IMG/VR virus record: IMGVR_UViG_3300044970_001522
Span: 22,278 to 86,277 of that record
Reading direction: 5' to 3' (one strand)
From: a virus
Taxonomy: Duplodnaviria > Heunggongvirae > Uroviricota > Caudoviricetes
Length of the DNA stretch: 64,000 bases
Part shown: positions 1-64,000 of the stretch, one piece after another
How the letters are laid out: each line of letters begins with the position of its first letter
How positions within the stretch are numbered: position 1 is the first letter of the stretch
The notes under the pieces: model-generated
Told to the model about the DNA's origin: nothing
What the model saw: only the letters and a program-made list of their open reading frames with translations
Database searches by the model: none
Translations under genes and position numbers: made by a program

Positions 1-2
1 AA

Positions 3-224
3 TTGTGCGAAGCACGGCTTTCTCAGGGATGGTCCAAGCAGGACATTGCGTTTGCCGCACAAATACCCGTAGAACTTCTTCGAAAAATTGAGCGTGGATC
101 CAAGGTAGACGTGGGATTTGTGGCAGATGTTGCAAGAGTGCTCGGGATTGTACTCACAATATTGCCTTTCCGTTCAACACCGTTTTTTACCGTCGAATGT
201 AATTCTCTTGAGGTTAATCCATGA
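3..224 (+). CDS. HTH (XRE-like) DNA-binding protein, 5'-truncated at window edge
   Basis: ORF runs off the window start; helix-turn-helix-like stretch QDIAFAAQIPVELLRKIERG. Confidence 0.35.
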   Translation: MCEARLSQGWSKQDIAFAAQIPVELLRKIERGSKVDVGFVADVARVLGIVLTILPFRSTPFFTVECNSLEVNP

Positions 225-466
225 AAATGTTACAGCTTAAGCAGAAAGAACCCAACGGCTTCACCCTCTTGGAACTCGTAATTTGCGTGACCATCACTCT
301 CATACTCCTTTCTGTCTCATCGAGTTTACTATTCGGTAAAAGTCCGTACAGAATGAGTGACTGTGTTCGATCCGGGGGAAACTGGACCCAAGGTACGGAG
401 AACGGCAGCCCTGTCGCTCTTTGCACTTATGGCCCTGGCCATGGCTCCACAAGTCCTGAGAACTAA
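221..466 (+). CDS. prepilin-like protein (type IV pilin/pseudopilin N-terminal motif)
   Basis: N-terminus KQKEPNGFTLLELVICVTITLILL matches the G-F-T-L-[LI]-E prepilin cleavage/methylation motif followed by a hydrophobic helix. Confidence 0.45.
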   Translation: MKMLQLKQKEPNGFTLLELVICVTITLILLSVSSSLLFGKSPYRMSDCVRSGGNWTQGTENGSPVALCTYGPGHGSTSPEN

Positions 467-588
467 CACAACCACCGTAGTTGTAGCTCTAAGAGGGTTA
501 GCAAAGTTTTGCAAAGGTTCGCACCCTTACAACTACTTTCCGGGAATTGTAACCCGGTTCTGTACAGAAAACACACACAAAAACAAAC

Positions 589-1155
589 ATGACTTTTAAA
601 CTTATTGCCGCATTGGCAGTTGTCTCCTCCCTGTCAACCCCTGTATTGGCGTCCGAGGTTGGAAACTACGTCGGAGTTGGAGTGAATCTTAACCGCCAAG
701 GAGTTGACGGTACCGAGTACACTTCGAACCGCACCGTCGCTGGAGTTGCGGTTCAGTCGCGGTTCCGTCTGAGCGAGCCATCCAATGTATCCGCCTCTGT
801 TCGACCTTTCTTTAACTTTGCGGCTGGCCCCGACAGCCAAATTGGTACTGCCGCTGGTGTCCTTGGCACCGTTGATTTCTCCCTAACCGGACGCGAAGTT
901 GCTGATTCGTATATGAGTGACACGAACCTTTACGTTGGTGTGGGGGGTCAATGGGCGTTGACGAACAACGGACAAGCCAACTACCAGACAAGTGTAGGAC
1001 AAGGATCCCAGTTCCTCTTCGTTGCAGGTGTTGAGCGTTCCTTCTCGCCGTCTCTCGTCGGGTTCGCTGACGTGAAGTTCCCCACTCAAACGAATGGTGT
1101 TTCGGGGACGGCCTACGCACCTGTCGGCACCGTTGGCCTGGGATTCAAGTTCTGA
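589..1155 (+). CDS. secreted outer-membrane beta-barrel-like protein
   Basis: N-terminal signal peptide (MTFKLIAALAVVSSLSTPVLASE); alternating Gly/aromatic beta-strand pattern; C-terminal ...GLGFKF terminal Phe typical of OM beta-barrels; followed by a hairpin terminator. Confidence 0.4.
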   Translation: MTFKLIAALAVVSSLSTPVLASEVGNYVGVGVNLNRQGVDGTEYTSNRTVAGVAVQSRFRLSEPSNVSASVRPFFNFAAGPDSQIGTAAGVLGTVDFSLTGREVADSYMSDTNLYVGVGGQWALTNNGQANYQTSVGQGSQFLFVAGVERSFSPSLVGFADVKFPTQTNGVSGTAYAPVGTVGLGFKF

Positions 1156-1169
1156 TCCCCGTCTAATAA

Positions 1170-1196
1170 AAGGGAGGGTTACCCTCCCTCTTTCCT
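1170..1196 (+). terminator. hairpin (GGGAGGG-TTA-CCCTCCC) followed by a T-rich tail
   Basis: perfect 7-bp GC stem directly after the stop codon, then TCTTTCC. Confidence 0.45.
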
Positions 1197-1209
1197 TCAA
1201 AACCACAAA

Positions 1210-1578
1210 ATGACCAACTTTCGACAGGACATAAAAGAACGACTTGAGCGGTCTAAGTTGACAGAACTAGACCTTGAAGAAGCTTGTTGCAACTATGTTT
1301 ATTTGCAGCTGGGTGTAAACCCTTGCATGTCACTTAAGCAGTACTACGAGATGAAGGGAGTGTATGTAAACGACTACAGCGAGGATAGCGATGTCAATAA
1401 ACCTCTTTGGGTGGAACAGATTTACCACGTAATGTCATTTATAGAAATGACGCAGGCTGTTTCTGGTATGAAGAGCACCAAGACTGCCCGACAAATAGAC
1501 GAGATTTTGGCGCACAGGAAAATAGACGAGATTTTTAGGGCGGCAGCAGAGGAACCCTCACGGGTTGCCCCCGATTAA
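1210..1578 (+). CDS. hypothetical protein
   Basis: ORF between terminator and next promoter cassette. Confidence 0.3.
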   Translation: MTNFRQDIKERLERSKLTELDLEEACCNYVYLQLGVNPCMSLKQYYEMKGVYVNDYSEDSDVNKPLWVEQIYHVMSFIEMTQAVSGMKSTKTARQIDEILAHRKIDEIFRAAAEEPSRVAPD

Positions 1579-1596
1579 ACATACGGTGGGTCAAGG

Positions 1597-1642
1597 GGGG
1601 CGGTTTCCCGCCCTTGTTTCTGCATCGCAGAAACGCTATACT
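1597..1642 (+). promoter_or_regulatory. cassette promoter: GC palindrome + TTGTTT-N17-TATACT
   Basis: GGGGCGGTTTCCCGCCC, spacer palindrome TTTCTGCatcGCAGAAAC. Confidence 0.6.
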
Positions 1643-1665
1643 AAATCAGTTGAAGGACACCCGCA

Positions 1666-2034
1666 ATGACAAACCCGCAGTGGGACGACAAAGAGTACCG
1701 AGAAGCTTACATGGAAGCCTCCATTGAGCAAGCGATTTCCTGGCAAGTAAAAATAAACAGGCAAAAGCGAGGTCTGACAAAACAACAACTTGCAGATAAG
1801 GCTGGAGTTATAGTGGGAGTTATAGAGAGGTTAGAAGACCCCGAGATAAACGACCACAGCATAGATCTCCTGGTGAAAGTGGCCAAAGCTTTTGACTGTG
1901 CTCTCTCAATTAAGCTGCTCTCATACGAGCAACTCGCGCAAGAAAGTCTCGATTTGTCCGAAGAGACTCAGTATGTCCTGCCCTTTCGCACTCGCACCTC
2001 CCCGTTAACCCACTCGCCGGAGCAAACCCAATGA
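1666..2034 (+). CDS. HTH (XRE-family) transcriptional regulator
   Basis: QKRGLTKQQLADKAGVIVGVIERLE HTH motif; ATG 24 nt after the -10 of a cassette promoter. Confidence 0.5.
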   Translation: MTNPQWDDKEYREAYMEASIEQAISWQVKINRQKRGLTKQQLADKAGVIVGVIERLEDPEINDHSIDLLVKVAKAFDCALSIKLLSYEQLAQESLDLSEETQYVLPFRTRTSPLTHSPEQTQ

Positions 2035-2297
2035 AAACCCTCAGAGACAGAATCCAAGCACTTACCAAGCAAAACCTCCAACAACTAACCGAAGACTACG
2101 AACAGTTTGAGAGAGACGGGGCGATTGGTGACTGCTACCTTCGTTCAACTGCGAAAGAATTTGCAGAGTCTCTCGGGATACAGGTATCCGGCGTGTTGTG
2201 GATGGACAGGGTCGCCTTCGAGGCATACCGTGAGCTTTACTACCGAGTACTGCAGGACTTACCGTACGAGTGCAGCGGAAGTGGGTACACGGTCTAG
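2031..2297 (+). CDS. hypothetical protein
   Basis: ATGA-overlapped with upstream gene. Confidence 0.3.
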   Translation: MKTLRDRIQALTKQNLQQLTEDYEQFERDGAIGDCYLRSTAKEFAESLGIQVSGVLWMDRVAFEAYRELYYRVLQDLPYECSGSGYTV

Positions 2298-2311
2298 TTT
2301 CACCCCCGTAC

Positions 2312-2357
2312 GCGGCGGGAAACCGCCCTTTACCCCCACCCCTAAACAAGCTATAGT
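2312..2357 (+). promoter_or_regulatory. cassette promoter variant (TTTACC-N17-TATAGT)
   Basis: GGCGGGAAACCGCCC palindrome. Confidence 0.5.
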
Positions 2358-2379
2358 AAGCTCACACCGTAAAACAACA

Positions 2380-3321
2380 ATGCACGTGACCGAAACTGAA
2401 GAGTATCAGAAAACAGAGCCGATTGAGGTTTACTCGAATCGCGACGGACAAAACCTGTACAAGATTTCAAAGACCTCCTTTACGTTCAGTGCCGGTGAAA
2501 GGCAGGTTCGATTGCACGACACTCCCACGAGTTCGACTGACATTATCGTAGACGCAGACATACACAGCGGAGAAAGTTTCGCAGAACTTCTTCTGACTCT
2601 GTCGGCAATCAAAGACCTTCCTGTGCTGCGAAGTCTACAATTGGATATCCCGTACTTCCCTTATAGCCGCCAAGACCGCCAGTGCGCCGAAGGGGAAGCG
2701 TTTTCGCTAAGAACTTTTGTAAAAGCTCTCGCTCCCTACCTTGACGGGGTAGGCGATAGGGTGTACACATGGGACGTGCACAGCCACGTTGCAAATGAGC
2801 TCATTCGAACCGAAATCGGCTGCGAGTTCAACAACCTACAACCCCAACTGTTTCTCCAGAAGTTCAAAGACCGGGGGCAAGAGTTTAGTGCTAAGACAAT
2901 TGTGATTGCTCCGGATAAAGGTGCAGTCGAAAGAGCAACCCTCGTTCAACAAGCACTGGGACTCCACTCTGTAGTGTACGCTACGAAAGTTCGCAACCCC
3001 AAAGACGGGCAAATCCTAAGGACGGAAGTTCCAGAAGACGTCAGTTACAAGGGCAAAAACCTTCTGATTGTAGACGACATCTGCGACGGTGGTCGCACCT
3101 TTATCGAACTCGCCAAGGTGCTACGTCAGTTCGACCCGTCTCGAATTGACCTTTATGTCACCCATGGAATTTTCTCTAAGGGTTTTGAGGTGTTTGGGGA
3201 CTTGATTGACAACTTTTATGTTGCGAACTTACTACCAAACAGATCCTTCTACAAAGAGCTTCCCTCGAACTTGACCCACCTTCGCACCGAAAACTACCCC
3301 ACCCCACGCAACCAACCATGA
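2380..3321 (+). CDS. ribose-phosphate pyrophosphokinase (Prs) homolog; candidate ADPR-PP/PRPP synthetase
   Basis: Prs motifs DIPYFPYSRQDRQ (cf. PYFGYARQDR) and PRPP-binding loop NLLIVDDICDGGRTF; ATG 2380 follows promoter cassette (the track ORF starting at 2107 overlaps upstream gene and promoter). Confidence 0.6.
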   Translation: MHVTETEEYQKTEPIEVYSNRDGQNLYKISKTSFTFSAGERQVRLHDTPTSSTDIIVDADIHSGESFAELLLTLSAIKDLPVLRSLQLDIPYFPYSRQDRQCAEGEAFSLRTFVKALAPYLDGVGDRVYTWDVHSHVANELIRTEIGCEFNNLQPQLFLQKFKDRGQEFSAKTIVIAPDKGAVERATLVQQALGLHSVVYATKVRNPKDGQILRTEVPEDVSYKGKNLLIVDDICDGGRTFIELAKVLRQFDPSRIDLYVTHGIFSKGFEVFGDLIDNFYVANLLPNRSFYKELPSNLTHLRTENYPTPRNQP

Positions 3322-4832
3322 AAATTTTTGCGCCCCACGCAACCGACTTTTACAAGACGGGACACCCTTCGCAAAACCCTGAAGGCACCGAAGTAATCTA
3401 CGCCAACATGACGGCAAGGTCCGACCGTCTGGCGAACATGCCTGCTGATTTCGATCACAAGATCGTCGTGGCGAATGTCCAAGGGACAATGAAGTGGATG
3501 CTGAGGGATCTTTGGAATGAGACCTTTTTTCAGCAACCCAAGGCCAAGGTGTTGGATAAGTACAAACGGCGAATGGATTCATCCCTCGGCGAAGGTGTCG
3601 TAGGAACGGACCACATTGCTGAGCTTCACGACATGGGTTACATGCCGCTGCATGTGAAGGCACTACCCGAGGGCAGCCGTGTTAACATCGGAGTGCCGTT
3701 TCTGACGGCGCAAAACACACACAATGAGTTTAAGTGGCTGGCCCCGTGGTTAACCAACTATGTCGAAACCGCCAAGTCGTCTGAGCTGTGGAAGGCCATC
3801 AACGTGGCAACCATCGCCTACGAGTTTCGCCGTCTTCTCGACCACTACGCTGAAACCACAGGGAGTAATCCGCAGTTTGTTGACTTTCAGGGGCACGACT
3901 TCTCCGCTCGCGGAGTCGGAGGCATTCACGATGCCGCTGCGCACCAAATCGGCCACCTTTTTTCCTTCAAGGGCACGGACACAATCCTTTCCATTGATTA
4001 TTTGGAGGATTACTACGATTGCGGTTCCAATTTCATTGGGGGTAGTATTCCCGCTACGGAACACAGTGTGACCTGCCTTGGCGGTCAAAGAAACGAATTA
4101 GAGACAATTCGTCGAATTATTACAAAAGTATACCCAACTGGGCCGGTCAGTGTAGTTTTTGACACTTGGAACTACTGGGATGCACTGACTGTTATTGCAC
4201 CCGCACTTAAGGAAGACATCTTAAATCGTCGTCCGAATTCTCAGGGCATCGCTAAGGTCGTATTCCGTCCCGACAGTGGTGACCCTGAGAAAATCATCTG
4301 CGGTGACGCTGACGCTGAGCCAGGTAGCCGAGAGTACAAAGGTTCGCTTGAGCTTTTATGGGAGGTCTTCGGAGGAACGGTAAACGAGAAGGGTTTCAAG
4401 GTACTGAACCCTCGAGTTGGCTTAATTTACGGCGACTCAATCACTCTTCCACGGGCCAGGGCCATCCTGGAGCACATGAGGCAGCTTGGGTGGGCGTCCG
4501 AAAACATCGTGTTCGGTATCGGTTCCTACACCTATCAATACCATACACGGGACACGTTCGGTATCGCATACAAAACGACCTGGGGGCAAATTAACGGTGT
4601 CGCCGTTGAAACTATGAAGGACCCCATTACGGATCGCGGCACGAAAAAGTCGGCGTTGGGTCTACTGCGAGTTGAAAAGGATGGGGAGAACTTTGTTCTT
4701 CATCAACAGCAGACTCGTGAGCAAGAGCAGCGAGGCGAGCTTCGCACCGTGTTCTTAAACAGCGTGGTTTACGGGGAGGATGTAAACTCACTGCCTAACA
4801 TTCGTACTCGACTTCTCAACCCCGCAGCTTAG
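3318..4832 (+). CDS. nicotinamide phosphoribosyltransferase (NAMPT/NadV-like)
   Basis: 504 aa; NAMPT-like stretches (GTDTILSIDY, FGIGSYTYQYHTRDT, MKDPITDRGTKKSALGLLRV); ATGA-coupled to the Prs-like gene. Confidence 0.7.
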   Translation: MKIFAPHATDFYKTGHPSQNPEGTEVIYANMTARSDRLANMPADFDHKIVVANVQGTMKWMLRDLWNETFFQQPKAKVLDKYKRRMDSSLGEGVVGTDHIAELHDMGYMPLHVKALPEGSRVNIGVPFLTAQNTHNEFKWLAPWLTNYVETAKSSELWKAINVATIAYEFRRLLDHYAETTGSNPQFVDFQGHDFSARGVGGIHDAAAHQIGHLFSFKGTDTILSIDYLEDYYDCGSNFIGGSIPATEHSVTCLGGQRNELETIRRIITKVYPTGPVSVVFDTWNYWDALTVIAPALKEDILNRRPNSQGIAKVVFRPDSGDPEKIICGDADAEPGSREYKGSLELLWEVFGGTVNEKGFKVLNPRVGLIYGDSITLPRARAILEHMRQLGWASENIVFGIGSYTYQYHTRDTFGIAYKTTWGQINGVAVETMKDPITDRGTKKSALGLLRVEKDGENFVLHQQQTREQEQRGELRTVFLNSVVYGEDVNSLPNIRTRLLNPAA

Positions 4833-4842
4833 GCTTGGTACA

Positions 4843-4875
4843 AGGGGGTTTACACCCCCTGTTCCGGGGTATAAT
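4843..4875 (+). promoter_or_regulatory. variant promoter (GGGGGTTTACACCCCC palindrome + TATAAT)
   Basis: palindrome overlapping TTTACA -35; TATAAT 16 nt downstream. Confidence 0.4.
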
Positions 4876-4931
4876 TCTGAAAGAACTGACGTTCCCTCGT
4901 GCGATGGGGAAACACTTAAATCACCAAGGTC

Positions 4932-5522
4932 ATGGACTACAAGACAATCGCATACAAGAAAACCATTCTGGTTTTAAATGCCACGTACGAACCCTTGAAC
5001 CAGACCTCGTGGCGAAGGGCTAGAGTGCTTGTATTGAAGGACAAGGCCCATGTCGTGTCCAGCCGCACCATTCGCCTAAAGACATACGTTAAGGTTCCCC
5101 AAGCCAAGATGGCAGCGGCGAAGCCCTCTCGCACCTTGATTCTAAAACGGGACAATCACACCTGCCAGTATTGCGAGTACTCCGGTCCTAAACTAACACT
5201 GGATCACGTTTTACCAAAGTCAAGAGGTGGCCAAGACACGTGGCAAAACCTTGTCACCAGCTGCCTTGAGTGCAACAATTGCAAGGACAATCGCACCCCG
5301 GAAGAGTGGGCGGTTGCCCTGAAGAAGGTGTTTTCGAAGGAAACCACGAATGTTTCTTCACTGCCTTTTAGCTGGGATAGCTTTCAGATTGGGATGATGG
5401 AAACCCGCGTCACTCGACGTGGCACCACTCTCGCCTCAAAACCGAAGGCACCTTACAGCAAAATGTCCGTTACAATCAGCACGGCAGAAGTAGAAGAGTG
5501 GCGTGAGTACGTCTATGTCTGA
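4932..5522 (+). CDS. HNH endonuclease
   Basis: CQYCEYSGPKLTLDHVLPKSRGG...NLVTSCLECNNCK HNH/zinc-finger motif. Confidence 0.65.
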   Translation: MDYKTIAYKKTILVLNATYEPLNQTSWRRARVLVLKDKAHVVSSRTIRLKTYVKVPQAKMAAAKPSRTLILKRDNHTCQYCEYSGPKLTLDHVLPKSRGGQDTWQNLVTSCLECNNCKDNRTPEEWAVALKKVFSKETTNVSSLPFSWDSFQIGMMETRVTRRGTTLASKPKAPYSKMSVTISTAEVEEWREYVYV

Positions 5523-5899
5523 CTCTGGGCAGTGTATACGACACACCCACGAGGACCTAAAGGGGACATCCTGGTGCGGGAGAATCCTTTGTAGCTCCGA
5601 CTGGGTGTTTCAGAGTTTAGACCATGCTGCGTGCGCTCAAATGGGCGAGAGTTGCCAAGTTCCTTGCAAAAGGTGCCTAGAGACGGCTACGGAAGCATTG
5701 AGTGGGAGCTATACGCTACCCGCCCAGCAAAACAGCAACCCTGAGCAAACCACACCGGACGACTCCGTTCATGGGCATAAGATACTTGGAGAACTACAGA
5801 GAATTGTAGACCTTATTGGGGAAGGGCAGGTTAGACTGGATTCCACAACACAAGATATCACCTATAGTAATCTTTGGGACCTTTACGACTGAGTTCACC

Positions 5900-6178
5900 A
5901 TGTTAAATAAACGCCTACAAGAAATCCTAAGCCAGCACCCTGACGACTTCGAAGTTATCCTGGCTACTCGCAGAAAACACGGCTATTGCTTTGAGAACGA
6001 GTTTACTATAGACAACATGGAAGTAAATCATTGTAGCTATACCACAAAGTGGCAGAGTAACATCGATCACTATTCCTTCGTATACACTATATGTCAGTAT
6101 CGAGACGAAGTTGACGGTGAACTTGTTGACCTTGAAATTCCCATGGTAACAAAGAGAGTCATAGTTTTAGAGGCTTAG
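5900..6178 (+). CDS. hypothetical protein
   Basis: ATG in a ttcaccATG context just after the stop of the upstream ORF. Confidence 0.3.
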   Translation: MLNKRLQEILSQHPDDFEVILATRRKHGYCFENEFTIDNMEVNHCSYTTKWQSNIDHYSFVYTICQYRDEVDGELVDLEIPMVTKRVIVLEA

Positions 6179-6393
6179 TCTGTGCGAAAGGTTAAAGGAA
6201 TAGTAAAGGGAGCGAAGTTGCTGGCTGAACTCACCCTGTACTTTGCCGTGGCGTGCGGATCAGCTTATGGTGCCTTGAGACAGGGTTGGCCACCCGAGAT
6301 TCTGGCGGTGTCAGTAATTGCCGGCGGGTGGACTTACTTATTCTTGGACTCAGATGGCTACTAGCCCACATACTCGATTAACCGTTTGCTTTA

Positions 6394-6437
6394 GGGCGGT
6401 TCTCCGCCTTGTTTATGCTCCGAAAAAGCGGTAAAAT
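6394..6437 (+). promoter_or_regulatory. cassette promoter TTGTTT-N17-TAAAAT
   Basis: GGGCGGTTCTCCGCC. Confidence 0.5.
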
Positions 6438-6464
6438 AACCAAGTATCCAAGACCCATACAAAA

Positions 6465-6944
6465 ATGACACCTTCCCCTCTGTATAAATCCAGTGGTAGC
6501 TACTTTATTGACTTTCCACCCCTACCTGGAGAGGAGGAGGGATGCAATCACGTAGAAATATACGAGTACGACCACTGTGAGTGGTTCTGGTTGAACGAGG
6601 AAGAACACTCGGGTCCTTGGGGTAGCCTCAAAGAAGCTGAAGGGTCAGCACGTGGAATTTACGCAAGCAAGTGTTTGGAGAGAGTTCGCAACGATCTAAA
6701 AGACGCTTTTGAGCCCTTTAATGGCGAATGCTTAGATGCGTCTAACGTGGAAACCCTCAAGGACTCTCTACGAGACGTGATTGTAAAGTACATCCCACTA
6801 CCGTCTGTGCCAGTACTAAACTGGAAAGTTTTTTGCGACGATTCAAACAACTCTCCGCAAGATATCGGCAATGGCGTGATAAACGTTACAATCATCTGCT
6901 CAACCTCAAGAACCAGTAAACACGAGACCCCAAATGACCAGTAA
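6465..6944 (+). CDS. hypothetical acidic protein
   Basis: ATG downstream of cassette promoter at 6394-6437. Confidence 0.35.
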   Translation: MTPSPLYKSSGSYFIDFPPLPGEEEGCNHVEIYEYDHCEWFWLNEEEHSGPWGSLKEAEGSARGIYASKCLERVRNDLKDAFEPFNGECLDASNVETLKDSLRDVIVKYIPLPSVPVLNWKVFCDDSNNSPQDIGNGVINVTIICSTSRTSKHETPNDQ

Positions 6945-7326
6945 CAACGGAAATCAATCACCGTACACTCCACGAAAACCAGTTTTACCGACACCGCCAG
7001 TAGTGCGGTCAAATAAGTCTAGCCCTTACGACGCAAGCGGGAGACCTAAAGCAGAATGACACCAAATTCTCTTCAACTCACAATAAAAACATTTAACTAC
7101 TGGAAGAATTGGATTTCGGTACCACAGGAAACTACCCTTTGGGCCCTCAATTGTGACACTGAAGGTCTTTTCTGGCACGACGGCCACCACGCAACTTTCT
7201 GGTACCTGCTGAGTGTTTCGTGGTATGCCATGAACGATAAGCTTTACGCTTACACCGGCTGCAAAGAACCTTTTGACGGGTTGCTTCAGGACTTTGATCT
7301 TGACGAATACTACTCCTGACTTCACC

Positions 7327-7653
7327 ATGAACTTTCGAACCGCATGGCTTCGCTTTTACTACTCGGTAAAAGACTCTTTCGATGTGTTGGAGTGTCCTGA
7401 CGACTACGATCACAGTGAGTCAGCCTTACCTCCACATGTTGACTGCCGGTTTATCCACGTCAACTCGAGATCAGGTGCGCTAGGGAACTTTCGGTGGGTA
7501 AACTCAAACCCTTCCTCAGAGGGCTGTGTCAATACCTGGGGACGAATCATCTGGGCTGGACGATGGTCCCTGTTTGTTGTACCAGGTCGAATTCCCCGGT
7601 CCACGAGAAGCAAAAGACTCGAAGAGCTTCGGGCTCCGCGTTGGGGCGGTTAA
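7327..7653 (+). CDS. hypothetical protein
   Basis: ttcaccATG context after upstream stop. Confidence 0.3.
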   Translation: MNFRTAWLRFYYSVKDSFDVLECPDDYDHSESALPPHVDCRFIHVNSRSGALGNFRWVNSNPSSEGCVNTWGRIIWAGRWSLFVVPGRIPRSTRSKRLEELRAPRWGG

Positions 7654-7710
7654 CCGTTTGCTCCGGGGCGGTTTCCCCGCCTTGCCTTTCCGAGAGGAAA
7701 GCGGTATACT
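7643..7710 (+). promoter_or_regulatory. double cassette: GGTTAACC half-element + full promoter TTGCCT-N17-TATACT
   Basis: GGGGCGGTTAACCG then GGGGCGGTTTCCCCGCC; spacer CTTTCCgagaGGAAAG. Confidence 0.6.
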
Positions 7711-7738
7711 TAACTTGTGACCCCCAAAGACTCTTCAA

Positions 7739-8083
7739 ATGGCACAGAAACTTTTCAAAGTTGAGCGGTACGAATTTGACTTTGTGCTGGCCGAAGACGC
7801 AAAACAGGCCAGAGACTTTGAGATCGGGGACAGCGACCCGACAAAGACTGTGACTGAGATCACAGAGATGTCTCCCGAACAAGAGGGGTTTAAATGGAAC
7901 CCGTACGATGCTAGATCCCGCACTTGGGCTGACGAAACCTGCGGAGTATGGCTCAAGCGTACCGAAGGGGACCGTCTTCGTGAGAAAGAAGCAGAGCAAC
8001 TTGTAGGACTTGCCTTGTCTAAGCTTTCCTCAGTGGAGAAAGCCGCAGTTTTGGAATGGGCGTCGAAACAACCGAAGGTCTGA
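7739..8083 (+). CDS. hypothetical protein
   Basis: follows double promoter cassette 7643-7710. Confidence 0.35.
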   Translation: MAQKLFKVERYEFDFVLAEDAKQARDFEIGDSDPTKTVTEITEMSPEQEGFKWNPYDARSRTWADETCGVWLKRTEGDRLREKEAEQLVGLALSKLSSVEKAAVLEWASKQPKV

Positions 8084-8781
8084 CCTTTGCTCTGGTAACC
8101 TACTACAAGAAAGTGCCCAACCCAACTAGCGAAACCTTCGACAAGATCCTAAGCTTCGACCCTTTAGCCGCCGCCGAACGTTTAACCGAATCTTCCTACA
8201 AAGAGAGCCCAGGTACAGTGTCCCTTGGAATGGCAATGGCTCAGGAATACAATCGTCTAAAGTCCCGAGCTCTGTCTGAGACCAACGACACCTTCTTAGG
8301 CATTACTTTTGACGACTATCTTGGAGTCTTAGACAGCTTGGGGTTCAAAGAACTACTTTCCGGTGCTGTTCCTGGTACAGAGGACAAATGGGCAGTTTAC
8401 TGGAGGGATGGAGTTTTGGTTTTTTCCGACTCTTACGGTGGTGGAAAAAGTCTCAATAGTGGAAGGGCATATTTTAACTACTCACCCAAAAACAGCGAAA
8501 GTGCGTACTTGCCAGGGTTTAGCGGGTGTGCGGTTTTAGACGACAACGAAAGAGCGGTGTGGGCAGGGTACATTGACGTTGGAAAGGGCTTACGCCACCG
8601 CCTTACAACAATGGAACAGAACGGTCAGTTACTGAAAGGGTGGCTGAAGCAACCCTTTCTTTGGTTGTTGCACTACAATGACACAAAAGCTCCGGGATAC
8701 TCCTACGAGGATATAAACAAGCAAAGGTTGGAACAGCTCCCTGACGATGTGCAAAAAGCGATCCAAGGGCGGTTACCTTAA
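8056..8781 (+). CDS. hypothetical protein
   Basis: 241-aa ORF, + strand colinear. Confidence 0.3.
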   Translation: MGVETTEGLTFALVTYYKKVPNPTSETFDKILSFDPLAAAERLTESSYKESPGTVSLGMAMAQEYNRLKSRALSETNDTFLGITFDDYLGVLDSLGFKELLSGAVPGTEDKWAVYWRDGVLVFSDSYGGGKSLNSGRAYFNYSPKNSESAYLPGFSGCAVLDDNERAVWAGYIDVGKGLRHRLTTMEQNGQLLKGWLKQPFLWLLHYNDTKAPGYSYEDINKQRLEQLPDDVQKAIQGRLP

Positions 8782-8849
8782 ACCCGCACAAAAGTGTTCA
8801 GCATAGCTAGAGAAACCTTCAACGAGACTCCAAGGTACACAGCCACCGA

Positions 8850-9266
8850 ATGAAACTCCTAACCCACCAGAGAAACCACGACTCGAACTCACTAAGAGAC
8901 GACTTTCTCTTTGACGACGGAAACTTTTACCGCAGAGTAACTCCGAGAGGAGTGCGGGTCAGGACACCACCCGAATGGCTCAAGTCCACAGGTTATGTTA
9001 TCCACGGGTATTACCCTGTAGCCAACCCAAACAAAGTCAAAGATCTAGAAACAGCGTACCAACACTGGTTATCTCCCGCTAATTCAGAGAGACAAACTTA
9101 CAAGCCCATGGCAGCCCCGACGCTAGACCCGCAGCAGATTCAGCAACTTATTGAGGCAATTCAACAGCTTTCCGCAAAGCTCGACGCCCTTTCAGTCGTT
9201 GACCACACCGTGGACAAGATAACGGATAGCATTCTCACGTACAGTCTGCTTTTCCCGAAGATTTGA
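8850..9266 (+). CDS. hypothetical protein
   Basis: 138-aa ORF. Confidence 0.3.
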   Translation: MKLLTHQRNHDSNSLRDDFLFDDGNFYRRVTPRGVRVRTPPEWLKSTGYVIHGYYPVANPNKVKDLETAYQHWLSPANSERQTYKPMAAPTLDPQQIQQLIEAIQQLSAKLDALSVVDHTVDKITDSILTYSLLFPKI

Positions 9267-9282
9267 CACTATGGGCGCCGAG

Positions 9283-9325
9283 GACGGTTTCCACCCTTGT
9301 CTTTGCTCGGCAAAGACGGTATGAT
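9283..9325 (+). promoter_or_regulatory. cassette promoter TTGTCT-N16-TATGAT
   Basis: GGACGGTTTCCACCC; spacer TTTGCtcgGCAAAG. Confidence 0.5.
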
Positions 9326-9350
9326 TACTCTAGTAGAGATACTCGAACCA

Positions 9351-9662
9351 ATGACAAACCTCCCTGAGAACATCACAATTAAAGAGACCTGTATTCTCAA
9401 CAATGAAACCACTTTCTGTGGGAAGTTCAGCGACATTAAGAGAGCCCTTGACAAGCTCGAGAAAGAGGGTTGGGAGGGTATTGAGTATACTTGTTGGTTT
9501 GGGTCTGATGTGTTCGATCTCTATAGGCACCGCCCAGAAACAAACGAAGAGCGGGACAAAAGGCTAAGTGCCATTAGTAAAAAAGCGCAAAAGGAAGCAA
9601 TCGCAAAGGAAGTGCGGCGACAAAGGTATGAAACGCTGCGAAAGGAATTTGAGAATGATTAG
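9351..9662 (+). CDS. hypothetical protein
   Basis: first ATG downstream of the -10 at 9320-9325 (the track ORF begins inside the promoter). Confidence 0.35.
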   Translation: MTNLPENITIKETCILNNETTFCGKFSDIKRALDKLEKEGWEGIEYTCWFGSDVFDLYRHRPETNEERDKRLSAISKKAQKEAIAKEVRRQRYETLRKEFEND

Positions 9663-9963
9663 TCGCCCCGAACCCCTCTAACCCCTACCTAAGTCACTCG
9701 ACTATCTAATCTCGCATGGACCCGAATCGCAACTCACTCGAAACTCTCCTCAAACTGCCAATTCACAGGTTGTTAACCTATTATCGTGCAAATTTTTCTA
9801 GCTTCGCCTACGACGAAGACGAAGAGGGTTCCGCAACTAAGCGGTTTGAGCACCAAAAAGCCGCAATCAAGGAAGAGCTGGCACGTCGAGAGCATGTTTC
9901 TAGGGCTAAGACCCGCAACTGACCTGTTACCCCTAAACTTCACATTCATCCCACTAGTGTAAA

Positions 9964-10197
9964 ATGGCAAGAATCACCGAAGAACAAGGTTTAAGCTTAG
10001 CTCAAGATGTTTGGATTGTTGACTTGCATGAGTCTGAGCGAGAATGGGGAAGCGAGTCCTGGTCCGAATTCTTCACGACTTTTGTGGAGGCCAACGAGCG
10101 GTATACTACAGTGAACGCCGTAAACCCTGCGGATCATGTTCCCGACTACTACATCGTTGCATCGAAGCCTCGCAAGGCCATCCCGCGTCTTACTTGA
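9964..10197 (+). CDS. hypothetical protein
   Basis: gtaaaATGg context. Confidence 0.3.
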   Translation: MARITEEQGLSLAQDVWIVDLHESEREWGSESWSEFFTTFVEANERYTTVNAVNPADHVPDYYIVASKPRKAIPRLT

Positions 10198-10206
10198 CTA
10201 CCTTGA

Positions 10207-10274
10207 GGGGCGGTTAACCCCCTTGCCCTAGGGCGGTTTACACCCTTGTTTCTGCTCTGCAGAAACGGTATAAT
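10207..10274 (+). promoter_or_regulatory. double cassette, TTGTTT-N17-TATAAT
   Basis: GGGGCGGTTAACCCCC then GGGCGGTTTACACCC; spacer TTTCTGCtcTGCAGAAAC. Confidence 0.6.
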
Positions 10275-10301
10275 TGGTTCGTGACCAAAGCACCCCAACC
10301 C

Positions 10302-10898
10302 ATGAAGTCTCCCCCTGAATCAGTTACAGGAAAACTTTTGCTGAAGCCAGGGGACAGTGTGTTTGTTCCTGGAAAAATACTTAAAAATTCACCCGACGGT
10401 CGAACCTGGGGCACTGAAGTTCCTTACCTTCACTTTCGGAAGAGTCCAGTAAAAGACGGTCTCTACGTTGTGTCCGACATCTGGATGCACCCGAAAGCAA
10501 CGGACCCGAACGTTCCATCCTCATACTGCTACACTCTGGTAAGAGTCCGTGAGGATCGTACTTGGACAAAAGGGTGGAGAGTCCTCCAAACCTCCTTCGC
10601 ACCTGAAGACCTGACCTCAACAAAACTCCCGTACAACTGCGTCGACTGGGACAATCTCATTCGAGACGAAATAGTTAAGACCGCTGCGTACACGCCTGGC
10701 GAAAAGTTCGACATGGACGAGTTTAGAAAGGATCTCGGCCAAGTTCTTTACAAGCACAAGGTTACTCTGTCGATCGACGAGAAATTCTCCGATGACTGGG
10801 ACGAGCACGGCACTGGCCACCTTGTTGTACTCGTCAACGGAGAGATAAAAGGAGACCTCGGGACTAACTTCCCTATTCGAAGGTCCGAGCCGAAGTGA
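10302..10898 (+). CDS. hypothetical protein
   Basis: ATG after the -10 at 10269-10274. Confidence 0.35.
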   Translation: MKSPPESVTGKLLLKPGDSVFVPGKILKNSPDGRTWGTEVPYLHFRKSPVKDGLYVVSDIWMHPKATDPNVPSSYCYTLVRVREDRTWTKGWRVLQTSFAPEDLTSTKLPYNCVDWDNLIRDEIVKTAAYTPGEKFDMDEFRKDLGQVLYKHKVTLSIDEKFSDDWDEHGTGHLVVLVNGEIKGDLGTNFPIRRSEPK

Positions 10899-10922
10899 GA
10901 CAATGGGAAACAAAACCGCTAA

Positions 10923-10967
10923 GGGCGGTTTCCCGCCATTGTTTCTGCTCTGCAGAAACGGTATCAT
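10923..10967 (+). promoter_or_regulatory. cassette promoter TTGTTT-N16-TATCAT
   Basis: GGGCGGTTTCCCGCC; same spacer palindrome as 10252. Confidence 0.55.
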
Positions 10968-10973
10968 TGATTC

Positions 10974-11282
10974 ATGGACACACCCCCGGACAAACCAATG
11001 CAAATCTGGCAAACGTATCGCAACTCCGACGAAACCGAGGGCAGGGGGCCAATGGTCCCGGATCTCGCTTTCCTTCACCAGGCTCATGCTGAAAGATACA
11101 TTGATGAGCAACCTGGAGTTATGGGGTTACTGGGCCGGAGAGGAGACTGGGAGATTAAACCGGTTAACGTGATTGACTACGACATCGTTCAGGCGAAAGC
11201 CAGCAAGGAGAAAATTCGCCAGGAAGCCCTTAGGAAGCTCTCAAGAGAAGAGAAAGAAGCCCTTGGCCTGACTGACCCTTGA
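10974..11282 (+). CDS. hypothetical protein
   Basis: ATG after the -10 at 10962-10967. Confidence 0.35.
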   Translation: MDTPPDKPMQIWQTYRNSDETEGRGPMVPDLAFLHQAHAERYIDEQPGVMGLLGRRGDWEIKPVNVIDYDIVQAKASKEKIRQEALRKLSREEKEALGLTDP

Positions 11283-11284
11283 AA

Positions 11285-11327
11285 GGGCGGTTTGCCCCCT
11301 TTTTTCCTTATCGGCTGACCCCATACT
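11285..11327 (+). promoter_or_regulatory. degenerate cassette (GGGCGGTTTGCCCCC ... CATACT)
   Basis: palindrome present, hexamers weak. Confidence 0.3.
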
Positions 11328-11332
11328 AAAAA

Positions 11333-12442
11333 ATGGAACTAAACCTGCGCCACTTTCTAATCGACTGGTTAAACTACCGGGTCGAGACTGCTTTTGAAGC
11401 ACTTGCCGAGCACGACATTCGTGTCGCTCGCGACGAACGTTACCCTGCTCTTTTTAACTTGAAGTATGGCAGTGTAATGGCGGACAAGTCACTACCGATT
11501 GTTCGTGCCTGCCGTGGTGCCGTAGTCGAACTTGTTGACGATGGCACGGGCTCCCCGTACTTTCGGCTGGTTGCGTACGCCTTCGACCGCTTTTTCAACG
11601 TTGGCGAGGGGTATGCCGCTGAGATTGATTGGTCCACTGCCCGTGTAGCTGAGAAGTATGACGGGTCTCTGATCAAGTTGTTCAACTATAAAGGAGAGTG
11701 GTTGGTATCAACATCGGGTTCAGTCGCTGGTTCTTCGGAAGTCGGGACCACGGGTCGCTCCTTCTCCGAGTTGTTTTGGCACGTTTTTAATGAAGTTGAA
11801 TATGACCGGGCTGACCTCGACCCTTATTTTGTCTACGTCTACGAATTGTGCCACAAAGACAACAAAATTGTTGTAGACTACGAGACTCCCCTTTTACCTC
11901 TCTTAACTGTACGTAGCGTAATAGATGACCTGAACGAAAAGGATCTCAAGTACTTTGAGAACCGTTTCAATATCGCTCAGACCTACGACCTGCGCTCACA
12001 TGAAGCTGTAACCCAGTTTGTAAACGACTCTTCTCGTGGTACCGCTGAAGGCGTAATTATTGTCGACGGAAACGGAAACCGCCAGAAAGACAAGTCCAAC
12101 GTCTATTGTCAGTTGCACAGGGTTAAAGGAAACGGCGAACCGGATTTCTCCGAGCTTTTCCTGAACGACGACTTGGAAGAGTTTCTGCTTCACTTTCCCG
12201 AGTATCGTGGGGGTTTTGACGTTCACCTGCGTTCCATCGAAGTGATGGAGAGTGCGGTGAGCGAGAACATGAGGGCTCACAACCATCTTAACCAGAAGGA
12301 TTTCGCTCAAGCCGTACTTGCCGAGTCAAAAGAACTTTCTGGAGCATGCTTTGCGATTCGATCCGGCAAAGTCGGATCCTTTGCAGAGTGGCTCGAAGGT
12401 TTAACCCCAAAAAAGCTCGACGTTTTGCTTGGGATTGCCTGA
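11333..12442 (+). CDS. RNA ligase (Rnl1-like nucleotidyltransferase)
   Basis: motif I AEKYDGSLIKLF (KxDGS adenylyl-lysine motif as in T4 Rnl1 KEDGSL). Confidence 0.55.
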   Translation: MELNLRHFLIDWLNYRVETAFEALAEHDIRVARDERYPALFNLKYGSVMADKSLPIVRACRGAVVELVDDGTGSPYFRLVAYAFDRFFNVGEGYAAEIDWSTARVAEKYDGSLIKLFNYKGEWLVSTSGSVAGSSEVGTTGRSFSELFWHVFNEVEYDRADLDPYFVYVYELCHKDNKIVVDYETPLLPLLTVRSVIDDLNEKDLKYFENRFNIAQTYDLRSHEAVTQFVNDSSRGTAEGVIIVDGNGNRQKDKSNVYCQLHRVKGNGEPDFSELFLNDDLEEFLLHFPEYRGGFDVHLRSIEVMESAVSENMRAHNHLNQKDFAQAVLAESKELSGACFAIRSGKVGSFAEWLEGLTPKKLDVLLGIA

Positions 12443-12480
12443 CTATCCCACTTTTCACCTTGCGCACACATCTGAGACAA

Positions 12481-12717
12481 ATGTACAAAGTCACATTCAC
12501 AAACGCCCACCTTGAAAACCGCACCATCGAGTGCAGATTTTACGACTTGGAATTAAGTAGTATTCCGGCAAAGGGAAGCACGTTGACACTAGAGCAAGTA
12601 ACCTACCGTGTGGGTGACGCCCACTGGTTCATTAGCTATAACGACTCTCCAATGAACAGAGGAAGGAACGCCGACGTTTCCGTACAGATTGAGTTGTTTC
12701 CCGTTCCCTTCAACTAA
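12481..12717 (+). CDS. hypothetical protein
   Basis: caaATG start after the ligase stop. Confidence 0.3.
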   Translation: MYKVTFTNAHLENRTIECRFYDLELSSIPAKGSTLTLEQVTYRVGDAHWFISYNDSPMNRGRNADVSVQIELFPVPFN

Positions 12718-12728
12718 CCTGAGTCAAA

Positions 12729-13205
12729 ATGGCAAAGTCCCATAACTACGTCAATTCTAAAGGAGAGGAAATCGACTTCACTGTACAAGTCGCTACCCGA
12801 CCAAACCTTCGAGACGGCACTATGTTCGTCTACCGTGGAAAGTCCATTCTTGAGCAGATGTTTGACAAGTGCGAAGTTGACCCTTCCATAGAGGAATTTG
12901 ACCTTGAGTACCCTGAGCGATGGGCGAACTTGCTGGAGCTAAGAGCCCTTCCTGACCGTATGCTAGTGTGCTTTCCTAACCTTAAGAAGGTATTCGTTCA
13001 AACCCACTCTGTTTACCTTATTCAGAGCGTGCATAATGGCCACGTTTTTGTCGAACAACTAATAGATGATGACGGTAATAAAATAACTTACTACGATGAG
13101 GGAAACGCCACAGACTTGACAAAGCGATACTGCCCACCTAATCGAGAGTGTAAGGGACTCATGGTTATTTCTCCCGCTTCAGCTCAGTACATTCCAGGGG
13201 GTTGA
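12729..13205 (+). CDS. hypothetical protein
   Basis: gtcaaaATGgca context. Confidence 0.35.
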   Translation: MAKSHNYVNSKGEEIDFTVQVATRPNLRDGTMFVYRGKSILEQMFDKCEVDPSIEEFDLEYPERWANLLELRALPDRMLVCFPNLKKVFVQTHSVYLIQSVHNGHVFVEQLIDDDGNKITYYDEGNATDLTKRYCPPNRECKGLMVISPASAQYIPGG

Positions 13206-13270
13206 GGGGGAAACCGCCCCGGAAAACGGCGGTTTCCACCCTTGTTTTCTTCGGAAAACAACGCTATAGT
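13206..13270 (+). promoter_or_regulatory. double cassette, TTGTTT-N17-TATAGT
   Basis: GGGGGAAACCGCCCC then ACGGCGGTTTCCACCC; spacer TTTTCTTCGGAAAAC. Confidence 0.55.
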
Positions 13271-13316
13271 AGGTTCGTACAGGGACAAACCCTCTCCAAA
13301 CATTTCTCGATCCAAA

Positions 13317-13604
13317 ATGTCAATGCTAACCAGCGTCAAAGGTTACCGGAGTCCCGAAGACCCTGAGCACCAAAAGCACCTTAAAGTTTTGAGGGTCTGT
13401 CGCGAGGTCGGTGTTTCTCTACCAGAACAAACCGCTGAGTACTTTGGGCCATACAAACCAGAGTATATTGATCCTGACTGCACCTTAGAGATTGAAGTAC
13501 CCTTTCGCCAGGTTTATCCAACGGAGGGTGTGCAGGGATACGAGGTCATAGTGAGCGACATTCCAATGGGTGTGCACAAGATTCGATTCGAAAACCGCTA
13601 CTAG
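13317..13604 (+). CDS. hypothetical protein
   Basis: caaaATG after the -10 at 13265-13270. Confidence 0.3.
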   Translation: MSMLTSVKGYRSPEDPEHQKHLKVLRVCREVGVSLPEQTAEYFGPYKPEYIDPDCTLEIEVPFRQVYPTEGVQGYEVIVSDIPMGVHKIRFENRY

Positions 13605-13857
13605 GGTTCCCCTTTACTTGTCCACCCCCAATCCAATGGTCTTTCTGTCCTTTCTAGCCACTTACGCGAGTATTAACGTTGGAGCCTACTCTGCGCTTCT
13701 TGAAAGGAAGTACCTATCCGGCAGTTCAGCTTTGTTAGCCTCGGTGTGGCCGATAACCGCATTGGTCTTCGCTTCACGTCAGTTCTTCTTACTAACTACT
13801 GTCGATTAGTGCAATCCTTTTCCCACGAAGTTGTTGAGAGCATAGATCTTTCGCAGA

Positions 13858-14538
13858 TTGAAGCGATCACCTCCACCTAGCCATCCGAAAGCCCAAAGCG
13901 AGATGAACCCGCAACTTTCCAACAAAGTCAACAGCTTATGGGGTCTTGGCCTCTTTGCGGCTGCAAGAGACTACACGACTACTCTGGAAAGCCGCTGCGA
14001 CAAAAGAGTTGACGATGTCCCGTACTTCCTGTACGGGAGCTGGGCGCTGACGGAGGCGTTCGAGGCTGGCGCTGTTTTTGCTCTTTCACGTGGAAAGCTC
14101 TTGTCCCTAGCTCAGTTGGACCTTTACCTTGGGCTCAAGAACCAATTCGATGAGTTTTCTAGTAGCGACCATGATGATCTAGACTTGTACAACATTAGGG
14201 CAGAGTTAGGGAGACTCGATATGAAAACCGCAACGAAAGAACTTCTAAGAAGTTTAAAGCACCGCTGCGACGACTTCAGGCTTTTTCGATTCCTCCCCTT
14301 GTGGTACGGTTGGGCGTTAATGGATGCGTATAAAGACGGGGCAGTTTGTGCGGTAAGCGAGGGAAAGTTTGCTTCCTGGAATGACTTCCATGAGCAACAC
14401 AATCAGTACACAAGATACTTGCGACTCAGAGAAAAAGTCTCTGGAGAACCCTGTCCTGAAAACACCTTTTTCTACATAAACTCTCTTAAAACGGGAGGGT
14501 TTGAAGCTCGCTCCAAGTGCGAGTGGCCTCTCCTTTAA
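13858..14538 (+). CDS. hypothetical protein with two internal ~100-aa repeats
   Basis: RCDKRVDDVPYFLYGSWALTEAFEAGAVFALSRGK versus RCDDFRLFRFLPLWYGWALMDAYKDGAVCAVSEGK. Confidence 0.35.
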   Translation: MKRSPPPSHPKAQSEMNPQLSNKVNSLWGLGLFAAARDYTTTLESRCDKRVDDVPYFLYGSWALTEAFEAGAVFALSRGKLLSLAQLDLYLGLKNQFDEFSSSDHDDLDLYNIRAELGRLDMKTATKELLRSLKHRCDDFRLFRFLPLWYGWALMDAYKDGAVCAVSEGKFASWNDFHEQHNQYTRYLRLREKVSGEPCPENTFFYINSLKTGGFEARSKCEWPLL

Positions 14539-14557
14539 TAACCAACTCCCAAGAAAA

Positions 14558-14911
14558 GTGTCAAAAATCAAAGTTGTAAACAAGTACCACTTGGGGCGAG
14601 AGACGAAGCCCCCCGAGGGTGTTGTACGCCGAGCAATTCACCGTGGAACTGCCCTTGGTAATCCGCTGCCGATGAAGGACTCTAGCCAGGTCGAGAGAGA
14701 CCGCGTCTGCGATGGTTACGAAGAGTGGTTGCCTCCAAGGCTACTTCAGAAAGGTGCCGAACTTGCGCAGTTTCAAGAGTTGCTCGCGATTGTTCAAGAT
14801 CCGAGCGTGAAGTCCCTGGAGCTAATTTGCTTTTGTGCGCCAAAGCGTTGTCACGGAGACACTGTGAAGAGACTACTTGAGCTTTCCTCTGCCCCCTCTG
14901 CATGGTCCTGA
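14558..14911 (+). CDS. DUF4326-like protein (GNP...CxCxPxxCHGD motif)
   Basis: HRGTALGNPLPM and ELICFCAPKRCHGDTV match the DUF4326 signature; a GTG start is assumed just after the upstream stop, so the start is uncertain. Confidence 0.4.
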   Translation: MSKIKVVNKYHLGRETKPPEGVVRRAIHRGTALGNPLPMKDSSQVERDRVCDGYEEWLPPRLLQKGAELAQFQELLAIVQDPSVKSLELICFCAPKRCHGDTVKRLLELSSAPSAWS

Positions 14912-14920
14912 GGACCCATA

Positions 14921-14964
14921 GGGCGGTTTCCCCCCTTGCCTCCGTGGATCAAACGAGCTAAACT
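14921..14964 (+). promoter_or_regulatory. cassette promoter TTGCCT-N17-TAAACT, leaderless ATG at +7
   Basis: GGGCGGTTTCCCCCC. Confidence 0.5.
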
Positions 14965-14970
14965 TACCTC

Positions 14971-15318
14971 ATGAATAAGAAAGTTAAAAAGCGACTCCAA
15001 TCGCGCGTCCAACGTGAAGTTTTCGACTTCTCGCACCCTCTGGACCTGGGCAAAGTGGTACGCAAAATTAAGAAGAATAGGAGAGCCATTCAGGCGCTCC
15101 GGGCTTTTCACTTTGCTTACGACCCAGACAGAAGGAGCGGCGAGGAAACCTATGGCTACACGAGTCTAGAAAGCATCGAGTCAAGCCTTGAGTATATTTG
15201 TGATCGCTGGGGCTGCGCCTTTCGCTTAACTTGGCTCCTCGGAGTCCCGAACGCGGTAGCCAACCTAAAGAGTCCCCCAAGTTATCCAAATGACGCTTGC
15301 TCCAACAAAAGTTCTTGA
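14971..15318 (+). CDS. hypothetical protein (predicted leaderless)
   Basis: ATG 7 nt after the -10 at 14959-14964. Confidence 0.35.
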   Translation: MNKKVKKRLQSRVQREVFDFSHPLDLGKVVRKIKKNRRAIQALRAFHFAYDPDRRSGEETYGYTSLESIESSLEYICDRWGCAFRLTWLLGVPNAVANLKSPPSYPNDACSNKSS

Positions 15319-15638
15319 GAAAGAAGTCGAATCCCTATTGAAATCTCTGAAAAAAGACATTCAAAACGACTATCGTGCTTACGAAGAAGACAGCATTCCA
15401 GGGATTTTGGTAACGGTTGGCGCCGATTTGAACGATGACGGTTCCTTCTCTTGGGGTTTCCAAACCGGAGACAACAGCTATACTGGAGGAGCTTACGGCT
15501 TCCCCCACTGGGCAGTAGTCGGTCTCTATCGCCGAAGCAACTGCCGTGCTCTTGCGCAAGACGTCGTAGAGCAGATAACTGCGGAGTCAAACTTCAAGTA
15601 GCCCAACCTCTTACAACCCTAACCACACCCCGAGTAAA

Positions 15639-16037
15639 ATGCCCTGCCGTGACCCTTTTTATGATGTGCCTCACCACGACTTCCGCTCTCCTAAGAGCGA
15701 GAGTGCCGGGAATCCTGTGCTAGCTCCAGTTCGTTATCTTCTTCCGACCGAGCAAGCAAAGGACAACTTGCGCCTGTACGGTGTGTCCGTAAGCGACGCG
15801 GAACTTCCTGGAGCGCTCATGGAAATTGCGTGCTACGCCTTTACTGAGCTTGAAAAAACAAGGGATGTTTTTGATGTGCACGTCCTAGATTTGGAGCTAG
15901 ACCCGGTTCCCCCTGTTTATCGGGAATGGTGGGCCAACCACAAGTTACGCGATGCCGAACGAATGAAGGTAGTTAAGGAAAATGCCTTGGCCAAGTTGAC
16001 TGAGGAGGAGAAAAGAGCCTTGGGATTTGCCCGTTAA
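15639..16037 (+). CDS. hypothetical protein
   Basis: gtaaaATG context. Confidence 0.35.
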   Translation: MPCRDPFYDVPHHDFRSPKSESAGNPVLAPVRYLLPTEQAKDNLRLYGVSVSDAELPGALMEIACYAFTELEKTRDVFDVHVLDLELDPVPPVYREWWANHKLRDAERMKVVKENALAKLTEEEKRALGFAR

Positions 16038-16079
16038 GTAGTTACTTGATTGTTAACTGGCCCCGCACCCCTACACCCA

Positions 16080-16418
16080 ATGAACTCCGAAGAAACCTTA
16101 AATAAAATTGCAAGAGAGCAGCACATGCTTCTTCAAAAGTATGCGGGAGCTTACAAGGGCTCACCGTACCTAGGTGAAGCTGAGGCTATCTCTCAAAGGT
16201 ATGCAACAGAGGTAACGAAGCAAGATGAGCTTAATTCCCGAAAAGTGTCCAGCTGGGACGAACTCGAATCAGCCATCAAAGTGATTCTTTTCGATGACCG
16301 GTTTAGTTTATCTGAAGTTAACGACAAGGCTAGCGAGATTATTCAATTGGTACAACGATGTGGTATCAGCGCATTTGACAAACTAGATCGCATCAGAGCC
16401 CTCATTCCGCCTCCATAA
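16080..16418 (+). CDS. hypothetical protein
   Basis: ORF. Confidence 0.3.
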   Translation: MNSEETLNKIAREQHMLLQKYAGAYKGSPYLGEAEAISQRYATEVTKQDELNSRKVSSWDELESAIKVILFDDRFSLSEVNDKASEIIQLVQRCGISAFDKLDRIRALIPPP

Positions 16419-16424
16419 GACCAA

Positions 16425-16835
16425 ATGCAAACCGAAACCCAATTCCGTGAAAATATAGGTAAGCTTAGAGTGCTAGAAGACGGCTGGCTTGACGGCGAGT
16501 GCAAAGCCCCTTCGAAAGAGCTTTTGGATTGGTTCGAAAGCTGGGTGTTTGATTTTTTCGACAAGAACTTTCCTCCCGATTCGTACCCGAGTGCCTTCTC
16601 AAGCTTCGATGGCGGACTTGAACTTGAGTGGTTAACCTCTGGTCTGTGCCCGTCTCTCGATATCGAGCCTGACTTTGTAACTAAAAAACAGCAGGCATGG
16701 TTTCACATGATTGACCCGTCTTCTCCCGGAGGTTACTTTGAGCTTTACGTTGATTTGGATGACCCTGCGGACCGGGAATGGGTCGAGAAGCTACGAGAAG
16801 TTCTAGCACAACCTACTCAAAAAACAAGCAAATGA
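16425..16835 (+). CDS. hypothetical protein
   Basis: ORF. Confidence 0.3.
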   Translation: MQTETQFRENIGKLRVLEDGWLDGECKAPSKELLDWFESWVFDFFDKNFPPDSYPSAFSSFDGGLELEWLTSGLCPSLDIEPDFVTKKQQAWFHMIDPSSPGGYFELYVDLDDPADREWVEKLREVLAQPTQKTSK

Positions 16836-17212
16836 CAATCATTTACGCTGTTATAGACTTCTACGGGACAGAAGAAGCCGAAGTATTGGGCTTATTCTCG
16901 ACCATGAAACTCGCTGAGGACCTAAAAAAGAGTCGTCCATACTCGGAAATCAAAGAGTACTTCTTGGACCCTCTTACGGAAAATCCCCCTGGGCAAGAGT
17001 TCTGGTTCGTGGAAGTAGTGAATGGTGAGGTTAAAAAGTGTTACGTTGTGGGTGCTTGTCGCGCTATTCCACCCAGCCCCCAACTCCGTTTTAATCACCG
17101 GTCTAAAGGGGACATCGTAAGCACGACGCACTGTTGGGCGAACGACGAAGAACAAGCCAGGTCAATTGCTCTAATTGACTATTATGCACAGACTTGCACA
17201 ATAACGGACTAG
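16832..17212 (+). CDS. hypothetical protein
   Basis: caaATGA overlap with upstream stop. Confidence 0.3.
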   Translation: MTIIYAVIDFYGTEEAEVLGLFSTMKLAEDLKKSRPYSEIKEYFLDPLTENPPGQEFWFVEVVNGEVKKCYVVGACRAIPPSPQLRFNHRSKGDIVSTTHCWANDEEQARSIALIDYYAQTCTITD

Positions 17213-17234
17213 GCAATTACTTTGTTGAAAACAA

Positions 17235-17801
17235 ATGAACAAACTAAGATCAATTACTGACAAGGTCTTAAGAGTTGGCTGGGAGGACGAGGCCCGTGAA
17301 GGAAGGCGACCCTTTCGCTTATCCGTGTGGATTGAAGACACACTACATTGGTGGAAAACAGGAGAGTCAACGATTCACTGTGTGAATGGGCTTAAGCATC
17401 ACAGGGTTTATCTTAGTGCCACGGGGGCTCCGCACACGGCACCGCTTGATGCACCTTTCACTAGACGGGGAGAGGAAAGGCTACCCCTTAATACAAGTCT
17501 GAGCAGGGTGATGGAAGACAACATTTCGAGACTACAGCAAATGACGAGAGATACGAGAGAGAAAACGGCTCGAATTCGTGAGGAAACAGCAATAATTGAA
17601 AAGGAGACTGCCCAGTTTCGGGAGCAAACAGAACGGCTTAAGGAAGAAAATTCAAGACTGCGGGAGGAGATTCACCTTAAGCATGCTCAACGCCGTGAGC
17701 ACAGGATAAAAATGGAAAGGGAAGCGGAGGACAGGTTGCAAAGCATTGAGCTAAGACTGCAAAAATTGGAGGATGCCCTCGAAAAGCCATTCGCAGGGTA
17801 A
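17235..17801 (+). CDS. coiled-coil protein
   Basis: REKTARIREETAIIEKETAQFREQTERLKEENSRLREE heptad-like repeats. Confidence 0.35.
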   Translation: MNKLRSITDKVLRVGWEDEAREGRRPFRLSVWIEDTLHWWKTGESTIHCVNGLKHHRVYLSATGAPHTAPLDAPFTRRGEERLPLNTSLSRVMEDNISRLQQMTRDTREKTARIREETAIIEKETAQFREQTERLKEENSRLREEIHLKHAQRREHRIKMEREAEDRLQSIELRLQKLEDALEKPFAG

Positions 17802-17837
17802 GCGACCTTTCGAGTTGTTAGGGTCGTGCAAAGTTTT

Positions 17838-17902
17838 AGGGGGCAAACCGCCCTAAACGTTCTGTTTTCCGTCTTGTTTCTGCGGGGCAGAAACGGTATA
17901 CT
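17838..17902 (+). promoter_or_regulatory. cassette promoter TTGTTT-N17-TATACT
   Basis: GGGGGCAAACCGCCC upstream; spacer TTTCTGCggggCAGAAAC. Confidence 0.55.
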
Positions 17903-17928
17903 AAATGAGTTGAGTTCCCCCAAAAACA

Positions 17929-18168
17929 ATGGATTCCACTAACGCATCCGATTTGCTTACAACGCTTGAAAACCGTGTCTTGCACGAGAACGAGAAGCGA
18001 GGGGAAGCAGAGGCGAAAGCCGAACGTTTCGCTCACGCACTCGTAACCGTTTTGGATGGAGTGCAAGACCACGAACTGCAGATCATGACGGGTCTGTGTG
18101 AAGCCGACTGCAACGAGATAGCTCGCACTCGCTCTGAGGCTGCCACTCTTGTTCGTGTGCGTCTCTGA
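17929..18168 (+). CDS. hypothetical protein
   Basis: aacaATGg after promoter 17838-17902. Confidence 0.3.
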   Translation: MDSTNASDLLTTLENRVLHENEKRGEAEAKAERFAHALVTVLDGVQDHELQIMTGLCEADCNEIARTRSEAATLVRVRL

Positions 18169-18232
18169 GGGGGTAACCGGTTGCCCTGGGGCGGTTTACC
18201 CCCTTGCCCTTCCGAAGGGAAAACGGTATAGT
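18169..18232 (+). promoter_or_regulatory. double cassette TTGCCC-N17-TATAGT; conserved +1 region TTACTTCAGTCCA
   Basis: GGTAACCGGTTGCC then GGGGCGGTTTACCCCC; spacer CTTCCgaagGGAAA. Confidence 0.6.
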
Positions 18233-18398
18233 TACTTCAGTCCACTTGAGCAACCATGTTTCCCCTGAACGACCTTTCCGCACTTCACAGCATCTTCTTC
18301 ACGTTGCTTGGTCTGGTTTCATTGATTCTTGTCCTCAATCGGCCCCAAACCCGAGCTTGACTCCCTCCACAAATTCCCCCGTCTCATTACCAAACAAA

Positions 18399-18860
18399 AT
18401 GACTCTTACGGCACAAGCGGTCCGGCATGCCCAGGCAATCGCGTTAGACACCAACCCTGGCCTTCCCGCCTTACCTTTCATTCCTGCTACTTGGCTCCCG
18501 TCCGACGGCCTTTCTCCTGATCAGCAGGAGGCTAACCTGCTACATGTGGCCTTGTGGGTGGTCGAACGCGATTTGCACAACTTTGATATGGATCAGTGGC
18601 ACGCCGCCTGGGTTCACTTGTTTGGTGTAGCTCGCAGGGGCTCCCTGCACATGCTCAACGCATGTGGAACTATCCACTGCATCGCCGGTTTCAGCCAGTT
18701 GATGGCGGGTCAGATGGGGTTTGAGCTCACCCCCTGTCTCGCTGGGACTCGATTGCTTGGTGCAGAAGCCGCATGCCACTTTCGGGACAGCAACGAAGAT
18801 GGCCTTGCATTCCTTAAAGAGGTGATTGCTCGTAACTCCGCCACGTCATTTTCACTATGA
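18399..18860 (+). CDS. paralog family A member 1 (CGTxHC-motif protein)
   Basis: conserved LPxLPHIP...QQEANLLHVALWVVERD...CGTIHCIAGFSQLM...FLKEVIARN shared with 18857, 19664 and 40116. Confidence 0.5.
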   Translation: MTLTAQAVRHAQAIALDTNPGLPALPFIPATWLPSDGLSPDQQEANLLHVALWVVERDLHNFDMDQWHAAWVHLFGVARRGSLHMLNACGTIHCIAGFSQLMAGQMGFELTPCLAGTRLLGAEAACHFRDSNEDGLAFLKEVIARNSATSFSL

Positions 18861-19306
18861 ACACGATTCTCACCAGGCTTGCCGTTGATTCTATTCGTCA
18901 CGCCCTGGCCTTGAACACCGGCCCCGGCATTCCACGGCTACCACACATTCCAAACAACCTGCTGACGGACATTCTGTTCCCGAAACAGCGGGAGGAAAAT
19001 CTTTTATTCCTTTCCCTGTGGGTGATTGAGAGAGACTCACATAATCTTGAAATGAGTACTTGGCATGCGGATGCCAAGACAGGCTACACAGGAGTCGTAA
19101 CCCTTCAAAACTGTGGCGAGGTCCATTGCATTTCGGGATTCGCACAAGTTATGTGTGGTGAAAAGGGCTTCTTCATGTACCCTGGATTTGTTGGTCGCTT
19201 GCTACTTGGGGACGAAGCAGGCACGCACTTCACTGACAGCAACGCCGACGCACTTTGCTTCCTTCGCCGAGTTATTTCACGTAATTCCCCTGGTGCTAGT
19301 GCTTGA
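18857..19306 (+). CDS. paralog family A member 2
   Basis: ATGA-coupled; CGEVHCISGFAQVMCG...FLRRVISRN. Confidence 0.5.
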   Translation: MNTILTRLAVDSIRHALALNTGPGIPRLPHIPNNLLTDILFPKQREENLLFLSLWVIERDSHNLEMSTWHADAKTGYTGVVTLQNCGEVHCISGFAQVMCGEKGFFMYPGFVGRLLLGDEAGTHFTDSNADALCFLRRVISRNSPGASA

Positions 19307-19313
19307 AACAAGA

Positions 19314-19616
19314 ATGGAAACCGAAAACCTAAACCTGCGGTCTTTGTGCCGCAAGCAACAAATTGCACTTGCAGTGTTGCGGTCAATGTGCAATTCACAG
19401 ACGGGCCACCTAGTACTTGAGAATTGGGAGCCAACACTCGACGATCTCGACCGCCGTGTGGATGCAGCACTGGCTGAGGTCCCTGCCCCAGGAGACAACT
19501 TTCCTGAGAAAACCGGCTTCTTTCGCAAGGCGAAGAATGCAGTTTTCGACTTTCTGTGCGGCTTCAATCTCCATGACAATGGTGATTACGACCGGGCGAC
19601 AATCCCGCCACGTTAG
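19314..19616 (+). CDS. hypothetical protein
   Basis: ATG 8 nt after the upstream stop. Confidence 0.3.
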   Translation: METENLNLRSLCRKQQIALAVLRSMCNSQTGHLVLENWEPTLDDLDRRVDAALAEVPAPGDNFPEKTGFFRKAKNAVFDFLCGFNLHDNGDYDRATIPPR

Positions 19617-19663
19617 ACTGCGGCGTGTCTCCTGCCCACCACAAACCACAAACCTCAAACAAA

Positions 19664-20074
19664 ATGACTACCTCCACCGAAACACGTCCGAGCACTCAGG
19701 CAAGTTCACTAACCATCCCTAGTCTCCCGCACATTCCAGAAAGTTGGGACATTGTGCTTTCCCCTGAACAACAAGGAGAGAACTTACGGCACGTTGCACT
19801 CTGGATTGTGGAGCGTGACTTGGATAACTTCAATATGTTTGCGTACCACCTGAATGGGGACTACACCAATTACTGGGAGGGAATAAACACCAGTAACTGC
19901 GGTACGGTTCACTGCATCGGAGGTTTCTCACAAGTTATGTGTGGAGAACTGGGCTTCACTGTCCACCCTCGGATTGCAGGAAACAGGCTGTTAGGAGAAG
20001 AGGCCGAAAGCCACTTCTCGGACACCACTGAAGACGGTCTTGCTTTCCTTCGGGAAGTGATCGCTCGCGGTTAG
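19664..20074 (+). CDS. paralog family A member 3
   Basis: caaaATG; CGTVHCIGGFSQVMCG...FLREVIARG. Confidence 0.5.
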   Translation: MTTSTETRPSTQASSLTIPSLPHIPESWDIVLSPEQQGENLRHVALWIVERDLDNFNMFAYHLNGDYTNYWEGINTSNCGTVHCIGGFSQVMCGELGFTVHPRIAGNRLLGEEAESHFSDTTEDGLAFLREVIARG

Positions 20075-20075
20075 T

Positions 20076-20294
20076 ATGCAACGAAACTACCCCTTCAGTC
20101 GAAAACACCGTCACCCGAAGGGGTCTCGGTGGGTCGAGGTGAAAGATGGGCTGAGGCTAACCCCAAATGAGAAGCTCATTCGTAAGCTGGACAAAGAGCG
20201 GGGTTCCCCCGAAGAGGTTACGCCAATTGAAGTACAAATCTCATTGGGGTTTGTCCTCGTCGTGCTACTTTCGGTGCTTTATATATTTGGTTGA
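20076..20294 (+). CDS. small protein with C-terminal transmembrane segment
   Basis: ISLGFVLVVLLSVLYIFG C-terminus. Confidence 0.3.
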   Translation: MQRNYPFSRKHRHPKGSRWVEVKDGLRLTPNEKLIRKLDKERGSPEEVTPIEVQISLGFVLVVLLSVLYIFG

Positions 20295-20448
20295 TTTCCC
20301 CCGTTTGTCACATTAAATTCGACACAGTTTACCTCCCCATCGAAGACGCAATTTCTGCCGCCGCAGACTGGTGAGAGCTACCAGCCTGAACTCGACGGGC
20401 ACCCCCTTATCAAGGTTTTGTCGGTCGTTTCTCCGTAGCGTAGGGGCA

Positions 20449-20492
20449 GGGCGGTTTACCCCCTTGCCTTTCCGACAGGGAAGCGGTAAACT
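20449..20492 (+). promoter_or_regulatory. cassette promoter TTGCCT-N17-TAAACT
   Basis: GGGCGGTTTACCCCC; spacer TTTCCgacaGGGAAG. Confidence 0.6.
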
Positions 20493-20513
20493 AAGCTAGT
20501 TCAAAGCACTCAG

Positions 20514-20831
20514 ATGAATCTCGCTCAGCTCGAAAAGAGCATCCCCAACAGTTACTCTCTAACAATTTCAAAGTCCCTAAAGAGGGACCAGGGCGACTGG
20601 TGGGACCGCTGGACCTGGGCCTTAAACAGCAGCGACAAACGCTACGAGTCCACCTGGTTTGGCTTCTCAACTTTGCAAGAAGTTCTCGAGGATCTTTCCA
20701 CTCACCTTGAGCTTTACTCCGAGCTTTTTCAGAGCGACACGGCACACAAGGAAGAAACGGAAGAGGTGCTCACAGATGGCGAGCTCGATGAGCTTGTTAG
20801 GTGTTTGTCCTATCAGGACCCCAAACCCTGA
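20514..20831 (+). CDS. hypothetical protein
   Basis: after promoter 20449-20492. Confidence 0.3.
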   Translation: MNLAQLEKSIPNSYSLTISKSLKRDQGDWWDRWTWALNSSDKRYESTWFGFSTLQEVLEDLSTHLELYSELFQSDTAHKEETEEVLTDGELDELVRCLSYQDPKP

Positions 20832-20878
20832 ATATCTAACTAGCTTACCTGACACTGCACACCTGAAACCTGAGAAAA

Positions 20879-21769
20879 ATGTCAATCACTCTGAAAGCCA
20901 CTCATCTTGTAAACGAGGGAAGCTACCTTGTTCATAGGAGCCATCACAGTGGCCTTGAGGTAGATGGAATCCCTGTAACGGCAAACACTTTCGTTGTGTC
21001 GGACCCTACGACCATCCTTAGTGTTCGCGTGTTTCAACCCGCAGTTACGCATTATGAGAACGAGACTGGTAGCACTTTGTCAGTCGAGTCGTACATGGAA
21101 CAGAAAAGCGATCTCGCTTCAAAAGGCACCCCGGAAAAGGGGTACTCAAGCTGCTACATCTTTGAGAATCTAGACGACGAATTTGCCTACAAGCGTTTTC
21201 TCAAAACGTGGAAGCCGGTGTTCGGCGAGTCTCGCACGGAAAAGGATCCCGTCAAACTTGAGGTGGTGGAGGTTCGTACCAACTCCGGCGACCCAGACAT
21301 TCAGTCTATGTGGAACTCTCCGCAATGCGCAACCAAGGCACACCTATACACCTTAGACCGCAATGCGATTTCTCTCCGAGACTTCAAAGCTTGTTGCGAA
21401 GCTCATGGCTTAGACTACAATATCCCGTCCCACAGCGGTATTCGATTTGCAAAGATCGACGGGAAGTACGCCGGGTTTGACGACATGGACTTTTCCAAGT
21501 CTCCCCCTTTCATTGGTACTCTCGACCAGTGCAAAGCAGAAAAGTTGTCTCTTTACAAGAGGGTGACGAATACTATCAAACTATACATTGCGAAGTACAG
21601 GACGAAACCCGCACTGAAAAACGCTGCAGAGGTTCTATCCGATCTAGACGCCATTTGGGTCAGGGTACAGAAAGTCACACCCATGAAAGCCTCTCGCGAC
21701 AATCACACTGCCGCACTCGCCGCAATCAATAAGCTGCAGACCTCAGTTCGTAGGGAGATACTGGACTAA
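20879..21769 (+). CDS. hypothetical protein
   Basis: 296-aa ORF, aaaATG context. Confidence 0.4.
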   Translation: MSITLKATHLVNEGSYLVHRSHHSGLEVDGIPVTANTFVVSDPTTILSVRVFQPAVTHYENETGSTLSVESYMEQKSDLASKGTPEKGYSSCYIFENLDDEFAYKRFLKTWKPVFGESRTEKDPVKLEVVEVRTNSGDPDIQSMWNSPQCATKAHLYTLDRNAISLRDFKACCEAHGLDYNIPSHSGIRFAKIDGKYAGFDDMDFSKSPPFIGTLDQCKAEKLSLYKRVTNTIKLYIAKYRTKPALKNAAEVLSDLDAIWVRVQKVTPMKASRDNHTAALAAINKLQTSVRREILD

Positions 21770-21812
21770 GGCGGTTTCCCCCCTTGCCTTCCCGGCAGGA
21801 AAGCGGTATAGT
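21769..21812 (+). promoter_or_regulatory. cassette promoter TTGCCT-N17-TATAGT (tandem duplicate of 22081)
   Basis: spacer CTTCCCggcaGGAAAG; +1 TTACTTCAGTCCAC. Confidence 0.6.
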
Positions 21813-21835
21813 TACTTCAGTCCACGCACGCGACC

Positions 21836-22054
21836 ATGACCTTCGACCCTCAAGCAGAAGCACGCTCAATGCTGCTTTGTTGGGAAAAGTACTACGTTAT
21901 TCCACCTAACACTAAAACACTTCGAGATTGCGCTGAGCATGGCGCTACACACTGCGCCTACGGCTGGCCAAAGTTTCCGGACCCCAGATGGAACAGTGAG
22001 CAGATCGAAGCGTATCTTGCTGCCTCCTGCTCTGCCCCGCATAGTCCGTGCTGA
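21836..22054 (+). CDS. hypothetical protein (paralog of 22148 at the N-terminus)
   Basis: N-terminus MTFDPQAEA versus MAFHPQAEA; identical 5'UTR. Confidence 0.3.
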   Translation: MTFDPQAEARSMLLCWEKYYVIPPNTKTLRDCAEHGATHCAYGWPKFPDPRWNSEQIEAYLAASCSAPHSPC

Positions 22055-22080
22055 GGCACACCCACCGATCCCTTTCTTTG

Positions 22081-22124
22081 GGGCGGTTTACCCCCTTTCT
22101 TTCTCGAAGAGAAAGCGGTATACT
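22081..22124 (+). promoter_or_regulatory. cassette promoter TTTCTT-N17-TATACT
   Basis: GGGCGGTTTACCCCC; spacer TTTCTCgaaGAGAAAG. Confidence 0.6.
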
Positions 22125-22147
22125 TACTTCAGTCCACGCACGCAACC

Positions 22148-22423
22148 ATGGCATTCCACCCTCAAGCAGAAGCCGATCTCGAAGCACTTTGGCTGGGGCT
22201 TCCCGAAGAAACCCGAAGCAAGGTTGAGAAAATGCCCGCAGGTTTGCGGGACTCTTTTCTGCAGTTGGCCCACTCCTACGCACTTTCTGCTTACAAACTC
22301 GGGGCTCGGCGATCCAGGCAAGACTGCCACAGGGCTCTTTTACTTGTGGCTGAGAAGGTGCATCCCGACAGCAACTTGGAAAGCTTCCTTGAGCCTGGCT
22401 TCGGTATGATTGCTCGTGCGTAG
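22148..22423 (+). CDS. hypothetical protein (paralog of 21836)
   Basis: duplicated promoter, 5'UTR and N-terminal codons. Confidence 0.3.
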   Translation: MAFHPQAEADLEALWLGLPEETRSKVEKMPAGLRDSFLQLAHSYALSAYKLGARRSRQDCHRALLLVAEKVHPDSNLESFLEPGFGMIARA

Positions 22424-22966
22424 CACTCACACTCAACTTCAACGAGTCACCGACCCACGCCCTTAAACTGAAGGAAAGCCATGGCCAACCCCAAGCCACC
22501 GATCACAGATCTGCAAAGAAACATGTTACGGCTGCTTGAACGCAGCACGAACTCAGGGGACGGATGGCGCTCAGTGTCTAGCCTCCTTTGGAAGCTGGTG
22601 GTGGAGCAAAGCCACCCAGAACTAACTGAGTTGGATCAAGAAAACACGCGGGTCCGGTTTACACCGGAAGGACTCATTGTGATGAAGTATTTGCCATGAC
22701 TCTTGAGTCACCAATTCTTAATCTTGCAGAGTTTCTCGGCAAAGAAGTCACCGTTGTGCTACGCGATGGCTCAGTTCGTACCGGTGTTATCTCGCCTTCT
22801 TCAGGTAGTTTTATGCCCTGGCGTTGGATGGGCGAGTTATTTCCGTACTTCATGAACACAGGCTCATCTCCGGCTCTCACTTGGACCGGCACAGGTCGGT
22901 GGGATATTATTGATGAACACGAGTACGACATTATGAAAATTGATCTAAAAAGCTGAATGAGAAACA

Positions 22967-23524
22967 ATGACTGAGGCTAAAGGGGCAATGAAAGTGTACA
23001 CAGGAATTGGGAGTCGAGAGACACCTGGTCCGATCCTGGCACTTATGGGCCGAATTTCGGCAAGGATGGACCGTCTAGGACTCACACTGCGCTCTGGTGG
23101 TGCTGACGGGGCTGACTCAGCTTTTGAGGAATACTCTACGAGAAAGGAGATATTTCTCCCGTACAACGGCTTTAATGGAAGGCACCACGATGGCGTATCC
23201 TACTTTGATTACCTTTTGTGCCCAGGGCGAGAACTAGCTCAAGAAAGCGTGGAGCAGTTTCATCCCGCACCCTCTCGGCTCTTTGATAAGGGGCGAAAGT
23301 TAATGGCTAGGAACGCGATGCAAGTCCTAGGGAGAGACTGCAAGAGCCCAACGGACGTGGTAGTCTGCTGGACAAAAAACGGCAAGGACGTCGGTGGAAC
23401 CTCACAGGCGATTCGCATCGCCAGGTTTCACAACATTTCCGTCCTTAACCTGGGTAACCCGGCCACAGAGACCTATTTCACTGCTTTCACAGACGATCCC
23501 GATTCGCCTTTTGTACTTCCTTAG
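22967..23524 (+). CDS. DprA/SLOG-like Rossmann-fold protein
   Basis: YTGIGSRETP...GLTLRSGGADGADSAFEE (GGAxGxD motif of the DprA/LOG-like SLOG superfamily). Confidence 0.4.
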   Translation: MTEAKGAMKVYTGIGSRETPGPILALMGRISARMDRLGLTLRSGGADGADSAFEEYSTRKEIFLPYNGFNGRHHDGVSYFDYLLCPGRELAQESVEQFHPAPSRLFDKGRKLMARNAMQVLGRDCKSPTDVVVCWTKNGKDVGGTSQAIRIARFHNISVLNLGNPATETYFTAFTDDPDSPFVLP

Positions 23525-23586
23525 GGCGGTCCCCGGTTACCCTGGGGCGGTCCCCCCTTGCCTTTCCGACAGGAAAGCGGTATAGT
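23524..23586 (+). promoter_or_regulatory. double cassette TTGCCT-N17-TATAGT
   Basis: GGGCGGTCCCCGGTTACCC then GGGGCGGTCCCCCC; spacer TTTCCgacaGGAAAG. Confidence 0.6.
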
Positions 23587-23631
23587 AGGTTTATACGGGA
23601 CAAAAACCCGCAATCCACCTTGTCCCAGAAA

Positions 23632-24054
23632 ATGGCATTCACATCCGAAGGAACAATCGAGATCGACCTTCCCGAGTTATGGGAATGGGTTCACGACAAC
23701 TATCTCCCTGTCCCCAGGGGGTCTGAGGTACGTTATGGGGTGCCCCGCATCAACCGTGGGAACTCCGTCATGGAAATTGACTTTGCGGCTGCTACCGAGT
23801 GCGATCCGGCGGATTGGGCGGTGAAGCCGAAGGCGGTGACCCAGTGGGAATCTACTGGCGCTGCACAAACTGAAAGTCCTACCGAAGGGGGAGCTCAACA
23901 TACCATTGAGCTGCGTGTATCGCAAAACTTTTATGACGTGGTGACCCTTCTTGCAAAGGCTGACGGTATAAGTAAAGCCGACGTCATAAGAAGGGCTGTG
24001 GAGCTATTCGCCAGAGAGGCAGCCGAAGGCGGTGACCCAGTGGGAGGAGCTTAA
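23632..24054 (+). CDS. ribbon-helix-helix DNA-binding protein (C-terminal RHH)
   Basis: C-terminus FYDVVTLLAKADGISKADVIRRAVELFA resembles a CopG/Arc RHH. Confidence 0.35.
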   Translation: MAFTSEGTIEIDLPELWEWVHDNYLPVPRGSEVRYGVPRINRGNSVMEIDFAAATECDPADWAVKPKAVTQWESTGAAQTESPTEGGAQHTIELRVSQNFYDVVTLLAKADGISKADVIRRAVELFAREAAEGGDPVGGA

Positions 24055-24303
24055 GTGAAATTCAAAATTACTAGAAACCCTGTGAAGGAACCCAACCTAA
24101 ACTGTCGGGTAATGAGGATTTTAGTACCCTATGCTCTTTTAATCGACGCTGCAATTGAAATCTTCACGTTCTCGCAGTTCAGAGGTAACCTTCAAATGAC
24201 TTTGATCGTTAAGTTAGCTAAGGAGAGAGAAAAGCTAGCTAAGCAATCGCGTAAGCTTCACAACATTTGACTTCATGACTCCTTTCACTCTTCTCTTTTA
24301 GCC

Positions 24304-24420
24304 CTCAAACTCACCGGGTATATATCCTGGCCCTGGCTTCTGGTGCTCCTTCCCTCGTTCATCGACTCTTCGCTTGTATCTCTCTATGTAGGGTTTTGGT
24401 ACTACACCTTTGGAAAAACA
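24304..24420 (+). pseudogene. third, start-less copy of the WPWL-motif membrane protein
   Basis: LKLTGYISWPWLLVLLPSF encoded with no in-frame ATG/GTG after the upstream stop; a short out-of-frame ATG ORF lies just upstream. Confidence 0.3.
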
Positions 24421-24501
24421 CCTGGGTCTCTGGTTTCCGGACCAACGGAAGGTTCCGCCGCAAATAATTTATCACTTTCTCAACAACCAACCTAAACCAA
24501 A

Positions 24502-25554
24502 ATGGCAAACATCGAACGCAAACTCGCCTCCGTCCAGCGAATCGCTGAGGTTCGCTCTATCCCTGAAGCAGACAGAATCTGTGCCTACCGTGTTAATGGG
24601 TGGTGGGTTGTTGACTCTGTAGGTAAGTATGAGGTTGGGGACTTGGCAGTTTACCTGGAGCCAGACTCGTTTGTGCCCCATGTACTGGATCCTACTCTGT
24701 CTAAGGGGAAAGAACCGAAGGAGTATAAGGGGGTAAGGGGGGAGAAATTAAGAACAATTCGGCTGAAAAAGCAACTTTCTCAGGGGTTGTTGCTACCGTT
24801 CGTGGAGACATTGAACGGAGGATTCTTCCAAGTCAAAGGTGATGACGGCTTCTTACGCTTTGTAAGGGAAGGTGACGATGTTACCGAACTCCTCGGTATT
24901 CAAAAGTGGGAAGCTCCGGTCCCCGCATGCCTTGCCGGACAAGTTCGTGGAAACTTCCCGAGCTACATTACCAAAACGGATCAGCCGAGAGTTCAATCTC
25001 TATACGACAAACTGGGGGAATACAAGAATGTTGTATACGAAGTTACGGAGAAACTAGAGGGTACATCTTGTACGATGTACCTTAACAACGGAGAGTTCGG
25101 AGTTTGCTCCCGTAACTTAGACCTAAAAGAGGATAATAATAACACTTATTGGTCCGTCGCTAGAAAAGTCAATCTAGAAGAAAAACTGAAGACTGCAGGG
25201 TTTGACAATGTGGCTGTACAGGGAGAAGTTGTAGGCCCAAAAATCCAGCAAAACATCTACAAGCTAAATGACTTCAAGTTCTTTGTTTTTGATGTCTACC
25301 TTACGGATATGGGGAGGTACATGACCCCCCTGGAAAGGAAAAACTTTTGCGATCAATTTGGTTTGGGCCACGTCCCTGTGTTGGGAAGCTTCTCTATAAA
25401 GGATATGGGTGTGGAAGAGATCCTCGGTATGGCAGACGGTTTCTCTCAACTTAACAATAAGACTCTCCGGGAGGGGATTGTCTTCAAGAGTGAATGTGGT
25501 GCTTTTAGCTTCAAGAGCATCAGCAATCAGTACCTTCTTAAAAGCGGGCTTTGA
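24502..25554 (+). CDS. RNA-ligase-family nucleotidyltransferase (Rnl2-like) with duplicated C-terminus downstream
   Basis: motif I TEKLEGTS (KxxG lysine nucleotidyltransferase); the 3' end is antisense-overlapped by a homing endonuclease gene and duplicated at 26464-26691. Confidence 0.5.
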   Translation: MANIERKLASVQRIAEVRSIPEADRICAYRVNGWWVVDSVGKYEVGDLAVYLEPDSFVPHVLDPTLSKGKEPKEYKGVRGEKLRTIRLKKQLSQGLLLPFVETLNGGFFQVKGDDGFLRFVREGDDVTELLGIQKWEAPVPACLAGQVRGNFPSYITKTDQPRVQSLYDKLGEYKNVVYEVTEKLEGTSCTMYLNNGEFGVCSRNLDLKEDNNNTYWSVARKVNLEEKLKTAGFDNVAVQGEVVGPKIQQNIYKLNDFKFFVFDVYLTDMGRYMTPLERKNFCDQFGLGHVPVLGSFSIKDMGVEEILGMADGFSQLNNKTLREGIVFKSECGAFSFKSISNQYLLKSGL

Positions 25555-26397
25555 CGGTCCCGTTTTGGCCTTGTTTGGGGTTAAATCAACCCTGAGAAGA
25601 AGGTTCCCCACTCCGCATTCATTCACATCCAACTGACTACCAATTTGACTGGGAGTGTAGCCCTTGAGATGTAAAACCAAGATACTTATGCAGTAGTCGC
25701 TGTAACTAGAGAACCTGTTCCCGTACTTATTATACACTTTAGTTCTCTGCTGGTCGTTCAAAGAAGTCAGATTTAGGCGCTCTAGGGCTTTAGCAACGCC
25801 TCTGACGTTTACTCCCAGGGCTTTTGAAATGACCTCCGCGATACCCCAACAAGACTCGTATAGGTTTTCTATCTCAACTAAGAAATGTTTATAGGAGTGA
25901 AATCTGTTTCTAATTGCTGGACTTTTTAATAGCTGCTTCCAGGAATTTTCTTCGGCTCTTCCCTTTGCAGCCATAGACAGTTTCTTCTTAGTTTCTTCTG
26001 AGGCTTTAAAACCTTTTCTAGTCTTGCTAATCTTCTCCGCAGTTAAATGTGTCACGGGGCAATTCTCCTTGGTTCTACCCACATTCCATGGCGCCCCCTT
26101 GGCCCCGAAAGCGTTCTTTCGGCTTCTGTTTAAGTATAGTTCGTTGAACTCTATGTTTAGTCTTCGTAAAACAGTTTGTTCCCATTCGGCTGCCTTTTTA
26201 GGTTCGTCTCCAAAAGTTTTTCTCACTTCCAGGATATCTGGCTCCCCGTGAACTTTTCTAAATGCTTTTACATGCCGGGAGCTGGTGAAATAGGCAACCC
26301 AAAGGTCAGCAGGGTGACATCCTTTGGCGAATCTAACTCCGTAGTAGTACTTATTGAACCGGGACCAACCCACTCTGTATGTGTAGCAATTTCTCAT
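25264..26397 (-). CDS. GIY-YIG homing endonuclease (seg-like) with NUMOD3 motifs
   Basis: N-terminus CYTYRVGWSRFNKYYYGVRFA (GIY-YIG); HLTAEKISKTRKGFKASEETKKKLSMAAKGR (NUMOD3 repeats); the only minus-strand gene in the window. Confidence 0.7.
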   Translation of the reverse strand: MRNCYTYRVGWSRFNKYYYGVRFAKGCHPADLWVAYFTSSRHVKAFRKVHGEPDILEVRKTFGDEPKKAAEWEQTVLRRLNIEFNELYLNRSRKNAFGAKGAPWNVGRTKENCPVTHLTAEKISKTRKGFKASEETKKKLSMAAKGRAEENSWKQLLKSPAIRNRFHSYKHFLVEIENLYESCWGIAEVISKALGVNVRGVAKALERLNLTSLNDQQRTKVYNKYGNRFSSYSDYCISILVLHLKGYTPSQIGSQLDVNECGVGNLLLRVDLTPNKAKTGPSKPAFKKVLIADALEAKSTTFTLEDNPLPESLIVKLRETVCHTEDLFHTHILYREASQHRDVAQTKLIAKVFPFQGGHVPPHIRKVDIKNKELEVI

Positions 26398-26463
26398 TGG
26401 TTTCAGAACGACTTGTTAAGGTTTACCCTGAATGACTTCGCCTAGTTAAAAACTAGACGGCCC

Positions 26464-26691
26464 TTGGTGCCTGGGGACGCTAAAGCCCCCCTGGAGCACG
26501 CACCCGTCCTGGACCTTTCCCTGGTGCTGACCGACCGGTTCGGCTCCCTGGAGGAGCTGCTAGCTTACGCCGATGGCCCGTCTCTGAACCCCAAGGTTAA
26601 GCGAGAAGAGATTGTCCTCAAATCCAATGAGTATGGTTTCACTTTTAAGGCCATCAGTAATGAATGGTCGATGAAAAAGAAGGAGAAGTGA
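26464..26691 (+). pseudogene. divergent GC-rich duplicate of the RNA ligase C-terminal segment (relic or co-conversion fragment)
   Basis: HAPVLDLSLVLTDRFGSLEELLAYADG...EEIVLKSNEYGFTFKAISNEW aligns with the ligase C-terminus HVPVLGSFSIKDMGVEEILGMADG...EGIVFKSECGAFSFKSISNQY; local GC content far above the surrounding sequence. Confidence 0.45.
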
Positions 26692-26915
26692 TGGCTGAAG
26701 TGAATCTAGAAGTCCCTTGGACTTCACTAATTGAATCTGAGCAGAAAGCTGCTCAAGCTATCTTAGACGACGAAAATCTAGGGAGGTTACTGAGCGAGGT
26801 TAAAATAGACCAAGACGCCCCCAAGCGAAAGATTGACCAAATACTCAAGAGTCTATCCAATCTAAAAAATTCTCTCTTTAATTCGCTACGCAAATTGGCA
26901 CATTCACCGCTATAG
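26691..26915 (+). CDS. hypothetical acidic protein
   Basis: ORF. Confidence 0.3.
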   Translation: MAEVNLEVPWTSLIESEQKAAQAILDDENLGRLLSEVKIDQDAPKRKIDQILKSLSNLKNSLFNSLRKLAHSPL

Positions 26916-27365
26916 ACAAGGCACTTCTACCCTAACCCTAGCACTTATATTTACTTTTCATTGTTTGGTAGCCTGCTCCACCTTAAGCCTAGGGATCTTG
27001 GCAACTCCTGTGAACCACTTCCTGGTGTCTTATGGCATCTCACTCCTTGCCATTACATGATACATTCATCGTCCCAACATACACAATGATTCCTAATGCG
27101 TAAGTTCTTTCGTGACTGCAATCTAGTAATTCGAAACTACCGTGATAACACACCAACCGTAGCAATGGCGGCAGTCTTTGCTATACAATGCTTAATTTCG
27201 TCCTTGGCGATAGTTGTCGGAGTTCATGTCCCTGTAACTTTTCTGTCCGTTACGAGTGTGGTACTTGGACTCCTCGGTGTTGCATTCACGTTGTATGTTC
27301 ATCGTCCAAATTTCGGTAGGCCGGATATCCGGGGGTAGTGTTCCCTCGTGAAAGCCAAAGTGGTT

Positions 27366-27433
27366 GGGGGCGGTTTCCCTTTTGCTTCGGGACGGTTTCC
27401 CGGCTTGTTTTTGCTCGGCAGAAACGCTATACT
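27366..27433 (+). promoter_or_regulatory. double cassette TTGTTT-N16-TATACT
   Basis: GGGGGCGGTTTCCC then GGGACGGTTTCCCGGC. Confidence 0.55.
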
Positions 27434-27465
27434 AACTTAGTCAGTTCACCCCGCACTAAACCTAA

Positions 27466-27738
27466 ATGTCAGCCCCAACCCCGTACGAATACCCTACGGG
27501 CACAACTCCCGAAGCGATTGAAGCCTTTCGCACCATCTGGTGTAAAACACCTGAAGACGACATTCGCTTAGGATCCGTCTTTGAAATTTTCCTGAAGGGG
27601 TTTGTTGCCGGACGGATTTCCATATTTGAGCAACTTTCCCGCGATCTCTCCAACTTGGATGAAAGGGTTGGGGACCTGGAGCGATTCCGAAACGCAACCG
27701 CAAATTACGACTCGTTCGGCGACTACACACGTCCTTAA
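27466..27738 (+). CDS. hypothetical protein (paralog of 27819)
   Basis: shared FEIFLKGFVAGRI / FLIFLKGYVSGRI motif. Confidence 0.3.
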   Translation: MSAPTPYEYPTGTTPEAIEAFRTIWCKTPEDDIRLGSVFEIFLKGFVAGRISIFEQLSRDLSNLDERVGDLERFRNATANYDSFGDYTRP

Positions 27739-27818
27739 GATGGAACTCCCCCCCGTTAACGGCAACCGACAAGATATACTGGAATAGTGCCTTAACTGAT
27801 TTCCTGGCCGTTTGGCCA

Positions 27819-28007
27819 ATGACCAAAGATGACACCGCATTTTTCACCGCGTCTGTTGAAGGTGCTCGTTCTTCGTCAACGGAGCGTATTGCGGCAGTGG
27901 TCTTGAGCGACACTTCACTTCGTTCAACCTTTCTAATCTTTCTAAAGGGATATGTTTCAGGGCGCATCAAACAGATGTCCACAAATGGGGTAGATGGGGA
28001 CACCTGA
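27819..28007 (+). CDS. hypothetical protein (paralog of 27466)
   Basis: shared motif. Confidence 0.25.
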   Translation: MTKDDTAFFTASVEGARSSSTERIAAVVLSDTSLRSTFLIFLKGYVSGRIKQMSTNGVDGDT

Positions 28008-28350
28008 AGCAAATGTCCCAATGATTGAAACCAGGGACACACCCTTGGTGACATTCTCCAATTCAAACCGCAAAGCACAAAGCTTAAAATGGAACTACTT
28101 GCCATAGCCCTGTTCAGCGTAGCCGTCGGTGCCTTCGGCTATATAAGCGATCGAAGAGACTGGAACGGGGGCTTCTGCAGGGAGTCCGGTAAACCGTGGG
28201 TTCAGTTTGACCTCGCAAGCGACGGCTCCCGAGGGTATAAAGACGGGTCAGACAACTACATTTGGATTTCTTACCCCGTCGACCACTCGAAAGTTTCCTA
28301 GTGCCCTCAACCGTGCCATTTCAACTCCCCATATACGCAACCACCCCCAA

Positions 28351-28635
28351 ATGATAAATCCAGAAGACCAAATCTTGTTCGACCCTCTCACTGAAACTTT
28401 CACGTATCCTGACGGGATTCAAGAAACCCTGGCCCAATACAAACGACGAACTTACCAGTTCGAGTACATTCGCAATCTCCAGAGTGCACTCGAAGAACTT
28501 AAGGTTCTTTACCAAAACCCTGGCTGCATGACAGAACCTGAGTACTGTAGGGCTAAAAATAAAATCGAGGAAGAGTTTGACTTCTGGGAACTTAACCTTT
28601 TCGTCGAGTACGACGATGAGGACTTTGGTAGTTAA
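28351..28635 (+). CDS. hypothetical protein
   Basis: caaATG. Confidence 0.3.
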   Translation: MINPEDQILFDPLTETFTYPDGIQETLAQYKRRTYQFEYIRNLQSALEELKVLYQNPGCMTEPEYCRAKNKIEEEFDFWELNLFVEYDDEDFGS

Positions 28636-28871
28636 CCTAAGTATCCGCATTAACACAAAACTCTGCCCCAGCCTCTCTGGCTAACTCATCACTCGTCAAA
28701 ATGTCTCCACTACTCTCCGCGCTCATCTGGATGTTTATAATGTGGGTGTCCATATTTTGGGTCTCGTACGTTACAGGGAAAATAAACTAGGGTGGGCTTC
28801 CTTTAATTTTTCGACCACCTTAGTAGCACTTTTCAACCTTATATTTTTGGGTCTGAAACCCAATTAACCGT

Positions 28872-29381
28872 ATGAGTACACTTCATCGGGCCAACGGGGA
28901 CTTGTTGTCAATGGCTCGCAAGGGTCAGTTTGACATAATTGTCCACGGCGCCAATTGTTTTAATAAGATGGCTTCAGGCATCGCGGGGCAAATTAGCCGT
29001 GAGCACCCTGAAGCAGCGAACGTTGACCTTTCCACTCGGGCAGGGGACCGGGGCAAACTCGGTCGTTTTACCATGGCACAGGTTCAAGGGAGCGGTAACC
29101 ATACTTTTCACATTGTCAACGCATATACTCAGTACTCTTACGGAAGGGGCAAAGACATTTTCGAGTATGACTTTTTCCGAGACTTTCTCAAAAGTTTTCA
29201 AACTTTTTTGAGGAGCGGCGCCATGGCTGCGCCACTAGACAGGAAGTTTGCGGTAGGACTCCCATACATCGGGTGCGGTCTCGCTGGCGGTAACGAAGAC
29301 ACGATAGTAAAAATGCTTGAAAGTTTCTCCCTGTCCTGCCACGATATTGCGGACGTCACTCTCGTACGGTACGTGCGATGA
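28872..29381 (+). CDS. macro domain protein (ADP-ribose binding/hydrolase)
   Basis: IVHGANCFNKMASGIAGQI ... VGLPYIGCGLAGGN macro-domain signatures. Confidence 0.55.
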   Translation: MSTLHRANGDLLSMARKGQFDIIVHGANCFNKMASGIAGQISREHPEAANVDLSTRAGDRGKLGRFTMAQVQGSGNHTFHIVNAYTQYSYGRGKDIFEYDFFRDFLKSFQTFLRSGAMAAPLDRKFAVGLPYIGCGLAGGNEDTIVKMLESFSLSCHDIADVTLVRYVR

Positions 29382-29578
29382 CCTCGCTGCAGTGGTTAAA
29401 CATAGCCTCGTGTGCTGCTCGTCGCCTTTCCGCTCTACGGCTTCGAGGGTCGTCCACCACCGAAGCCAAGGTCGGAGAAAAGGCTACCTTGGACATGGCT
29501 CTGTCTAAGGCGAACATGGCCATTATGGCTCGCTTAAGGGCACATTTTACGTCGAACAGCCCAAGCCAGAGGTAAAGG

Positions 29579-29623
29579 AGACGGTTTCCCCCCTTTTGCT
29601 TTTTGGGATAAACGGGCTATACT
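29579..29623 (+). promoter_or_regulatory. cassette promoter TTTGCT-N17-TATACT
   Basis: GACGGTTTCCCCCC. Confidence 0.5.
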
Positions 29624-29678
29624 AGCTTTAGGGAGTTCACCCTCTACAACGAACCCCTAGAAACCTTTCTCAAAGACA

Positions 29679-29999
29679 ATGAAAAACCTTCTCGAACCCT
29701 TGCGCAGGGTCAACTACGTGGTTGTTGGTAACAGAGCCGTGGACGCGGCACTGACTACGATTGCGTGGTCCGTTCTCCTTTTTGGCCTTGCGGGCAAGGC
29801 TGCCAAGGCTCTAAGACCCCACCTTGTCGTTGCCCTGAAGGCACTGCTTAATGCCCTGGAGGAGCCACCGTCACCGGTCCAACCCCTTGCTCTTGCAGAG
29901 TCTCCTGCGCCATCCCCGGTTGTCTCAGCACCTGCTGTCGCCAGAAAAAGGCCCACCCGTCGCGAGCCTGCACAACACAAAGGATTTCTACGTGGCTAA
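29679..29999 (+). CDS. Pro/Ala-rich membrane protein
   Basis: TM helix plus PSPVQPLALAESPAPSPVV low-complexity tail. Confidence 0.3.
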   Translation: MKNLLEPLRRVNYVVVGNRAVDAALTTIAWSVLLFGLAGKAAKALRPHLVVALKALLNALEEPPSPVQPLALAESPAPSPVVSAPAVARKRPTRREPAQHKGFLRG

Positions 30000-30044
30000 G
30001 GGCGGTTTCCCGCCCTTGCCTTTCAGACGGAAAAACGCTATAGT
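30000..30044 (+). promoter_or_regulatory. cassette promoter TTGCCT-N17-TATAGT, leaderless ATG at +7
   Basis: GGGCGGTTTCCCGCCC consensus copy. Confidence 0.6.
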
Positions 30045-30050
30045 AATATC

Positions 30051-30788
30051 ATGAATAACGTTACTTCCAATTTTGCCTTCATCGGCGACCTACACTCTCA
30101 GAGAAAGCCCCTGCTCAAAGCGCTCGATTATTGCCGAGGAGCAAATTGCACACCAATTTTCCTCGGCGACCTTTTTGACTCTCGCATGGAAACAAGCGAC
30201 AGCGCAGGTGTGTACAAAGCCGTTCGGCAAGCCGTGGAAGAAGGGGCGATTGTGCTTCGAAGCAACCATCAAAACAAGCTGGAGCGTTACGCTCGCGGGA
30301 ACAACGTGGTTCTTAAAGAGGGCTTTGAGCGTACCGTACAAGACTTCTCAGACGCAGGTATCCCTATTGAGGAAGTCTCTGCCTGGCTGGAAACTTTTCC
30401 CTACGGGGTTGCCTTGCGAGATTCCAGAGGGACAGAGTACCGTTGTGCTCACGCGATGTTTCCGAAGTGGGTTCTTGTTCCACCGTCTTACACTGGAGTG
30501 TACCGTGTGAACGAGGTGACGAGAAAAGCCAAGGACTACATGCTGTTTGGCCCTCGCCGCCCCGGCGCGGTGTACCCTCAAGATGAGACTCGCGTCTATT
30601 GGTGGGAAGAGGAATGCGATCGGACCTGGGTTCGTGTCGCAGGGCACTACCACCACGTTCACACGAGCGAAAAAAGCCTGGTTCTTGATGGGCAGATGGG
30701 TGGAAGTACTCAGAAAAGTTTTGACCCGACGCATGCTCGCCTCTGTGTCTGGAACCTAGAAGAACAAACACTCGTTCAATTTGCTTAG
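30051..30788 (+). CDS. calcineurin-like metallophosphoesterase (predicted leaderless)
   Basis: GDLH...GDLFDSR...SNHQ metallophosphatase motifs; ATG 7 nt after the -10. Confidence 0.55.
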   Translation: MNNVTSNFAFIGDLHSQRKPLLKALDYCRGANCTPIFLGDLFDSRMETSDSAGVYKAVRQAVEEGAIVLRSNHQNKLERYARGNNVVLKEGFERTVQDFSDAGIPIEEVSAWLETFPYGVALRDSRGTEYRCAHAMFPKWVLVPPSYTGVYRVNEVTRKAKDYMLFGPRRPGAVYPQDETRVYWWEEECDRTWVRVAGHYHHVHTSEKSLVLDGQMGGSTQKSFDPTHARLCVWNLEEQTLVQFA

Positions 30789-31017
30789 TATCCCAACCCT
30801 AAACTCATGAACTCCAACCCCTACGATATTGCCTTACACGGTAAGTTCTCCCTTAGCGACGCGATCCAGATTCGACTATGGGACCTTTCAGTGCAATGTC
30901 ATCTTCTCCTTGATCGCGGACAGTTTGACCTTGTAAGGCTCCTTCAAGCTGAGGGCGAAGCTCTCGCTCAGGCCTACGAAAACCAAGAAACCTTCCTTGT
31001 AACACACTTTAACCGAA

Positions 31018-31362
31018 ATGAAAGCTGACAGAGTAGTTCGAGGCGGCAAAGTCGCCGTGTTATATAGCCCAGGCTTTGGCGCTGGTTGGAGCACATGGAA
31101 CTCCAGTGATGGTGAGGGTACCGACGGTCTCGAAAACTTTCTGTTGTTCGACCCCACCCTGGTGCACATGGTTGAAGACGACCGCCGAGACTCTATTCCA
31201 GAGTACGTTGAGTCCGTTTACCCCGAGTCCTACTTTTACGGTGGTGGCGCGAGACAACTTTCAATTTACTGGGTACCTGAAGGGGTTATGTTTAAGGTTA
31301 CGGAATACGACGGGTCTGAGTCCATCGAGTTTCGTGACGCTGAAGACTGGAAAATTGCTTAG
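31018..31362 (+). CDS. hypothetical protein
   Basis: ORF. Confidence 0.3.
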   Translation: MKADRVVRGGKVAVLYSPGFGAGWSTWNSSDGEGTDGLENFLLFDPTLVHMVEDDRRDSIPEYVESVYPESYFYGGGARQLSIYWVPEGVMFKVTEYDGSESIEFRDAEDWKIA

Positions 31363-31615
31363 TTGCCGTGCGACACAATTACAAAAGTTCTCCACCCTGT
31401 AACCCCACATGCTAATACGAGTTCTTGGTGTCGCTGCTGGAGTGTCTTTACTCCTGTTCATTCTCTTTTTGAGGGGGCTTCCAGTGGTGTTTTTCCTCAA
31501 AATTGTACCGCTAGCACTCCTCCTTTTTGTTGCATGTGCGTTTATTTACGCCGGTGTAACTAAAGACTAGCCCAGCCTTAATTCCAAACCACTCACATTC
31601 AAAATCACATTCAAA

Positions 31616-32434
31616 ATGTCACTCGCAAAAATTGGTATCGGCGTTGGTGCCGGTGCTCTCCTTCTCGCCCTCACAGCTGGTCAGTTCACTACGATCAACA
31701 CCGGTGAAAACGGGCTCTATGTCGGTTTCGACGGCCAAGTGAAAAACGAGGTTCTGACACCAGGCATTAAGTACGACGGGTTCGGATCCATTAAGGTGTT
31801 CAACACCCGAAAGATCACGGTAACTGCAAACGACCTTCGCCCGAAGACCAAGGACAACACCATCATGAAAGAGATGGATGTTACTGTAACATACAGCATC
31901 AACCCTAACTCCCTTTACGAGTTCTTCACCAACTACGATCTGACTAATCACGGGATTGCCGAAAATGGTCAGCTTCAACTAATGTCCAGCTACATTTCCA
32001 GGCTGATTACATCCGCCGTAAATCAATCTGTCGATGAGTTCCCCGCACTAGCCGTAAACAGCAGCCTGGAACAGATTCAAGACACAATCAAAACCAACCT
32101 GTCCGAAGCTCTCCGAAAGAACGGCCTTGATGGTAAAATAACCGTCGACTCCATCATCGTAGGCAAAGCTGACTTACCAGACGAATTGGTGGCGTCGGTG
32201 AATCGTGTAGTTGCCGCCCAATCTGGTCTAAAAGAGCAGCAAGTTAAGACTGAAACGGCTCAACTTAAGGCCGAGGAAAACAAGGCACTGGCGTCCACAG
32301 TGACTTCGCAGTCTCTTGAGTACCAACGTCTTGAGGTTCTCCGTGAAGCCATGAAAAACGGCAGTATTCAGAAGATTCTGATTAACGGTGCCAACGTGCT
32401 CTCCCTATCCGAGGGTGTTTTTAACACGAAGTGA
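31616..32434 (+). CDS. SPFH/band-7 (prohibitin-like) membrane protein
   Basis: N-terminal TM segment then band-7-like core; A/Q-rich coiled C-terminus. Confidence 0.45.
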   Translation: MSLAKIGIGVGAGALLLALTAGQFTTINTGENGLYVGFDGQVKNEVLTPGIKYDGFGSIKVFNTRKITVTANDLRPKTKDNTIMKEMDVTVTYSINPNSLYEFFTNYDLTNHGIAENGQLQLMSSYISRLITSAVNQSVDEFPALAVNSSLEQIQDTIKTNLSEALRKNGLDGKITVDSIIVGKADLPDELVASVNRVVAAQSGLKEQQVKTETAQLKAEENKALASTVTSQSLEYQRLEVLREAMKNGSIQKILINGANVLSLSEGVFNTK

Positions 32435-32451
32435 GTGTGGTCCGGGGGTAA

Positions 32452-32497
32452 GGGCGGGAAGCCGCCCCTTGCTTCCCCGTAGCAAACACGCTAGTAT
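32452..32497 (+). promoter_or_regulatory. cassette promoter TTGCTT-N17-TAGTAT
   Basis: GGGCGGGAAGCCGCCCC palindrome. Confidence 0.5.
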
Positions 32498-32553
32498 ACC
32501 CTTACAAAACCATCGCACTGGCACCATAACCCAAAGAAAACCGCAAAGAAAAC

Positions 32554-32943
32554 ATGGGAATGTATACAGAGATTTACGTCAACGTTGACCTTAAAGCATC
32601 GACACCCGACGACGTCATTACCGTTCTCAAGGCAATGTGCGGAAAGCTCGACGAAGACTCGGAAAGAGAGGCCCTGAAGGACCTTCCAGACCGATGGGGT
32701 TGCCTTTTCAGTGACTGCAGCTACTACACTCCTCGTACACACTGCAAATTCCTGGAACGAGACACGATCTCAAAGCAGTGGGCACTCCTAGGAAAAGGCG
32801 ACATTAAGAACTACCGGGGAGAAATTCAGGAGTTCTTTGAATGGATTTCACCGTGGGTAGACGGCTTTGAGGGTGACTTTATTGGCTACTCACGGTACGA
32901 GGAAAACCAACAACCGCAACTATACTTCTTGACAAAACAATGA
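32554..32943 (+). CDS. hypothetical protein
   Basis: after promoter 32452-32497. Confidence 0.3.
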   Translation: MGMYTEIYVNVDLKASTPDDVITVLKAMCGKLDEDSEREALKDLPDRWGCLFSDCSYYTPRTHCKFLERDTISKQWALLGKGDIKNYRGEIQEFFEWISPWVDGFEGDFIGYSRYEENQQPQLYFLTKQ

Positions 32944-33198
32944 ACTTCGACAACTTTGGCCAGATTTGGAACGAGTCCCGTGGCCGATTCACAAAGCCCG
33001 GACGCGACGCCATTCACGAAACGAAAATTGAGGAATGGGTAGATAGGGGCATTGACCTTGCCTTTGACCCTTCCTTCTGGGAAGGTATGGCTCGTGGAGC
33101 TATTGAACGTCTTCAAGAAGAGATCGCAGGTACGGACAACCTGCGCTGATTGCACCGCCGTCCGACCCAAACTCCTGATCAACCAACCTCGCAAAACC

Positions 33199-33702
33199 AT
33201 GGGACTTGACTCCTACCTTTACGCTGAGAAATACCTTGGCAACTACGACCATTCGTCCGACGAAGAAAAAGAAACGTATAACAAGATTGTAACAGCTTTG
33301 GGTATGACCGACTTTGCAGCCGTTAGGCGCAACAGTCTTTACACGCGAGTCGAAGTTGCTTACTGGCGTAAAGCCAACCACATTCACAAGTTTTTTGTGG
33401 ATCTATCTGAGGGAGAAGACAACTGCGAAGACATTGATGTTGGCCGAGACGACTTGGTAGAACTTCTCTCTCGGTGCAAAAAACTCCTCGAAAGTAGGGA
33501 CACCCCTGCGGAAACAAACACAGTAAACCCTGCGGAGATCCTACCCACCGAAGGGGGATTCTTCTTCGGCTCGACAGACTACGGTGAGAATTACTACGCC
33601 GACCTTGAACACACAGTCAAAGTCCTGGAGAAAGTCCTCAACCACCCTGCGATTCCTGAAGGGGACTACAGTTGGAGATTCGTGTACCGGGCCTCCTGGT
33701 AG
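33199..33702 (+). CDS. hypothetical protein
   Basis: aaccATGg. Confidence 0.3.
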   Translation: MGLDSYLYAEKYLGNYDHSSDEEKETYNKIVTALGMTDFAAVRRNSLYTRVEVAYWRKANHIHKFFVDLSEGEDNCEDIDVGRDDLVELLSRCKKLLESRDTPAETNTVNPAEILPTEGGFFFGSTDYGENYYADLEHTVKVLEKVLNHPAIPEGDYSWRFVYRASW

Positions 33703-33861
33703 TTCCCAGGATTTACTGCGTTAGGTTTTAACTATGCTTGGGTGTCGATGGCTCAGCAACCTTTGAGGATTTCCTCCACCATTTGACCATCGAGTCCTTA
33801 CCCATAGCGCAAAGTTGATACAGCTTTAATTTGTATCCAAACAAACAATCAACTTGAGAAA

Positions 33862-35346
33862 ATGACAACGCCATCCTTTTTAAACGCACTCGAAAACGAG
33901 TTTAACCAAACCATCACCGCTAACGGTGCAAAGGCATACAAGTCCACCGAGTCTAAGTGCCTGGACCTCTTTGGAAAGATTGCAGCTTGCCGTGACAACA
34001 TCAGCGAAGCAACTCGCCTATTCAATCTTGCTTATGCCGAAAACCCTGAGACCGCAACTCGAATCTTGTTTTGGGCACGCGACATTCGTGGGGGCCAGGG
34101 AGAGCGAAAGATCTTTCGAGAAGTTTTTAAGGAACTCGTCCGCAATGATGCTGCAATTGGTGCCAGGCTAGTTAGCCTGATTCCACAGTACGGTCGCTGG
34201 GATGATGTGGTAGCCCTCGACGGTACCTTAGTTTGGGGCATCGCACTCGAAGCAATTAAGGCACAACTGAACGCCGACCTAAATACGGAAGTTGGAAAGT
34301 CAGTGTCACTTCTGGCAAAGTGGCTGCCTTCCATTAACGCTTCCAGCCAGGACTCTAAGAGGATTGGCCGAAAAATTGCCGAAGCAATGGGTTGGACCGA
34401 GAGACAGTACCGCAAGGCACTGACTGCCCTCAGGACCCAAGTCAAAATTGTTGAGCAGCCAATGTGTGCCCGTGAGTGGGAAAGCATTGACTATAGCAAG
34501 TTGCCTTCTCGGGCCGGATTCATGTATCGTAAAGCCTTTGCAAAGCGCGACGGCAACCGTTACCAATCCTACCTTGACTCAGTAGAAAAAGGTGAGGCAA
34601 AAATCAATGCCGGTACGATCTACCCGTATGAGATTGTTCACAAGTACCTTTACGGGGGCGATAGGAGTGACCAAACCCTGAACCTAATGTGGGAGGCTCT
34701 ACCCAACTACATGGAGGGAGAGCAGCTAAACGGCCTGGTAATTGCCGACGTCTCAGGATCAATGGGAAATAACGGCGGCATGCCCATGGCGGTTTCAATC
34801 TCGCTGGCGATGTACATCGCTGAGCGTAACACCGGGGCATGGAAGGATAAGTTCCTAACCTTCTCCGGAAGTCCGCAGTTGCAGTCGGTTACAGGGAGAA
34901 ACGTTGCTGAGCGTGTTCGTAACCTTAGTCAGGCCGACTGGGGTGTGAATACAGACCTGCAAGCAGTCTTCAATCTTGTGTTGGCTACCGCAACGAGGAA
35001 CCATATTCCTGAGGGGGAAATGCCGCGCAAGCTCATCATTGTCTCAGACATGCAGTTTGATTCCTGCTGCAGAAACAACTCAGTGACAAACTTTGAGGCG
35101 GTGCGAATCAAGTATGCTCAAGCAGGGTATTCCTTGCCGGAACTTGTCTTCTGGAATGTTAGCTCTAGCGGCAACGTACCTGTGAAAATGCATGATACGG
35201 GGACTTGCCTGGTCTCCGGATGCAGCCCTTCAATCCTGAAAGCTGTGCTTACTGGCGGGGTAATTACGCCTGTAGGGGTTATGCGTGACGCTGTTTACAC
35301 TGAAAGGTACGACGCTGTCGGTGCCGTATTTGCTGAAGGAGCATGA
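33862..35346 (+). CDS. vWA-domain protein with N-terminal helical domain (possible Ro60/TROVE-like or DUF2828-like)
   Basis: MIDAS motif VIADVSGSMGNNGG (DxSxS) at about 60% of the length, preceded by ~290 aa of predicted helical sequence, which is Ro60-like domain order. Confidence 0.45.
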   Translation: MTTPSFLNALENEFNQTITANGAKAYKSTESKCLDLFGKIAACRDNISEATRLFNLAYAENPETATRILFWARDIRGGQGERKIFREVFKELVRNDAAIGARLVSLIPQYGRWDDVVALDGTLVWGIALEAIKAQLNADLNTEVGKSVSLLAKWLPSINASSQDSKRIGRKIAEAMGWTERQYRKALTALRTQVKIVEQPMCAREWESIDYSKLPSRAGFMYRKAFAKRDGNRYQSYLDSVEKGEAKINAGTIYPYEIVHKYLYGGDRSDQTLNLMWEALPNYMEGEQLNGLVIADVSGSMGNNGGMPMAVSISLAMYIAERNTGAWKDKFLTFSGSPQLQSVTGRNVAERVRNLSQADWGVNTDLQAVFNLVLATATRNHIPEGEMPRKLIIVSDMQFDSCCRNNSVTNFEAVRIKYAQAGYSLPELVFWNVSSSGNVPVKMHDTGTCLVSGCSPSILKAVLTGGVITPVGVMRDAVYTERYDAVGAVFAEGA

Positions 35347-35528
35347 TCTGGATCAAATTGCCGGGTGCCCTCTGCATCGTTCTGCAAACCGTTTTCATAA
35401 CTTTGAAGGTAGAGGGTCAGGTTTCCTGGCCCTGGCTCACAGTGCTTTCACCAACCCTTGTGCCAATCTTTCTACTTGGGTTGGGAGCCCTTTGGATGAT
35501 TCTTCAACTACTTTCGCATGAGAAATAA
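35343..35528 (+). CDS. small membrane protein, WPWL-motif paralog 1
   Basis: LKVEGQVSWPWLTVLSPTLVPIFLLGL. Confidence 0.4.
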   Translation: MIWIKLPGALCIVLQTVFITLKVEGQVSWPWLTVLSPTLVPIFLLGLGALWMILQLLSHEK

Positions 35529-35531
35529 CTA

Positions 35532-35720
35532 ATGTTTGAGAATCTCGCAGTTTCGTTAATGACAGCCCAGGGTCTCCTCCTCGGGTTGAAATTAACGGGG
35601 CAAATAACCTGGCCATGGCTCTCAGTGTTTAGCCCAATCGTAATCTTAGGCTCTGTGTCCATTTTGTCACTCATTCTGCTTCTGCTACTGTCGAATTTGT
35701 ATGCAAGGTCAACCAAGTGA
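35532..35720 (+). CDS. small membrane protein, WPWL-motif paralog 2
   Basis: LKLTGQITWPWLSVFSPIVILG. Confidence 0.4.
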   Translation: MFENLAVSLMTAQGLLLGLKLTGQITWPWLSVFSPIVILGSVSILSLILLLLLSNLYARSTK

Positions 35721-35963
35721 ATCGCATAGCGAGTGGGCTCCCTTTTCCTCTTCTTTGCGGGAGGAGTACGACAGTCTTGTAGAAAACTTACGAAGTCGTG
35801 GCCTAGACAATGTTATTTCTTGGGAGAACTTTCTAAGAGACTTCACACCCTTAGTTGGACACGAAATACCAACCGAGTACCGCCATTACGACGTAAGAGT
35901 GTCGGAAGATGGTGAAGTTATCGAGTTGTACAAGGGGACTCGACGAGTAACAAATTTGAGCCA

Positions 35964-36029
35964 GGGCGGTTAACCGCCCCTAGCGGTTCGGTTTTCACCC
36001 TTTCCTTCGCTCAGTAAAACCGCTATAGT
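35964..36029 (+). promoter_or_regulatory. cassette promoter TTTCCT-N17-TATAGT, ATG at +7
   Basis: GGGCGGTTAACCGCCC perfect palindrome upstream. Confidence 0.5.
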
Positions 36030-36073
36030 TCACGTATGGAAAACACCCCCCAGAACACAGCATCTTCTCGGGG

Positions 36074-36478
36074 ATGCCTCCTTTCTCCGTTAGCCCTAAA
36101 GCAATGTGGAAGTTTAACAAACCCCTGAGTCAATTGCGCTCTTTTCGTGACAGTTTACTGAGGGACGACCAACACACCTACGCCGCAAGGCTTGGAGAAA
36201 TTGTGGAGTCCCTCGAAGAGTGGTATGGAGGTGCCATGGAGTCGAACGAAGAAGCAGGGGGAGCAGGTGGCTTTGATGAGCTAAGCAGAGTGTACAGAGA
36301 GGCAAACTCAATCTACGAGTCTAAGCTCTCCGATGAAGCCAAGTATGACCTTATTTTCTCCAAGAAGATATCGCAAAAAGTCCCCTTCTCGTGGTACGAC
36401 CCTGACACATCTTACGAGGAGGACGTAAGGTGCTTTATGAACGCCTTTCGAGAGTATATGGGTGGTGCCCCGCGATAG
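36074..36478 (+). CDS. hypothetical protein (start uncertain: 36074 or 36104)
   Basis: a 30-codon leaderless ORF at 36036 in another frame precedes it. Confidence 0.3.
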   Translation: MPPFSVSPKAMWKFNKPLSQLRSFRDSLLRDDQHTYAARLGEIVESLEEWYGGAMESNEEAGGAGGFDELSRVYREANSIYESKLSDEAKYDLIFSKKISQKVPFSWYDPDTSYEEDVRCFMNAFREYMGGAPR

Positions 36479-37199
36479 GCCCCGAGTGAGGGTCTCTGCT
36501 TGAGTCCGTTTACCCTTAGCACTCTCAACCTATGATACGGATGTGGAGCTCAAGGTTCCACTCCTTGCCCCCCTTAACCTACACCCAGCAAAGCGGTGCG
36601 AAAAACCGAAGAGTAGCCAAGTGGTTAGGCAGCGGTAATGCAAAAAGATTACCTAGCTTAGGTAATTCAGCAACTACCCAATACGCAAAAGGAACCGCCA
36701 TACGCAAGTTCGAATCTTGCCTCTTCGACTTTGCCTTCGGCAAACATAGATAGTTCAGCGATTTACCCCAACTCTCTTGGGAAAAACAACTATCTAGCTA
36801 AACCCAAACTTTATCTCCATAATGATAGTAAAAGACCTTTATTCTCGATCCAAGTAATTTGCCAAGCAAACTTAGATAGAACAAAAAGATATGACACCCA
36901 CTGAAGCAGGTTTTGACGGTGACAAGGGGATACGGTTAGACGTGCCGAGTAAAGGGATAGGGCATGACTTATTGTATCGACTGAAGCGAGGTAAGACCCT
37001 ACCCAAAAACTCCCAAAACAAATCGTTAAAGAACATGCTGATCTGGCTTTACCCCGACGACAGCGACTCTAAGCTCTTGTTTTGTAACTCTGACGGGGAG
37101 TGGTTTAATTTAACCTTTGAACCCACTAACATTGGAGAGTAGCTCAAGGGCTAAGAAAAAACTTTCAATATCGCTCCAGGTAGTTTTCGGATCAAATAC

Positions 37200-37311
37200 G
37201 GGACCGTAGCTCAACTGGTAGAGCACGAAAAGTTATCTTGACAAAGATACATCAGCAATTAAATTACCTCTTTTAAAGGCGCGGTTGCAGGTTCGAGTCC
37301 TGCCGGTCCCA
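37200..37311 (+). ncRNA. tRNA-like RNA with ~40-nt irregular hairpin replacing the anticodon arm
   Basis: perfect 7-bp acceptor stem (GGGACCG/CGGTCCC), canonical D arm (TAGCTCAACTGGTAGAGCA), T arm (GCAGG-TTCGAGT-CCTGC) and discriminator A; 61 nt lie between the D and T arms instead of the usual ~22. Confidence 0.5.
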
Positions 37312-37325
37312 TTCCCATTTTTGTT

Positions 37326-37868
37326 ATGACTAACAGCAAGACCTTCTTTCTCCTAACTCAAAACCACCTGAAACTGCTGAGAAGAATGCACGTTGGGTGG
37401 AGCAACTGTGAATTCGGTGCTCCGGAAATAGACCCGAAAAGACCGTATGGCAACAGTTGGGTTATCGGGGACATACACGAAATTCTGACTGGAGAAGACC
37501 TAGAAGAATTGACCGAGTCACAGGAAGAGGAGTACAGGCAACTTCACGAACAAACTCAAACAGCCCTCCAAATCATTCTCTCTACAGGGAAGTTTGAGGA
37601 AGGTTTGTACATGCTTACTGAACCGTATTCTTCTACATGGGTGCGGAAAGCCATGATCAATTCCATGGCCTACAAAGACTACACAGCCAGTATGGTCTTC
37701 GATACTGAAGACAAGATTATTGTTGGTCGTGTCATAGACATCGACGACATTATCTCGTTTCACGGCGAAACGATACCCGAGTTTGAGTCCAACTTTCATG
37801 CAGCCATCGAAGACTATTTAGCCGCATCCCAGGTACTTGGTTCTTCGCCGGAAAAGCCCGCAAGTTAA
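37326..37868 (+). CDS. hypothetical acidic protein
   Basis: 180-aa ORF between the tRNA-like gene and a tRNA 3'-half-like remnant. Confidence 0.35.
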   Translation: MTNSKTFFLLTQNHLKLLRRMHVGWSNCEFGAPEIDPKRPYGNSWVIGDIHEILTGEDLEELTESQEEEYRQLHEQTQTALQIILSTGKFEEGLYMLTEPYSSTWVRKAMINSMAYKDYTASMVFDTEDKIIVGRVIDIDDIISFHGETIPEFESNFHAAIEDYLAASQVLGSSPEKPAS

Positions 37869-37870
37869 GG

Positions 37871-37920
37871 TACTTCGGGTGTCTAAGGCTCGGTTTCAGG
37901 TTCGAGTCCCACCGCTTCCA
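37871..37920 (+). ncRNA. tRNA 3'-half-like remnant (T-loop GGTTCGAGTCC + acceptor-like end)
   Basis: GGCTCGGTTTCAGGTTCGAGTCCCACCGCTTCCA resembles the 3' half of the 37200 element, but no matching 5' half forms a full cloverleaf. Confidence 0.25.
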
Positions 37921-38157
37921 CTTTCACACGAACAATGAACAGAGTTTCAATTGCGATCTTGGCGCTTTGCACCGCTTTATCTGGCAACGAGGCATTGTGC
38001 AAGACCCAAGTAGTGATTACAGGTAGGAACGCAGAAGAAGTACAAAGAAATGCGTTCAAAACCAAAATGAGCTACCCGCTCAGGCCGCTAAAGTGTAGTC
38101 AACGGTGCTCTCAATTGTGGGAAAGAGACTGAGGGTCGGGTCTTAGCTCCAGAGGAA

Positions 38158-38201
38158 GGGCGGTTTACCCCCTTGCCTGTCTGAAAGAAAGGCGGTATGA
38201 T
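38158..38201 (+). promoter_or_regulatory. cassette promoter TTGCCT-N17-TATGAT
   Basis: GGGCGGTTTACCCCC. Confidence 0.55.
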
Positions 38202-38224
38202 TATAGCGTAGCCGAGCAAGTCCA

Positions 38225-38503
38225 ATGGAGCAGCCCACAAATCTCTCCCCCAAAGCACAAGCAATTCGTGCTCAAGCCATCAATGTGTATCGGAGCAGAG
38301 CTACAACCGAAATTGACCTGATTGTAGCAGCCGCTCTTCGCGCTGCTGCTGACTCGATTGTTCCCGAGGACTACGCGTCTTTCACCGGGCACGTTGAGTG
38401 GGACAACGGTCTAGAAGCAAGGAACGACTCCGTCCGTGAGTCCCTCCTTGATATTGCCTCTGAGCTGGAGATTAGATTCACTAACTCGATCCAAGAGCGG
38501 TAA
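38225..38503 (+). CDS. hypothetical protein
   Basis: after promoter 38158-38201. Confidence 0.3.
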   Translation: MEQPTNLSPKAQAIRAQAINVYRSRATTEIDLIVAAALRAAADSIVPEDYASFTGHVEWDNGLEARNDSVRESLLDIASELEIRFTNSIQER

Positions 38504-38515
38504 ACCGTTTTCCTA

Positions 38516-38559
38516 GGGCGGTTTACCCCCTTTCCTTTCCGACAGGAAAGCGGTATAGT
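38516..38559 (+). promoter_or_regulatory. cassette promoter TTTCCT-N17-TATAGT; +1 TTATTTCAGTCCA
   Basis: spacer TTTCCgacaGGAAAG identical to 23564. Confidence 0.6.
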
Positions 38560-38589
38560 TATTTCAGTCCAAGCAACCCCTCACAAACC

Positions 38590-39417
38590 ATGCCCGCTTT
38601 CGCCATCACCAACGACCTTAACTGGACCGTCTCCCCAAGGCCCACGGCATCGCTTAACTCCCATGGAGTCTGGGTTGCGGATCCAGACCGCAAAGCGATA
38701 CACCGAGACGACACCGACGAACGCCTCGGATATGTTTCCACCGAGTACGAGGTGGTGCAAAATGCCCAGCTGCTCGGGATGATTAACCCTATGGTTGAAG
38801 AGGGGCTTCTGGTAGTGGAAAACATGGGATACTTGGCTCACGGAGCCAAGGTGTTCGCCCAGGCGAAAATTAACCAGGAGTTTCGTGTAATTGGCGAGGA
38901 TTACAACGCATACATCACACTTCTGAATGGGCACACAGGGAACGCATCCGTAGCCATCGGCCCGGTTGCCACTCGCGTAATTTGTGGAAACACCTTTTCG
39001 ATGGCTTACTCTAACATCGGAGAAAAATTCCGCCACTCTTCCGGAGTGAACGAGCGCATTCTTGAGAGCACCGCAGTGCTTGACTTTGTGAATAGCGCCA
39101 TGAAGATGTATTCTAAAAGAGTTGAAGTCATCGCCTCGGCAACTTGCACTTCCGCCCAATTCCGTGCCTTCCTTGAGGCGACTTACAAGAAAGAAGCGGA
39201 CAAAATGCGCAATGTCAACGTTCTCAACGACCTGTTTTACAACGGCGCTGGTAACGAAGGTCGCACCTTTTACGATGCCATGAATGCGGTTACGGACTTT
39301 AGTTCCAATCGTAGTCGAAAGAGCGAGACCGGACGCTTTGGCTACGCAAACTTCGGCCAAGGCGCAACCATCAACCAGCGGGCCATGGAAGTAGCCCTTG
39401 ATATGGCTACTGTCTAA
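38590..39417 (+). CDS. DUF932-like protein (phage/plasmid-related, TIGR03299-like)
   Basis: LLNGHTGNASVAIGPVATRVICGNT resembles the conserved ...S.DGS...P.RVVCxNT core of DUF932. Confidence 0.45.
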   Translation: MPAFAITNDLNWTVSPRPTASLNSHGVWVADPDRKAIHRDDTDERLGYVSTEYEVVQNAQLLGMINPMVEEGLLVVENMGYLAHGAKVFAQAKINQEFRVIGEDYNAYITLLNGHTGNASVAIGPVATRVICGNTFSMAYSNIGEKFRHSSGVNERILESTAVLDFVNSAMKMYSKRVEVIASATCTSAQFRAFLEATYKKEADKMRNVNVLNDLFYNGAGNEGRTFYDAMNAVTDFSSNRSRKSETGRFGYANFGQGATINQRAMEVALDMATV

Positions 39418-39442
39418 CTAGCGAGTGTCGGGCCCAGGGGGT

Positions 39443-39488
39443 GGGGCGGTTTTCCGCCTTAACTCCCTTGCCTCGCACACGCTAGAGT
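39443..39488 (+). promoter_or_regulatory. degenerate cassette (GGGGCGGTTTTCCGCC ... TAGAGT)
   Basis: the TTGCCT hexamer is only 9 nt from TAGAGT; alternative -35 TTAACT at 18 nt. Confidence 0.3.
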
Positions 39489-39526
39489 TAATCAGCTAAC
39501 CCTCAATCCCCCGACCATCAACCCCA

Positions 39527-39757
39527 ATGAAGTACCGCATTCGAGAAGAAATCCGTACCGAAAACGGTGAAAGGATTAGCCGGTTCTACTGCGAACACAA
39601 GTTCTTATGGTGGTGGTTACTTACCTTCTTTTATGAAGGCGTAGACGGTTGCCCAGGCCCGGACGTTTTCTTTAATACAAAGCAAGAAGCGCTAACGGCG
39701 CTGCGCGATCATTTTCAGTCCTTAGAGTTAACAGAAGTGGTATTTCACGAAGTATGA
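39527..39757 (+). CDS. hypothetical protein
   Basis: ORF. Confidence 0.3.
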   Translation: MKYRIREEIRTENGERISRFYCEHKFLWWWLLTFFYEGVDGCPGPDVFFNTKQEALTALRDHFQSLELTEVVFHEV

Positions 39758-40044
39758 AAACTGAGAACCCGTATGTTGGCGGTATCCTTGGCTTAGTGAC
39801 TATTGTCACTGCGCTAGGGCTAGCAGTTCTAGTGGTGGCGGTAATTAACTTGAGCTACCGAAGAGCGGAAGAGCACAACGCTGAGATTGAGAGGGAAGAA
39901 GCGAAGGTTTTAGCCGAAAAGTGCAAGCTGGTGAGTAACTCAGTTCGTGCAGACCCGTACATAACCGAGAGGACCCTAAGTCTCCACATTTGCAACGACC
40001 AAGGGGTCTCAACTTACTTTGTAACGCGTAAGCCTTTCCCCTAG
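39754..40044 (+). CDS. membrane protein (N-terminal TM)
   Basis: GILGLVTIVTALGLAVLVVAVI. Confidence 0.3.
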   Translation: MKTENPYVGGILGLVTIVTALGLAVLVVAVINLSYRRAEEHNAEIEREEAKVLAEKCKLVSNSVRADPYITERTLSLHICNDQGVSTYFVTRKPFP

Positions 40045-40115
40045 GTTTGCTGGGCGAGGAAAACCCCGCACCGTTCACCTTTTCCAAACAAACTACTGTA
40101 TTTTCGAACGAAACA

Positions 40116-40667
40116 ATGACCACAGCAACTTGCACCGAAGCACTGACGCCAGCTGAAGCCACTCGGGTTGCTCACCGGATGTGCACATCACAAGGGCTCC
40201 CTCCGCTCCCGCATATCCCGGCGAATTTCCTACTCGCCCTTGACGCCTTTGAGGAGTGCACGTACAGAAACGTAGAAGACTTGGGAGGGTTGACACCCGA
40301 ACAACAGGAAGCCAATCTCCTCCATGTCGCACTATGGATTGTTGAGCGCGACCGGAAAAACCTCCACATGGAGAGGTGGCACAAGCTCTGGTTTGACACT
40401 GACAGAACAACTTACGAAGATTGGTCCTTCTGGAAGGAACCATCGAACGAAGCAGGTTTTCACACGTGCGGGACCACTCACTGTCTGGCGGGCTTCGCGC
40501 AGGTTATGGGAGGGGTTGGTGCTTTTACTCTCACACCTAAAGAAGCGGGAGAGGTGCTTCTCGGATCGAATGCAGCAGGCCACTTCTTCGACACTGACGA
40601 ACAAGCACTTGTTTTCCTGGAACAAGTTATTGAACGTAATTCCCATTCAGTACACCCCACTGAGTAG
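40116..40667 (+). CDS. paralog family A member 4
   Basis: LPPLPHIP...QQEANLLHVALWIVERD...CGTTHCLAGFAQVMGG...FLEQVIERN. Confidence 0.5.
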   Translation: MTTATCTEALTPAEATRVAHRMCTSQGLPPLPHIPANFLLALDAFEECTYRNVEDLGGLTPEQQEANLLHVALWIVERDRKNLHMERWHKLWFDTDRTTYEDWSFWKEPSNEAGFHTCGTTHCLAGFAQVMGGVGAFTLTPKEAGEVLLGSNAAGHFFDTDEQALVFLEQVIERNSHSVHPTE

Positions 40668-40668
40668 T

Positions 40669-40962
40669 ATGAAAATCACGTATAACGCACCGTCGAAAGT
40701 TGAACGCACCGTCGAACTTAACGAGTCCGATTTCCCACCCCTTTATGGCGCAATCCGAGACTGTTTCCTGCAGAGACTTAAATCTTTCGGCTTGTCCAAC
40801 CCGTTCTTCCCCTTTGAGTACGAAGCGATCGAGTTCTGTCGCACGGCGGGAGTTGATACGACTAATCGCATAGACGTGGTCGAATTCTTTGAGACGCTTC
40901 TTTTGAGGGGAACCCCGGAAGTTTCAAACATTTCGGAGGAAGATGAAAACGGCAATCACTAG
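40669..40962 (+). CDS. hypothetical protein
   Basis: ATG 2 nt after the upstream stop. Confidence 0.3.
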   Translation: MKITYNAPSKVERTVELNESDFPPLYGAIRDCFLQRLKSFGLSNPFFPFEYEAIEFCRTAGVDTTNRIDVVEFFETLLLRGTPEVSNISEEDENGNH

Positions 40963-41386
40963 CTTAAGGGTGGCCGAGAAGGTTTCGGTGCAGTCAGGGG
41001 ACTTTCCCGACATCCCCTATCTTATTGTCAACCTAACATGGAAAGTATCCCCCAACAGCACGCACTTTCAGTGGTTTCTCGACGATACGAAAGATATCGT
41101 TCAGCAGTTAAGCGTCGTAAATCCTGAAGAATGGGACGACCCGTTCTCGCTATTCGAAATAGAATTTGAAAAAGTTTGGATTCCGCACGGAGATAGGTGG
41201 AAGTACATTCCAAAGTTCAACACTTTCTGGTACAAGGATTACGTTTCAGACTGCCCGGTCGTTAGGGCCACCTTAAAAGAGCTCGAACACTTTCAGCAGA
41301 GAGAAGAGTTTTCGTCGGAGTACCGGTTTTTCGATGAGAGTATTTTGTACAAGCATCTCTCGGTCTTGTGCACCTTTACGGACTGA
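40943..41386 (+). CDS. hypothetical protein
   Basis: ORF. Confidence 0.3.
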   Translation: MKTAITSLRVAEKVSVQSGDFPDIPYLIVNLTWKVSPNSTHFQWFLDDTKDIVQQLSVVNPEEWDDPFSLFEIEFEKVWIPHGDRWKYIPKFNTFWYKDYVSDCPVVRATLKELEHFQQREEFSSEYRFFDESILYKHLSVLCTFTD

Positions 41387-41724
41387 TCCGGGTAAATTAC
41401 ACTGTACAGACCTTTCGCAGAGCAACGTTGGAACAAACGAATAAAGAGCCAGAATGTTGCCGCAGAAGTTTCGGCGCATCATTGATTGACACAGCTAAAC
41501 GAATGCTGGAAGATCCGTCGTTTGCCCCTCGCCAAGTGGCAAAGGACCGACTCTCAATTTGTGAGAGCAATGTGTGCGGATCCTTTGAAGAAAAAAGTTC
41601 AACCTGTGACGAGTGCGGATGCTTTCTTCCCGCTAAGACAACCATGGCAAACATGCGGTGCCCGCGAGACTACTGGGTTGAGTGGGTGAGAGGGGAGTCC
41701 AATGACGCGGGAGAGGGGGCTTAA
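41368..41724 (+). CDS. Cys-rich (zinc-ribbon-like) protein; start uncertain
   Basis: CESNVCGS...CDECGC...CPRDYW. Confidence 0.3.
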   Translation: MHLYGLIRVNYTVQTFRRATLEQTNKEPECCRRSFGASLIDTAKRMLEDPSFAPRQVAKDRLSICESNVCGSFEEKSSTCDECGCFLPAKTTMANMRCPRDYWVEWVRGESNDAGEGA

Positions 41725-41746
41725 GTCAAGGGTGCCTTGCAGATAA

Positions 41747-41775
41747 GGTTTACTCCCCTTGTGAAACGCTATTCT
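41747..41775 (+). promoter_or_regulatory. cassette remnant upstream of tRNA cluster
   Basis: GGTTTACTCCCCTTGTGA retains the palindrome and TTG but no correctly spaced -10. Confidence 0.25.
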
Positions 41776-41785
41776 AAACGTGAAA

Positions 41786-41857
41786 GCCCTGGTAGCTCAG
41801 TGGAAGAGCACTGTCCTTCTAAGACACCGGTCGTGGGTTCGAATCCCTCTCAGGGCG
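41786..41857 (+). tRNA. tRNA-Arg (anticodon TCT), slightly irregular stems
   Basis: acceptor GCCCTGG/TCAGGGC, D arm GCTC-AGTGGAA-GAGC, anticodon loop CTTCTAA, T loop TTCGAAT; no encoded CCA. Confidence 0.55.
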
Positions 41858-41904
41858 TAGGTTGCCTTTGCAGCCACACTAAACAACAACAGCAACAATA
41901 CAAA

Positions 41905-42069
41905 ATGGCAAATCTTTCTCTAGTTGATCGTGCCGCACGAATTGGCGTCGAAAACCCCGACGGCGCAAAGCTCCTCCTAAGACTCAGCGAGGCAAGCACC
42001 AGCACTGAAGTTCAAAGTGCTCTAGACGAATTTGACTTGGCGGTCGGAGTTCAAACTCCCTCTGTCTGA
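41905..42069 (+). CDS. small protein sharing C-terminal motif with 42443
   Basis: TEVQSALDEFDLAVGV versus SEVQSALDELNLDVGL. Confidence 0.3.
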   Translation: MANLSLVDRAARIGVENPDGAKLLLRLSEASTSTEVQSALDEFDLAVGVQTPSV

Positions 42070-42111
42070 GCTTTACCTTGGGTTCCACCTCACACGGTGG
42101 TTCCCTATCCT

Positions 42112-42200
42112 GGGCGTGTGGTGTACGGTGCACAGGGACCATTATAAAGTCCTCTCCGGCAGATTACCGGCTAGTTAGGGTTCGACTCCCTACACGCCTA
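42112..42200 (+). tRNA. type II (long variable arm) tRNA-like gene with 9-nt anticodon loop; isotype ambiguous
   Basis: acceptor GGGCGTG/CACGCCT, T arm TAGGG-TTCGACT-CCCTA, variable stem-loop CCGG-CAGATTA-CCGG, anticodon stem GGGAC/GTCCT enclosing CATTATAAA. Confidence 0.4.
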
Positions 42201-42290
42201 CTTAGTTTCAAGTCCTCGAAAACTCGTTAAAGAACACACCCACAGGCCATATCCGGTGAACGACACAGGAGTGGCCCACCACGGTGACAA

Positions 42291-42375
42291 GGAAGAGTGG
42301 CTGAGCGGCCGAAAGCAGCAGCTTCGAACACTGTAGAGGGTTAAACCTCCGGGGGTTCAAATCCCCCCTCTTCCG
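42291..42375 (+). tRNA. tRNA-Ser (anticodon CGA), type II
   Basis: acceptor GGAAGAG/CTCTTCC; D arm GCT-GAGCGGCCGAA-AGC nearly identical to bacterial tRNA-Ser; loop TTCGAAC; variable arm GAGG-GTTAAA-CCTC; T arm GGGGG-TTCAAAT-CCCCC. Confidence 0.55.
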
Positions 42376-42442
42376 TTTACGGTTTCCCCTTTGAACACAT
42401 AGAAGTTCAACGGCGCTAAAGAAACCGTTATACACATGCAAA

Positions 42443-42784
42443 ATGACAATTAAAGACAAACCAGAATTCGTGAATGAAGTGATTTCACGAGTGATTAACA
42501 ACGCACCAATAAGCGAAGTTCTCCGCGTATACTCCCTCTCCGTAAAAGCGGCAATTGATGAACTTGACGACGACGGCTTCTTTCAGTCCGTGCTTAACGC
42601 AGGGTACACTGACCTAATTGAAAAGTACGCTGACTTAGACGACCTTGACGAATTTGTTGAGGGTTTCTCGGGTAGTGAGGGAAGTGTGGTCTACGAGAAC
42701 ACAGGAAGGTCGGAAGTTCAAAGTGCTCTTGACGAGCTTAACCTTGACGTTGGTCTGTGCCTGGACGAATGTTCCCCTTCCTAG
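42443..42784 (+). CDS. hypothetical acidic protein
   Basis: caaaATGaca. Confidence 0.3.
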   Translation: MTIKDKPEFVNEVISRVINNAPISEVLRVYSLSVKAAIDELDDDGFFQSVLNAGYTDLIEKYADLDDLDEFVEGFSGSEGSVVYENTGRSEVQSALDELNLDVGLCLDECSPS

Positions 42785-42966
42785 GCGAGACTGACTGGCT
42801 TTTGCCTCTGAGGCAAGCATCCTCTTTAGCGGAGGTGCGTGCACTTTCCTTGGAAAGTCGAGTTAGGGAGATGAGGCGAACTAAGCTAAAACTGAGGCGG
42901 AGGAGATTAGAGCTACAGAAAGAAGAGTCTCAGATTCTGCGGGCTATACTTAAAACCCTGTGAAAA

Positions 42967-43010
42967 GGGCGGTTTCCACCCTTGCCTTCCCCAATCAAAA
43001 GAGCTATAAT
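42967..43010 (+). promoter_or_regulatory. cassette promoter TTGCCT-N17-TATAAT
   Basis: GGGCGGTTTCCACCC. Confidence 0.55.
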
Positions 43011-43040
43011 GGGGGTGTAAGCGAGCTTAGTTCTCCGAGT

Positions 43041-43565
43041 ATGAAGCGTGCCATCAAAATTGACGGCAAGGTTACCGTCCCTAACTTCACTATTGAAAAA
43101 CTCCTGCGGTCGGTGTCAGAAGACGCAGCGGGTACCCGAAGGTCTGACCCACGGTTGTGGACTCTGGGGGATGTTGGATCTAGGTCAGTTCCAGACTGGC
43201 TTCGCTCCACTTTGCAAGAGGCACTTTTGCTTCTAAATCGTGCAGAACAGCAATACAGGTTTCCATCCCCGACTGACAATATGCGCCGCGAGGGCGCCAC
43301 GGTTGTGTACGGGAAAGGGTCCGTAGGTTCGCACGAAGACTACCAGATGTCAGGTTTGTCTCTCCTGGTTTTTCTCGGGGGGCACACCCCTGACGACGAA
43401 GCTCCCTACTGCAGCCAGCTCATATCTGAAGGCGAATTTTACGCTGGCGGAAAAATGACATTGATGAGGCCAGGGGACGCGCTAGTTTTTGACGATAGGG
43501 AAACGCACTCTTGGATGGCCAACGGCTGCTGGTTCTTTCTCGTTAGCCCCCTCAACAAAGTTTAG
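43041..43565 (+). CDS. 2OG-Fe(II) oxygenase superfamily protein (P4H-like)
   Basis: GSHEDY (HxD) ... ~60 aa ... DDRETHSW (distal His), with GGKMTLMRPGDALVF typical of the jelly-roll core. Confidence 0.4.
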   Translation: MKRAIKIDGKVTVPNFTIEKLLRSVSEDAAGTRRSDPRLWTLGDVGSRSVPDWLRSTLQEALLLLNRAEQQYRFPSPTDNMRREGATVVYGKGSVGSHEDYQMSGLSLLVFLGGHTPDDEAPYCSQLISEGEFYAGGKMTLMRPGDALVFDDRETHSWMANGCWFFLVSPLNKV

Positions 43566-43795
43566 TATGCCAAAACTTCTCCCACTTAATTCTTTCGTCG
43601 AACAAGTTGCACAACATTCCTTTAACAACTGGGATGGTGGCGGAGACGGCAGAATTGCGGACTTATTTTGGCCTGCAATTATCTACGGAGTGCCGGAAGT
43701 TGATTTAGAAAGGAAGGTTAGGGCAAAGTTTCAGGACATAAAAGCTGAGTATAACGAAAGATTCATCTTCAACTGACTAACTTCACGAGCTAAAG

Positions 43796-44392
43796 GTGCC
43801 GAAAAGTATTCTCTGCCAAATTGACCCCCGAGGGCGCCTACAAAAACCTGAAACAATTCAGGAGTACGGAAAGCTTCGGGACTACATGATTCAAAGGCCC
43901 TGGGAGTCGCTCAGTGACGGGGTCTTCCTTGAGCTAGTTACCGAGAAAGGATGTACCTTTTACGGTTGTCTGTTCAAAGGACTCGACCTTATGGAGCTTC
44001 AGTATCAGCGTTTGTGCTGGCATACGCAAACTCTCATTGGAGTGGATTTTGACAAGTGTGAGGTTAACCCTGGGAGAATGGTCAAGCTTTACACTGAGCT
44101 AGGCTACAAGCCTTGGCTCGCTTACCGAACGTTTTCTGACGGCCAACACCCCGGAAAAAGCTCATACCGACTCCTGTGGAAAGTTGACGTGAATCTAAAT
44201 GTTTCCTACGAAGAAACTCATGGCTTTATCAAAGCACTTGCCGCGTTAGCTGGAAAGGGGTTGGCGGACAAGCATAGCATGGACCCTAGCAGAATGTGGC
44301 AAGGTTCTCGAAAGGGGTACGTGCACTACGACCCTGAAGCCCCTTTGCTCGACCTGACTGGACAACCGGACCCTAAAACACCTGACACTTAG
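43796..44392 (+). CDS. archaeo-eukaryotic primase (AEP/PrimPol)-like protein
   Basis: TLIGVDFDKCE (motif I DxD), SDGQHPGKSSYRLLW (motif II-like), SMDPSRMWQGSRKG (motif III-like). Confidence 0.3.
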   Translation: MPKSILCQIDPRGRLQKPETIQEYGKLRDYMIQRPWESLSDGVFLELVTEKGCTFYGCLFKGLDLMELQYQRLCWHTQTLIGVDFDKCEVNPGRMVKLYTELGYKPWLAYRTFSDGQHPGKSSYRLLWKVDVNLNVSYEETHGFIKALAALAGKGLADKHSMDPSRMWQGSRKGYVHYDPEAPLLDLTGQPDPKTPDT

Positions 44393-44401
44393 AAAACATC
44401 T

Positions 44402-44905
44402 GTGAAAACCGCTGTAACGTTCGGGAGGTTTAACATAGGCCACCCCGGCCATGTTGAGCTAGTTAAAAAGTTGCTCACCCTTGGTTCGACCGCTAAAGTG
44501 TATGTGTCCTTAGGGAGACAGAATAACGACTGGGACCTTCGAGTTTTACTTCTGCGGACGCTGTGCCGCCAAGCGAGCATTGACCTGAGTAGGGTATCAT
44601 TTCTAAAGGCCATCGATCCCTATGCGGGGTTGTCAGATGTTCTAAAAAGCAGGAAGCCAAGCGAGGTGGTTCTCGTTCTGGGGTCTGACCAAGCTTCACT
44701 CGGATTGCAGCTTTCGCACACCTTCGGAGTCTCTTTTCATGAGAACGAACGAAGTGGTTCGAGCACGGCGCTGAGAAAGGTTTTAGACCAAGGCAAAAAC
44801 CCTGCACCTTTTCAGGGGAACAGGTACGCTTTAAAACTTGCAACACTCTTGAGAAACAATGAAAAGTTCCGAAAAGCTCAAAGAAAAGCTAAGGTGTCTG
44901 CTTAG
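44402..44905 (+). CDS. class I nucleotidyltransferase (HxGH), candidate NMN/NaMN adenylyltransferase
   Basis: FGRFNIGHPGHVELV HIGH motif; GTG start. Confidence 0.35.
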   Translation: MKTAVTFGRFNIGHPGHVELVKKLLTLGSTAKVYVSLGRQNNDWDLRVLLLRTLCRQASIDLSRVSFLKAIDPYAGLSDVLKSRKPSEVVLVLGSDQASLGLQLSHTFGVSFHENERSGSSTALRKVLDQGKNPAPFQGNRYALKLATLLRNNEKFRKAQRKAKVSA

Positions 44906-45106
44906 GAGCTACCCTGGCGTCAAAGTGGGTGCGTCATGGCCCTGGAACGACCTGGAGTTTAGAGAGATTGCCTGGGTGGTTCAAGACTATGTAAACAACA
45001 GCGGAGACGTTGTAAATGAGGACCCCCTCCACGAGTGGATTGAAGAGTATAACTTTTTTCGCACTGAGACCTTAAGTTAAGGCTGGCTGGGAAACCGTTC
45101 GCCCTG

Positions 45107-45151
45107 AGGCGGTTTCCCCTCCTTTCCCTTGCGAAGAGACAACGCTATAAT
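45107..45151 (+). promoter_or_regulatory. cassette promoter with TATAAT, leaderless ATG at +7
   Basis: GAGGCGGTTTCCCCTCC. Confidence 0.5.
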
Positions 45152-45157
45152 ATAAGT

Positions 45158-45631
45158 ATGGAAAACATACCCGAAGCACCCGAAGCATACGTGATGGTCG
45201 GAGCCCCTGGGTCCGGAAAGTCGACTCATGTATCAAAGCTGCTAAGTCTTCACCCAGATGCCGTTGTAATTTCCGGCGATGAAATCCGCGCTGAGCTCTA
45301 CGGAAACGCGGACATTCTAGGAAATTACGTAGAAATCCACGACCGCATGCTTGAGATTCTGGAGGAGAGTGTAGGTCGGACTATAGTTATGGATGGTACC
45401 CACTACAAGGCAGCTTACCGCAAGGAAGCAATTGCTACGCTGAACTCGTACGGTTACGATAAGGTTACTGCAGTAGTCATTGAAAAGCCCCTCACCGTTT
45501 GCCTACACCAGAATGCTTCTCGCGAGCGCAGGGTTCCGGAAGAAGTGATTGAGCGCATGCACGCCTCCTTACAAGCTTCCCTCAAGAATATCACCAACGA
45601 ACCCTTCCACCGTATTGACTTTGTATACTGA
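45158..45631 (+). CDS. P-loop polynucleotide-kinase-like protein (predicted leaderless)
   Basis: YVMVGAPGSGKST Walker A at the N-terminus as in Pnk kinase domains; ATG 7 nt after -10 TATAAT. Confidence 0.5.
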   Translation: MENIPEAPEAYVMVGAPGSGKSTHVSKLLSLHPDAVVISGDEIRAELYGNADILGNYVEIHDRMLEILEESVGRTIVMDGTHYKAAYRKEAIATLNSYGYDKVTAVVIEKPLTVCLHQNASRERRVPEEVIERMHASLQASLKNITNEPFHRIDFVY

Positions 45632-45635
45632 CGCA

Positions 45636-46364
45636 ATGATAACTTACAGCAACAAATTACATCAAGGTGACGTAGTTGCCCTGGGGGACATTCACGCGAC
45701 ATGGACTCTTTTCGAACAATTTCTGAATTGGGTGAAAGGGTCTCAAGCCACTGTCGTACTTTTAGGTGACATGGTTGATCGTGGTGGGGGTGACCTGAAA
45801 GTTTTGGAGCATACGAAAAATCTCCTCGACGATCCGGAAAGTTGGGGGCTTCAAGCCTTTTATGCCCTGATGGGGAACCACGAGAGGATGTTTCTTGATG
45901 CTTTGGAAGACCCATTCGGCAGTAGCTACGTGCTGTGGGTTCAAAACGGCGGAAACTATGACCAAGTGGGTGAAATGGAGAGGGAACATAAGGAGTGGGT
46001 TCGAAATCTACCCTTGTATATGACAATTGCGGACACTCTCTTCATTCACGCGGGGATCTACCCCGGTCACGACCCTGCAAAGCTCATTGCCGATGGAAGA
46101 GGCGAGGCACTCCTGTGGATTCGACAACCTTTCTTGACCTATGGGCCGGAGTTCGAAGGGTGGAACCCACGACTTAAGAAAGTCGTTCATGGTCACACAC
46201 CAACCAACTTCGAGGAACCACCTCAGGACCACCTCCCCGTTGTGAAGGGACAACGCGTAAATATAGATACGGGTGCGTTTATTAAGACGAAGGGTCGCCT
46301 AACCGCTTACAACGTCACTCAAAATACTTTTCACCAATTTTCACGGCAACCTCGCAAGGACTAG
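45636..46364 (+). CDS. calcineurin-like metallophosphoesterase (Pnkp-type phosphatase module candidate)
   Basis: GDIHA...GDMVDRGG...GNHE metallophosphatase motifs; immediately follows the kinase gene. Confidence 0.55.
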   Translation: MITYSNKLHQGDVVALGDIHATWTLFEQFLNWVKGSQATVVLLGDMVDRGGGDLKVLEHTKNLLDDPESWGLQAFYALMGNHERMFLDALEDPFGSSYVLWVQNGGNYDQVGEMEREHKEWVRNLPLYMTIADTLFIHAGIYPGHDPAKLIADGRGEALLWIRQPFLTYGPEFEGWNPRLKKVVHGHTPTNFEEPPQDHLPVVKGQRVNIDTGAFIKTKGRLTAYNVTQNTFHQFSRQPRKD

Positions 46365-46409
46365 TCTGGAGCTAAGTTCCGACACCAAAACCACACCAGA
46401 ACCTAAACA

Positions 46410-47294
46410 ATGAAACTGCTTCTCGTAGACACATCCGCGCTATTTTTTCGCTCTCGCTCAGCTCTCTGTCGAGCTATGGGTGAAATGGTTACGAGCTATG
46501 GAGCACCGGTAACTGGGACTTATGGGTTTTGCAACGCCTTATTCGCCGTAATGGCTCAGTACGAGTACGATTGCGTAGTTCCTTGTACCGATAAGGGTGG
46601 GAACTTTCGCAAGAAAGAATCTGGTACTTATAAGGCGAATCGAGAAAAAGCCAGCGTTGAGCACTACTCCGACCTTTCCCTCCTGGTTGAAGACGTCCTT
46701 CCAGCTCTTGGTTTTTCGCCAGTGGGTGCCCAGGGTTTTGAGGCGGACGATGTTGTAGCTCATATTTCTCGTAACTCTCCTGGGTACAGTGAAGTACACA
46801 TTTTGACTTGCGACAAGGACTTGCTTCAGCTTGTCAACGACAGAGTAAAGGTGCTGCTTTTCAACTCAGCTAAGAAAATGGAGCTGGTTGACATTGAGGG
46901 TGTTAAAGGACACTTCGGTGTTCCCCCATCAGACGTCAAGTTCTTCAAGGCTTTGTCTGGGGACTCCTCAGATAACATATCAGGTGTATCCGGCGTTGGC
47001 CCTAAGACCGCTGTGAAGATAATCCAAGAGTGCCACACCAGCGGTACAAACTCAGAGTTGTCCCTTGCTGATCGTATAGCATTTCATCCTAAGGTTATTC
47101 CCACTGCGTCCACATTCTTTGGAAACCTTCGCCTGGTCACTCTTGAGGACGATGTTCCCGATTTGTCGTGGTACGCGTCTTCACCGCCGTCTGAACAGAG
47201 TGTAGAAGCACTCTTTGAGGGTTTAGAGTTCAAGTCGTACTTGAAGCCAGCACGGTTGAGCAAGATTCTGAAAACACTCAAGGTTGTTTCGTAG
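46410..47294 (+). CDS. 5'-3' exonuclease / flap endonuclease (T4 RNase H / PolI 5'-exo family)
   Basis: LLLVDTSALFFRS N-terminal motif and GVSGVGPKTAVKIIQE helix-3-turn-helix. Confidence 0.65.
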   Translation: MKLLLVDTSALFFRSRSALCRAMGEMVTSYGAPVTGTYGFCNALFAVMAQYEYDCVVPCTDKGGNFRKKESGTYKANREKASVEHYSDLSLLVEDVLPALGFSPVGAQGFEADDVVAHISRNSPGYSEVHILTCDKDLLQLVNDRVKVLLFNSAKKMELVDIEGVKGHFGVPPSDVKFFKALSGDSSDNISGVSGVGPKTAVKIIQECHTSGTNSELSLADRIAFHPKVIPTASTFFGNLRLVTLEDDVPDLSWYASSPPSEQSVEALFEGLEFKSYLKPARLSKILKTLKVVS

Positions 47295-47571
47295 GACGAA
47301 TAACTACCGATCACACCTTCGGACCATGAAATACCCACGTGTCCGCCCCAGACTCACTTACCTCCGCATCCTTGGAAATATTGCGTTGGTAGTTGGACAA
47401 TTTGTTTTGCTTTTCTTGGACCGCAAGGTGGGCCTATTAATTCTGATTACAGGGAGCACTCTGAGCCTTCCATTCTTTGTAAAGAAAAAGCAGTGGGATG
47501 TGGTAGCTGTCATCGTAGTTGGAATAACCCTGAACGTCTTTGGGCTAATACACAATCCAGTCCCTAACTAG
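47284..47571 (+). CDS. membrane protein
   Basis: multiple hydrophobic segments. Confidence 0.3.
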   Translation: MFRRTNNYRSHLRTMKYPRVRPRLTYLRILGNIALVVGQFVLLFLDRKVGLLILITGSTLSLPFFVKKKQWDVVAVIVVGITLNVFGLIHNPVPN

Positions 47572-47586
47572 TCCTTGTGGGAGAGT

Positions 47587-47653
47587 GGGCGGTTAACCCT
47601 CCTTCATGGGGCGGTTTCCACCCTTTGTTTCTGCCTCGCAGAAACGGTATAGT
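47587..47653 (+). promoter_or_regulatory. double cassette TTGTTT-N17-TATAGT, leaderless ATG at +7
   Basis: GGGCGGTTAACCC then GGGGCGGTTTCCACCC; spacer TTTCTGCctcGCAGAAAC. Confidence 0.6.
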
Positions 47654-47659
47654 AAATGT

Positions 47660-47818
47660 ATGGAAAACGACTCAGTCCGCTCCAAACTTGGACCCCGCCA
47701 AAAGGGTCGGAAACGAAAGGGCAAGACCAAGCCCCAAGCTCTTCGCCAAGCGAGAGCTCGCCGCGCCAGCCTCCTTCAAAAGTTGACCCCTCAGTCCCAC
47801 CCGCAAGCAAAGCAATGA
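47660..47818 (+). CDS. small highly basic protein (predicted leaderless)
   Basis: ATG 7 nt after the -10; KLGPRQKGRKRKGKTKPQALRQARARR; stop overlaps the next ATG (ATGA). Confidence 0.35.
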   Translation: MENDSVRSKLGPRQKGRKRKGKTKPQALRQARARRASLLQKLTPQSHPQAKQ

Positions 47819-48093
47819 CCTGCACCCCTGCCACTGAGAAGAGTGAAACTAATGCTTCTGCCCTTGCGTCTGAGTACAACGGGGTTTGGGCGTCTGTTCA
47901 CGATGCCCGAAAGAAGCTTATCCAAGCGAACTGCCCCTCTCGCGGTACTAGGGATGAGGAAGCATGGGAGTTATTCTGCGAGGAACGGGAAGCGGCTCTT
48001 GAAAAGCTCAGGCAAGTAGAGGACTACCTCATGGACTTGGCTTTCCAATACTCATGCGAAGCTTCTCGCGATCTTTCTGTGGAGCATGTGTAG
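47815..48093 (+). CDS. hypothetical protein
   Basis: ATGA-coupled to 47660 gene; the longer track ORF from 47656 in this frame overlaps the promoter. Confidence 0.35.
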   Translation: MTCTPATEKSETNASALASEYNGVWASVHDARKKLIQANCPSRGTRDEEAWELFCEEREAALEKLRQVEDYLMDLAFQYSCEASRDLSVEHV

Positions 48094-48096
48094 GAC

Positions 48097-48426
48097 ATGG
48101 AAAACAGCAACTTAAGCAAAATTAAGCCGAAACTTCGAACGAACGGCAGAGTCTCGGGGAACTTCGGAAGGAACAAAATTCAAGGTAAACTAGGAACCCT
48201 GGACCTCAGCTCTGAGGTACTGAACAAGGAAAACCTGCAGATCCCGAACCGGGCCGCAGTTTACGAGCGACTCGAACAAGCCTATAATACCACCACGGAC
48301 CCTAAACTCAGGGCCACCTTGGCTGAAATGCTTAGAAAGCGAAAAGCTACGGTCCGAGTCAGAGTTGTGACGAAAAACAGCAAACCACGATCAGACTACT
48401 GGGAGGAGGTCAACCGTGTACGATAA
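48097..48426 (+). CDS. hypothetical basic protein
   Basis: ORF. Confidence 0.3.
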   Translation: MENSNLSKIKPKLRTNGRVSGNFGRNKIQGKLGTLDLSSEVLNKENLQIPNRAAVYERLEQAYNTTTDPKLRATLAEMLRKRKATVRVRVVTKNSKPRSDYWEEVNRVR

Positions 48427-49040
48427 ACCTGCCCCGTACAAGTCACCCCTTCGAGTTGGGTTTAACTTCCCATCGTTCGTAACCTACAAGTGCCCCACTA
48501 CGGATGTACTCGTGGGGAAAGTTTACAAAAATGCCGAAGGAAAGTGGTATCTTACCTCTTCGTACCTAAGGTGGCAACCAATCGAGGTTTTCACTAAGAT
48601 AGGGGGCTTTCTCTTCCTAAACCAACTTCACAAGAGGCGACACCATACCTAATGAAACCAACAAACCCCACTCGAACACTCAACCATCTGAACCTCGTTA
48701 AGACGGGTACCCAGAAGAGGGTGGCACTCTACAAGGCTCAGCTTGAAATGGCCAAAAAACCCCAATCCTAACCCATGAGCCATACTTCCGCGATTACACA
48801 GGTCTTCACACAAGGTGAAGGTGAAGGTGAAGAAATTCACCGTTCGGTGAGTCTCCCCAACTCAGACTGGCTAGTTTTAGCTCAGTGTGCCGAAGCCTTT
48901 TCCTCCACCTTCAGGGCACAAGCGAGTCAGGTAATTGCCACTTATGTGACACGTGGACAGCTTGATTTGGCTGTGAGCGAGGCAGCGAAAATGAACATAT
49001 TGCTTCAAAAACTAGACAGTATTTATATTGCCCTTGTGTC

Positions 49041-49442
49041 GTGACACCTAAAAATAACCCCTTAGTAGTGTTTGACATTGACATGACACTCACGAGTGAG
49101 TGGTATTACGAAGATAATGTTGCAACGCTTCGAGCCAATTTGCCACTCGTTCAACTTGCGACATTGCTGGCTGACTCCGGGGTTTCAATCGTGATATCCA
49201 CTGCTCGCCCAAATCGTCTTCGAGCCAACTCAGAAAACTGGCTACAAAGTGTGGGTGTTAAGTTCGACGCCTTATACATGAGAGAGGACGGGGACGATCG
49301 CCCCGACCACTACGTTAAGACCGAGCAAGCTCTCGCAATTATTGAAGATTTCGGACGTCCTTCGCTTTGGTACGACGACAACCAAGACAACTGTAAAGTT
49401 GTGAGAGAACTTGGGATTCCTTGTGTTCAGGTTATGCAATGA
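49041..49442 (+). CDS. HAD-superfamily phosphatase
   Basis: VVFDIDMTLT (DxDxT motif I). Confidence 0.5.
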   Translation: MTPKNNPLVVFDIDMTLTSEWYYEDNVATLRANLPLVQLATLLADSGVSIVISTARPNRLRANSENWLQSVGVKFDALYMREDGDDRPDHYVKTEQALAIIEDFGRPSLWYDDNQDNCKVVRELGIPCVQVMQ

Positions 49443-49486
49443 TTCATACACACTCGCACCACCCCCCTAGGAAAAGAAGAGACATA

Positions 49487-49852
49487 ATGGCTACCATGGC
49501 CGAAATGAGCTTCCACCTACCTAATGTCGTGCCAGAGAGACAGGAGCTTGTTGAAAAGTTCAGGGTAGAGCAACTTCGTGGTGCTTCCCACCTGCCAAAA
49601 CAACACCCTCAACGCCAAACAACAACCATGAAAATTGATTCCGTTATTTCTGTTTCACTTCCTCGCGAGACATGGTCGCTCATAAACGACCTGCTTAAGG
49701 AGAAGCAAGCGTCTTTCGAACGTGACATTGACAGAGTGGACGACATCGGTAGGGCTGACTACGCTCAAGTTCTAGTTGATTGCGCCGAACAATGCAAGCA
49801 AGCATTAGACGAAATCTGTTTAGCACATTCCCTGGCGTCTTTCGACCTTTGA
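49487..49852 (+). CDS. hypothetical protein
   Basis: ORF. Confidence 0.3.
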   Translation: MATMAEMSFHLPNVVPERQELVEKFRVEQLRGASHLPKQHPQRQTTTMKIDSVISVSLPRETWSLINDLLKEKQASFERDIDRVDDIGRADYAQVLVDCAEQCKQALDEICLAHSLASFDL

Positions 49853-49908
49853 GCACAGACGCTGAGCGGAGCTCAACTTCCAGGTTAGTACCCCAACCCT
49901 TCAGTCAA

Positions 49909-50217
49909 ATGTTGTCCACTGACACACGACTCCAGCTACAAGATATTGCCGACCGTATCTCAAGACACGAGGAGATTTCCCTTAAGGAGATTTCCCTTAT
50001 TCAGAAATGGTCAGACCACAATCGCCACGCCTACGAGATCCTTCAGAAAGCACGTCGGAGGGCAATCTCGGGGGAGCCTGAGCCGGGGTCTCTCGACGAA
50101 CTTATCGACGGGATGAACCTCGGCTTTGCGGATCCTTCCTCTCATTTAGTTGGACCCCAATCCCCAGACGATCTTGCAAACTTTTTCAGGGCGCCTCCGT
50201 GGCTGAGACATGACTAA
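49909..50217 (+). CDS. hypothetical protein
   Basis: caaATG. Confidence 0.3.
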   Translation: MLSTDTRLQLQDIADRISRHEEISLKEISLIQKWSDHNRHAYEILQKARRRAISGEPEPGSLDELIDGMNLGFADPSSHLVGPQSPDDLANFFRAPPWLRHD

Positions 50218-50385
50218 AGCCCCTGACGCTTCTGTCACAGGGGCAGAGGCCAAGCTCGAGACTTTAGACCCCACGACCCCGTGGTACGAGTTTCTCTCCT
50301 ACTGTGAAGCTTGTCGGAGCTTAAACGTGAAAGCGTCTGTTGGTCGCTTCACCCGTTACCAAAACTATATTCGAACTATTTCGCT

Positions 50386-51165
50386 ATGAGTTACACAGGA
50401 CAGTTAATAACCTTTGAAGGTCTTGACGGCTGCGGAAAAACAACTCAGCTTAAGGCTGTTTTCGAGTGGCTTGTTACCAGCGGTCGACTACCATGGGGAG
50501 TTAAGGTGGTTACAACTCGAGAGCCAGGATGTTTACCCGGTGTGCGAGACTTGCTTAAGAACCCTAAGGCTGCGATCACACCGAAAGCCGAACTTTTACT
50601 GCTCATGGCCGACCGGGCTCAGCACGTTGCAACAGTAATAATGCCGGAGCTAGAAAAGGGCAACTGGGTGTTATGCGACCGATTTTACGCAAGCACCTTA
50701 GCCTATCAAGGGTGGGGACGAGGTTTGGGATCTGAAGCGGTAGAGAAAGCCCACGAACTTGCCTGCGGAGTCTTGTACCCTGACTTAGAACTGTTTTTCG
50801 ACGTTCCCGTTGATGAGTCTATGAGACGGCTCTCAAGGCGAGAAAACGACGGGCTGACTGTCCGAGACAGATTTGAGCGGTCAGAACGACCTTTTTTCGA
50901 CCGTTTGCTTACAGGGTTTCAAACCCCTAACGAACAACTGGGACTGAAATGTTACCCCGTGGTTACAATCGACGGGTGTCAAACGGTTGACGAGGTTACT
51001 CAGGAATGCATACGACAAGTGTCCAAGCTTTTACCACGTGAGGAGAACTTCACGAATGTGCCACCGTGCCGAGCAAAAGATCCTGAGTTTTGGTACGACA
51101 CTTCTAAAGAAACTTACAAAGTTCGGCTTGAGCGGGAGACCTCATGGAGTCAGCCACGATCTTGA
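50386..51165 (+). CDS. tmk: thymidylate kinase
   Basis: GQLITFEGLDGCGKTTQ P-loop and Tmk-like downstream sequence; start could also be 50311. Confidence 0.65.
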   Translation: MSYTGQLITFEGLDGCGKTTQLKAVFEWLVTSGRLPWGVKVVTTREPGCLPGVRDLLKNPKAAITPKAELLLLMADRAQHVATVIMPELEKGNWVLCDRFYASTLAYQGWGRGLGSEAVEKAHELACGVLYPDLELFFDVPVDESMRRLSRRENDGLTVRDRFERSERPFFDRLLTGFQTPNEQLGLKCYPVVTIDGCQTVDEVTQECIRQVSKLLPREENFTNVPPCRAKDPEFWYDTSKETYKVRLERETSWSQPRS

Positions 51166-51571
51166 AAGACTGACGAAAAACTTTGTTAAAACTTCCACAT
51201 TTGATATGAAACCTTTTCTACACGGGAGGATACATGCCAGAAAGTACGGAGGCTCCCCAGACGACTACGCCGATATCGACGACTTTATTGACAGTAGCAA
51301 GATTGCCTTTCCAGACATTCGTCACCGGGCATTGCTTCACTCGTCGTTCGGGTGTTTTGTCGTTGAGCAGATGTTCGGTCGCACACGCACAAACTCTGCT
51401 GGAATAACTTACTCTCCCCGAGACATCGCCGAAGATCACATTATTCAAGACCTCGGGTTCATTCCCACGGTCGAAAAGTACCTAAACAACATGGTTGCAC
51501 AACCGTGGATGTCTGGCACTAACAAGTCACCCAACAAACAAACCAAATTCATTCCAATCGGAGACTAAACC

Positions 51572-52021
51572 ATGTCACAATCCCTCGACTTACTTATTCA
51601 AGAGTTTACAGAGCAACAAGAGAGATTCCAAAAGGTCGCTCAGGAGAGGCTAAAAGAGTACTTTGCTGAGTTCTGGGAAAAGAACCCTGCGATTAAGGCC
51701 GTAACGTGGTCTCAATACGCCCCGTACTTCAACGATGGGGATCCGTGTACGTTTAGCGTGCATGACCCGTACTTCACGAACGCCGAAGGAGACGATCTTG
51801 ACGACCTGACGAGCTGGGGTGAGTACGACGGTGAGAAGGATGAGGTATGGTCGGACCAGGACCCTAAGTTTGATGGCGTGAACGTTGAGTCCACACACTC
51901 CCTGGCGAAGCTACTCACATCAAGTGTTATGGAGCCGATCATGAAGATCATGTTTGGTTCGGACAACGTCATAGTTGCGACTCGTGCCGGATTTAGTGTA
52001 GACCAAGCTGACCACGACTGA
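51572..52021 (+). CDS. hypothetical acidic protein
   Basis: ORF. Confidence 0.3.
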   Translation: MSQSLDLLIQEFTEQQERFQKVAQERLKEYFAEFWEKNPAIKAVTWSQYAPYFNDGDPCTFSVHDPYFTNAEGDDLDDLTSWGEYDGEKDEVWSDQDPKFDGVNVESTHSLAKLLTSSVMEPIMKIMFGSDNVIVATRAGFSVDQADHD

Positions 52022-52036
52022 CTTGGTGAAGGGGTT

Positions 52037-52101
52037 GAACGGTTAACCCTTACCTTAGGGCGGTTAACCCCCTTTATTCTGCCCTATAGAAACGGTATAG
52101 T
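52037..52101 (+). promoter_or_regulatory. double cassette TTTATT-N17-TATAGT
   Basis: GAACGGTTAACCC then GGGCGGTTAACCCCC. Confidence 0.5.
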
Positions 52102-52125
52102 TAAAGAGTCAATCCGACAACCAAA

Positions 52126-52656
52126 ATGCTTACCCAAACTGCTCAGCCCCTCGATAAGCAGCACGCTGGACAAATTCTCCTTCGTGCTACGCGATTCCTT
52201 ACTGCACCCACCCTAAGCCCCCGACCCGACGGGTCTGTGAGGGATGTAGCACTCGACACCCGCTGGCTGGGGCGAGACCTCGTGCGTGAAGTCTTTCGGG
52301 GCCGAACTGCTGACGAAACGGATGGAAAGTACGTGGACGTTGTTACGGACAACGGTAAAAGACTGCGAGTGTTCACTCGCGTCATTTCACGTAGAGCCGA
52401 TAACGCACTGGTCGCTTGTGCGAACTCTGCTGAGATAAGCCCTATCAACTTCGCATCTGAAGCAGATAAGCCAGACTCAGTCTTGCTCGTTGCTGTCAAT
52501 CCTCAGCGAAACACTGTTGACGTCTTTGACTTCCCCCTTGAAGACCGAGAAGGTAAGAAAGTGACCAGGGAGAACTTAGCCGTGTCCTGGTCTGTGAAAA
52601 AACAGAATTACGGTAAGCACCAAGCAAAGCTCACGTACAGCTACAAAGCTAACTGA
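52126..52656 (+). CDS. hypothetical protein
   Basis: caaaATG after promoter 52058-52101. Confidence 0.35.
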   Translation: MLTQTAQPLDKQHAGQILLRATRFLTAPTLSPRPDGSVRDVALDTRWLGRDLVREVFRGRTADETDGKYVDVVTDNGKRLRVFTRVISRRADNALVACANSAEISPINFASEADKPDSVLLVAVNPQRNTVDVFDFPLEDREGKKVTRENLAVSWSVKKQNYGKHQAKLTYSYKAN

Positions 52657-52693
52657 GATCTGCTAGTCCCTAGCAGCACTTTCACCGGGCAAG

Positions 52694-52760
52694 CGACGGT
52701 TAACCGAACCTTTCGAGGACGGTTTCCCCGCTTGCCTTTTCAATCGTAAGACGCTATAGT
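52694..52760 (+). promoter_or_regulatory. double cassette TTGCCT-N17-TATAGT, leaderless ATG at +7
   Basis: CGACGGTTAACCG then GGACGGTTTCCCCGC. Confidence 0.55.
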
Positions 52761-52766
52761 AGGTGT

Positions 52767-53372
52767 ATGGAACTAAAATCGACCCTTTCTGAGTCGTTCT
52801 TTCACCGGTTCTGCCCGGATCCCACGGTGATGTACGATCTTGGAGAGATTTACGCAGAATTTAACGCCCGCTACTTCAACGGGGACTTACCAGTTCTTCC
52901 CTGTAAGACTCGGACAGACGAAAACGGAGAAACTTGGTCGCGATACGACACCCTAAAGTGGGATGGTCGCATGGGTCGCAGAATTCTTGGCACATACAAA
53001 ACGTCTGCACGACGTGGGTTCGGAACAATTCGCCTCTCTCGCGTAATTGCAGGTGACCCTGTAAAAACAAGAAGCATTCTCTTGCACGAGATGCTTCACA
53101 AGTACCTTGATCTTGAGTGTCGAGACGACGGCATTAAGGGCCACGGTGAAAACTTCGTGAAGGAGGCAAAGAGAATCAACGAACTTTGTGAAAGAACTGG
53201 TGTTAAGCACCGCATTTACTTCTACAAAGACGAGATTACACAGAGTCAACCATTCGTCATACCTGAGCTTTTGGACGACAAAATCCACTGCAGCACAGAT
53301 CTAGACATTGCCCTAAACATGCAGTCTGTGATGAGGGCCGCGTTCTCACAAAAATTCGAGTACTTTCAGTGA
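52767..53372 (+). CDS. SprT-like zinc metalloprotease-domain protein (predicted leaderless)
   Basis: ILLHEMLHKY HExxH motif; ATG 7 nt after -10. Confidence 0.4.
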   Translation: MELKSTLSESFFHRFCPDPTVMYDLGEIYAEFNARYFNGDLPVLPCKTRTDENGETWSRYDTLKWDGRMGRRILGTYKTSARRGFGTIRLSRVIAGDPVKTRSILLHEMLHKYLDLECRDDGIKGHGENFVKEAKRINELCERTGVKHRIYFYKDEITQSQPFVIPELLDDKIHCSTDLDIALNMQSVMRAAFSQKFEYFQ

Positions 53373-53396
53373 GACCTTCGGGTCTCTTTTTATTTA
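53371..53396 (+). terminator. rho-independent terminator
   Basis: AGACC-TTCG-GGTCT hairpin followed by CTTTTTATTT. Confidence 0.55.
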
Positions 53397-53412
53397 AACC
53401 AAAACATGTACT

Positions 53413-53754
53413 ATGAGACCTAAACAAGAACAATTGAACGAATGGGGAGAACGTTACTTTTGTGAAGACCGATCTAAAACCGAACTTTTTGTGCAAGAGG
53501 TGGCAGAGTGGGTAGTCAAGGAAATTGCACAGGAGTTTGACAGGAAAGAACAAGCAGGTGCAAAAGGTTACGGGCCGAGTCTTCCCGCTAAGCTAGTACG
53601 ACAGTTTGGTTCGCCATCTGGCCCAACACTCAAGCAGCTTTCCTTGCTTGCTCTAAACGAACTTGTGCCCCTCGAGGACAGGGAGAAAAGTTCATACAAG
53701 CTGCTGTTAACCGTTATTTCAACCTTGCCCGAGACACCAACCAATACTCTTTAA
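53413..53754 (+). CDS. hypothetical protein
   Basis: ORF. Confidence 0.3.
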   Translation: MRPKQEQLNEWGERYFCEDRSKTELFVQEVAEWVVKEIAQEFDRKEQAGAKGYGPSLPAKLVRQFGSPSGPTLKQLSLLALNELVPLEDREKSSYKLLLTVISTLPETPTNTL

Positions 53755-53872
53755 GAGTGTGTGATTGATGTTAATTAGTGACACCTTTTACTAGGGTCAA
53801 CTCTTTTGTTTAGTCGCAAGAAAAAGAGCCAGTTAACATCGTTGGGTAATAATTCCTCCCGATCAACCAAAG

Positions 53873-55360
53873 ATGACATTTGTGACAGAAAACTTAACGA
53901 AGAGTTCTAAAGCCGCTTCAACCGGAAATGAAAAATGCAACGATAACTGTTCTGTAAGTGAAGCCGTTGTCTGTGATTTAAGCTCTCGCCAAGAGCCCCG
54001 CCGAATCGACCTCGACAAGCTATACGAGTGTGACCCGAAAGACTACATTGGCTATTTCGCCGACGAAACCTCTTACGACAACCTTATTCAAGAAGACTGC
54101 GACGTTTATGTGGGCGGAGTGAAAGTTGTTGCCTTTCGTAAGGCACTTTTTCCGAAGCTGCGCGATGGTTCGAAAGGTAGCCCGGAAACTTGGAAATACT
54201 TCCGCTGGGCAGCAAGAGACTTGTACTCAGACCAACGAGGCCTAGTTGCTGGTAGAGAACTAACTACCCAACTCGAGATAAGGGTAACCAACGGTATTCT
54301 AAACTTCTTCAAGAAGGCGATGGCCGGTCAAGTCACTGACTTGGAAGAGGCACTGAAAATTGCTTCTCTCTCCCCCGACATGTCAAAGCTCACTGTCCGA
54401 GTGAATGATGTTAAAAAGGACTTCCCAGAAATTGAGAAAGCTTTAGAATCTATCGAGAAGGAACTTCGCAAGAAAACGCTGAGCGAAGAAAGAAAGGTAG
54501 AGCTGAAGGAAGCGAAGGGTAGAGAACTTGCGAAGTGGTTCCCGACGTGGCTATCCAAGACTTGGAGTGTATCTAAGGACAAGGTTTCTGAGGCGAAACG
54601 TGCCGACGACAGGTATGTGGGAAAACAATACCGTTCAAACAAGTGCTATTCCAACGTGATTGGTGCTTTTGATAGGGGTGCACGTAACCCTTACGGTCGT
54701 TTGACCGCAACAACTGTAAAAGACTATGAGGGGTTCGTAAGCCACACGGATATTTATCAGACAGCTTGTTCCGCACTCAAAGAGACCCTAAACACTCCGG
54801 AAAACCCTCGGTGGGACCGCCTTCACGAACGGTTCAGTAACGTGAAAGACCCGCACTATAACCTCTTCGGTACGGTGTTCACTGCCCTTACGTTAAACTG
54901 GAACTTCCGTTGTGCGATGCACTACGACGGTAATAACTGCGAAGGTGGTATTGCCGTTCTTACTGCAATTACTCAAGGGGAATATGACGGCCATTACCTT
55001 GTGTTCCCTGAAATTCGTTGCGCTTTCGACCTTCGTGATGGGGACTTTATTGCCGGTGACAATCAGGGACTGATTCACGGTAACACTGCAATGATTCCGA
55101 AGACGCCTGACGCTGAACGAGTTTCGTTCGTTTTCTATTCACGAGAGCGCATGACCGCTCTTGACGATATGGAGTGTGAGGAGTGCCGCCGAGATTTCAT
55201 GCGATACGCAGCAGACAATCACAAGGAGTATGGAAAGGGTCACAAGACCTGGAATGGTGTTTGGAGCGGAATGTGGAAATCACCGGAATGGATGACGTAT
55301 AAAGCCGAACACGGCTTAGAACGTTGCTCAAATACTAACTATTGGGGCACCGAGAATTAA
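53873..55360 (+). CDS. TET/JBP-family 2OG-Fe(II) dioxygenase-like protein
   Basis: AMHYDG (HxD) ... 52 aa ... LIHGNT (distal His) ... RVSF 14 aa later (2OG Arg), spacing as in JBP/TET catalytic cores; ~300-aa N-terminal extension. Confidence 0.4.
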   Translation: MTFVTENLTKSSKAASTGNEKCNDNCSVSEAVVCDLSSRQEPRRIDLDKLYECDPKDYIGYFADETSYDNLIQEDCDVYVGGVKVVAFRKALFPKLRDGSKGSPETWKYFRWAARDLYSDQRGLVAGRELTTQLEIRVTNGILNFFKKAMAGQVTDLEEALKIASLSPDMSKLTVRVNDVKKDFPEIEKALESIEKELRKKTLSEERKVELKEAKGRELAKWFPTWLSKTWSVSKDKVSEAKRADDRYVGKQYRSNKCYSNVIGAFDRGARNPYGRLTATTVKDYEGFVSHTDIYQTACSALKETLNTPENPRWDRLHERFSNVKDPHYNLFGTVFTALTLNWNFRCAMHYDGNNCEGGIAVLTAITQGEYDGHYLVFPEIRCAFDLRDGDFIAGDNQGLIHGNTAMIPKTPDAERVSFVFYSRERMTALDDMECEECRRDFMRYAADNHKEYGKGHKTWNGVWSGMWKSPEWMTYKAEHGLERCSNTNYWGTEN

Positions 55361-55744
55361 CCCTGAAGCCGCCGAAGCGGCAGTTAACGAACAAAACACA
55401 GCATTACTAACAATGGACACAAACAAACAGCTTAACGGTGGCGATGCGGAGCGGCAAGTTGCCTCGGAGAGTATTGAACCCATTGAAGCAACAACAACCA
55501 TTACGGTGGAACTCCCGGTAAGCTTCGCTGAGGCTTTCCGGGCACTTGCTCAACGAGAGGGCTTGTCGGAGGGTGACCTTATTGTACGATCGCTGGGGCT
55601 CTACTCCGTTGCATCTCAAGCCGAGAGTGAAGGGTACGGACTAACGTTTACTCGCATCGAAGGAACCAACGACCTGACCGCCAAGGAAGCAATTCGCATT
55701 GAAGACGAACCTGCCTCAAATTTGTTCATTCCGGGTAAGAGGTG

Positions 55745-55789
55745 AGACGGTTTCCCGCCCTTGCTTCTACAGCGTAGACACGGTAAAAT
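55745..55789 (+). promoter_or_regulatory. cassette promoter TTGCTT-N17-TAAAAT
   Basis: GACGGTTTCCCGCCC; spacer TCTACagcGTAGA. Confidence 0.55.
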
Positions 55790-55812
55790 AACCAAAGACA
55801 AACGAGCCACAG

Positions 55813-56406
55813 ATGGAAATCTACTTCAGCACAGACGTTGAGACCGACGGACCGATCCCCGGACCTAACAGCATGCTTTCGCTTGGGTCGGCTGCGTTTT
55901 CCCCTGACGGAAAACTCCTGGGCACCTTCTCTGTGAACCTAGAGACCCTCCCCGGAGCCGACCCGGACCCCACTACCCAAGCGTGGTGGGAGTCTCACCC
56001 GGAGGCCTACAGAGCAACCAGAGAGAAGGTTTTACCTGCCGACCGAGCCATGCTCGCCTTTTCTCAATGGGTCAGTGCTACAGCAAGCTCGTTCTCTCAA
56101 GCGAATGTTCGAAAAGTTTCTCCAGTGTTCGTGGGTTTTCCTGCAGGGTTTGACTTTCTTTTCGTGTATTGGTACCTTATTCGGTTCACTGGACAGTCCC
56201 CATTTAGCTTCTCGGCGCTTGACGGTAAGACCTATGCTATGGCCTTGCTCAAAAGAGGATACCGGGAGTCCACCAAACGGAACTACCCGAAAGAGTGGTT
56301 TCCCCTCGAAAACAAGCATACTCACATCGCTGTAGAGGATGCTATTGAACAAGGTCGTATTTTCTGCAATATGCTTCGATCCAATCTTGACTCTACGTGT
56401 CAATGA
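55813..56406 (+). CDS. DnaQ-like 3'-5' exonuclease (DEDDh)
   Basis: FSTDVETDG (Exo I), C-terminal HIAVEDAIE (Exo III H-x4-D). Confidence 0.55.
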
Positions 56407-56591
56407 CTAACAAAGTTAAAGATTACTGCGAAAAACTTAGCTTGTCCCTGAAGTTAAGGGGAGAGGGAAACGAGGACGCGGAGGAGGCCTTGCTCGACGA
56501 GCTTGACCTTCTGTGGCTGAAGTTGTCGAGAGAAGAGGCCCAGTGGGTTAATGCCAATATACTGTCGTTGTTTCCTAACTAATTACCCACC

Positions 56592-57356
56592 GTGATGAAA
56601 AATCCTACTTTCCTACTCCAGTCCGGAGGACCACTACAAATCGAAAAGGTTGCGTGTAGTTTCTCCTGTTACCCTGTCCAATATTGCTCGTTTTATGATC
56701 TGTCGAAGTTAGACCCTAAAGGTTTCATGGCTACATTGATTCCTGTGGGATCGGTGGAATTTGTTCAAGCTTACAGTGAACACGTAGGTATTGTGCTACC
56801 TGAGGACTTTTCCTACGGGTGTAATGCAGAACTGAAAAAGTACCTTATGAGGTCCGTTCGACAAGGAGTGTACGGTGAAGCAACCTTGGAAGACTTTGTG
56901 AAGCCAACCGCAATAAAGTTGTTTACCGGGGACATCAAGAGAGAGCTCGAACTGAAGATACCTGGACTAATTTCTGATAACACTTCAGTGTGGATCTCTC
57001 AGGCTGTGCCCTTTGAGTCGGAATTTCGGTTCTACATTCACGACTTCATTGGGGGTGGTAAAATTCAGGGGTGGTCGCGGTATGACGACAAGCCCGTAAG
57101 AAACCCCGAACCCGACTTCGGCCTGATTGAAGAGATTATGGGTGTGCTAGAGGCAAATATTGCGCCTGGTGCTTACACGATTGACATCGGCTGGAGGCCT
57201 GACCTGAATCGGTACTGCCTAGTTGAACTTAACGATGCGTGGTCGCTTGGGTTCTACGAAAATAGCGACCCGCAATCGAACCCACCAACTCGACAGCAGT
57301 ACGCTGACATGCTGGTGTCTCGCTGGAGACAAATTATCTTTTGCAACCTAGTGTAA
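56592..57356 (+). CDS. ATP-grasp family enzyme
   Basis: C-terminal YTIDIGWRPDLNRYCLVELNDAWS (ATP-grasp E-x-N Mg site) and upstream FVKP lysine region. Confidence 0.4.
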   Translation: MMKNPTFLLQSGGPLQIEKVACSFSCYPVQYCSFYDLSKLDPKGFMATLIPVGSVEFVQAYSEHVGIVLPEDFSYGCNAELKKYLMRSVRQGVYGEATLEDFVKPTAIKLFTGDIKRELELKIPGLISDNTSVWISQAVPFESEFRFYIHDFIGGGKIQGWSRYDDKPVRNPEPDFGLIEEIMGVLEANIAPGAYTIDIGWRPDLNRYCLVELNDAWSLGFYENSDPQSNPPTRQQYADMLVSRWRQIIFCNLV

Positions 57357-57405
57357 CCACTGGATAACACAGTCGGAGATAAGAGGACGCGGCAAACGTC
57401 TACTC

Positions 57406-58272
57406 TTGACGCTCCGACAACAGTCACATCAACTGCACTCAAATATGGACTATCAGATTGCCATCCCAACTTACGGAAGGCCCGATGGAGTGAAGAAACT
57501 CACTCTGAATTACCTTGAAAAAACAGACATTAATTGTTCCCACGTGACTTTATTCGTGGCAAACGATGAAGAGAAGGAAATTTACCAGAGTTCAAACCCT
57601 ACATACAATATCGTTGTTGGTGAAAAGGGTTTGACAAAACAACGTCACTTCATCTCTAACTTTTACGACAAAGGGACTCCTGTTTTTTCGTTCGACGACG
57701 ACGTTAGCGCCGTTGAGGAACTTGAGCTCTTAAAAGACCTTGAGGGGACTCAGAAGCCACTTGACCACCCGTGTCGCCTGAAAACCGTGGTGGAACTCTC
57801 GGATCTTATCGATCGCGGCTTCCGAATGTCCAAGCGGCGCAATATTGGCCTGTTCGGTTTCTATGCCGTTCGCAACAAGGGTTTTCTTCACCCAAAGGTG
57901 ACTGTGGGGCTCAAGTTCATTATGGGCCACGCATTTGGTTTCTACGCAGGCGACCCAGCCTTTGATCTAATCGCTGAGTACAGTATGAAGGACGACTACT
58001 TCTTGTCTCTGTACCACACTGTTAATGGAAACGGGACACTGCGATTCGACAACATCTGTGTGAAAGCTAAACAGCACACAGGCGGTGGCGGAACCTGCGA
58101 AGACATGGAGCGAAAGCTTCAGATTAATAACCAAACCGTAGAGAAACTTTGTGCTGAGTTTCCGGACCTCGCGAGTCCAAAGAGCCGTCGAACAAAGGAT
58201 GAGTGGCTTTCCCGGTACTCTGAAATCCGCCTCAAAACAATCACAAACGAGACAATCTCAGTGCTTAACTGA
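57406..58272 (+). CDS. GT-A fold (family 2-like) glycosyltransferase
   Basis: IAIPTYGRPD (cf. GT2 IPTYNR) and FSFDDDV DxD motif. Confidence 0.4.
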   Translation: MTLRQQSHQLHSNMDYQIAIPTYGRPDGVKKLTLNYLEKTDINCSHVTLFVANDEEKEIYQSSNPTYNIVVGEKGLTKQRHFISNFYDKGTPVFSFDDDVSAVEELELLKDLEGTQKPLDHPCRLKTVVELSDLIDRGFRMSKRRNIGLFGFYAVRNKGFLHPKVTVGLKFIMGHAFGFYAGDPAFDLIAEYSMKDDYFLSLYHTVNGNGTLRFDNICVKAKQHTGGGGTCEDMERKLQINNQTVEKLCAEFPDLASPKSRRTKDEWLSRYSEIRLKTITNETISVLN

Positions 58273-58278
58273 GCACCA

Positions 58279-58322
58279 AGGCGGTTTTCCGCCCTTTACT
58301 GTAAGCTCCTCTCCCCTATGTT
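58279..58322 (+). promoter_or_regulatory. cassette promoter variant (TTTACT ... TATGTT)
   Basis: GGCGGTTTTCCGCCC. Confidence 0.35.
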
Positions 58323-58343
58323 TAGAACAGCTTCCGGCTACCA

Positions 58344-58700
58344 ATGATTCCCGACCCAAAGAAAACCATCGTTTTCGATGTTGACGACACCATCCTCACA
58401 ACAGAAAACCGCGATTACGAAAACTCTCTACCGAAGATGGAAGTAATTGTGGGTATGCGAGCAATGAAGGACGCAGGGTGGACGATCATCTTGAATACAG
58501 CGAGGGGAATGGGTCGTTCAGACGGTGACATCGAAAGTGTGAGGCAAGAAGTTATCGAGGAAATCGAAAAGTTCTGCACTAAATACGGTGTACCCTACGA
58601 TACCATCTTGGTTGGAAAACCTTGGGCGGCATACTATGTAGACGACAAAGCAATGACTCCCGCTCAGTTCTCCGCAAAATACAAGGAAATCGAACAATGA
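58344..58700 (+). CDS. HAD-superfamily phosphatase
   Basis: IVFDVDDTILT motif I. Confidence 0.5.
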   Translation: MIPDPKKTIVFDVDDTILTTENRDYENSLPKMEVIVGMRAMKDAGWTIILNTARGMGRSDGDIESVRQEVIEEIEKFCTKYGVPYDTILVGKPWAAYYVDDKAMTPAQFSAKYKEIEQ

Positions 58701-59410
58701 AGAACGCACTCATTCTTGCTGCCGGTCGTAGTACTCGGTTTGGCCGAAACAAACTTGAGGAAAAGTTTGACGGGGTGTCACTTCCTCTCCTGGCTGCCAA
58801 GTTCGCTCTTGAAAACGGTGCGGAAAACATCTATCTGACGCTCTCGCGCTCGGCGATTAAGACCGACGGGACTCGCATTTACCACCCTGTTCTAGATGAA
58901 GTTTCCAAGATTTGCGACCCGATTGTTCGTTTTCAGAGTGAGGAAACTTACGGACCAGGCGCTGCGATTACCACGTGGGCAGGCGTGATCAATGGTCCGT
59001 TCACTGTTCTGTTTGGGGATAATTACTACCATGGAACGATCCCCCCTGCCGAACGAGTTTTACTTGGCTCTGACCTTGAGAACTCAGTGTGGTTTTCATA
59101 TCTTCGTAAGTCACTCAATCCACGAAATCTTCAACTCGCCACAGTAATCGACAACTATGTGATTGAAAAACCACACGGACAACTCGAAGGCCGTTACTTC
59201 TGTGGTTTTGCCCGTTTCCCTGCGGGATACCTTGACACCATTGGTGACCTTCGCAAGAGCGACCGTGGCGAGGTTGAAATTACGGATATGATAAACATGG
59301 CGGAGCATCGTCAAGCAGTATCACTTTCTTCCATGGGTGTGATATGGGGAGACTTAACTTACGAGGCGGATTGCGCTCGCATTCGGGAGCTTGTTAGTGA
59401 AGGGAAGTAG
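58697..59410 (+). CDS. sugar-phosphate/alcohol-phosphate nucleotidyltransferase (NTP_transferase fold)
   Basis: LILAAGRSTRFG signature (cf. GlmU/IspD/LicC G-x-G-T-R); ATGA-coupled to HAD gene. Confidence 0.5.
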   Translation: MKNALILAAGRSTRFGRNKLEEKFDGVSLPLLAAKFALENGAENIYLTLSRSAIKTDGTRIYHPVLDEVSKICDPIVRFQSEETYGPGAAITTWAGVINGPFTVLFGDNYYHGTIPPAERVLLGSDLENSVWFSYLRKSLNPRNLQLATVIDNYVIEKPHGQLEGRYFCGFARFPAGYLDTIGDLRKSDRGEVEITDMINMAEHRQAVSLSSMGVIWGDLTYEADCARIRELVSEGK

Positions 59411-60143
59411 TGGGGCCACCCTGGATTTCTCTGGGGATTTCATACGGAAAAAGTGTAAGGATGCCGGTGAGCAGTGCGAGTGGTTTCGCATTGCTTCTCG
59501 GTATACCTTGGCACCAAGTGTTCGCCTCCCGCAAACAATCTGTGTGTCGGACTCAGACTACGACATTGAGTTTATTGAAGGTGTTTGTGGAACACAAATT
59601 GAATCTACACGTTTGATTGACACTTTGGTAGACCAGGTCTTCCTTTGGTCTAAGCTCCCTGCGTCAAGACACACGGACTGGGGGTCTTACAAAGAGCGTC
59701 TTCACTTAGAGCACGTTTCTCTGACAGACAGCGAGATAGTTCGTCGAACTTTCGATTTCCTCGACGAAATAGTTCCACTACCTTCCTCCTTCTCGCATGG
59801 TGACCTAACTCTTGAAAACATCATTGTAGAAAATAACGGGGGAATAGTTCTGATCGACCCGAATTTCAAGACGAATTTGTTTCAGTCTTACGTTCTCGAC
59901 TTGGGTAAATTGCTACAGTCTGTCCACAGCGATTACCACCGGTTGTTCAACTCACACCCAGGATGTGACCCTGCGCCTCTGTGCGCCCACTTGAGACAAC
60001 GGCTAGGCAAACCCTTATGGACTCAGGCGCTGGCCGCTGAGATATCGCACGTGATCCGCCTGCGCAAGTACCGCCCTTCCGCCCAGTGGCCGACGGTTGA
60101 CCGGCTGTTGGGGCAGCTGCTGGCTGAAGCCCATGGGTGTTAA
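59391..60143 (+). CDS. APH/choline-kinase-family small-molecule kinase
   Basis: HGDLTLENIIVENNGGIVLIDPNFKT (Brenner HGDxxxxN + DxN/D); non-ATG start overlapping upstream stop. Confidence 0.45.
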   Translation: MLVKGSSGATLDFSGDFIRKKCKDAGEQCEWFRIASRYTLAPSVRLPQTICVSDSDYDIEFIEGVCGTQIESTRLIDTLVDQVFLWSKLPASRHTDWGSYKERLHLEHVSLTDSEIVRRTFDFLDEIVPLPSSFSHGDLTLENIIVENNGGIVLIDPNFKTNLFQSYVLDLGKLLQSVHSDYHRLFNSHPGCDPAPLCAHLRQRLGKPLWTQALAAEISHVIRLRKYRPSAQWPTVDRLLGQLLAEAHGC

Positions 60144-60245
60144 TCCCACCTTCGCGGTGCGGTCCACCCACTTTCGACAACTTAATGGCATTATTGTTAC
60201 GACCCCAAGCTTGAATACCGTACTCCGCAACGACTAAACTAAGCA

Positions 60246-60764
60246 ATGTCAAACTCCCAAGACCTAATTGAGAAGCTTAAAGACCAGATAGCATTCCTGA
60301 CTGCCGAGCTCGACCGAGCCCAGCGAAAGTCAAACTCCCTTTGGAGTCAAATTCAAGGAGCGTTTCTCCAGGAGGGCAACGACGAAGAGAACGCAGAGTT
60401 CTGGGCCGACAAAATTTCGCAGATTTTATCTGAGTGGGTTCACACTCAGCGGACGAGCCTCTCCCAGAAGATAGTAGAAACGGGTGCAATGCCCCCTTAT
60501 ACCGACTGTCTCAATCACCTTGTGGTTAGTCTCTCGCCCCCTGGCTCAGCTCCCCCGAGCCTTCCCCCTGAGTTCACAGAGCTTTCCAACACTCCCTCAC
60601 CTGGACCAACTTTCAGTCCAACAGGTTTGGAAGCACCGGCTTACGGGGGCCTGTCCGCAGACGCGCAAGTGGGACCGCCGAAAGAGCGCAAGATCGGGGT
60701 GCCTAAGGCTATTCCCGGTGCGGTACCATTGCCGTTGCCCCCACTTTCAGAGGGTTCCCCTTAA
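60246..60764 (+). CDS. coiled-coil/Pro-rich protein
   Basis: PPGSAPPSLPPEFTELSNTPSPGP. Confidence 0.3.
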   Translation: MSNSQDLIEKLKDQIAFLTAELDRAQRKSNSLWSQIQGAFLQEGNDEENAEFWADKISQILSEWVHTQRTSLSQKIVETGAMPPYTDCLNHLVVSLSPPGSAPPSLPPEFTELSNTPSPGPTFSPTGLEAPAYGGLSADAQVGPPKERKIGVPKAIPGAVPLPLPPLSEGSP

Positions 60765-60779
60765 GCGAGTCATTTGCTT

Positions 60780-60845
60780 AGGCGGTTTCCCGTTCACCCT
60801 GGGGCGGTTTCCCGGCTTGTCTCTGCGGAGCAGAAACGGTATACT
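60780..60845 (+). promoter_or_regulatory. double cassette TTGTCT-N17-TATACT
   Basis: AGGCGGTTTCCCG then GGGGCGGTTTCCCGGC; spacer TCTGCggaGCAGA. Confidence 0.55.
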
Positions 60846-61195
60846 TAGTGTAACTCCCGAGTCAAGTACCCAACAACAATGCTAAACCTTGAAGTTTCAA
60901 ACCGAATCACAGCTGCTGAAGCTTCACAGAGGTTTGTAACTCCCCCGGACCCACAAGCTAACCCTGAAACCGTGAGGAGATTTTTGGAGCACTGCTACAA
61001 AGCCATACGTGAGGATATTAATAGGGGTTACGGTGTCAAGTATACGAACGTTTACCTTGGAGACTGCGATTACTCCACTAAAGGGGAAGTTGCTAGAGTT
61101 CTAGAAGAAGAAGACGGGTACAAGGTTAGACTAGTTGGGACCCTTCACATTTTAATTTCCTGGTAATTTAATCACAACTACTTAACCTTGAAACC

Positions 61196-61741
61196 ATGGC
61201 AACTATTTACAAACCACCGGCACAGCTACCCCCTTTCTCGTCGAGGCTCAGTGTATTTCTTGCAGGTTCAATAGAAATGGGCTCTGCACCCGACTGGCAA
61301 GCTGACCTCGAACGTAGTCTTGCTGACCTTGACATTGACATTTACAATCCGCGACGCGACGATTGGGACCCAACTTGGGTTCAAAGCGCCGATAACCCGG
61401 TGTTTCGAGAGCAGGTTGAGTGGGAGCTTGATGCCCTAGAGATGGCTGGCATGGTTGTCATGTATCTGGCACCGGGTACCATTAGTCCTGTTTCTTTGCT
61501 CGAACTCGGCTTCGTCACCGGACTCGCTCTCTTTCTCAATGTCAGAAACACGGTTGTGTGTTGCCCAGAGGGGTTCCACCGTAAGGGCAACGTTGACATT
61601 GTCTGTAACCGATATGGGATTCCACAGGTTTCAAGTCTAGAGGGACTTGAACTGGCCATACGAAAAGAAAGTGCAAGGGTACAGAAACTGAAGTCTTGGG
61701 GGAATCGTGGGAGCATTGAGACGAGAAACCCTGGAGAGTAA
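61196..61741 (+). CDS. nucleoside 2-deoxyribosyltransferase-like protein
   Basis: VFLAGSI...W...VMYLAPGTISPVSLLELGFVTG resembles the NDT/DNPH1 fold signature (xAGxx...GTxxExG). Confidence 0.45.
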   Translation: MATIYKPPAQLPPFSSRLSVFLAGSIEMGSAPDWQADLERSLADLDIDIYNPRRDDWDPTWVQSADNPVFREQVEWELDALEMAGMVVMYLAPGTISPVSLLELGFVTGLALFLNVRNTVVCCPEGFHRKGNVDIVCNRYGIPQVSSLEGLELAIRKESARVQKLKSWGNRGSIETRNPGE

Positions 61742-62100
61742 GCATGACCGGCACCACCTTTAACTACCCACCCCATTTACCCGACTTCGAAGACATGGAC
61801 TCGGACGGTGCCATTGAAATTTTGATGGGAGAAGAAGAGGACGGGTACCAACATACTCGTTTCGAGAATGTGGCGCACTATAGAAACCAGGGGTTAACGC
61901 ACCCTTGGCGTCACACCAAAGACTGGGTCCCAACTTACGATCCCTCAGAGGGAGACTTTGCATGGGCTTTGTCAAGAGTTTTGGACAAAATTACCTGTGC
62001 TAGTCACCTTCATTCCATGGCCCTTGGGCTCACCGACGAGGAATGCCGACGCATATACTCAATGCGAGACCGGGCTAGGGAGGTAGCGAAGCACGAGGGG

Positions 62101-62160
62101 TAACCGGTTGCTCTGGGGCGGTTTCCCGCCTTGTTTTCTCGAAGAGAAAACGCTATAGTA
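62101..62160 (+). promoter_or_regulatory. double cassette TTGTTT-N18-TATAGT
   Basis: TAACCGGTTGC then GGGGCGGTTTCCCGCC; spacer TTCTCgaaGAGAA. Confidence 0.55.
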
Positions 62161-62189
62161 GTTACAAGACAAACGCTCCCGAGAAAGAC

Positions 62190-62651
62190 ATGAAAGGACA
62201 ACTCCTCAATAAAATGCTGGTACTGGCGACCAACGCCCACGCCGATCAGTACGACAAGGGTGGCAACCCTTACATTTTGCATCCGCTCAAGGTGATGCAT
62301 TACCTGAAAACAAACGACGTTGAACTTCAGTGCATTGCGCTCGGCCACGACATCATTGAAGACACCAAGGTCACCTACGCAGATTTACGTGATCAGGGAT
62401 TCACTGCCCGAATTATCGAAGGCATTCGATGCCTAACGAAAGCACCAGGGGAGACCTACGAAGAGTATAAGTTCCGTGTCTTCTCAAACGAAGACGCCAT
62501 GAGAGTGAAACTCTGTGACTTAAGGCACAATACTGACGTTCGGCGTCTGAAAGGTGTCACCGAGAACGACCTTAAGCGAATGGCTAAATACCACATGTTT
62601 TACATGGAAATTCAAGCCCGGTTGCAAAATTCCGACGAAGGTGATTCTTGA
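62190..62651 (+). CDS. HD-domain (p)ppGpp hydrolase-like small alarmone hydrolase
   Basis: GGNPYILHPLKVMHYL...ALGHDIIEDT matches the RelA/SpoT/Mesh1 HD hydrolase motifs. Confidence 0.6.
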   Translation: MKGQLLNKMLVLATNAHADQYDKGGNPYILHPLKVMHYLKTNDVELQCIALGHDIIEDTKVTYADLRDQGFTARIIEGIRCLTKAPGETYEEYKFRVFSNEDAMRVKLCDLRHNTDVRRLKGVTENDLKRMAKYHMFYMEIQARLQNSDEGDS

Positions 62652-62998
62652 GGAGACTTAATCGAGTTCGCAAAAAGCCAGAATGCTACAGCCCCGGCAG
62701 GGCCAAGTCCTACACCGAAATTGCAGAGAACGACTGCTTTACGTGCCCTGAAAGAGTAACTTGCCTTGAATTTGTTGCTGAAGTTAAGGAAATGGTTGCT
62801 GCCGGTGCGTCAACCAGTCACCGTCCCCCACCACTCCCTACCCCTGAGCAAATCATTGCACTGGCTGAGTCTACGGACCTAGTCTACGTGAATAACTACG
62901 GATGCGTCTATTCACCCTACGTTGAAGATACAGATATTCGCGACATCGTGGTGAATTTTGCCATCAAGCTCCTATACACTTACGATAACTTGCCATGA
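62648..62998 (+). CDS. hypothetical protein
   Basis: ORF. Confidence 0.3.
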   Translation: MRRLNRVRKKPECYSPGRAKSYTEIAENDCFTCPERVTCLEFVAEVKEMVAAGASTSHRPPPLPTPEQIIALAESTDLVYVNNYGCVYSPYVEDTDIRDIVVNFAIKLLYTYDNLP

Positions 62999-63188
62999 CT
63001 GACCCCCTCAAAGCCCAAACTAACATTGCCAACCGTAGATGAAATTATGCTTTTGGCGTGTCCAACTGAGTTGGTGTTCCCAACCCTCCTTGGGCCGCAC
63101 TTTACAAATATTCCAGATGGAGTAGATATTACACCTGCGCTAGTTAACTTTGCCACTGAACTCTTGAACAAATTTGGTACAGGGGGCG

Positions 63189-63254
63189 GGGCGGTTAACC
63201 CTTTTCCCTAGGGCGGTTTCCCGGCTAGGTTTATCGGGGGGGAACCGGTATAGT
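63189..63254 (+). promoter_or_regulatory. double cassette ending in TATAGT
   Basis: GGGGCGGTTAACCC then GGGCGGTTTCCCGGC; spacer GGTTtatcgggggggGAACC. Confidence 0.45.
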
Positions 63255-63472
63255 TAAGGAGTCAACCCGAAACGGTGTCACAAAATGACAAAAGCAGAAT
63301 TGATTGAAGCCTTGAGTGAGTTTCCCGACGAGACTATAGTAGTTGTAAGAGGCTGGAGAGGTGGTTGCACTACTAATTTGGATGTTGAAGTAGTGAAGTT
63401 AGGACTCGAGACATATGAAGTAGACGATAATGGTGATACCGATGCAATTTACATTCACGCTGGACTCGATTA

Positions 63473-63982
63473 TTGAATATGACCCCAACAAGATTTGACG
63501 TTATCATGCCACCCGACATGGCCCAAGACATGCAAGACCTTGAACAAACGACCGGCCCCTCAAAGCCCAAACTAACTTACCTCAAGCCTGTCAAGGAGTA
63601 CAAGAAACTCGATTGCGTACTCCCTTTTCGTTATTTGTATTGGAATACTCTAGAGGAACTGAATACACAGCTTGAAGATTTCAGAGAAAAACTTAATCAG
63701 TTTAAGGAAGAGGGTTGGGAGGGCATTATGGATAACTACGCTGAAGGCCACCCTGTGGTCAATCTCTATAAAACTCACTTCGTAGAAGACGAGGAGTACG
63801 ACAGGGCAATTACTGCTGCCTTGCAAAATAAGCCTAGTTGGGATGATTTAGAAGAAGAGGTGATGGCCATCGGACTTCCCCTTTGGGAGTGTGACTATCA
63901 ATATGAATGGACGTTTTTCTACCACACTGACCCCTCTAATTGCAGTTTTGTCGAAAACAGACCCAAAACTAATGACAACTGA
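63473..63982 (+). CDS. hypothetical acidic protein
   Basis: ORF. Confidence 0.3.
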   Translation: MNMTPTRFDVIMPPDMAQDMQDLEQTTGPSKPKLTYLKPVKEYKKLDCVLPFRYLYWNTLEELNTQLEDFREKLNQFKEEGWEGIMDNYAEGHPVVNLYKTHFVEDEEYDRAITAALQNKPSWDDLEEEVMAIGLPLWECDYQYEWTFFYHTDPSNCSFVENRPKTNDN

Positions 63983-64000
63983 ACAAAACCTAAAGGAACC

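Follow-up and report, generated by a model that had tools for sequence, protein, structure and literature searches.

A repeated promoter and stem-loop cassette, probably of the PeSL type, along one strand of a large uncultured phage

The 64 kb stretch of phage DNA analysed here, referred to as the window, carries a repeated unit of approximately 57–75 bp in 29 strong and about six weak or partial copies, every one of them on the plus strand and between genes. The elements follow a set order: an optional distal CGGTTAACC, the GC palindrome GGGCGGTTTMCCSCC, the −35 hexamer TTGYYT, which the palindrome adjoins on the upstream side, a 17-nt spacer and CGSTATAST. Searching for GGGCGGTTTCCCGCCC with up to three mismatches returned 30 matches against 0.54 expected, and a position-weight matrix derived from 23 copies gave 32 hits on the plus strand and none on the minus strand, confirming the one-strand repetition described in the original prediction. 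Strong copies are the 29 hits scoring above 25 bits; the other three (2313, 32453 and 39444) are weak, and partial copies consisting of the hairpin only or of the hairpin and a −10 box lie at 4844, 11285 and 58279. The original count of at least 34 copies holds if degenerate copies are included and not otherwise. In most strong copies the GC palindrome begins 0–60 nt past the upstream stop codon. Placement of the unit in almost every gap above 40 bp was an overstatement: of 70 gaps measuring 40 bp or more on a rough ORF map, which counts too many gaps, 29 contain a cassette (28 strong and one weak). The motif is also found in related IMG/VR phage contigs, one of them 277 kb long, bringing the total to 153 distinct versions including those of the window.

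The first cassette (1598–1642) contains GGGCGGTTTCCCGCCC, a −35 box TTGTTT (1614) and a −10 box TATACT (1637), with an 8 bp spacer dyad at 1616–1634 (loop ATC), and is the predicted driver of a helix–turn–helix (HTH) gene at 1666. Spacer dyads also occur in the cassettes at 7666–7710 (CTTTCC-gaga-GGAAAG, 7686–7701, with a distal CGGTTAACCG about 22 nt upstream), 9281–9325 (GTCTTTGC-tcg-GCAAAGAC, 9299–9317), 10230–10274 (GTTTCTGC-tct-GCAGAAAC, 10248–10266, replaced in orthologues by another loop or a wholly different dyad), 10923–10967 (10941–10959), 13226–13270 (TTGTTTTC-ttcg-GAAAACAA, 13242–13261, with an inverted distal element) and 17858–17902, where a perfect 8 bp dyad (17876–17894) accompanies a degenerate upstream palindrome. 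Further dyads are present at 18188–18232 (CCCTT-ccg-AAGGG, 18207–18219), 20448–20492 (CTTTCC-gaca-GGGAAG, one T·G mismatch), 21768–21812 (imperfect), 22080–22124 (CTTTCTC-gaa-GAGAAAG, 22099–22115), 23542–23586 (CTTTCC-gaca-GGAAAG, 23562–23577, upstream of a ribbon–helix–helix (RHH) gene at 23632), 27389–27433 (GTTTTTGC-tcg-GCAGAAAC, one T·G mismatch), 47609–47653 (8 bp, 47627–47645), 60801–60845 (TCTGC-gga-GCAGA, 60822–60834) and 62115–62159 (GTTTTCTC-gaa-GAGAAAAC, 62133–62151), as well as in a weaker cassette at 55745–55789 (TCTAC-agc-GTAGA, 55766–55778). The dyad is lacking in the cassettes at 6393–6437 (−10 TAAAAT), 14920–14964, 30000–30044 (perfect GC palindrome), 35985–36029, 42966–43010 (non-palindromic in four relatives too), 45107–45151, 52716–52760 and 63210–63254 (degenerate −35, TAGGTT) and in a weaker one at 29579–29623; that at 52057–52101, whose GC element is the GGTTAACC variant, has no perfect dyad. 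Inverted-loop hairpins mark the weak cassettes at 2313–2357 (CGGCGGGAAACCGCCC, TTTACC-17-TATAGT) and 32453–32497 (GGCGGGAAGCCGCCCC), and a weak, degenerate copy lies at 39444–39500. The partial unit at 4844–4875, upstream of an HNH gene, has a hairpin GGGGGTTTACACCCCC followed by GGGTATAAT and no −35 box.

The promoter portion, which precedes many small accessory genes, is of the σ70 type and highly constrained (TTGYYT, 17 nt, G at −14, TATAST and a purine at +1). The information profile is conserved from −51 to +2, with loop positions at about 0 bits, and the +1 position, 7 nt past the −10 box, is a purine in 148 of the 153 copies (97%). An ATG opening an ORF of at least 50 amino acids lies exactly 6 nt past the −10 box, at the predicted +1, in 27 of 161 contexts; the remaining offsets between 3 and 9 together give four. 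These 27 ORF starts speak for the −10 boxes being functional parts of promoters and, judged from sequence, the mRNAs concerned would be leaderless. Window examples are the ATGs at 10974 (6 nt past the −10 box, 102 amino acids), 14971 (115), 30051 (245), 45158 (157) and 52767 (201), together with those at the +1 positions 36036, whose ORF is frameshifted relative to that of L028, and 47660 (a basic ORF of 52 amino acids). Host RNA polymerase with its primary σ factor would initiate 7 nt past the −10 box, often on the ATG itself. The −35/17 nt/−10 spacing, the purine at +1 and the 27 ORF starts lend in silico support to the promoter assignment first proposed, and a start 7 nt past the −10 box centres the upstream palindrome at about −43.5, within the −42 to −45 originally given. 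The initial transcribed sequence TTACTTCAGTCCA, said to be shared by four copies, is exact in the copies at 18227, 21807 and 22119, whose transcripts would start with it, and carries a single mismatch in the copy at 38554.

For the upstream palindrome, conservation is mostly of the primary sequence and pairing is weak, unlike the pattern of a covarying hairpin. Most GC hairpins are weak, with a median of approximately −6.7 kcal/mol. In 53% of copies the two pairs at the centre do not form, and the conserved sequence alone would account for nearly all of the pairing (−6.7 versus −5.7). GC hairpins followed by a T-run stand alone, without a promoter, at 11285–11307 (GGGCGGTTTGCCCCC, then TTTTTTCC; terminator-like) and 58279–58300 (AGGCGGTTTTCCGCCC, then TTTACTG). 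Within the cassettes a clean U-run is absent after both the upstream and the spacer hairpins, and a generic terminator scan gave no enrichment over shuffled sequences (28 versus 23.4).

The spacer dyad stretches between the G of TTG and approximately −16 and occurs in about half to two thirds of copies, not nearly always as was first claimed: perfect stems of 5 bp or more are present in 15 of the 29 strong window copies, with a few more having one mismatch, and in 80 of the 153 family copies, whereas column-permuted controls average 24 and reach at most 38. The mean folding energy of the spacers is −5.8 versus −3.2 kcal/mol. At least ten different stems with random loops are found, two stem sequences dominating; both sides have changed in six of eight pairs, and none of 500 shuffles reached the observed score, a significance that is overstated by such controls since the copies are related. 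Orthologous loci preserve their palindromic state even where the sequence has been replaced. Covariation of the spacer arms accordingly has statistical support yet is weaker than proposed, given the two dominant stems, the nearly one half of copies that are stemless, the failure of RNAalifold to find a consensus structure across the mixed family set, and stem mismatches that are symmetric (seven T·G and seven C·A) and so give no sign of selection for the sense-strand RNA specifically.

Elements of this kind are already known. [quoted passage not shown] Our scan of RB49 recovered promoters of the form TTGACA-GGGGATCnnnGATCCCC-TATAAT with GGGGATC-N3-GATCCCC dyads within their spacers; stems of at least 7 bp are present in six of 32 spacers, and the mean stem is 3.5 bp against 2.6 bp in permuted controls. 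Conserved arms and a variable loop are common to RB49 PeSLs and the present cassettes, in unrelated sequence, and single-ORF indel junctions inside the element are a further feature shared with PeSLs; the cassettes lack the AT-rich UP-like region seen in RB49 PeSLs, and no T4-type core genes were found in approximately 650 kb of related DNA. We consider it likely that the unit combines promoter and terminator in one PeSL-type cassette, here in a large uncultured phage of virulent type, and we infer both promoter and terminator activity from its sequence. In read-through RNA the GC hairpin would fold first, followed by the U-rich −35 region and the left spacer arm, and the spacer hairpin would fold next, ahead of the UAUAGU of the −10 box; the two might act as tandem attenuators. 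Read-through attenuation, offered originally as an alternative, agrees with the published function of PeSL stem-loops (PMC2839356). That the hairpins are instead RNA-processing or stabilizing sites on polycistronic read-through transcripts, serving for RNase entry or as barriers against 3′ exonucleases, appears improbable. Serial genes on one strand with few strong terminators, two adjacent hairpins followed by the AU-rich −10 region, and about seven of 12 distinct tetraloop sequences fitting the stable GNRA or UUCG types are what such sites might be expected to show; however, the commonest tetraloop, GACA, is of neither type, stems of 5–8 bp fall below the requirement of RNase III, wobble-compatible mismatches show no strand asymmetry, the family lacks a consensus fold and no Rfam family matches the cassettes.

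A second reading, which could coexist with the PeSL reading and which we regard as unlikely, sees operators in the spacer dyads and/or the CGGTT-type elements at about −46 (proximal) and −68 (distal), bound by dimeric regulators of phage or host origin. [quoted passage not shown] Conserved arms around three or four random central bases form the classic operator pattern (CTGC-N3-GCAG in 38 distinct copies with 16 different loops, TTCC-N4-GGAA in 13); the dyads are found only inside cassettes, with a constant centre at about −24; their presence or absence is a conserved property of each locus, as expected for regulated and unregulated promoters; the two CGGTT elements are 22 bp apart; and genes for two HTH_3 proteins and one RHH protein lie in the window, the RHH gene having conserved counterparts in L005 and L023. 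The dominant arms GTTTCTGC/GCAGAAAC are moreover nearly identical in the divergent genome L065, in which the one flanking protein compared is 52% identical and coding DNA approximately 73–75% identical, which suggests sequence-specific recognition alongside or instead of pairing. Against operators stand the at least ten different stems and the unequal gap between TTTC and GAAA in the two main classes (9 versus 6 nt), which a single protein could hardly read alike, and no protein has been tied to the dyad sites. The HTH gene at 1666, originally put forward as a regulator, is a poor candidate because it is a strain-specific insert: the gene and its cassette are absent from L016 and L065, both of which keep cassettes and the flanking gene. 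RB49 PeSLs, among which the one tested stem-loop acted as a terminator, have the same arms-and-loop pattern, and the distal element resembles a shortened duplicate of a cassette (a hairpin with a TTGCYC remnant) of the 'half-PeSL' kind.

Comparison of relatives places the junctions of single-ORF indels inside cassettes. The ORF at 38225–38503, bounded by the cassettes at 38157–38201 on the left and 38515–38559 (dyad 38535–38550) on the right, is missing in L066, L034 and L064, the joint in the first two lying within shared GGGCGGTTTACCCCC. The cassette region 60745–60849 is duplicated in L015, L013 and L053 with an insert between the copies, which in L015 is an extra ORF of approximately 94 amino acids. 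Cassettes make up 3.8% of the window and hold eight of 62 synteny breakpoints (estimated Poisson p ≃ 0.003), and among orthologous cassettes entire spacers have been replaced and some arms are hybrids, as at 9281 compared with L061. Such replacements, the two dominant stem types and the kinship of the copies would all suit an origin of the spacer palindromes as an unselected by-product, through template-switch 'correction' of quasi-palindromes or recombinational spread of a few ancestral spacers. We find this quite improbable, as 31 distinct 8 bp copies combine perfect arms with randomized loops, each locus retains its palindromic state across different sequences, and RB49 has evolved a like arrangement from unrelated sequence.

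The joints vary in position within the cassette (the GC element, the spacer loop or next to the −10 box), which fits homologous rather than site-specific exchange. That the dyads are folded recombinase sites, making the cassettes an active integron-like system, or that a phage RNA polymerase reads the spacer hairpin as a structural promoter element in the DNA, is highly improbable. ORF-plus-cassette modules do come and go as units, and a site-specific protein had already been suggested by the authors of the PeSL work; neither RNA polymerase nor integrase families appear among the 25 of 38 Pfam families listed for the window ORFs. The virion RNA polymerase of phage N4 uses hairpin promoters, in which the hairpin lies at about −12 without −35 and −10 boxes. 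Stems of 5–8 bp and loops that are mostly of 3 nt (62 of 95 copies) resemble that geometry, whereas the dyads here are centred near −24 between good −35 and −10 boxes at 17-nt spacing, and half of the promoters have no hairpin at all.

The PeSL-type cassette is best read as a strong host-type promoter combined with stem-loops that damp read-through and with a joint for the swapping of small genes. Tandem attenuation would leave each small gene expressed mainly from its own promoter. With approximately 50 bp common to all copies, the cassettes would be substrates for homologous recombination, by which promoter-plus-ORF modules may be inserted, deleted or swapped.

The repeated intergenic unit is real, highly non-random and biologically meaningful. 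The sequence GGGCGGTTTCCCGCCC, with up to three mismatches allowed, occurs 30 times in the window against 0.5 expected, and a weight matrix derived from 23 obvious copies matched the + strand at 32 sites, 29 of them strong, and the − strand at no site. Three additional sites are remnants, consisting of the hairpin only or of the hairpin plus a −10. The density is roughly 30 cassettes per 64 kb. All window cassettes lie on the same strand as the ORFs; the strong copies are inter-ORF and, in most, the GC element (the palindrome abutting the −35 from upstream) begins 0–60 nt past the upstream stop codon. The one-strand repeat claimed in the original prediction is borne out by these counts; its statement that almost every gap larger than 40 bp carries a copy was too generous: a crude ORF map, on which gaps are overcounted, shows cassettes in 29 of its 70 gaps that are 40 bp or longer. 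The proposed search of related phage genomes was productive: a degenerate unit pattern retrieved 79 loci from IMG/VR, many of them 88–99% identical to parts of the window, and 25 of them from one 277-kb contig (IMGVR_UViG_3300044625_001067) in which cassettes occur on both strands. The window and these loci together yielded 259 matches with 153 distinct cores; the retrieval pattern for the related copies had been drawn from the cassette itself. At the cassettes, a search of Rfam 15 at the gathering score gave no match to described RNA families, and only tRNAs were found elsewhere in the window.

The information profile of the cassette family shows conservation from −51 to +2, in the order GG-CGGTTTMCCSSC, TTGYYT, YTGC-NNN-GCAGAAAC, G at −14, TATAST, WAnTny and a purine at +1 (97%). 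The promoter core TTGYYT-17 nt-TATAST is common to the 29 strong window copies and the 153 distinct family copies. Positions −51 to −36 are G/C-rich (GGGCGGTTTMCCSCC), a weaker CGGTTAACC sits exactly 22 nt upstream of the proximal CGGTT, and the loop positions of the spacer dyad, the inverted repeat between −35 and −10, hold essentially no information. A consensus reaching far beyond the −35 and −10 boxes, with G at −14, recalls the early ‘uber’ promoters of T4, which are many near-identical strong host-type promoters with an extended consensus including G at −14; the T4 promoters, however, have A/T-rich UP elements, and the review describes no spacer dyad in them (PMC2988021).

The position of start codons provides in silico support for the promoter reading of the original prediction. 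In 27 of 161 distinct contexts, an ORF of 50 aa or more opens with an ATG placed exactly 6 nt past the −10 hexamer, against four such cases for all other offsets from 3 to 9 combined. A peak this sharp at the predicted +1 is hard to explain unless the −10 boxes mark real transcription starts and the genes concerned are translated from leaderless mRNAs. Within the window such ATGs are found at 10974, 14971, 30051, 45158 and 52767; two further ones, at 47660 and 36036, open short or frameshifted ORFs. Many of the leaderless ORFs start ATGGAAAAC (Met-Glu-Asn). The counterpart of window 36036–36110 in a related locus (L028, 135–250) has an ATG at +1 that opens a 149-aa ORF. Just past the C-run the window has two extra bases (CACCCCCCAGAAC, against CACCCCAGTATAC in L028), which put the ATG at 36036 out of frame, and the only ORF remaining at that locus is an internal one of 134 aa (36074–36478); the difference in frame is either natural or a product of misassembly.

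In the spacer, 80 of the 153 copies have a Watson–Crick stem of 5 bp or more, against an average of 24 such copies, and never more than 38, in column-permuted controls that preserve the T-rich left and A-rich right sides, and the mean spacer folding energy is −5.8 kcal/mol versus −3.2 kcal/mol in the controls. In an ungapped alignment of 78 copies, six of the eight pairs show changes on both sides, a level of covariation reached by none of 500 shuffles and by no slid register; since paralogous and orthologous copies are not independent, a caveat issued by the tool itself, such shuffle statistics overstate significance. At least ten different stems exist and two dominate, namely GTTTCTGC-N3-GCAGAAAC (38 distinct copies with 16 loops) and CTTTCC-N4-GGAAAG (13 copies). 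Orthologous loci keep the palindromic state despite sequence exchange, and non-palindromic promoters remain so; three versions of the locus at 10230, for example, read TTTCTGC-tct-GCAGAAA, the same arms with the loop gac, and TTTTGC-tcag-GCAAAA. That the dyads arose without selection, by template switching, is possible and less well supported.

The covariation asserted in the original prediction therefore survives against 500 shuffles and in six of eight pairs, and its generality does not: nearly half of the copies are stemless, there is no family-wide fold, and the dyad said to be nearly always present in the spacer forms a perfect stem of at least 5 bp in 15 of the 29 strong window copies. 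RNAalifold returned no consensus structure for the 78 mixed copies. Stem mismatches are symmetric between the strands (T.G 7, C.A 7), and because the two counts are equal a test for RNA based on G.U tolerance is uninformative; the proposal that the hairpins are RNase processing sites on read-through RNA is likewise possible and less well supported. One related locus (L065) keeps the dominant arms nearly unchanged, though its PRPP-synthetase-like protein is only 52% identical. The stemless copies, the missing RNAalifold fold, the symmetric mismatches and the L065 arms argue against a simple reading of the dyad as structure only.

Conserved arms favour some sequence-specific reading. We consider an operator function for the dyads or the CGGTT elements unlikely: the two main stem classes differ in half-site spacing, there are about ten minor stems, nothing links a protein to the sites, and HTH_1666, the helix–turn–helix gene at 1666 named in the original prediction as a candidate regulator, is absent from cassette-bearing relatives. 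Two of these, L016 and L065, lack the gene together with its own cassette and possess the flanking gene and cassettes; window 1202–2012 (ORF 1210–1578, the cassette at 1598 and the HTH gene, 1666–2034) is replaced by ~230 bp in L016 (9178–9408), and the HTH_1666 protein has no homologue in any related locus examined. HTH_1666 was consequently rejected as a global regulator. The other candidate, the ribbon–helix–helix gene at 23632–24054, fares better in that it is conserved in L005 and L023, and is otherwise unconnected to the dyads. Multi-site repressor systems, such as the conserved inverted repeats of phiC31, the stoperators of mycobacteriophage L5 and the Arc/Mnt operators of P22, combine one conserved sequence with a known repressor in temperate phages. 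They resemble the present sites in comprising many short dyad or asymmetric intergenic sequences in one orientation to transcription, some within promoters, but here the stem sequences are many, no protein is linked to them and lysogeny genes were not seen. Still more doubtful, indeed improbable, is a reading of the dyads as more than passive terminators and patches of homology, namely as recognition sites of a dedicated phage protein, either a global repressor or a structure-specific recombinase. Were it true, a repressor would switch off together roughly 50 cassette promoters in the retrieved part of the 277-kb genome, whereas with a recombinase the promoter-plus-ORF modules would move as small circles, an integron-like gene-cassette system in a lytic phage.

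Promoters of the N4 type were also considered. Those of the N4 virion RNA polymerase have a hairpin centred at about −12, with a 5–7 bp stem and a 3-nt loop; they are without −35/−10 boxes and are used by a phage-encoded single-subunit RNA polymerase. The window dyads share with them a DNA hairpin of 5–7 bp stem and 3-nt loop inside a promoter, but their hairpin, which half of the copies do without, has its centre near −24, with a canonical −35 box on one side and a canonical −10 box on the other; the N4 type was rejected on this position and on the presence of the boxes. No RNA polymerase family is among the Pfam families listed for the window.

The upstream palindrome behaves differently from the spacer dyad. 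The GGGCGG...CCGCCC element occurs in nearly all copies with weak pairing: its two central pairs fail in 53% of copies, compensatory changes are hardly seen, and its folding energy of −6.7 is a slight gain over the −5.7 given by conserved sequence alone. The GC element is best described as conserved sequence from which a modest hairpin can fold. Hairpin energies have a median of ~−6.7 kcal/mol, with tails of the form TTGYYTYT; a simple terminator rule picked out five cassette hairpins in the first 20 kb, a region not enriched over shuffles. Stand-alone GC hairpins lacking a promoter and followed by T-runs are located at 11285 and 58279, and two weak copies have a hairpin with an inverted loop. 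As with an intrinsic terminator placed before a promoter, the T-rich tail of the GC hairpin doubles as the −35 region; unlike intrinsic terminators, most hairpins here are weak, with interrupted tails, and their sequence is conserved across copies.

Gene rearrangements are found at the cassettes. The ORF at 38225–38503, which lies between two cassettes, is missing from three related loci (L066, L034 and L064); in the first two of these, the joint is within the shared GC element AGGGCGGTTTACCCCC. The cassette region 60745–60849 is doubled, with an insert between the copies, in L015, L013 and L053; the insert in L015 is an extra ORF of ~94 aa. Cassettes account for 3.8% of the window and contain 8 of the 62 synteny breakpoints. 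Comparison of orthologous copies places joints at the GC element, within the spacer loop and beside the −10; this spread is better accounted for by homologous exchange along the ~50 bp that copies share than by cleavage at a single site. A different event affects the ORF at 8056–8781, in which a 456-bp stretch (8290–8745) has no counterpart in L016 and L061; this indel lies within the gene and is not bounded by cassettes.

These properties are those of the promoter-early stem-loops (PeSLs), promoter/terminator cassettes known in the T4-type phages RB49/phi1, PST/T4 and nt-1/KVP40 (PMC2839356; PMC4122927). PeSL stem-loops, frequently a polyG followed by a polyC, may lie between −35 and −10, overlap a box, or be upstream of −35 or downstream of −10 (PMC2839356). 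The stem-loop of PeSL211/210 cut lacZ expression as strongly as rrnB T1, very strong expression was obtained from the whole PeSL, and ORFs are deleted, inserted or swapped by recombination between PeSLs (PMC2839356); ‘half’ PeSLs and other stem sequences were added by a later paper (PMC4122927). PeSLs are further associated with ORF mini-circles that form when flanking cassettes recombine. Four PeSL features were found here, namely a sigma-70-like promoter (with 17-nt spacing in both), a stem-loop in or next to it (between −35 and −10 and/or just upstream of −35 in both), an intergenic unit repeated in regions packed with small ORFs, and ORF indels at cassettes (single ORFs, with junctions inside units, in both). 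G-run...C-run stems and partial ‘half’ copies are likewise common to the two. The ORFan region of RB49 holds promoters such as TTGACA-GGGGATCacgtATCCCC-TATACT, and in our scan 6 of 32 RB49 promoters have a spacer stem 7 bp or longer, the arms once more being conserved and the loops variable. Mapping by coordinates suggests that the ORF211/ORF210 promoter, the source of the tested stem-loop, also has it embedded in the spacer. A search of the literature for inverted repeats within the spacers of early phage promoters gave nothing relevant apart from the PeSL papers.

By its anatomy, therefore, the cassette matches the PeSL and belongs to this described class, and neither palindrome position is new, because PeSL anatomy and the RB49 spacer stems already show both. 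There are also differences. Most copies here combine two stem-loop positions; the loop of the upstream element is conserved (CGGTTTMC), and a second such element is often found 22 bp further upstream; an AT-rich UP-like region is absent; U/A pairs, not G/C pairs, prevail in the spacer stem; in about one promoter in six the predicted start coincides with the ATG; and the lineage is an uncultured one of ~277 kb whose affiliation to T4 is not established. The novelties are accordingly modest: two stem-loop positions per unit, the conserved CGGTT core with its 22-bp doubling, frequent leaderless starts and the uncultured ~277-kb lineage.

The gene content of the window (G+C ~50%, with nearly all long ORFs on the + strand) is of accessory/early type as judged from annotation of its ORFs, of which 125 are at least 45 aa long; 38 Pfam families were found in all, and many small ORFs are without annotation. 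An NAD-salvage pair (a PRPP-synthetase-like protein and NAMPT) and a T4-style RNA-repair set comprising two RNA ligases (Rnl1-type and Rnl2-type), phosphoesterase/PNKP-like (metallophosphatase) proteins and a 5′–3′ exonuclease are encoded at 2107–4832, 11333–12442, 24502–25554, 30051–30788, 45549–46364 and 46410–47294, and an HNH endonuclease is also present. The co-occurrence of a Tet/JBP dioxygenase, a glucosyltransferase-like protein and a thymidylate-kinase-like protein (53873–55360, 57406–58272 and 50311–51165), with a Pfam match to the TET-associated glycosyltransferase among the window ORFs, suggests cytosine hypermodification of the phage DNA. A 112-nt tRNA called by Rfam at 37200–37311 and missed by ARAGORN may contain an intron; ARAGORN called a 90-nt tRNA-Ile(TAT) at 42112–42201 that is below the Rfam gathering score, and 41786–41857 and 42291–42375 were listed with the tRNAs. 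The only long reverse-strand ORF (25264–26397, 377 aa) is without a Pfam match; the + strand opposite it has a 620-bp coding gap and L005 has an ORF of equal length, and it may be a genuine opposite-strand gene. A second HTH domain, of Cro/C1 type (Pfam HTH_3, E = 1e-6), lies at the extreme window start (3–224); it is kept in L008 and was not called by the gene caller in the matching Logan contig L164.

A megablast of 7 kb of the window against a phage collection found no near match among isolated phages. Protein searches point only loosely to assorted phages, among them the T4-like freshwater cyanophage B3, which for one window protein (DUF2828) gave the best match among isolates (62%). No comparable repeat was found in B3, whose frequent 10-mers, judged by eye, appear to be coding (tail-fibre) repeats. 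PHROG and Pfam scans of large ORFs in the related loci gave accessory functions only, and tblastn of B3 and RB49 ORFs, from regions with many T4 core genes, against the family DNA gave accessory matches and no T4 core gene. The matches listed in a scan of IMG/VR with the B3 capsid protein are cyanophages. An exact-protein look-up extended the window by 9.4 kb of further accessory genes and gave no record for the last window gene. When GTDB genomes were scanned with the cassette, 55 isolated matches came up; they lack homology to the window and gave no clue to the host. Four of the 55 are chance matches to an unrelated conserved bacterial terminator-plus-promoter locus (AAAGGCCGGTTTCCGGCCTTTTCTTTTTGCC...CGGTATAAT) in gut MAG contigs (L184, L201, L210 and L220), which has the same layout, its terminator tail overlapping the −35 of the next promoter.

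We propose that the host polymerase with its primary sigma factor would initiate 7 nt past the −10, and that RNA reading through from upstream would contain the GC hairpin with UUGYYUYU, then the spacer hairpin with the UAUAGU of the −10. The two hairpins could then act as tandem attenuators within the next promoter. Such insulation would be particularly sensible for leaderless genes, because ribosomes should seldom initiate at an internal AUG of a read-through RNA when no ribosome-binding site precedes it.

The 153 distinct versions, with their natural stem swaps, constitute a ready-made mutational series for asking whether structure, sequence or both matter, a question left open by the original PeSL papers. 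The start codons at +1 predict widespread leaderless translation in the host of the phage. PeSL-type cassettes are extended here to an uncultured ~277-kb lineage known so far only from metagenomes, with T4 affiliation unproven, and this supports the idea that large phages generally use fused promoter/terminator linkers to keep small accessory genes insulated and exchangeable.

Follow-up and report, generated by a model that had tools for sequence, protein, structure and literature searches.

The Overlapping Gene Pair and Its Conservation

The window analyzed here, i.e., the whole stretch of 64,000 nucleotides, comes from an uncultured jumbo phage lineage of ~277 kb, of which close IMG/VR relatives reach 277 kb and for which no close DNA relative was found among 50,697 deposited phage records. 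Its plus strand carries a Prs-like gene, homologous to adps (2380..3321; ATG start, 313 aa), and a NAMPT-like gene, homologous to namat (3318..4832; ATG start, 504 aa). Read directly from the sequence, the two ORFs share the four bases of an ATGA stop/start overlap (3318..3321, plus strand), which confirms the coupling described in an earlier note on this DNA, and the homologs of both genes abut in the same way in three close relatives. The operon is flanked by an 88-aa ORF, an HNH endonuclease gene and small ORFs, the order Adps, Namat, HNH being kept in relatives of 105 kb and 201 kb. A promoter and terminator scan of positions 1500–5700 returned counts equal to the shuffled expectation, and the match TTTACC-17-TATAGT (2329–2357) was not taken as evidence.

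The association of the two genes extends well beyond this lineage. Of the 79 IMG/VR viral loci, 78 have a NAMPT-like gene on the downstream side of the Prs-like one (directly abutting in 62), and a Namat-type gene is also found in all but one of the 80 IMG/VR loci having an Adps relative. Likewise, the 80 best bacterial loci, which were retrieved by a contig profile search with alignment, include 78 with an adjacent and co-oriented pair. The pairing of Prs-like and NAMPT-like genes is thus far beyond chance.

The Prs-like Protein

The product of 2380–3321 shows the Pfam domains Pribosyltran_N and Pribosyltran and contains both LDIPYFPYSRQDR and the loop LLIVDDICDGGRTF, in agreement with the earlier note, which had described a Prs homolog with this motif and a PRPP-loop. 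The HMM comparison that the same note had proposed places it with Adps and not with canonical Prs: on the broad model TIGR01251, it obtains 123.6 bits, which falls within the range of validated Adps (96.5–138.5) and is 300 bits under E. coli Prs (422.7), while the cut-off of this model (113) is passed by both our protein and the Bas63 Adps (138.5). Moreover, the protein stays below the cut-offs of the NCBIfam Prs equivalog and subfamily models (best specific model: 118 bits vs. 296), E. coli Prs scoring 531.9 bits on its own best specific model (NF002320). PHROG 619 was rejected as a discriminator between Prs and Adps, as it gives 193 bits to E. coli Prs vs. 222 bits to the phage protein. A PDB sequence search returned only canonical Prs (~1e-16), in a copy of the database that does not include the Adps structures from Liu et al. 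(23BM, 27FN, 23CA).

A remodelled PP-loop/donor site is a conserved trait of Adps (Cys215–Ser220 in ICP1), and the PP-loop of the phage protein, DDICDGGRTF (numbered D232, D233, I, C235, D236, G, G, R, T, F), does not differ from the one in Bas63 Adps, the corresponding segment of E. coli Prs reading DDMIDTGGTL. Among the 120 homologs closest to the protein, 110 share this loop. K203 aligns with the catalytic lysine of the beta-hairpin (ICP1 Lys185), and the flexible loop KVRNPKDGQI fits the pattern known for Adps, K-x-R-[ND]-x-x-[TD]-G-x-I (KVRNLKTGEI in Bas63), while H134, D179, D232, D233 and D236 are all conserved. As judged by alignment, the C-terminal alpha11–alpha12 helices of Prs are absent: the protein ends ~12 proline-rich residues past the last shared strand, vs. 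24 further helical residues in E. coli Prs. Regarding the three ICP1 residues that hold the adenine of ADPR (Phe18, Arg87 and Phe92), the first two correspond to F36 and R97, which E. coli Prs has as well and which are therefore non-discriminating. The Phe92 position is occupied by a cysteine in both the phage protein and Acinetobacter, by a methionine in Bas63 and by a gap in SPbetaL1, so that this phenylalanine is not shared by the whole family.

In a small distance-based tree (NJ, 24 sequences, 300 bootstraps), the protein falls into a clade supported at 100% with the Adps of SPbetaL1, FADO, Bas63, ICP1 and AG74, apart from five canonical Prs, and is nested within this clade rather than basal to it; the clade gathers every Adps-type sequence of the tree, including all Adps tested by experiment. 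Its identity to the tested Adps, of which those of SPbetaL1 and ICP1 were examined by biochemistry and those of Bas63 and FADO by genetics, amounts to 27–34%. The Adps clade was previously reported to be separate from prokaryotic Prs (Osterman et al. 2024), and 97% of its members have a Namat homolog close by. We infer that 2380–3321 encodes a PRPS-fold ADP-ribose pyrophosphokinase, which would use ADPR and ATP to make ADPR-PP and AMP.

The NAMPT-like Protein

The product of 3318–4832 is a member of the NAPRTase/NAMPT family (PF04095, 5e-34; NF006629, 494.8 bits; PHROG 448, 2.5e-176). Its best solved relative is the Namat of SPbetaL1 (9W5X/9W5W; E = 1.3e-130), human NAMPT being found at 1.7e-55. 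The protein carries the adenine-clamp (SCH) motif of Namats as GSYTYQYHTRD, to be compared with the published signature GS-X-Phi1-X-Phi2-X-Phi3-TRD, in which X is aromatic. At the same site, NARP2/KVP40-type phage Nampt read GGGLLQ, the Xanthomonas protein GGALLQKVDRD and the human protein GGGLLQKLTRD. In the SCL, where Namats have an arginine, a lysine or a tyrosine as the stacking residue, Arg37 aligns with Arg40 of SPbetaL1, the loop being five residues longer than in the latter. All 20 positions contacting NAD in SPbetaL1 Namat are retained, 18 of them as identical residues, and the two substitutions (A362->S and F392->Y) both occur in other Namats. In the Nampt-like catalytic core, identity to SPbetaL1 includes positions 13, 15, 189, 192, 215, 242, 306, 308, 360 and 361 (D, Y, F, R, D, A, R, D, G and D, respectively). 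Finally, the catalytic histidine, which is invariant, lies in PATEHSV.

In the corresponding tree (NJ, 12 sequences, 500 bootstraps), the protein groups with NARP1-type Namats at 100% bootstrap, apart from KVP40-type Nampt, for which PC-Liy1, P-KP2 and phiM7 served as references. PDB 9KE8 was discarded as a NARP2-type phage Nampt, as it comes from no phage in the collection and has its best match (68%) to SPbetaL1. A gap is also visible in the tblastn ranking, where NARP1-type matches obtain at least 281 bits and NARP2-type matches at most 177 bits. Identity to the tested Namats is 40–46%. According to these signatures, 3318–4832 probably encodes a nicotinamide ADP-ribose transferase, which would combine ADPR-PP and nicotinamide into NAD+ and PPi.

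A Probable NARP1 Operon

Altogether, the clades of both proteins, the PP-loop and lysine, the C-terminal loss, the SCH/SCL clamp and the adjacency of the genes support the main reading of the earlier note, i.e., a NARP1-like pair of Adps and Namat, and we consider it very probable that the two overlapping genes constitute an operon for NAD+ reconstitution pathway 1 (NARP1) in this uncultured jumbo phage. The note had also held that sequence alone could not tell the use of R5P from that of ADPR; this was too cautious, since published family signatures now distinguish the two.

By analogy with the described pathway, a host NADase effector of the TIR, SIR2, SEFIR or DSR type would split NAD+ into ADP-ribose and nicotinamide. 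Adps (2380–3321) would then move the beta,gamma-pyrophosphate of ATP to the 1'' hydroxyl on ADPR's distal ribose, yielding ADPR-pyrophosphate, after which Namat (3318–4832) would swap the pyrophosphate for nicotinamide and directly give NAD+, with neither an NMN intermediate nor an NMNAT step. If so, the pair would use these substrates, be expressed in infection and protect the phage against NAD+-depleting defence. Namats, on the other hand, keep a residual PRPP-to-NMN activity in vitro, so that some NMN synthesis by the pair may occur. Also against the NARP1 reading, identity to the validated enzymes is modest, the ICP1 Phe92 position is a cysteine, PHROG 619 fails to tell Prs from Adps, and both proteins have their closest relatives in bacterial chromosomal prs2-nadV pairs under NrtR.

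The operon shares with the NARP1 of SPbetaL1, Bas63, FADO and ICP1 (Osterman et al. 2024; Lan et al. 2026; Liu et al. 2026) the two-gene order Adps–Namat and the clades to which the proteins belong. It differs from these tested systems by ~30 extra N-terminal residues in its Adps, in addition to the cysteine mentioned above, by the ATGA overlap of its genes and by the conserved HNH endonuclease gene directly downstream. NARP2 (KVP40 NadV Nampt and NatV NMNAT/Nudix) likewise rebuilds NAD+ in infected cells with a NAMPT-fold enzyme, but the NAMPT homolog of the window lies outside the KVP40-type clade and is devoid of the GGGLLQ loop. As for NARP3 (PnuC-like transporter and NadR-like enzyme), none was seen among the ~45 window ORFs scanned.

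A Macro-Domain Protein outside of the Operon

The earlier note had also listed other NAD/ADP-ribose-associated folds in the window. Among these, DUF4326 at 14558 (Pfam, 5e-11) and the nucleoside deoxyribosyltransferase-like protein at 61196 (Nuc_deoxyri_tr2, 9e-32) were recovered, while the DprA/SLOG-like assignment of the protein at 22967 holds for PHROG (DprA-like, 5.8e-55) but not for Pfam, which gives only E = 0.07. The macro domain was retrieved as well. It belongs to a 169-aa Poa1p-like protein (28872..29381, plus strand), matched by the PHROG 335 “phosphatase” family at 2.1e-38, whereas the Pfam Macro model only reaches E = 0.049. Its AF2 model (pLDDT 93) has yeast Poa1p structures (6lft/6lfs/6lfr) as top Foldseek PDB matches (E = 7e-9, TM 0.72–0.75).

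This protein might extend the NARP1 operon in a dispersed form of NARP1-AP, in which it would dephosphorylate the ADPR-1''-phosphate produced by aRES-type defences and thereby feed ADPR to Adps and Namat. Beyond its Poa1p-like fold, the protein shares 32% identity (2e-17) with the macro whose gene Vibrio phage AG74 has inserted in its adps–namat operon, between the two genes, an architecture that is also that of the validated Adpp of phage Gary (Adps–Adpp–Namat), and 45% identity with a macro encoded three genes downstream of namat in a related viral contig. Published NARP1-AP are defined by a macro gene lying no more than two genes from NARP1, however, and none is found at this distance from the Adps/Namat pair of the window: the homologous Poa1p-like gene is present in the phage but outside of the operon, 24 kb downstream of it. 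Moreover, Poa1p-like macro genes are found in 2,728 phage records vs. 1,490 with Adps, and, since the former outnumber the latter, most of these macros are untied to NARP1. Such an enzyme could also be used by the RNA-repair set of the window (RNA ligase, kinase and phosphatases). Hence, a role of 28872–29381 as an ADPR-1''-phosphate phosphatase (Adpp-like) acting in trans is possible, yet its link to the pathway is a weak one, and we regard the dispersed NARP1-AP as a tentative extension, with the balance of the evidence tilted against it.

A broader proposal would be a dispersed, multi-branch NAD+ repair network, in which Adps and Namat would be joined by the unlinked Poa1p-like phosphatase, directed against aRES, and by the divergent HxGH protein at 44402–44905 as a minimal NMNAT. 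If true, this last branch would turn the residual PRPP-to-NMN activity of Namat into NAD+, which would amount to a NARP1/NARP2 hybrid. Such a hybrid was reported from no phage (Osterman et al. 2024), and the network appears unlikely.

Defence or Metabolism

The NARP1 chemistry might also serve a metabolic purpose, by recycling the ADP-ribose released by NAD-consuming enzymes of the phage or the host and keeping NAD+ high during the long infection of a jumbo phage. What invites this idea is that the closest relatives of the pair are chromosomal bacterial pairs, in a parallel with the NrtR-controlled prs-nadV operons. In these bacterial prs2-nadV(-nrtR) operons (Rodionov et al. 2008), which are the nearest sequence relatives (50–60% identity for Namat, ~36% for Adps), the gene order, the DDICDGG loop and the Namat motif are the same as in the phage pair. 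In bacteria, the pair is carried by the chromosome and usually stands beside the ADPR-responsive repressor NrtR (an NrtR-like gene lies near the pair in 70 of the 80 best loci), which ADPR is known to release from DNA, whereas the window pair is phage-borne and devoid of NrtR. For the bacterial pairs, a housekeeping function is considered possible by Osterman et al., and may be their physiological role; a single pair of “bacterial NARP1” was tested, that of Paenibacillus foliorum (Lan et al. 2026).

On the phage side, all tested NARP1 (SPbetaL1, Bas63, FADO, ICP1 and Gary) counter NAD+-depleting defence. Furthermore, neither ADP-ribosyltransferase nor Tpt1, sirtuin or Nudix was seen among the ~45 window ORFs scanned, a later set of 20 among them yielding no Tpt1, ART, Nudix, NadR or PnuC. 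A metabolic purpose of the phage pair is, in our opinion, quite improbable.

Classical Salvage through NMN

As an alternative to NARP1, the earlier note had considered a classical salvage, NARP2-like or similar to the NadV/NatV of KVP40, in which PRPP would be made from R5P, the NAMPT homolog would produce NMN and the 44402–44905 protein would adenylate NMN to NAD+. The retention of PRPP activity by Namats in vitro is compatible with this scheme, as are several properties of the 44402–44905 protein: it features GRFNIGHPGH and an SSTxxR motif on a confident nucleotidyltransferase fold (pLDDT 95), NadM and an archaeal NMNAT are among its Foldseek matches, some of its homologs are labelled NMNAT by JGI, and homologs occur on contigs of 104,851 and 280,768 bp, the same sizes as contigs bearing Adps relatives.

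When examined more closely, the HxGH nucleotidyltransferase fold of this 167-aa protein stands, while the NMNAT role that the note had considered for it is not supported. Compared to the PDB, its family profile is best matched by glycerol-3-phosphate cytidylyltransferase (1.6e-5), NMNATs appearing at 0.02–0.06 and over the N-terminal motif only. In Foldseek searches with its AF2 model, PPAT, NaMNAT, NadM and GCT are about equal (~1e-5 to 3e-4). No NCBIfam NMNAT model matches it, whereas the phiM7 NMNAT scores 77–334 bits on these models. The one match in Pfam and NCBIfam is to a generic cytidylyltransferase, near the cut-off, and phmmer against the PDB gives nothing significant. Conversely, when the 64-kb window was queried with the phiM7 NMNAT, a genuine phage enzyme of the NadM type, only a 22-residue HxGH segment was matched. 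Within the window, the HxGH protein is thus the only candidate found for a KVP40-type NMNAT homolog, and no NadM-type NMNAT/Nudix is detectable. Its gene also lies 40 kb from the operon.

The pathway enzymes themselves argue in the same direction, as both belong to NARP1 clades and stand outside of the Prs and KVP40-Nampt clades (100% bootstrap), the PP-loop of Adps is of the remodelled donor-site type, in contrast to Prs with its DTGGT phosphate loop, and the Adps of SPbetaL1 was reported to give no product from the Prs substrate. Salvage via PRPP and NMN is left unsupported by these data and is, to us, very improbable.

Implications

Regarding the NARP1 reading, the mechanism is already known, and the gain lies in a better annotation and in a possible unlinked Adpp. 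The signatures published in 2026 (PP-loop and C-terminal truncation of Adps, adenine clamp of Namat) suffice to tell the enzymes of NARP1 apart from their housekeeping counterparts, Prs and Nampt, and the nearest relatives of the phage pair turn out to be the long-puzzling NrtR-regulated prs-nadV operons of bacteria. If the operon functions as predicted, NAD+-reconstitution counter-defence would extend to an uncultured lineage of ~277-kb phages without a close deposited relative.

A Prs-like and NAMPT-like Gene Pair in an Uncultured Jumbo Phage

On the forward strand, a Prs-like gene (2380–3321, ATG start, 313 amino acids) is followed by a gene encoding a full-length member of the NAPRTase/NAMPT family (3318–4832, 504 amino acids), the start codon of the latter overlapping the stop codon of the former within ATGA. 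The first protein contains both Prs domains (Pribosyltran_N and Pribosyltran) and the motifs LDIPYFPYSRQDR and LLIVDDICDGGRTF, which confirms the coupled pair and the Prs motifs quoted in the earlier note. The window consists almost entirely of small genes in the same orientation and includes three tRNA genes. No close DNA relative was found among 50,697 deposited phage records; the first 14 kb are 92–95% identical to three IMG/VR viral contigs (67, 88 and 277 kb), and synteny extends, at greater distance, to metagenomic contigs of 105 and 201 kb. This indicates that the window belongs to an uncultured jumbo-phage lineage, previously undescribed.

According to Osterman et al., NAD+ reconstitution pathway 1 (NARP1), found in 859 phages (4.3%), involves Adps, a Prs-like enzyme that pyrophosphorylates ADP-ribose (ADPR), and Namat, a NAMPT-like enzyme that couples ADPR-PP with nicotinamide to yield NAD+. 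The Namat gene adjoins 97% of Adps-clade genes, and the purified Adps of Bacillus phage SPbetaL1 formed no product when supplied with the substrate of Prs. NARP2 associates a separate Nampt clade with an NMNAT, and the same authors found no phage with both pathways. Two structural papers from 2026 describe in Adps a remodelled PP-loop donor site, a catalytic hairpin Lys and the loss of the C-terminal alpha11-alpha12 helices of PRPS, and in Namat an adenine "selectivity clamp" made of the SCH motif (GS-X-Phi-X-Phi-X-Phi-TRD, X being aromatic) and the SCL loop, which supplies Arg, Lys or Tyr.

Adps versus Canonical Prs

An HMM comparison against Adps and canonical Prs was among the checks proposed in the earlier note, and its outcome is Adps-like: the TIGR01251 score (123.6 bits) lies within the range of validated Adps (96.5–138.5), against 422.7 for E. 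coli Prs, and is far under every Prs equivalog cut-off. For comparison we took the validated Adps of phages ICP1, Bas63, SPbetaL1 and FADO together with that of Vibrio phage AG74; canonical Prs was represented by five sequences, those of E. coli and Acinetobacter, one from an Enterococcus contig, one cyanobacterial-type copy and one from a megaphage. The PP-loop (DDICDGGRTF) is identical to that of Bas63 Adps, whereas E. coli Prs has DDMIDTGGTL; of the 120 database homologs nearest to the window protein, 110 have this decapeptide, as do 68 of 80 IMG/VR relatives. Bas63 and ICP1 also have THGIFSKG, K203 falls at the position of Lys185, which is essential in ICP1, and F36, R97, H134, D179, D232, D233 and D236 are conserved, the sole mismatch being a Cys at ICP1 Phe92, where Bas63 and SPbetaL1 deviate too. 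The terminal helices of Prs are missing, the chain stopping soon after the last shared strand. In a neighbour-joining tree, all Adps-type proteins form a single clade (100% bootstrap) on a long branch apart from canonical Prs, within which the window protein nests. PHROG 619 was rejected as a discriminator, since it does not separate the two types.

Namat versus Nampt

The best solved relative of the NAMPT homolog is SPbetaL1 Namat (9W5X/9W5W, E = 1.3e-130), human NAMPT coming at 1.7e-55. Its SCH region reads GSYTYQYHTRD (GSFTYQYNTRD in SPbetaL1 Namat), whereas Nampts differ at this position (KVP40-type phage: GGGLLQ..RD; Xanthomonas: GGALLQKVDRD; human: GGGLLQKLTRD), and Arg37 corresponds to the SCL Arg40 of SPbetaL1. 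Of the 20 positions at which SPbetaL1 Namat contacts NAD, none is lost: 18 carry the identical residue, and both substitutions (Ala362 to Ser and Phe392 to Tyr) are also found in other Namats, whereas NARP2-type proteins deviate at positions 190, 391, 392 and 396. The protein falls within the NARP1-type clade (100% bootstrap, neighbour-joining), and a clear score gap separates NARP1-type from NARP2-type homologs in the tblastn ranking.

A classical, NARP2-like salvage, with the protein at 44402–44905 as the NMNAT, is not supported, because nothing assigns this protein (GTG start, 167 amino acids) to NMNAT. The HxGH motif noticed earlier is present (GRFNIGHPGH, along with SSTxxR), and the predicted model (pLDDT 95) confidently shows a class-I nucleotidyltransferase fold. 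Pfam and NCBIfam give only generic matches at threshold and none to NMNAT; Foldseek ranks PPAT, a putative NaMNAT, NadM, GCT and an archaeal NMNAT about equally; and the profile of the family has its best match in glycerol-3-phosphate cytidylyltransferase (1.6e-5). Within the 64-kb window, to which the NMNAT search was confined, a phage NadM-type NMNAT/Nudix query (phiM7 gp210) recovers only a 22-residue HxGH segment. The NMNAT assignment was not adopted. The family has about 157 database members, some labelled NMNAT by JGI, and it turns up on contigs whose lengths equal those of contigs bearing Adps relatives.

Synteny and Bacterial Relatives

Of 80 IMG/VR loci that encode a relative of Adps, 79 also carry a Namat-type gene, which lies directly 3' of the Adps gene at 62 and after an insert of 0.4–2.5 kb at 16. 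The closest relatives of both window proteins are chromosomal bacterial pairs, not known phages. Such pairs are widespread (at least 589 matches, in Acinetobacter, Marinomonas, Achromobacter, Acetobacteraceae, Planctomycetota and others); at the best 80 of these, the Adps-type gene is directly upstream of the Namat-type gene in 78 cases, an NrtR-like gene is at most 4 kb away in 70, and the Namat motif is always present (80/80). A contig filed as "Acinetobacter phage MD-2021a" looks to be bacterial chromosome, with prsA_2, nadV and the NrtR repressor (NF050029, 471 bits), the contigs of this name bearing fepC, AraC, prs, nadV, nrtR and efflux genes. It is one of two records of the phage collection (CAKLQF020000015.1 and MW495066.1) that resemble bacterial rather than phage DNA; in the other, "Microcystis phage MaAM05", the region holds dinB, a canonical prs and trpG.

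These bacterial pairs are the prs-nadV operons of Rodionov et al. (2008), derepressed by ADP-ribose, whose dedicated "Prs" was left unexplained; the data fit the idea that this long-unexplained second Prs of NrtR-linked operons is an ADPR pyrophosphokinase. One such pair carries out NARP1 chemistry (Lan et al.), which supports the same chemistry for the window pair, whose role may also lie outside defence. The NARP1-like anti-defence reading of the earlier note is supported by clade membership, specificity signatures and synteny, all observed here along with gene structure and family membership. Judging from sequence, the pair is very probably a NARP1 operon, a member of a known and common counter-defence pathway (about 4% of phages), its substrates, expression and protection phenotype being predicted.

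A Poa1p-like Macro-Domain Protein

The macro domain previously noticed at 28872 was recovered: the protein (28872–29381, 169 amino acids) matches PHROG 335 "phosphatase" (2e-38), without reaching the Pfam Macro threshold (E = 0.049), and its AF2 model (pLDDT 93) best matches yeast Poa1p, an ADPR-1''-phosphate phosphatase. For Adpp, which as a phosphatase extends NARP1 against aRES defence (NARP1-AP), Poa1p was likewise reported as the nearest known relative. In Vibrio phage AG74, a macro gene (32% identity) sits between adps and namat, and in a related viral contig (45%) three genes past namat; in contrast, the window gene lies 24 kb from the pair and thus outside the published operon definition of NARP1-AP. 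That the protein provides NARP1-AP in trans is plausible, if rather doubtful. Its homologs occur in 2,728 phage records, the Poa1p-like fold being commoner in phages than NARP1 itself, and it could equally serve the RNA-repair-type pathway of the window. The latter gene set includes a T4 Rnl1-like RNA ligase (11333–12442), an AAA_33/tRNA-ligase-kinase-like protein (45158–45631) and a NinI-like phosphatase (45636–46364), near the tRNA region (Arg-TCT, Ile-TAT and Ser-CGA, 41786–42375).

Other Genes and Possible Host

The region 50386–61741 is likely a DNA hypermodification cluster, with a thymidylate kinase (50386–51165), a TET/JBP 2OG-Fe dioxygenase (53873–55360), an R2K ATP-grasp protein (56595–57356), a TET-associated glycosyltransferase (57445–58272), a weakly matching MobA-like NTP transferase (58697–59410) and the nucleoside 2-deoxyribosyltransferase-like protein (61196–61741), annotated as already proposed. 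Two further candidates for NAD/ADP-ribose-associated folds, the DprA-like (22967–23524, PHROG 768 only) and DUF4326 (14558–14911) proteins, keep their annotations, but nothing tied them to the NAD pathway, and the same holds for the DUF2828+DUF7788 (33862–35346, 494 amino acids), DUF932 (38590–39417) and SPFH/Band 7 (31616–32434) proteins.

Directly downstream of namat, an HNH endonuclease (4932–5522) keeps its position in relatives, with 76–100% identity versus 56–63% for Adps at those loci, which points either to strong constraint or to a homing endonuclease that has been spreading recently. Upstream of adps are a small protein with a type IV pilin-like N-terminal (FTLLELV, 221–466) and a protein that has a signal peptide and weakly matches an OMP beta-barrel (589–1155), while two relatives have SLH-domain and PstS-like phosphate-binding genes just 5' of adps. 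Among phages, the macro protein is matched best in Synechococcus phages B3/B23, and taken together with these genes this gives a hint that the host may be a cyanobacterium or another aquatic diderm.

Three things are less ordinary in this phage: a Poa1p-like protein encoded away from the pair, an HxGH nucleotidyltransferase, and a gene pair closely akin to bacterial operons under NrtR control. The pathway itself being already known, what is new here is a predicted NARP1 in a previously undescribed jumbo-phage lineage.

Follow-up and report, generated by a model that had tools for sequence, protein, structure and literature searches.

The closest described systems are the intron-less homing endonucleases of phages and the mobile ORF elements of fungal mitochondria. 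The Seg GIY-YIG endonucleases of T4-like phages, associated with 'intronless homing' and localized marker exclusion, are encoded by intron-less genes between or beside conserved phage genes. These genes are polymorphic among relatives and spread by double-strand-break repair with co-conversion of flanking markers. In their products, NUMOD3/HTH DNA-binding modules come after the GIY-YIG catalytic fold. In T4, segD is antisense to its neighbours and endonuclease ORFs overlap their upstream neighbours by 1–24 bp (PMC2988022). One-sided, microhomology-mediated repair in T4 intron homing was reported by Parker, Belisle and Belfort (1999) and, as summarised in PMC2988022, has homology on one side only, a microhomology junction on the other, and a proposed role as a route to ectopic sites. 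Genes split by an endonuclease, as far as they are treated in PMC2988022 (ref. 91), include nrdA/mobE of Aeromonas phage Aeh1 ('genes in pieces') and gp17A/17B of phage PX29, where an essential or conserved phage gene harbours the endonuclease gene internally or at its end. The fungal mitochondrial elements, found in atp6 of Allomyces macrogynus and in atp6, atp9, cox2 and nad3 of Glomus, consist of a gene core, an in-frame foreign C-terminus, an endonuclease ORF and a displaced native C*-terminus, the native copy being nearer to relatives and the inserted copy divergent (PMC3630166).

An RNA ligase locus in the genome of a large freshwater phage resembles each of these systems in most of the features just named. 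It lies in the window, the whole stretch of 64,000 nucleotides analysed. The locus is of a known kind, free-standing homing with co-conversion, and is the phage counterpart of the fungal mitochondrial elements, in a variant that is new. Very probably a free-standing, intron-less GIY-YIG homing endonuclease gene, convergent with the ligase at its 3' end, carried half of a foreign ligase gene in and left a relic of the resident one behind. The features of the locus are as follows.

24502–25554, + strand: RNA ligase ORF, 350 aa; chimeric DraRnl/Rnl5-type by sequence models, intact
24502–24903, + strand: resident-type 5' part of the ligase (OB domain), common to endonuclease-free alleles
24904–24911, no strand: putative left homologous crossover interval, in the conserved linker between the OB and nucleotidyltransferase (NTase) domains, coding for GIQKWEAP
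24912–25554, + strand: apparently imported NTase half including the copy 1 C-terminus (motifs IV/V), part of the cassette
25264–26397, − strand: endonuclease ORF, 377 aa
25264–25425, − strand: a further 54 antisense codons at the end of the endonuclease ORF, specific to the window lineage
25426–25554, − strand: endonuclease C-terminal tail, aa 282–324, antisense to the last 42 ligase codons and the stop; candidate dual-coding segment
25555–26397, − strand: endonuclease body, aa 1–281, with catalytic domain, NUMOD3-like linker and helix-turn-helix DNA-binding module
26398–26465, − strand: endonuclease 5' flank within the cassette, common to L004 and L006 up to ...AAAACTAGACGGCCCTT
26464–26691, + strand: small ORF with the second ligase C-terminus, 75 aa; relic proper from 26466
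26466–26691, + strand: copy 2, putatively what is left of the 3' end of the resident ligase (the relic), starting at the junction 26465/26466
26676–26915, + strand: downstream gene, with an AAGGAG ribosome-binding site inside the relic and an ATG that overlaps the relic stop (TGATG)

The three ORFs lie at the coordinates given in the initial annotation. The endonuclease ORF covers the last 291 nt of the ligase in antisense, as described there, and does so codon-for-codon. It is nearly correct to call it the only minus-strand gene; the two further long ORFs on that strand of the window (27494–28138 and 38581–39417) have no support. The second ligase C-terminus, proposed from the same reading, is genuine: BLASTP aligns 30/63 identical residues (48%) at E=1e-11, far beyond chance, and this C-terminus alone matches PHROG 968 'RNA ligase' (E=2e-7). 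The two C-termini have the same orientation, with ~1.1 kb between them. The GC-richness ascribed to the second copy applies to its first half (67.5%) but not to its second (40.5%), and the whole of 26464–26691 is only 54.4% GC. The window is 49.5% GC, the cassette described below 44.4% and the imported ligase half 44.5%. Elsewhere in the window, the HNH gene at 4932–5522 does lie downstream of a NAPRTase-family gene (3318–4832).

The arrangement is 100% identical in 8 independent assemblies (L010–L017) and ~99% identical in 7 others (L018–L024), and is therefore not an assembly artefact. A DNA search of 24000–27200 against 50,697 phage records gave no match, so relatives were gathered via proteins in metagenomes. 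Across 24300–27000 no σ70 promoter-like site was found and terminator-like sites were no commoner than in shuffled sequence. A repeat search gave short two-copy matches only, which were judged to be chance. Gene callers consistently lose one of the two overlapping genes, the NCBI/ENA calls dropping the endonuclease and the JGI calls the ligase, which means that such elements are under-annotated.

The ligase matches the PHA02142 OB domain (PF21189, aa 8–99) and RNA_ligase (PF09414, aa 179–338), and scores 176.6 bits against TIGR02306 RNA_lig_DRB0094 (cutoff 151) over aa 8–347. Above curated cutoffs, these models place it in the DraRnl/Rnl5 type, with an N-terminal OB-like and a C-terminal nucleotidyltransferase domain. 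We take KxEG to be its motif I, EGIVFK its motif IV and FKSISN..LLK its motif V. Its dN/dS is 0.10–0.31 among the window, L004 and L006; purifying selection of this strength (0.1–0.3) argues for a functional chimeric ligase, the gene being intact and the enzyme presumably active.

The two parts of the ligase have different relatives. The 5' part has 96.7% nucleotide identity to endonuclease-free L001 and 90% to L003, and the flank upstream of it is 99% identical to L001. The imported half is 99.6% identical to L009, 92.6% to L006 and 86.6% to L004, in ligases whose N-terminal domains differ. Two ligases (P0006 and P0007) have the N-terminal ~135 residues of the window with a different NTase half and a copy-2-like tail, and three others (P0003–P0005) have its NTase half behind other N-termini. 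The functional C-terminus is presumably the imported copy 1, not the GC-rich copy downstream.

The mobile unit is a cassette of ~1.55 kb (24912–26465), comprising the NTase half of a foreign ligase, the endonuclease gene and 68 nt of endonuclease 5' flank. The same cassette is present in other phages behind three different ligase N-terminal domains, the NTase half accompanying the endonuclease each time. The locus is endonuclease-free in L001–L003, L026, L032 and others, and endonuclease-bearing in the window, L004–L009, L018, L180, L183 and L267. The endonuclease-free ligase alleles that the initial annotation expected among relatives were thus found, those of L001–L003 matching the window up to 24903.

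At three-way informative sites, the window agrees with L001 up to 24903 and with the cassette type (L018) from 24912. Matches to the window extend to 24962 in L001, over 24485–26464 in L004, over 24904–26465 in L006 and from 24895 in L009 (99.6%). Past AAAACTAGACGGCCCTT, L004 and L006 stay homologous to each other and the window departs into the relic. Judged from these alignments, the right edge at 26465/26466 is a non-homologous (illegitimate) join onto what appears to be the displaced native ligase tail. Between the window and L018 identity is 100% over 24937–26229, with 1 difference in 1528 nt of cassette, while outside the cassette there is ~2–3% divergence downstream and an OB domain that is unalignable upstream. 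A near-identical cassette between divergent flanks is what would be expected if the cassette is the moving part, and its spread would be recent by the same comparison.

Copy 2 is of the tail type AYADGPS.NPKVKRE..FKAISNEW, which is that of the endonuclease-free ligases L001, L003, L026 and L032. It has ~60% nucleotide identity to those tails and 47% to copy 1. A Glu replaces the otherwise invariant motif IV Gly, the LL of motif V is missing, and copy 2 has no 5' ligase part. It is best read as the displaced native ligase end and a dead relic. A search with copy 2 for a full-length ligase having this tail type at high identity gave relic ORFs only (P0121 and P0122) and did not recover the exact pre-insertion allele. 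Copy 2 is at ~60% to the nearest endonuclease-free tails, whereas the 5' part is at 97% to L001; the recipient would therefore have had an NTase half of a type not yet sampled, unless the relic has drifted. Both points count against the homing account. A second copy without an endonuclease, which would have pointed to an ordinary paralogous ORF, was not seen, the relatives carrying copy 2 only together with the endonuclease. In endonuclease-free L003 the ligase is followed directly by a homologue of the downstream gene 26676–26915, the order being ligase and then homologues of the genes at 26691, 27096 and 27466.

These relatives, with and without the endonuclease, bear out the suggestion of a homing footprint with co-converted donor ligase sequence. 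The proposed co-conversion tract is correct in that donor flank was imported, but the import was not just the duplicated ~70 residues; it took in the whole NTase half from 24912. The events may have begun with the endonuclease cutting an endonuclease-free ligase allele somewhere in its NTase-coding part, the break then being repaired from an endonuclease-bearing genome. On the left, repair would have been by a homologous crossover in the conserved OB/NTase linker at 24904–24911. On the right, the first event would have made the join at 26465/26466 with microhomology of at most 2–3 nt. Such one-sided illegitimate double-strand-break repair would strand the last ~75 codons of the resident ligase downstream, leaving a ligase that is domain-swapped yet intact, then the endonuclease, then the relic derived from the old 3' end. 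This relic appears still to provide the ribosome-binding site and the stop/start overlap for the next gene. It could also act as the right-hand homology arm in later homing into related alleles, which would explain the presence of cassette and relic behind two N-terminal domains (the window and L018).

The recombinant product would look identical if the polarity were reversed, with the endonuclease-bearing ligase as the resident and the foreign tail and small genes (26466 to ~27390) pasted downstream in an exchange, illegitimate or homologous, that began independently of the endonuclease. In keeping with this, the endonuclease of L004 and L006 is followed directly by a homologue of the window gene at 27466, and endonuclease-free L001 also lacks 26691–27390. 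This polarity is nevertheless improbable. Endonuclease-free genomes (L001) come nearest to the window in the upstream flank and in the 5' part of the ligase, the gene order from ligase to downstream gene is already that of endonuclease-free L003, and the cassette is both lower in GC than either flank and far more uniform between lineages than either flank.

Two copies in the same orientation at this spacing could also have come from tandem duplication of the ligase 3' end, followed by divergence and later insertion of the endonuclease between them. However, each copy falls in a different ligase tail clade and the two clades are far apart, copy 1 accompanies the endonuclease in many unrelated contexts without a second copy, and the breakpoints fall on the cassette edges, so that this origin is very unlikely. 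Endonuclease genes often reside in introns, and with two candidate 3' ends present the initial annotation had offered a degenerate intron with an alternative 3' exon as its alternative. In a fuller form of this reading, a group I (or II) intron would carry the antisense endonuclease, with 26466–26691 as the true or an alternative 3' exon. Rfam gave no match in 24400–27000 even at E<=1, and none window-wide at gathering thresholds. The ligase reads as one continuous, complete ORF, with no need of splicing, and is under purifying selection, the relic is without the motif IV Gly, and other lineages bear the endonuclease but no second exon. The intron can hardly be credited, and homing by a free-standing endonuclease is the preferred reading.

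The assignment of the endonuclease rests on its predicted fold and conserved residues rather than on sequence models. The GIY-YIG and NUMOD3 domains named in the initial annotation were only partly recovered by Pfam, which gave no GIY-YIG match and a sub-threshold NUMOD3 (E=0.028), but fold comparison of the predicted structure identified the GIY-YIG alpha/beta catalytic fold. There was no match to NCBIfam, nothing useful from phmmer and profile searches against the PDB, and PF01541 was in the precomputed annotation of 0/120 endonuclease homologues. Y7, Y18-Y19-G20, E73 and N90 are shared by all of 78 homologues, and R22 by at least 90% of them. These are candidates for the conserved catalytic residues of the class (Tyr of 'GIY', Tyr-x-Gly of 'YIG', Arg, Glu and Asn). 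Their spacing resembles that of the I-TevI residues Y6/Y17/R27/E75/N90, a likeness of spacing and not of residue-level superposition. The protein would thus be a divergent GIY-YIG subfamily recognisable by fold only. Its dN/dS is 0.10–0.14, and homologues, some of them from phage PX29, carry phage homing endonuclease annotation. A scan of metagenome contigs with the endonuclease profile returned mostly distant relatives without a link to ligases. Decayed states also exist: the copy in L103 is frameshifted, and L217 retains a remnant of 51 aa.

Beyond the initial annotation, the endonuclease ORF was found to end inside the ligase in every ligase with this tail type. Codon 282 of the endonuclease is the complement of the ligase TGA, and with no endonuclease stop before the ligase the frame reads antisense through ligase motif V and then motif IV. 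L004, L006, L180, L183, L102, L267 and the P0125 contig, which make up the other lineages with this tail type, all share the tail overlap. In the sister clade the endonuclease stop is fixed opposite a TCA Ser codon at −42, where the window has GGT. Of the 97 overlapped codons, only ~43 appear to matter for the endonuclease.

Synonymous variation in the ligase is reduced over this segment. In the last 42 ligase codons, identical residues use the same codon in 64% of cases, against 36% elsewhere (p=0.003). Between clades the same-codon fraction is 0.56–0.67 in the overlap and 0.32–0.40 in the rest of the ligase (p=0.001–0.02), and within the clade it is 0.92–0.97 against 0.68–0.77 (p over all comparisons 0.0002–0.02). 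The excess is present in 12/12 between-clade and 3/3 window-clade comparisons and is above that of every other equally conserved ligase block. Ligase dS in the last 42 codons is ~3-fold lower (0.04–0.13 vs 0.11–0.34). This lowered synonymous variation suggests that the last 42 ligase codons are truly dual-coding. The tail may have a function at the protein level; the first ~43 antisense codons appear constrained in both frames. Helices are predicted at 284–299 and 311–322 with pLDDT of ~87–90. The further 54 codons in the window lineage (25264–25425) are probably neutral read-through: the endonuclease-frame dN/dS is 0.7–1.06, ligase dS is not lowered and pLDDT drops from 57 to 38.

The open antisense frame was also considered as evidence of dual coding and was rejected as such. 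A first, smaller control set of endonuclease-free ligases had misleadingly suggested that open antisense frames are rare; in 80 further endonuclease-free loci the frame was often open for 40 to >300 codons. The chance of 42 open antisense codons in this genome is 0.13–0.2. No endonuclease-free ligase of the same tail type was found as a control, the candidate P0018 also bearing the endonuclease.

There is an even chance that the last ~43 endonuclease residues are a functional segment overprinted on the antisense of ligase motifs IV–V. It is also possible, on a more tentative footing, that the overlap is passive: the stop before the ligase is missing, the 43–97 extra residues are functionless, and the codon conservation reflects chance or a nucleotide-level constraint such as an endonuclease binding or immunity site or an RNA structure. 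The frequency of open frames in endonuclease-free ligases and the probability given above are in line with a passive overlap, as is an endonuclease-frame dN/dS of 0.6–1.06 across the overlap, of which codons 282–324 account for 0.6–0.9 on very few sites. Codons 325–377 are clearly unconstrained. Against dual coding, tail changes within clades are mostly synonymous in the ligase but non-synonymous in the endonuclease, and the relative L223, which has the same DNA-binding module, ends just outside the ligase and manages without the tail. A passive overlap is less easily reconciled with a same-codon excess that is found in all comparisons and goes beyond other equally conserved blocks, with the prediction of the tail as two confident helices, or with the stop position fixed within the sister clade.

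The locus is a nucleotide-resolution natural record of a homing endonuclease reshaping a host gene, and comparisons can draw on the empty allele, on several filled ones, on both junctions and on decayed states. It indicates that repair driven by an endonuclease can exchange entire enzyme domains between phages, generating chimeric RNA-repair ligases, and that a first invasion, when illegitimate, can leave behind part of a gene as a relic, later usable as a homology arm. If the tail is functional, a selfish gene and an essential part of the gene that hosts it would be physically inseparable: any move of the endonuclease would have to bring its own ligase tail along, and that tail would not be free to change without altering the endonuclease. 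This built-in linkage would force domain-level co-conversion and hinder clean excision. A dsDNA phage would then contain a long, conserved stretch of antisense dual coding, and a homing element would be tied to its target in a new way. Both the long dual coding and the selfish-gene/host-gene linkage could be tested on this overlap.

In comparison with Seg-type homing, co-conversion here appears to have swapped a whole catalytic domain, giving domain-swapped ligases, and one flank is apparently an illegitimate join that left a host-gene relic. The T4 endonuclease ORFs overlap their neighbours only slightly, whereas this ORF, on the strand opposite the host gene, extends 43–97 codons into it. 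The illegitimate repair of T4, as summarised in PMC2988022, was seen in an engineered experimental system; the junction here would be a natural product, fixed and then spread in wild phages. Unlike the genes of Aeh1 and PX29, the ligase is unsplit, kept whole by an imported replacement end. The architecture of inserted and displaced native C-termini known from fungal mitochondria is thereby extended from the organelle to bacteriophages, with three differences from the fungal elements: the endonuclease gene here runs antisense to the inserted C-terminus and overlaps it, where theirs follows in phase; what was imported amounts to ~215 codons and covers a whole domain; and the relic still serves as the region where translation of the next gene is initiated.

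Three open reading frames were found at the ligase locus, all of them as in the initial annotation:

24502-25554, plus strand: RNA ligase, 350 aa, with a PHA02142 OB domain and an RNA_ligase domain
25264-26397, minus strand: endonuclease ORF, 377 aa (ORF read)
26464-26691, plus strand: small ORF, 75 aa, a second ligase C-terminus (ORF read)

The ligase scores above the curated cutoff of TIGR02306 (Deinococcus DRB0094, the DraRnl/Rnl5-type family). The minus-strand ORF covers its last 291 nt in the codon-aligned antisense frame, with the ligase stop TGA falling exactly opposite codon 282 (TCA) of that ORF. The small ORF alone matches a PHROG RNA-ligase family and its claimed homology to the ligase C-terminus is borne out by alignment with ligase residues 288-347 (48% identity, E=1e-11). 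The GC content of about 65% given for this second copy holds for its first half (67.5%), the copy as a whole being 54%. The same locus structure recurs in 8 independent assemblies without any difference and in 7 others at about 99% identity, which excludes an assembly artefact. Automatic gene calling picks up only one of the two overlapping genes, both in the window and in the related contigs L010-L017 and L018-L023. In NCBI, ENA and Logan calls it is the ligase, with an 'empty' gap of ~900 nt left over; in JGI calls it is the 377-aa endonuclease, and the ligase is missing. A likely reason is that the 291-nt opposite-strand overlap is above the limit of the callers.

The window ligase is a chimera. 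Protein searches and alignments show that homologues P0006 and P0007 have its N-terminal ~135 residues nearly unchanged followed by a different nucleotidyltransferase (NTase) half, the tail of which resembles the second C-terminus (copy 2). Homologues P0003, P0004 and P0005 have its NTase half nearly unchanged and different N-terminal OB domains. The initial annotation proposed a comparison with relatives to find an endonuclease-free ligase allele; such an allele is present in contigs L001-L003, which encode P0006/P0007, lack the endonuclease, and match the window DNA at 96.7% and 90% identity to about 24962, then only further downstream. Of the filled contigs, L004/L005 match 24485-26464 (86.6%), L006-L008 match 24904-26465 (92.6%), and L009 matches from 24895 to the contig end (99.6%), all with the intact 377-aa antisense ORF and an identical overlap. 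What moves is therefore a cassette of ~1.55 kb made up of the NTase half, the endonuclease, and 68 nt of endonuclease 5' flank.

At the left junction, informative sites in the window agree with endonuclease-free L001 through 24903 and with the cassette type from 24912, which places a crossover by homology within the conserved linker that codes for GIQKWEAP. At the right junction, L004 and L006 stay mutually homologous past the sequence ending GACGGCCCTT, and the window changes between 26465 and 26466 to ligase-tail codons beginning LVPGDAKAPLEHAPVL, for which the contig L026 counterpart is LVPLGADLTHAPVL. Microhomology here is 2-3 nt at most. This junction bears the signature of one-sided, illegitimate double-strand-break repair, a process described in PMC2988022, citing Parker et al. 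1999, as shown by experiment for T4 intron homing. At 26444-26458, only a few bases to the left of this junction, the window lineage has a perfect palindrome, CTAGTTAAAAACTAG, which is absent from L004 and L006, where the sequence is CTATATTCAAAACTAG.

Several lines of evidence indicate that copy 2 is the resident ligase's own 3' end. Its tail type, AYADGPS.NPKVKRE...FKAISNEW, is that of endonuclease-free ligases, to the tails of which it has about 60% nucleotide identity versus 47% to copy 1, the C-terminus within the ligase ORF. The next gene begins at an ATG that shares bases with the copy 2 stop codon (TGATG) and is closely preceded by an AAGGAG site; the genes at 26691, 27096, and 27466 likewise have homologues that follow the ligase, in this order, in endonuclease-free L003. 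Copy 2 is a relic and no longer a working 3' end: it has no 5' ligase part, has Glu in place of the otherwise invariant motif IV Gly, and has lost the motif V Leu-Leu. Copy 1 reads in frame with the remainder of the ligase, is under purifying selection (dN/dS 0.1-0.3), and is the probable functional C-terminus. The alternative put forward initially, a degenerate intron with an alternative 3' exon, is not supported: no intron is detectable, Rfam matching no family in 24400-27000 even at E<=1. Flank similarity, synteny, and GC content are the grounds for the proposed polarity of the founding recombination; the exact pre-insertion allele was not found among the sampled sequences.

Later spread is seen in a close relative, represented by the 277-kb contig L018, which is 94–98% identical around the locus and has the cassette, junction and relic as in the window. 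The cassettes differ at 1 of 1528 positions and the relics at 2 of 228, versus about 2-3% in the downstream DNA; the movement or sweep of the cassette is therefore recent. In homologous homing of this kind, the relic would be the obvious homology arm on the right. The OB domain of the window (24535-24895), of the L001/L004-like type, is unalignable with the L006/P0004-like counterpart in L018 (3045-3432) despite the identity of the locus, therefore the N-terminal domain has also been swapped by recombination here. Three plus-strand tRNA genes are found in the window by Rfam (37200-37311, 41786-41857, and 42291-42375), which, taken with the 277-kb contig, agrees with a large (jumbo-size) phage genome.

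No catalytic domain is recognised in the endonuclease by sequence models. It matches PHROG 314 'homing endonuclease' and annotated phage endonucleases, and its invariant residues Y7, Y18-Y19-G20, E73, and N90 fit the GIY-YIG pattern; the rest is helical with helix-turn-helix-like matches. The 281-codon body has a dN/dS of 0.10-0.14, which points to a functional protein. Decayed forms occur in other contigs. In L103 (about 265-1235) a frameshift near codon 65 interrupts the endonuclease, through decay of this copy or through an error in sequencing; the neighbouring ligase and overlapped tail are intact. In L183 (4847-5545, minus strand) and L184 an in-frame internal deletion has removed the entire NTase core of the ligase, including motif I, leaving the OB domain and last ~47 codons, which overlap an intact 324-aa endonuclease (4001-4975). 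This ligase is dead, its overlapped tail nonetheless preserved. A second endonuclease type occupies the equivalent position in L223 (3512-4477, minus strand), convergent and flush with the ligase stop, ending KAKTGPKKK*. It has the DNA-binding module in common with that of the window (38% identity over aa 116-283, E=1e-31), while its N-terminal ~150 aa are His-rich, unrelated, and not recognised by Pfam. Only a 51-aa C-terminal remnant of this type is left in L217 (3512-3667, minus strand). These forms suggest that nuclease domains are shuffled on a ligase-specific DNA-binding module and that the usual cycle of decay goes on alongside.

An end made up of the antisense translation of the ligase tail is also found in endonuclease homologues with no more than about 50% identity (P0125-P0133), and L180, L267, and the P0125 contig have the two genes in convergent overlap by 126–129 nt. 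The endonuclease accompanies every observed ligase with a tail of the ADGFSQLNNK type. The open antisense frame was rejected as evidence of dual coding, since it is often open in endonuclease-free control ligases and its expectation here is 0.13-0.2. Codon usage was also compared. In the last 42 ligase codons, identical residues use the same codon in 56–67% of cases between clades (32–40% elsewhere in the gene) and 92–97% within the window clade (versus 68–77%), with Fisher p = 0.0002-0.02; no other equally conserved ligase block reaches this level. Ligase dS is about 3-fold lower in these 42 codons, flanking ligase and endonuclease sequences being equal in dS. Endonuclease residues 284-322 form two predicted helices (pLDDT about 87-90). 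Codons 325-377 are open in the window clade only, because the window has GGT at the position of the Ser codon TCA that gives the sister clade its stop, and they have low pLDDT and a dN/dS of about 1 in the endonuclease frame. On balance, and on the basis of a few dozen codons, dual coding is somewhat more likely than not for the first ~43 overlapped endonuclease codons, those beyond being taken as read-through. The module shared with L223 and its end flush at the ligase stop indicate that the link to the ligase 3' end predates the overlap, which probably arose via loss of the endonuclease's own stop codon.

Other genes near the locus and elsewhere in the window include:

3318-4832: NAPRTase-family (NAMPT-like) gene
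4932-5522: HNH endonuclease gene (Pfam HNH, E=2e-13)
27494-28105, minus strand: 203-aa ORF, antisense to plus-strand genes 27466-27738 and 27819-28007

The HNH gene is directly downstream of the NAMPT-like gene, as initially annotated. Assemblies disagree on the 203-aa ORF, which is annotated as a gene in L012 and L013, for example, but left out of others; it has no family matches and is probably spurious. In related phages (L267 1201-7023; also L183 1-3937) the ligase is within an RNA-repair-like cluster, ordered T4 Rnl1-type ligase, HNH, Rnl5-type ligase, and GIY-YIG endonuclease, continuing with an AAA_33/Zeta-toxin-like kinase, a further gene on the minus strand (the second) that contains three NUMOD3 motifs, and lastly a metallophosphatase. 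The cluster thus has three endonuclease-like genes in 5 kb.

In function, the window locus is read as a case of intron-less homing and co-conversion driven by a free-standing GIY-YIG endonuclease, like the T4 Seg systems (PMC2988022). The mobile ORFs of Allomyces and Glomus fungal mitochondria have a like anatomy of core, foreign C-terminus, endonuclease, and native C*-terminus (PMC3630166). The window locus differs from these systems in its phage host, in the exchange of a whole domain, in the antisense orientation of the endonuclease, and in the long conserved overlap with the catalytic motifs of the host gene.
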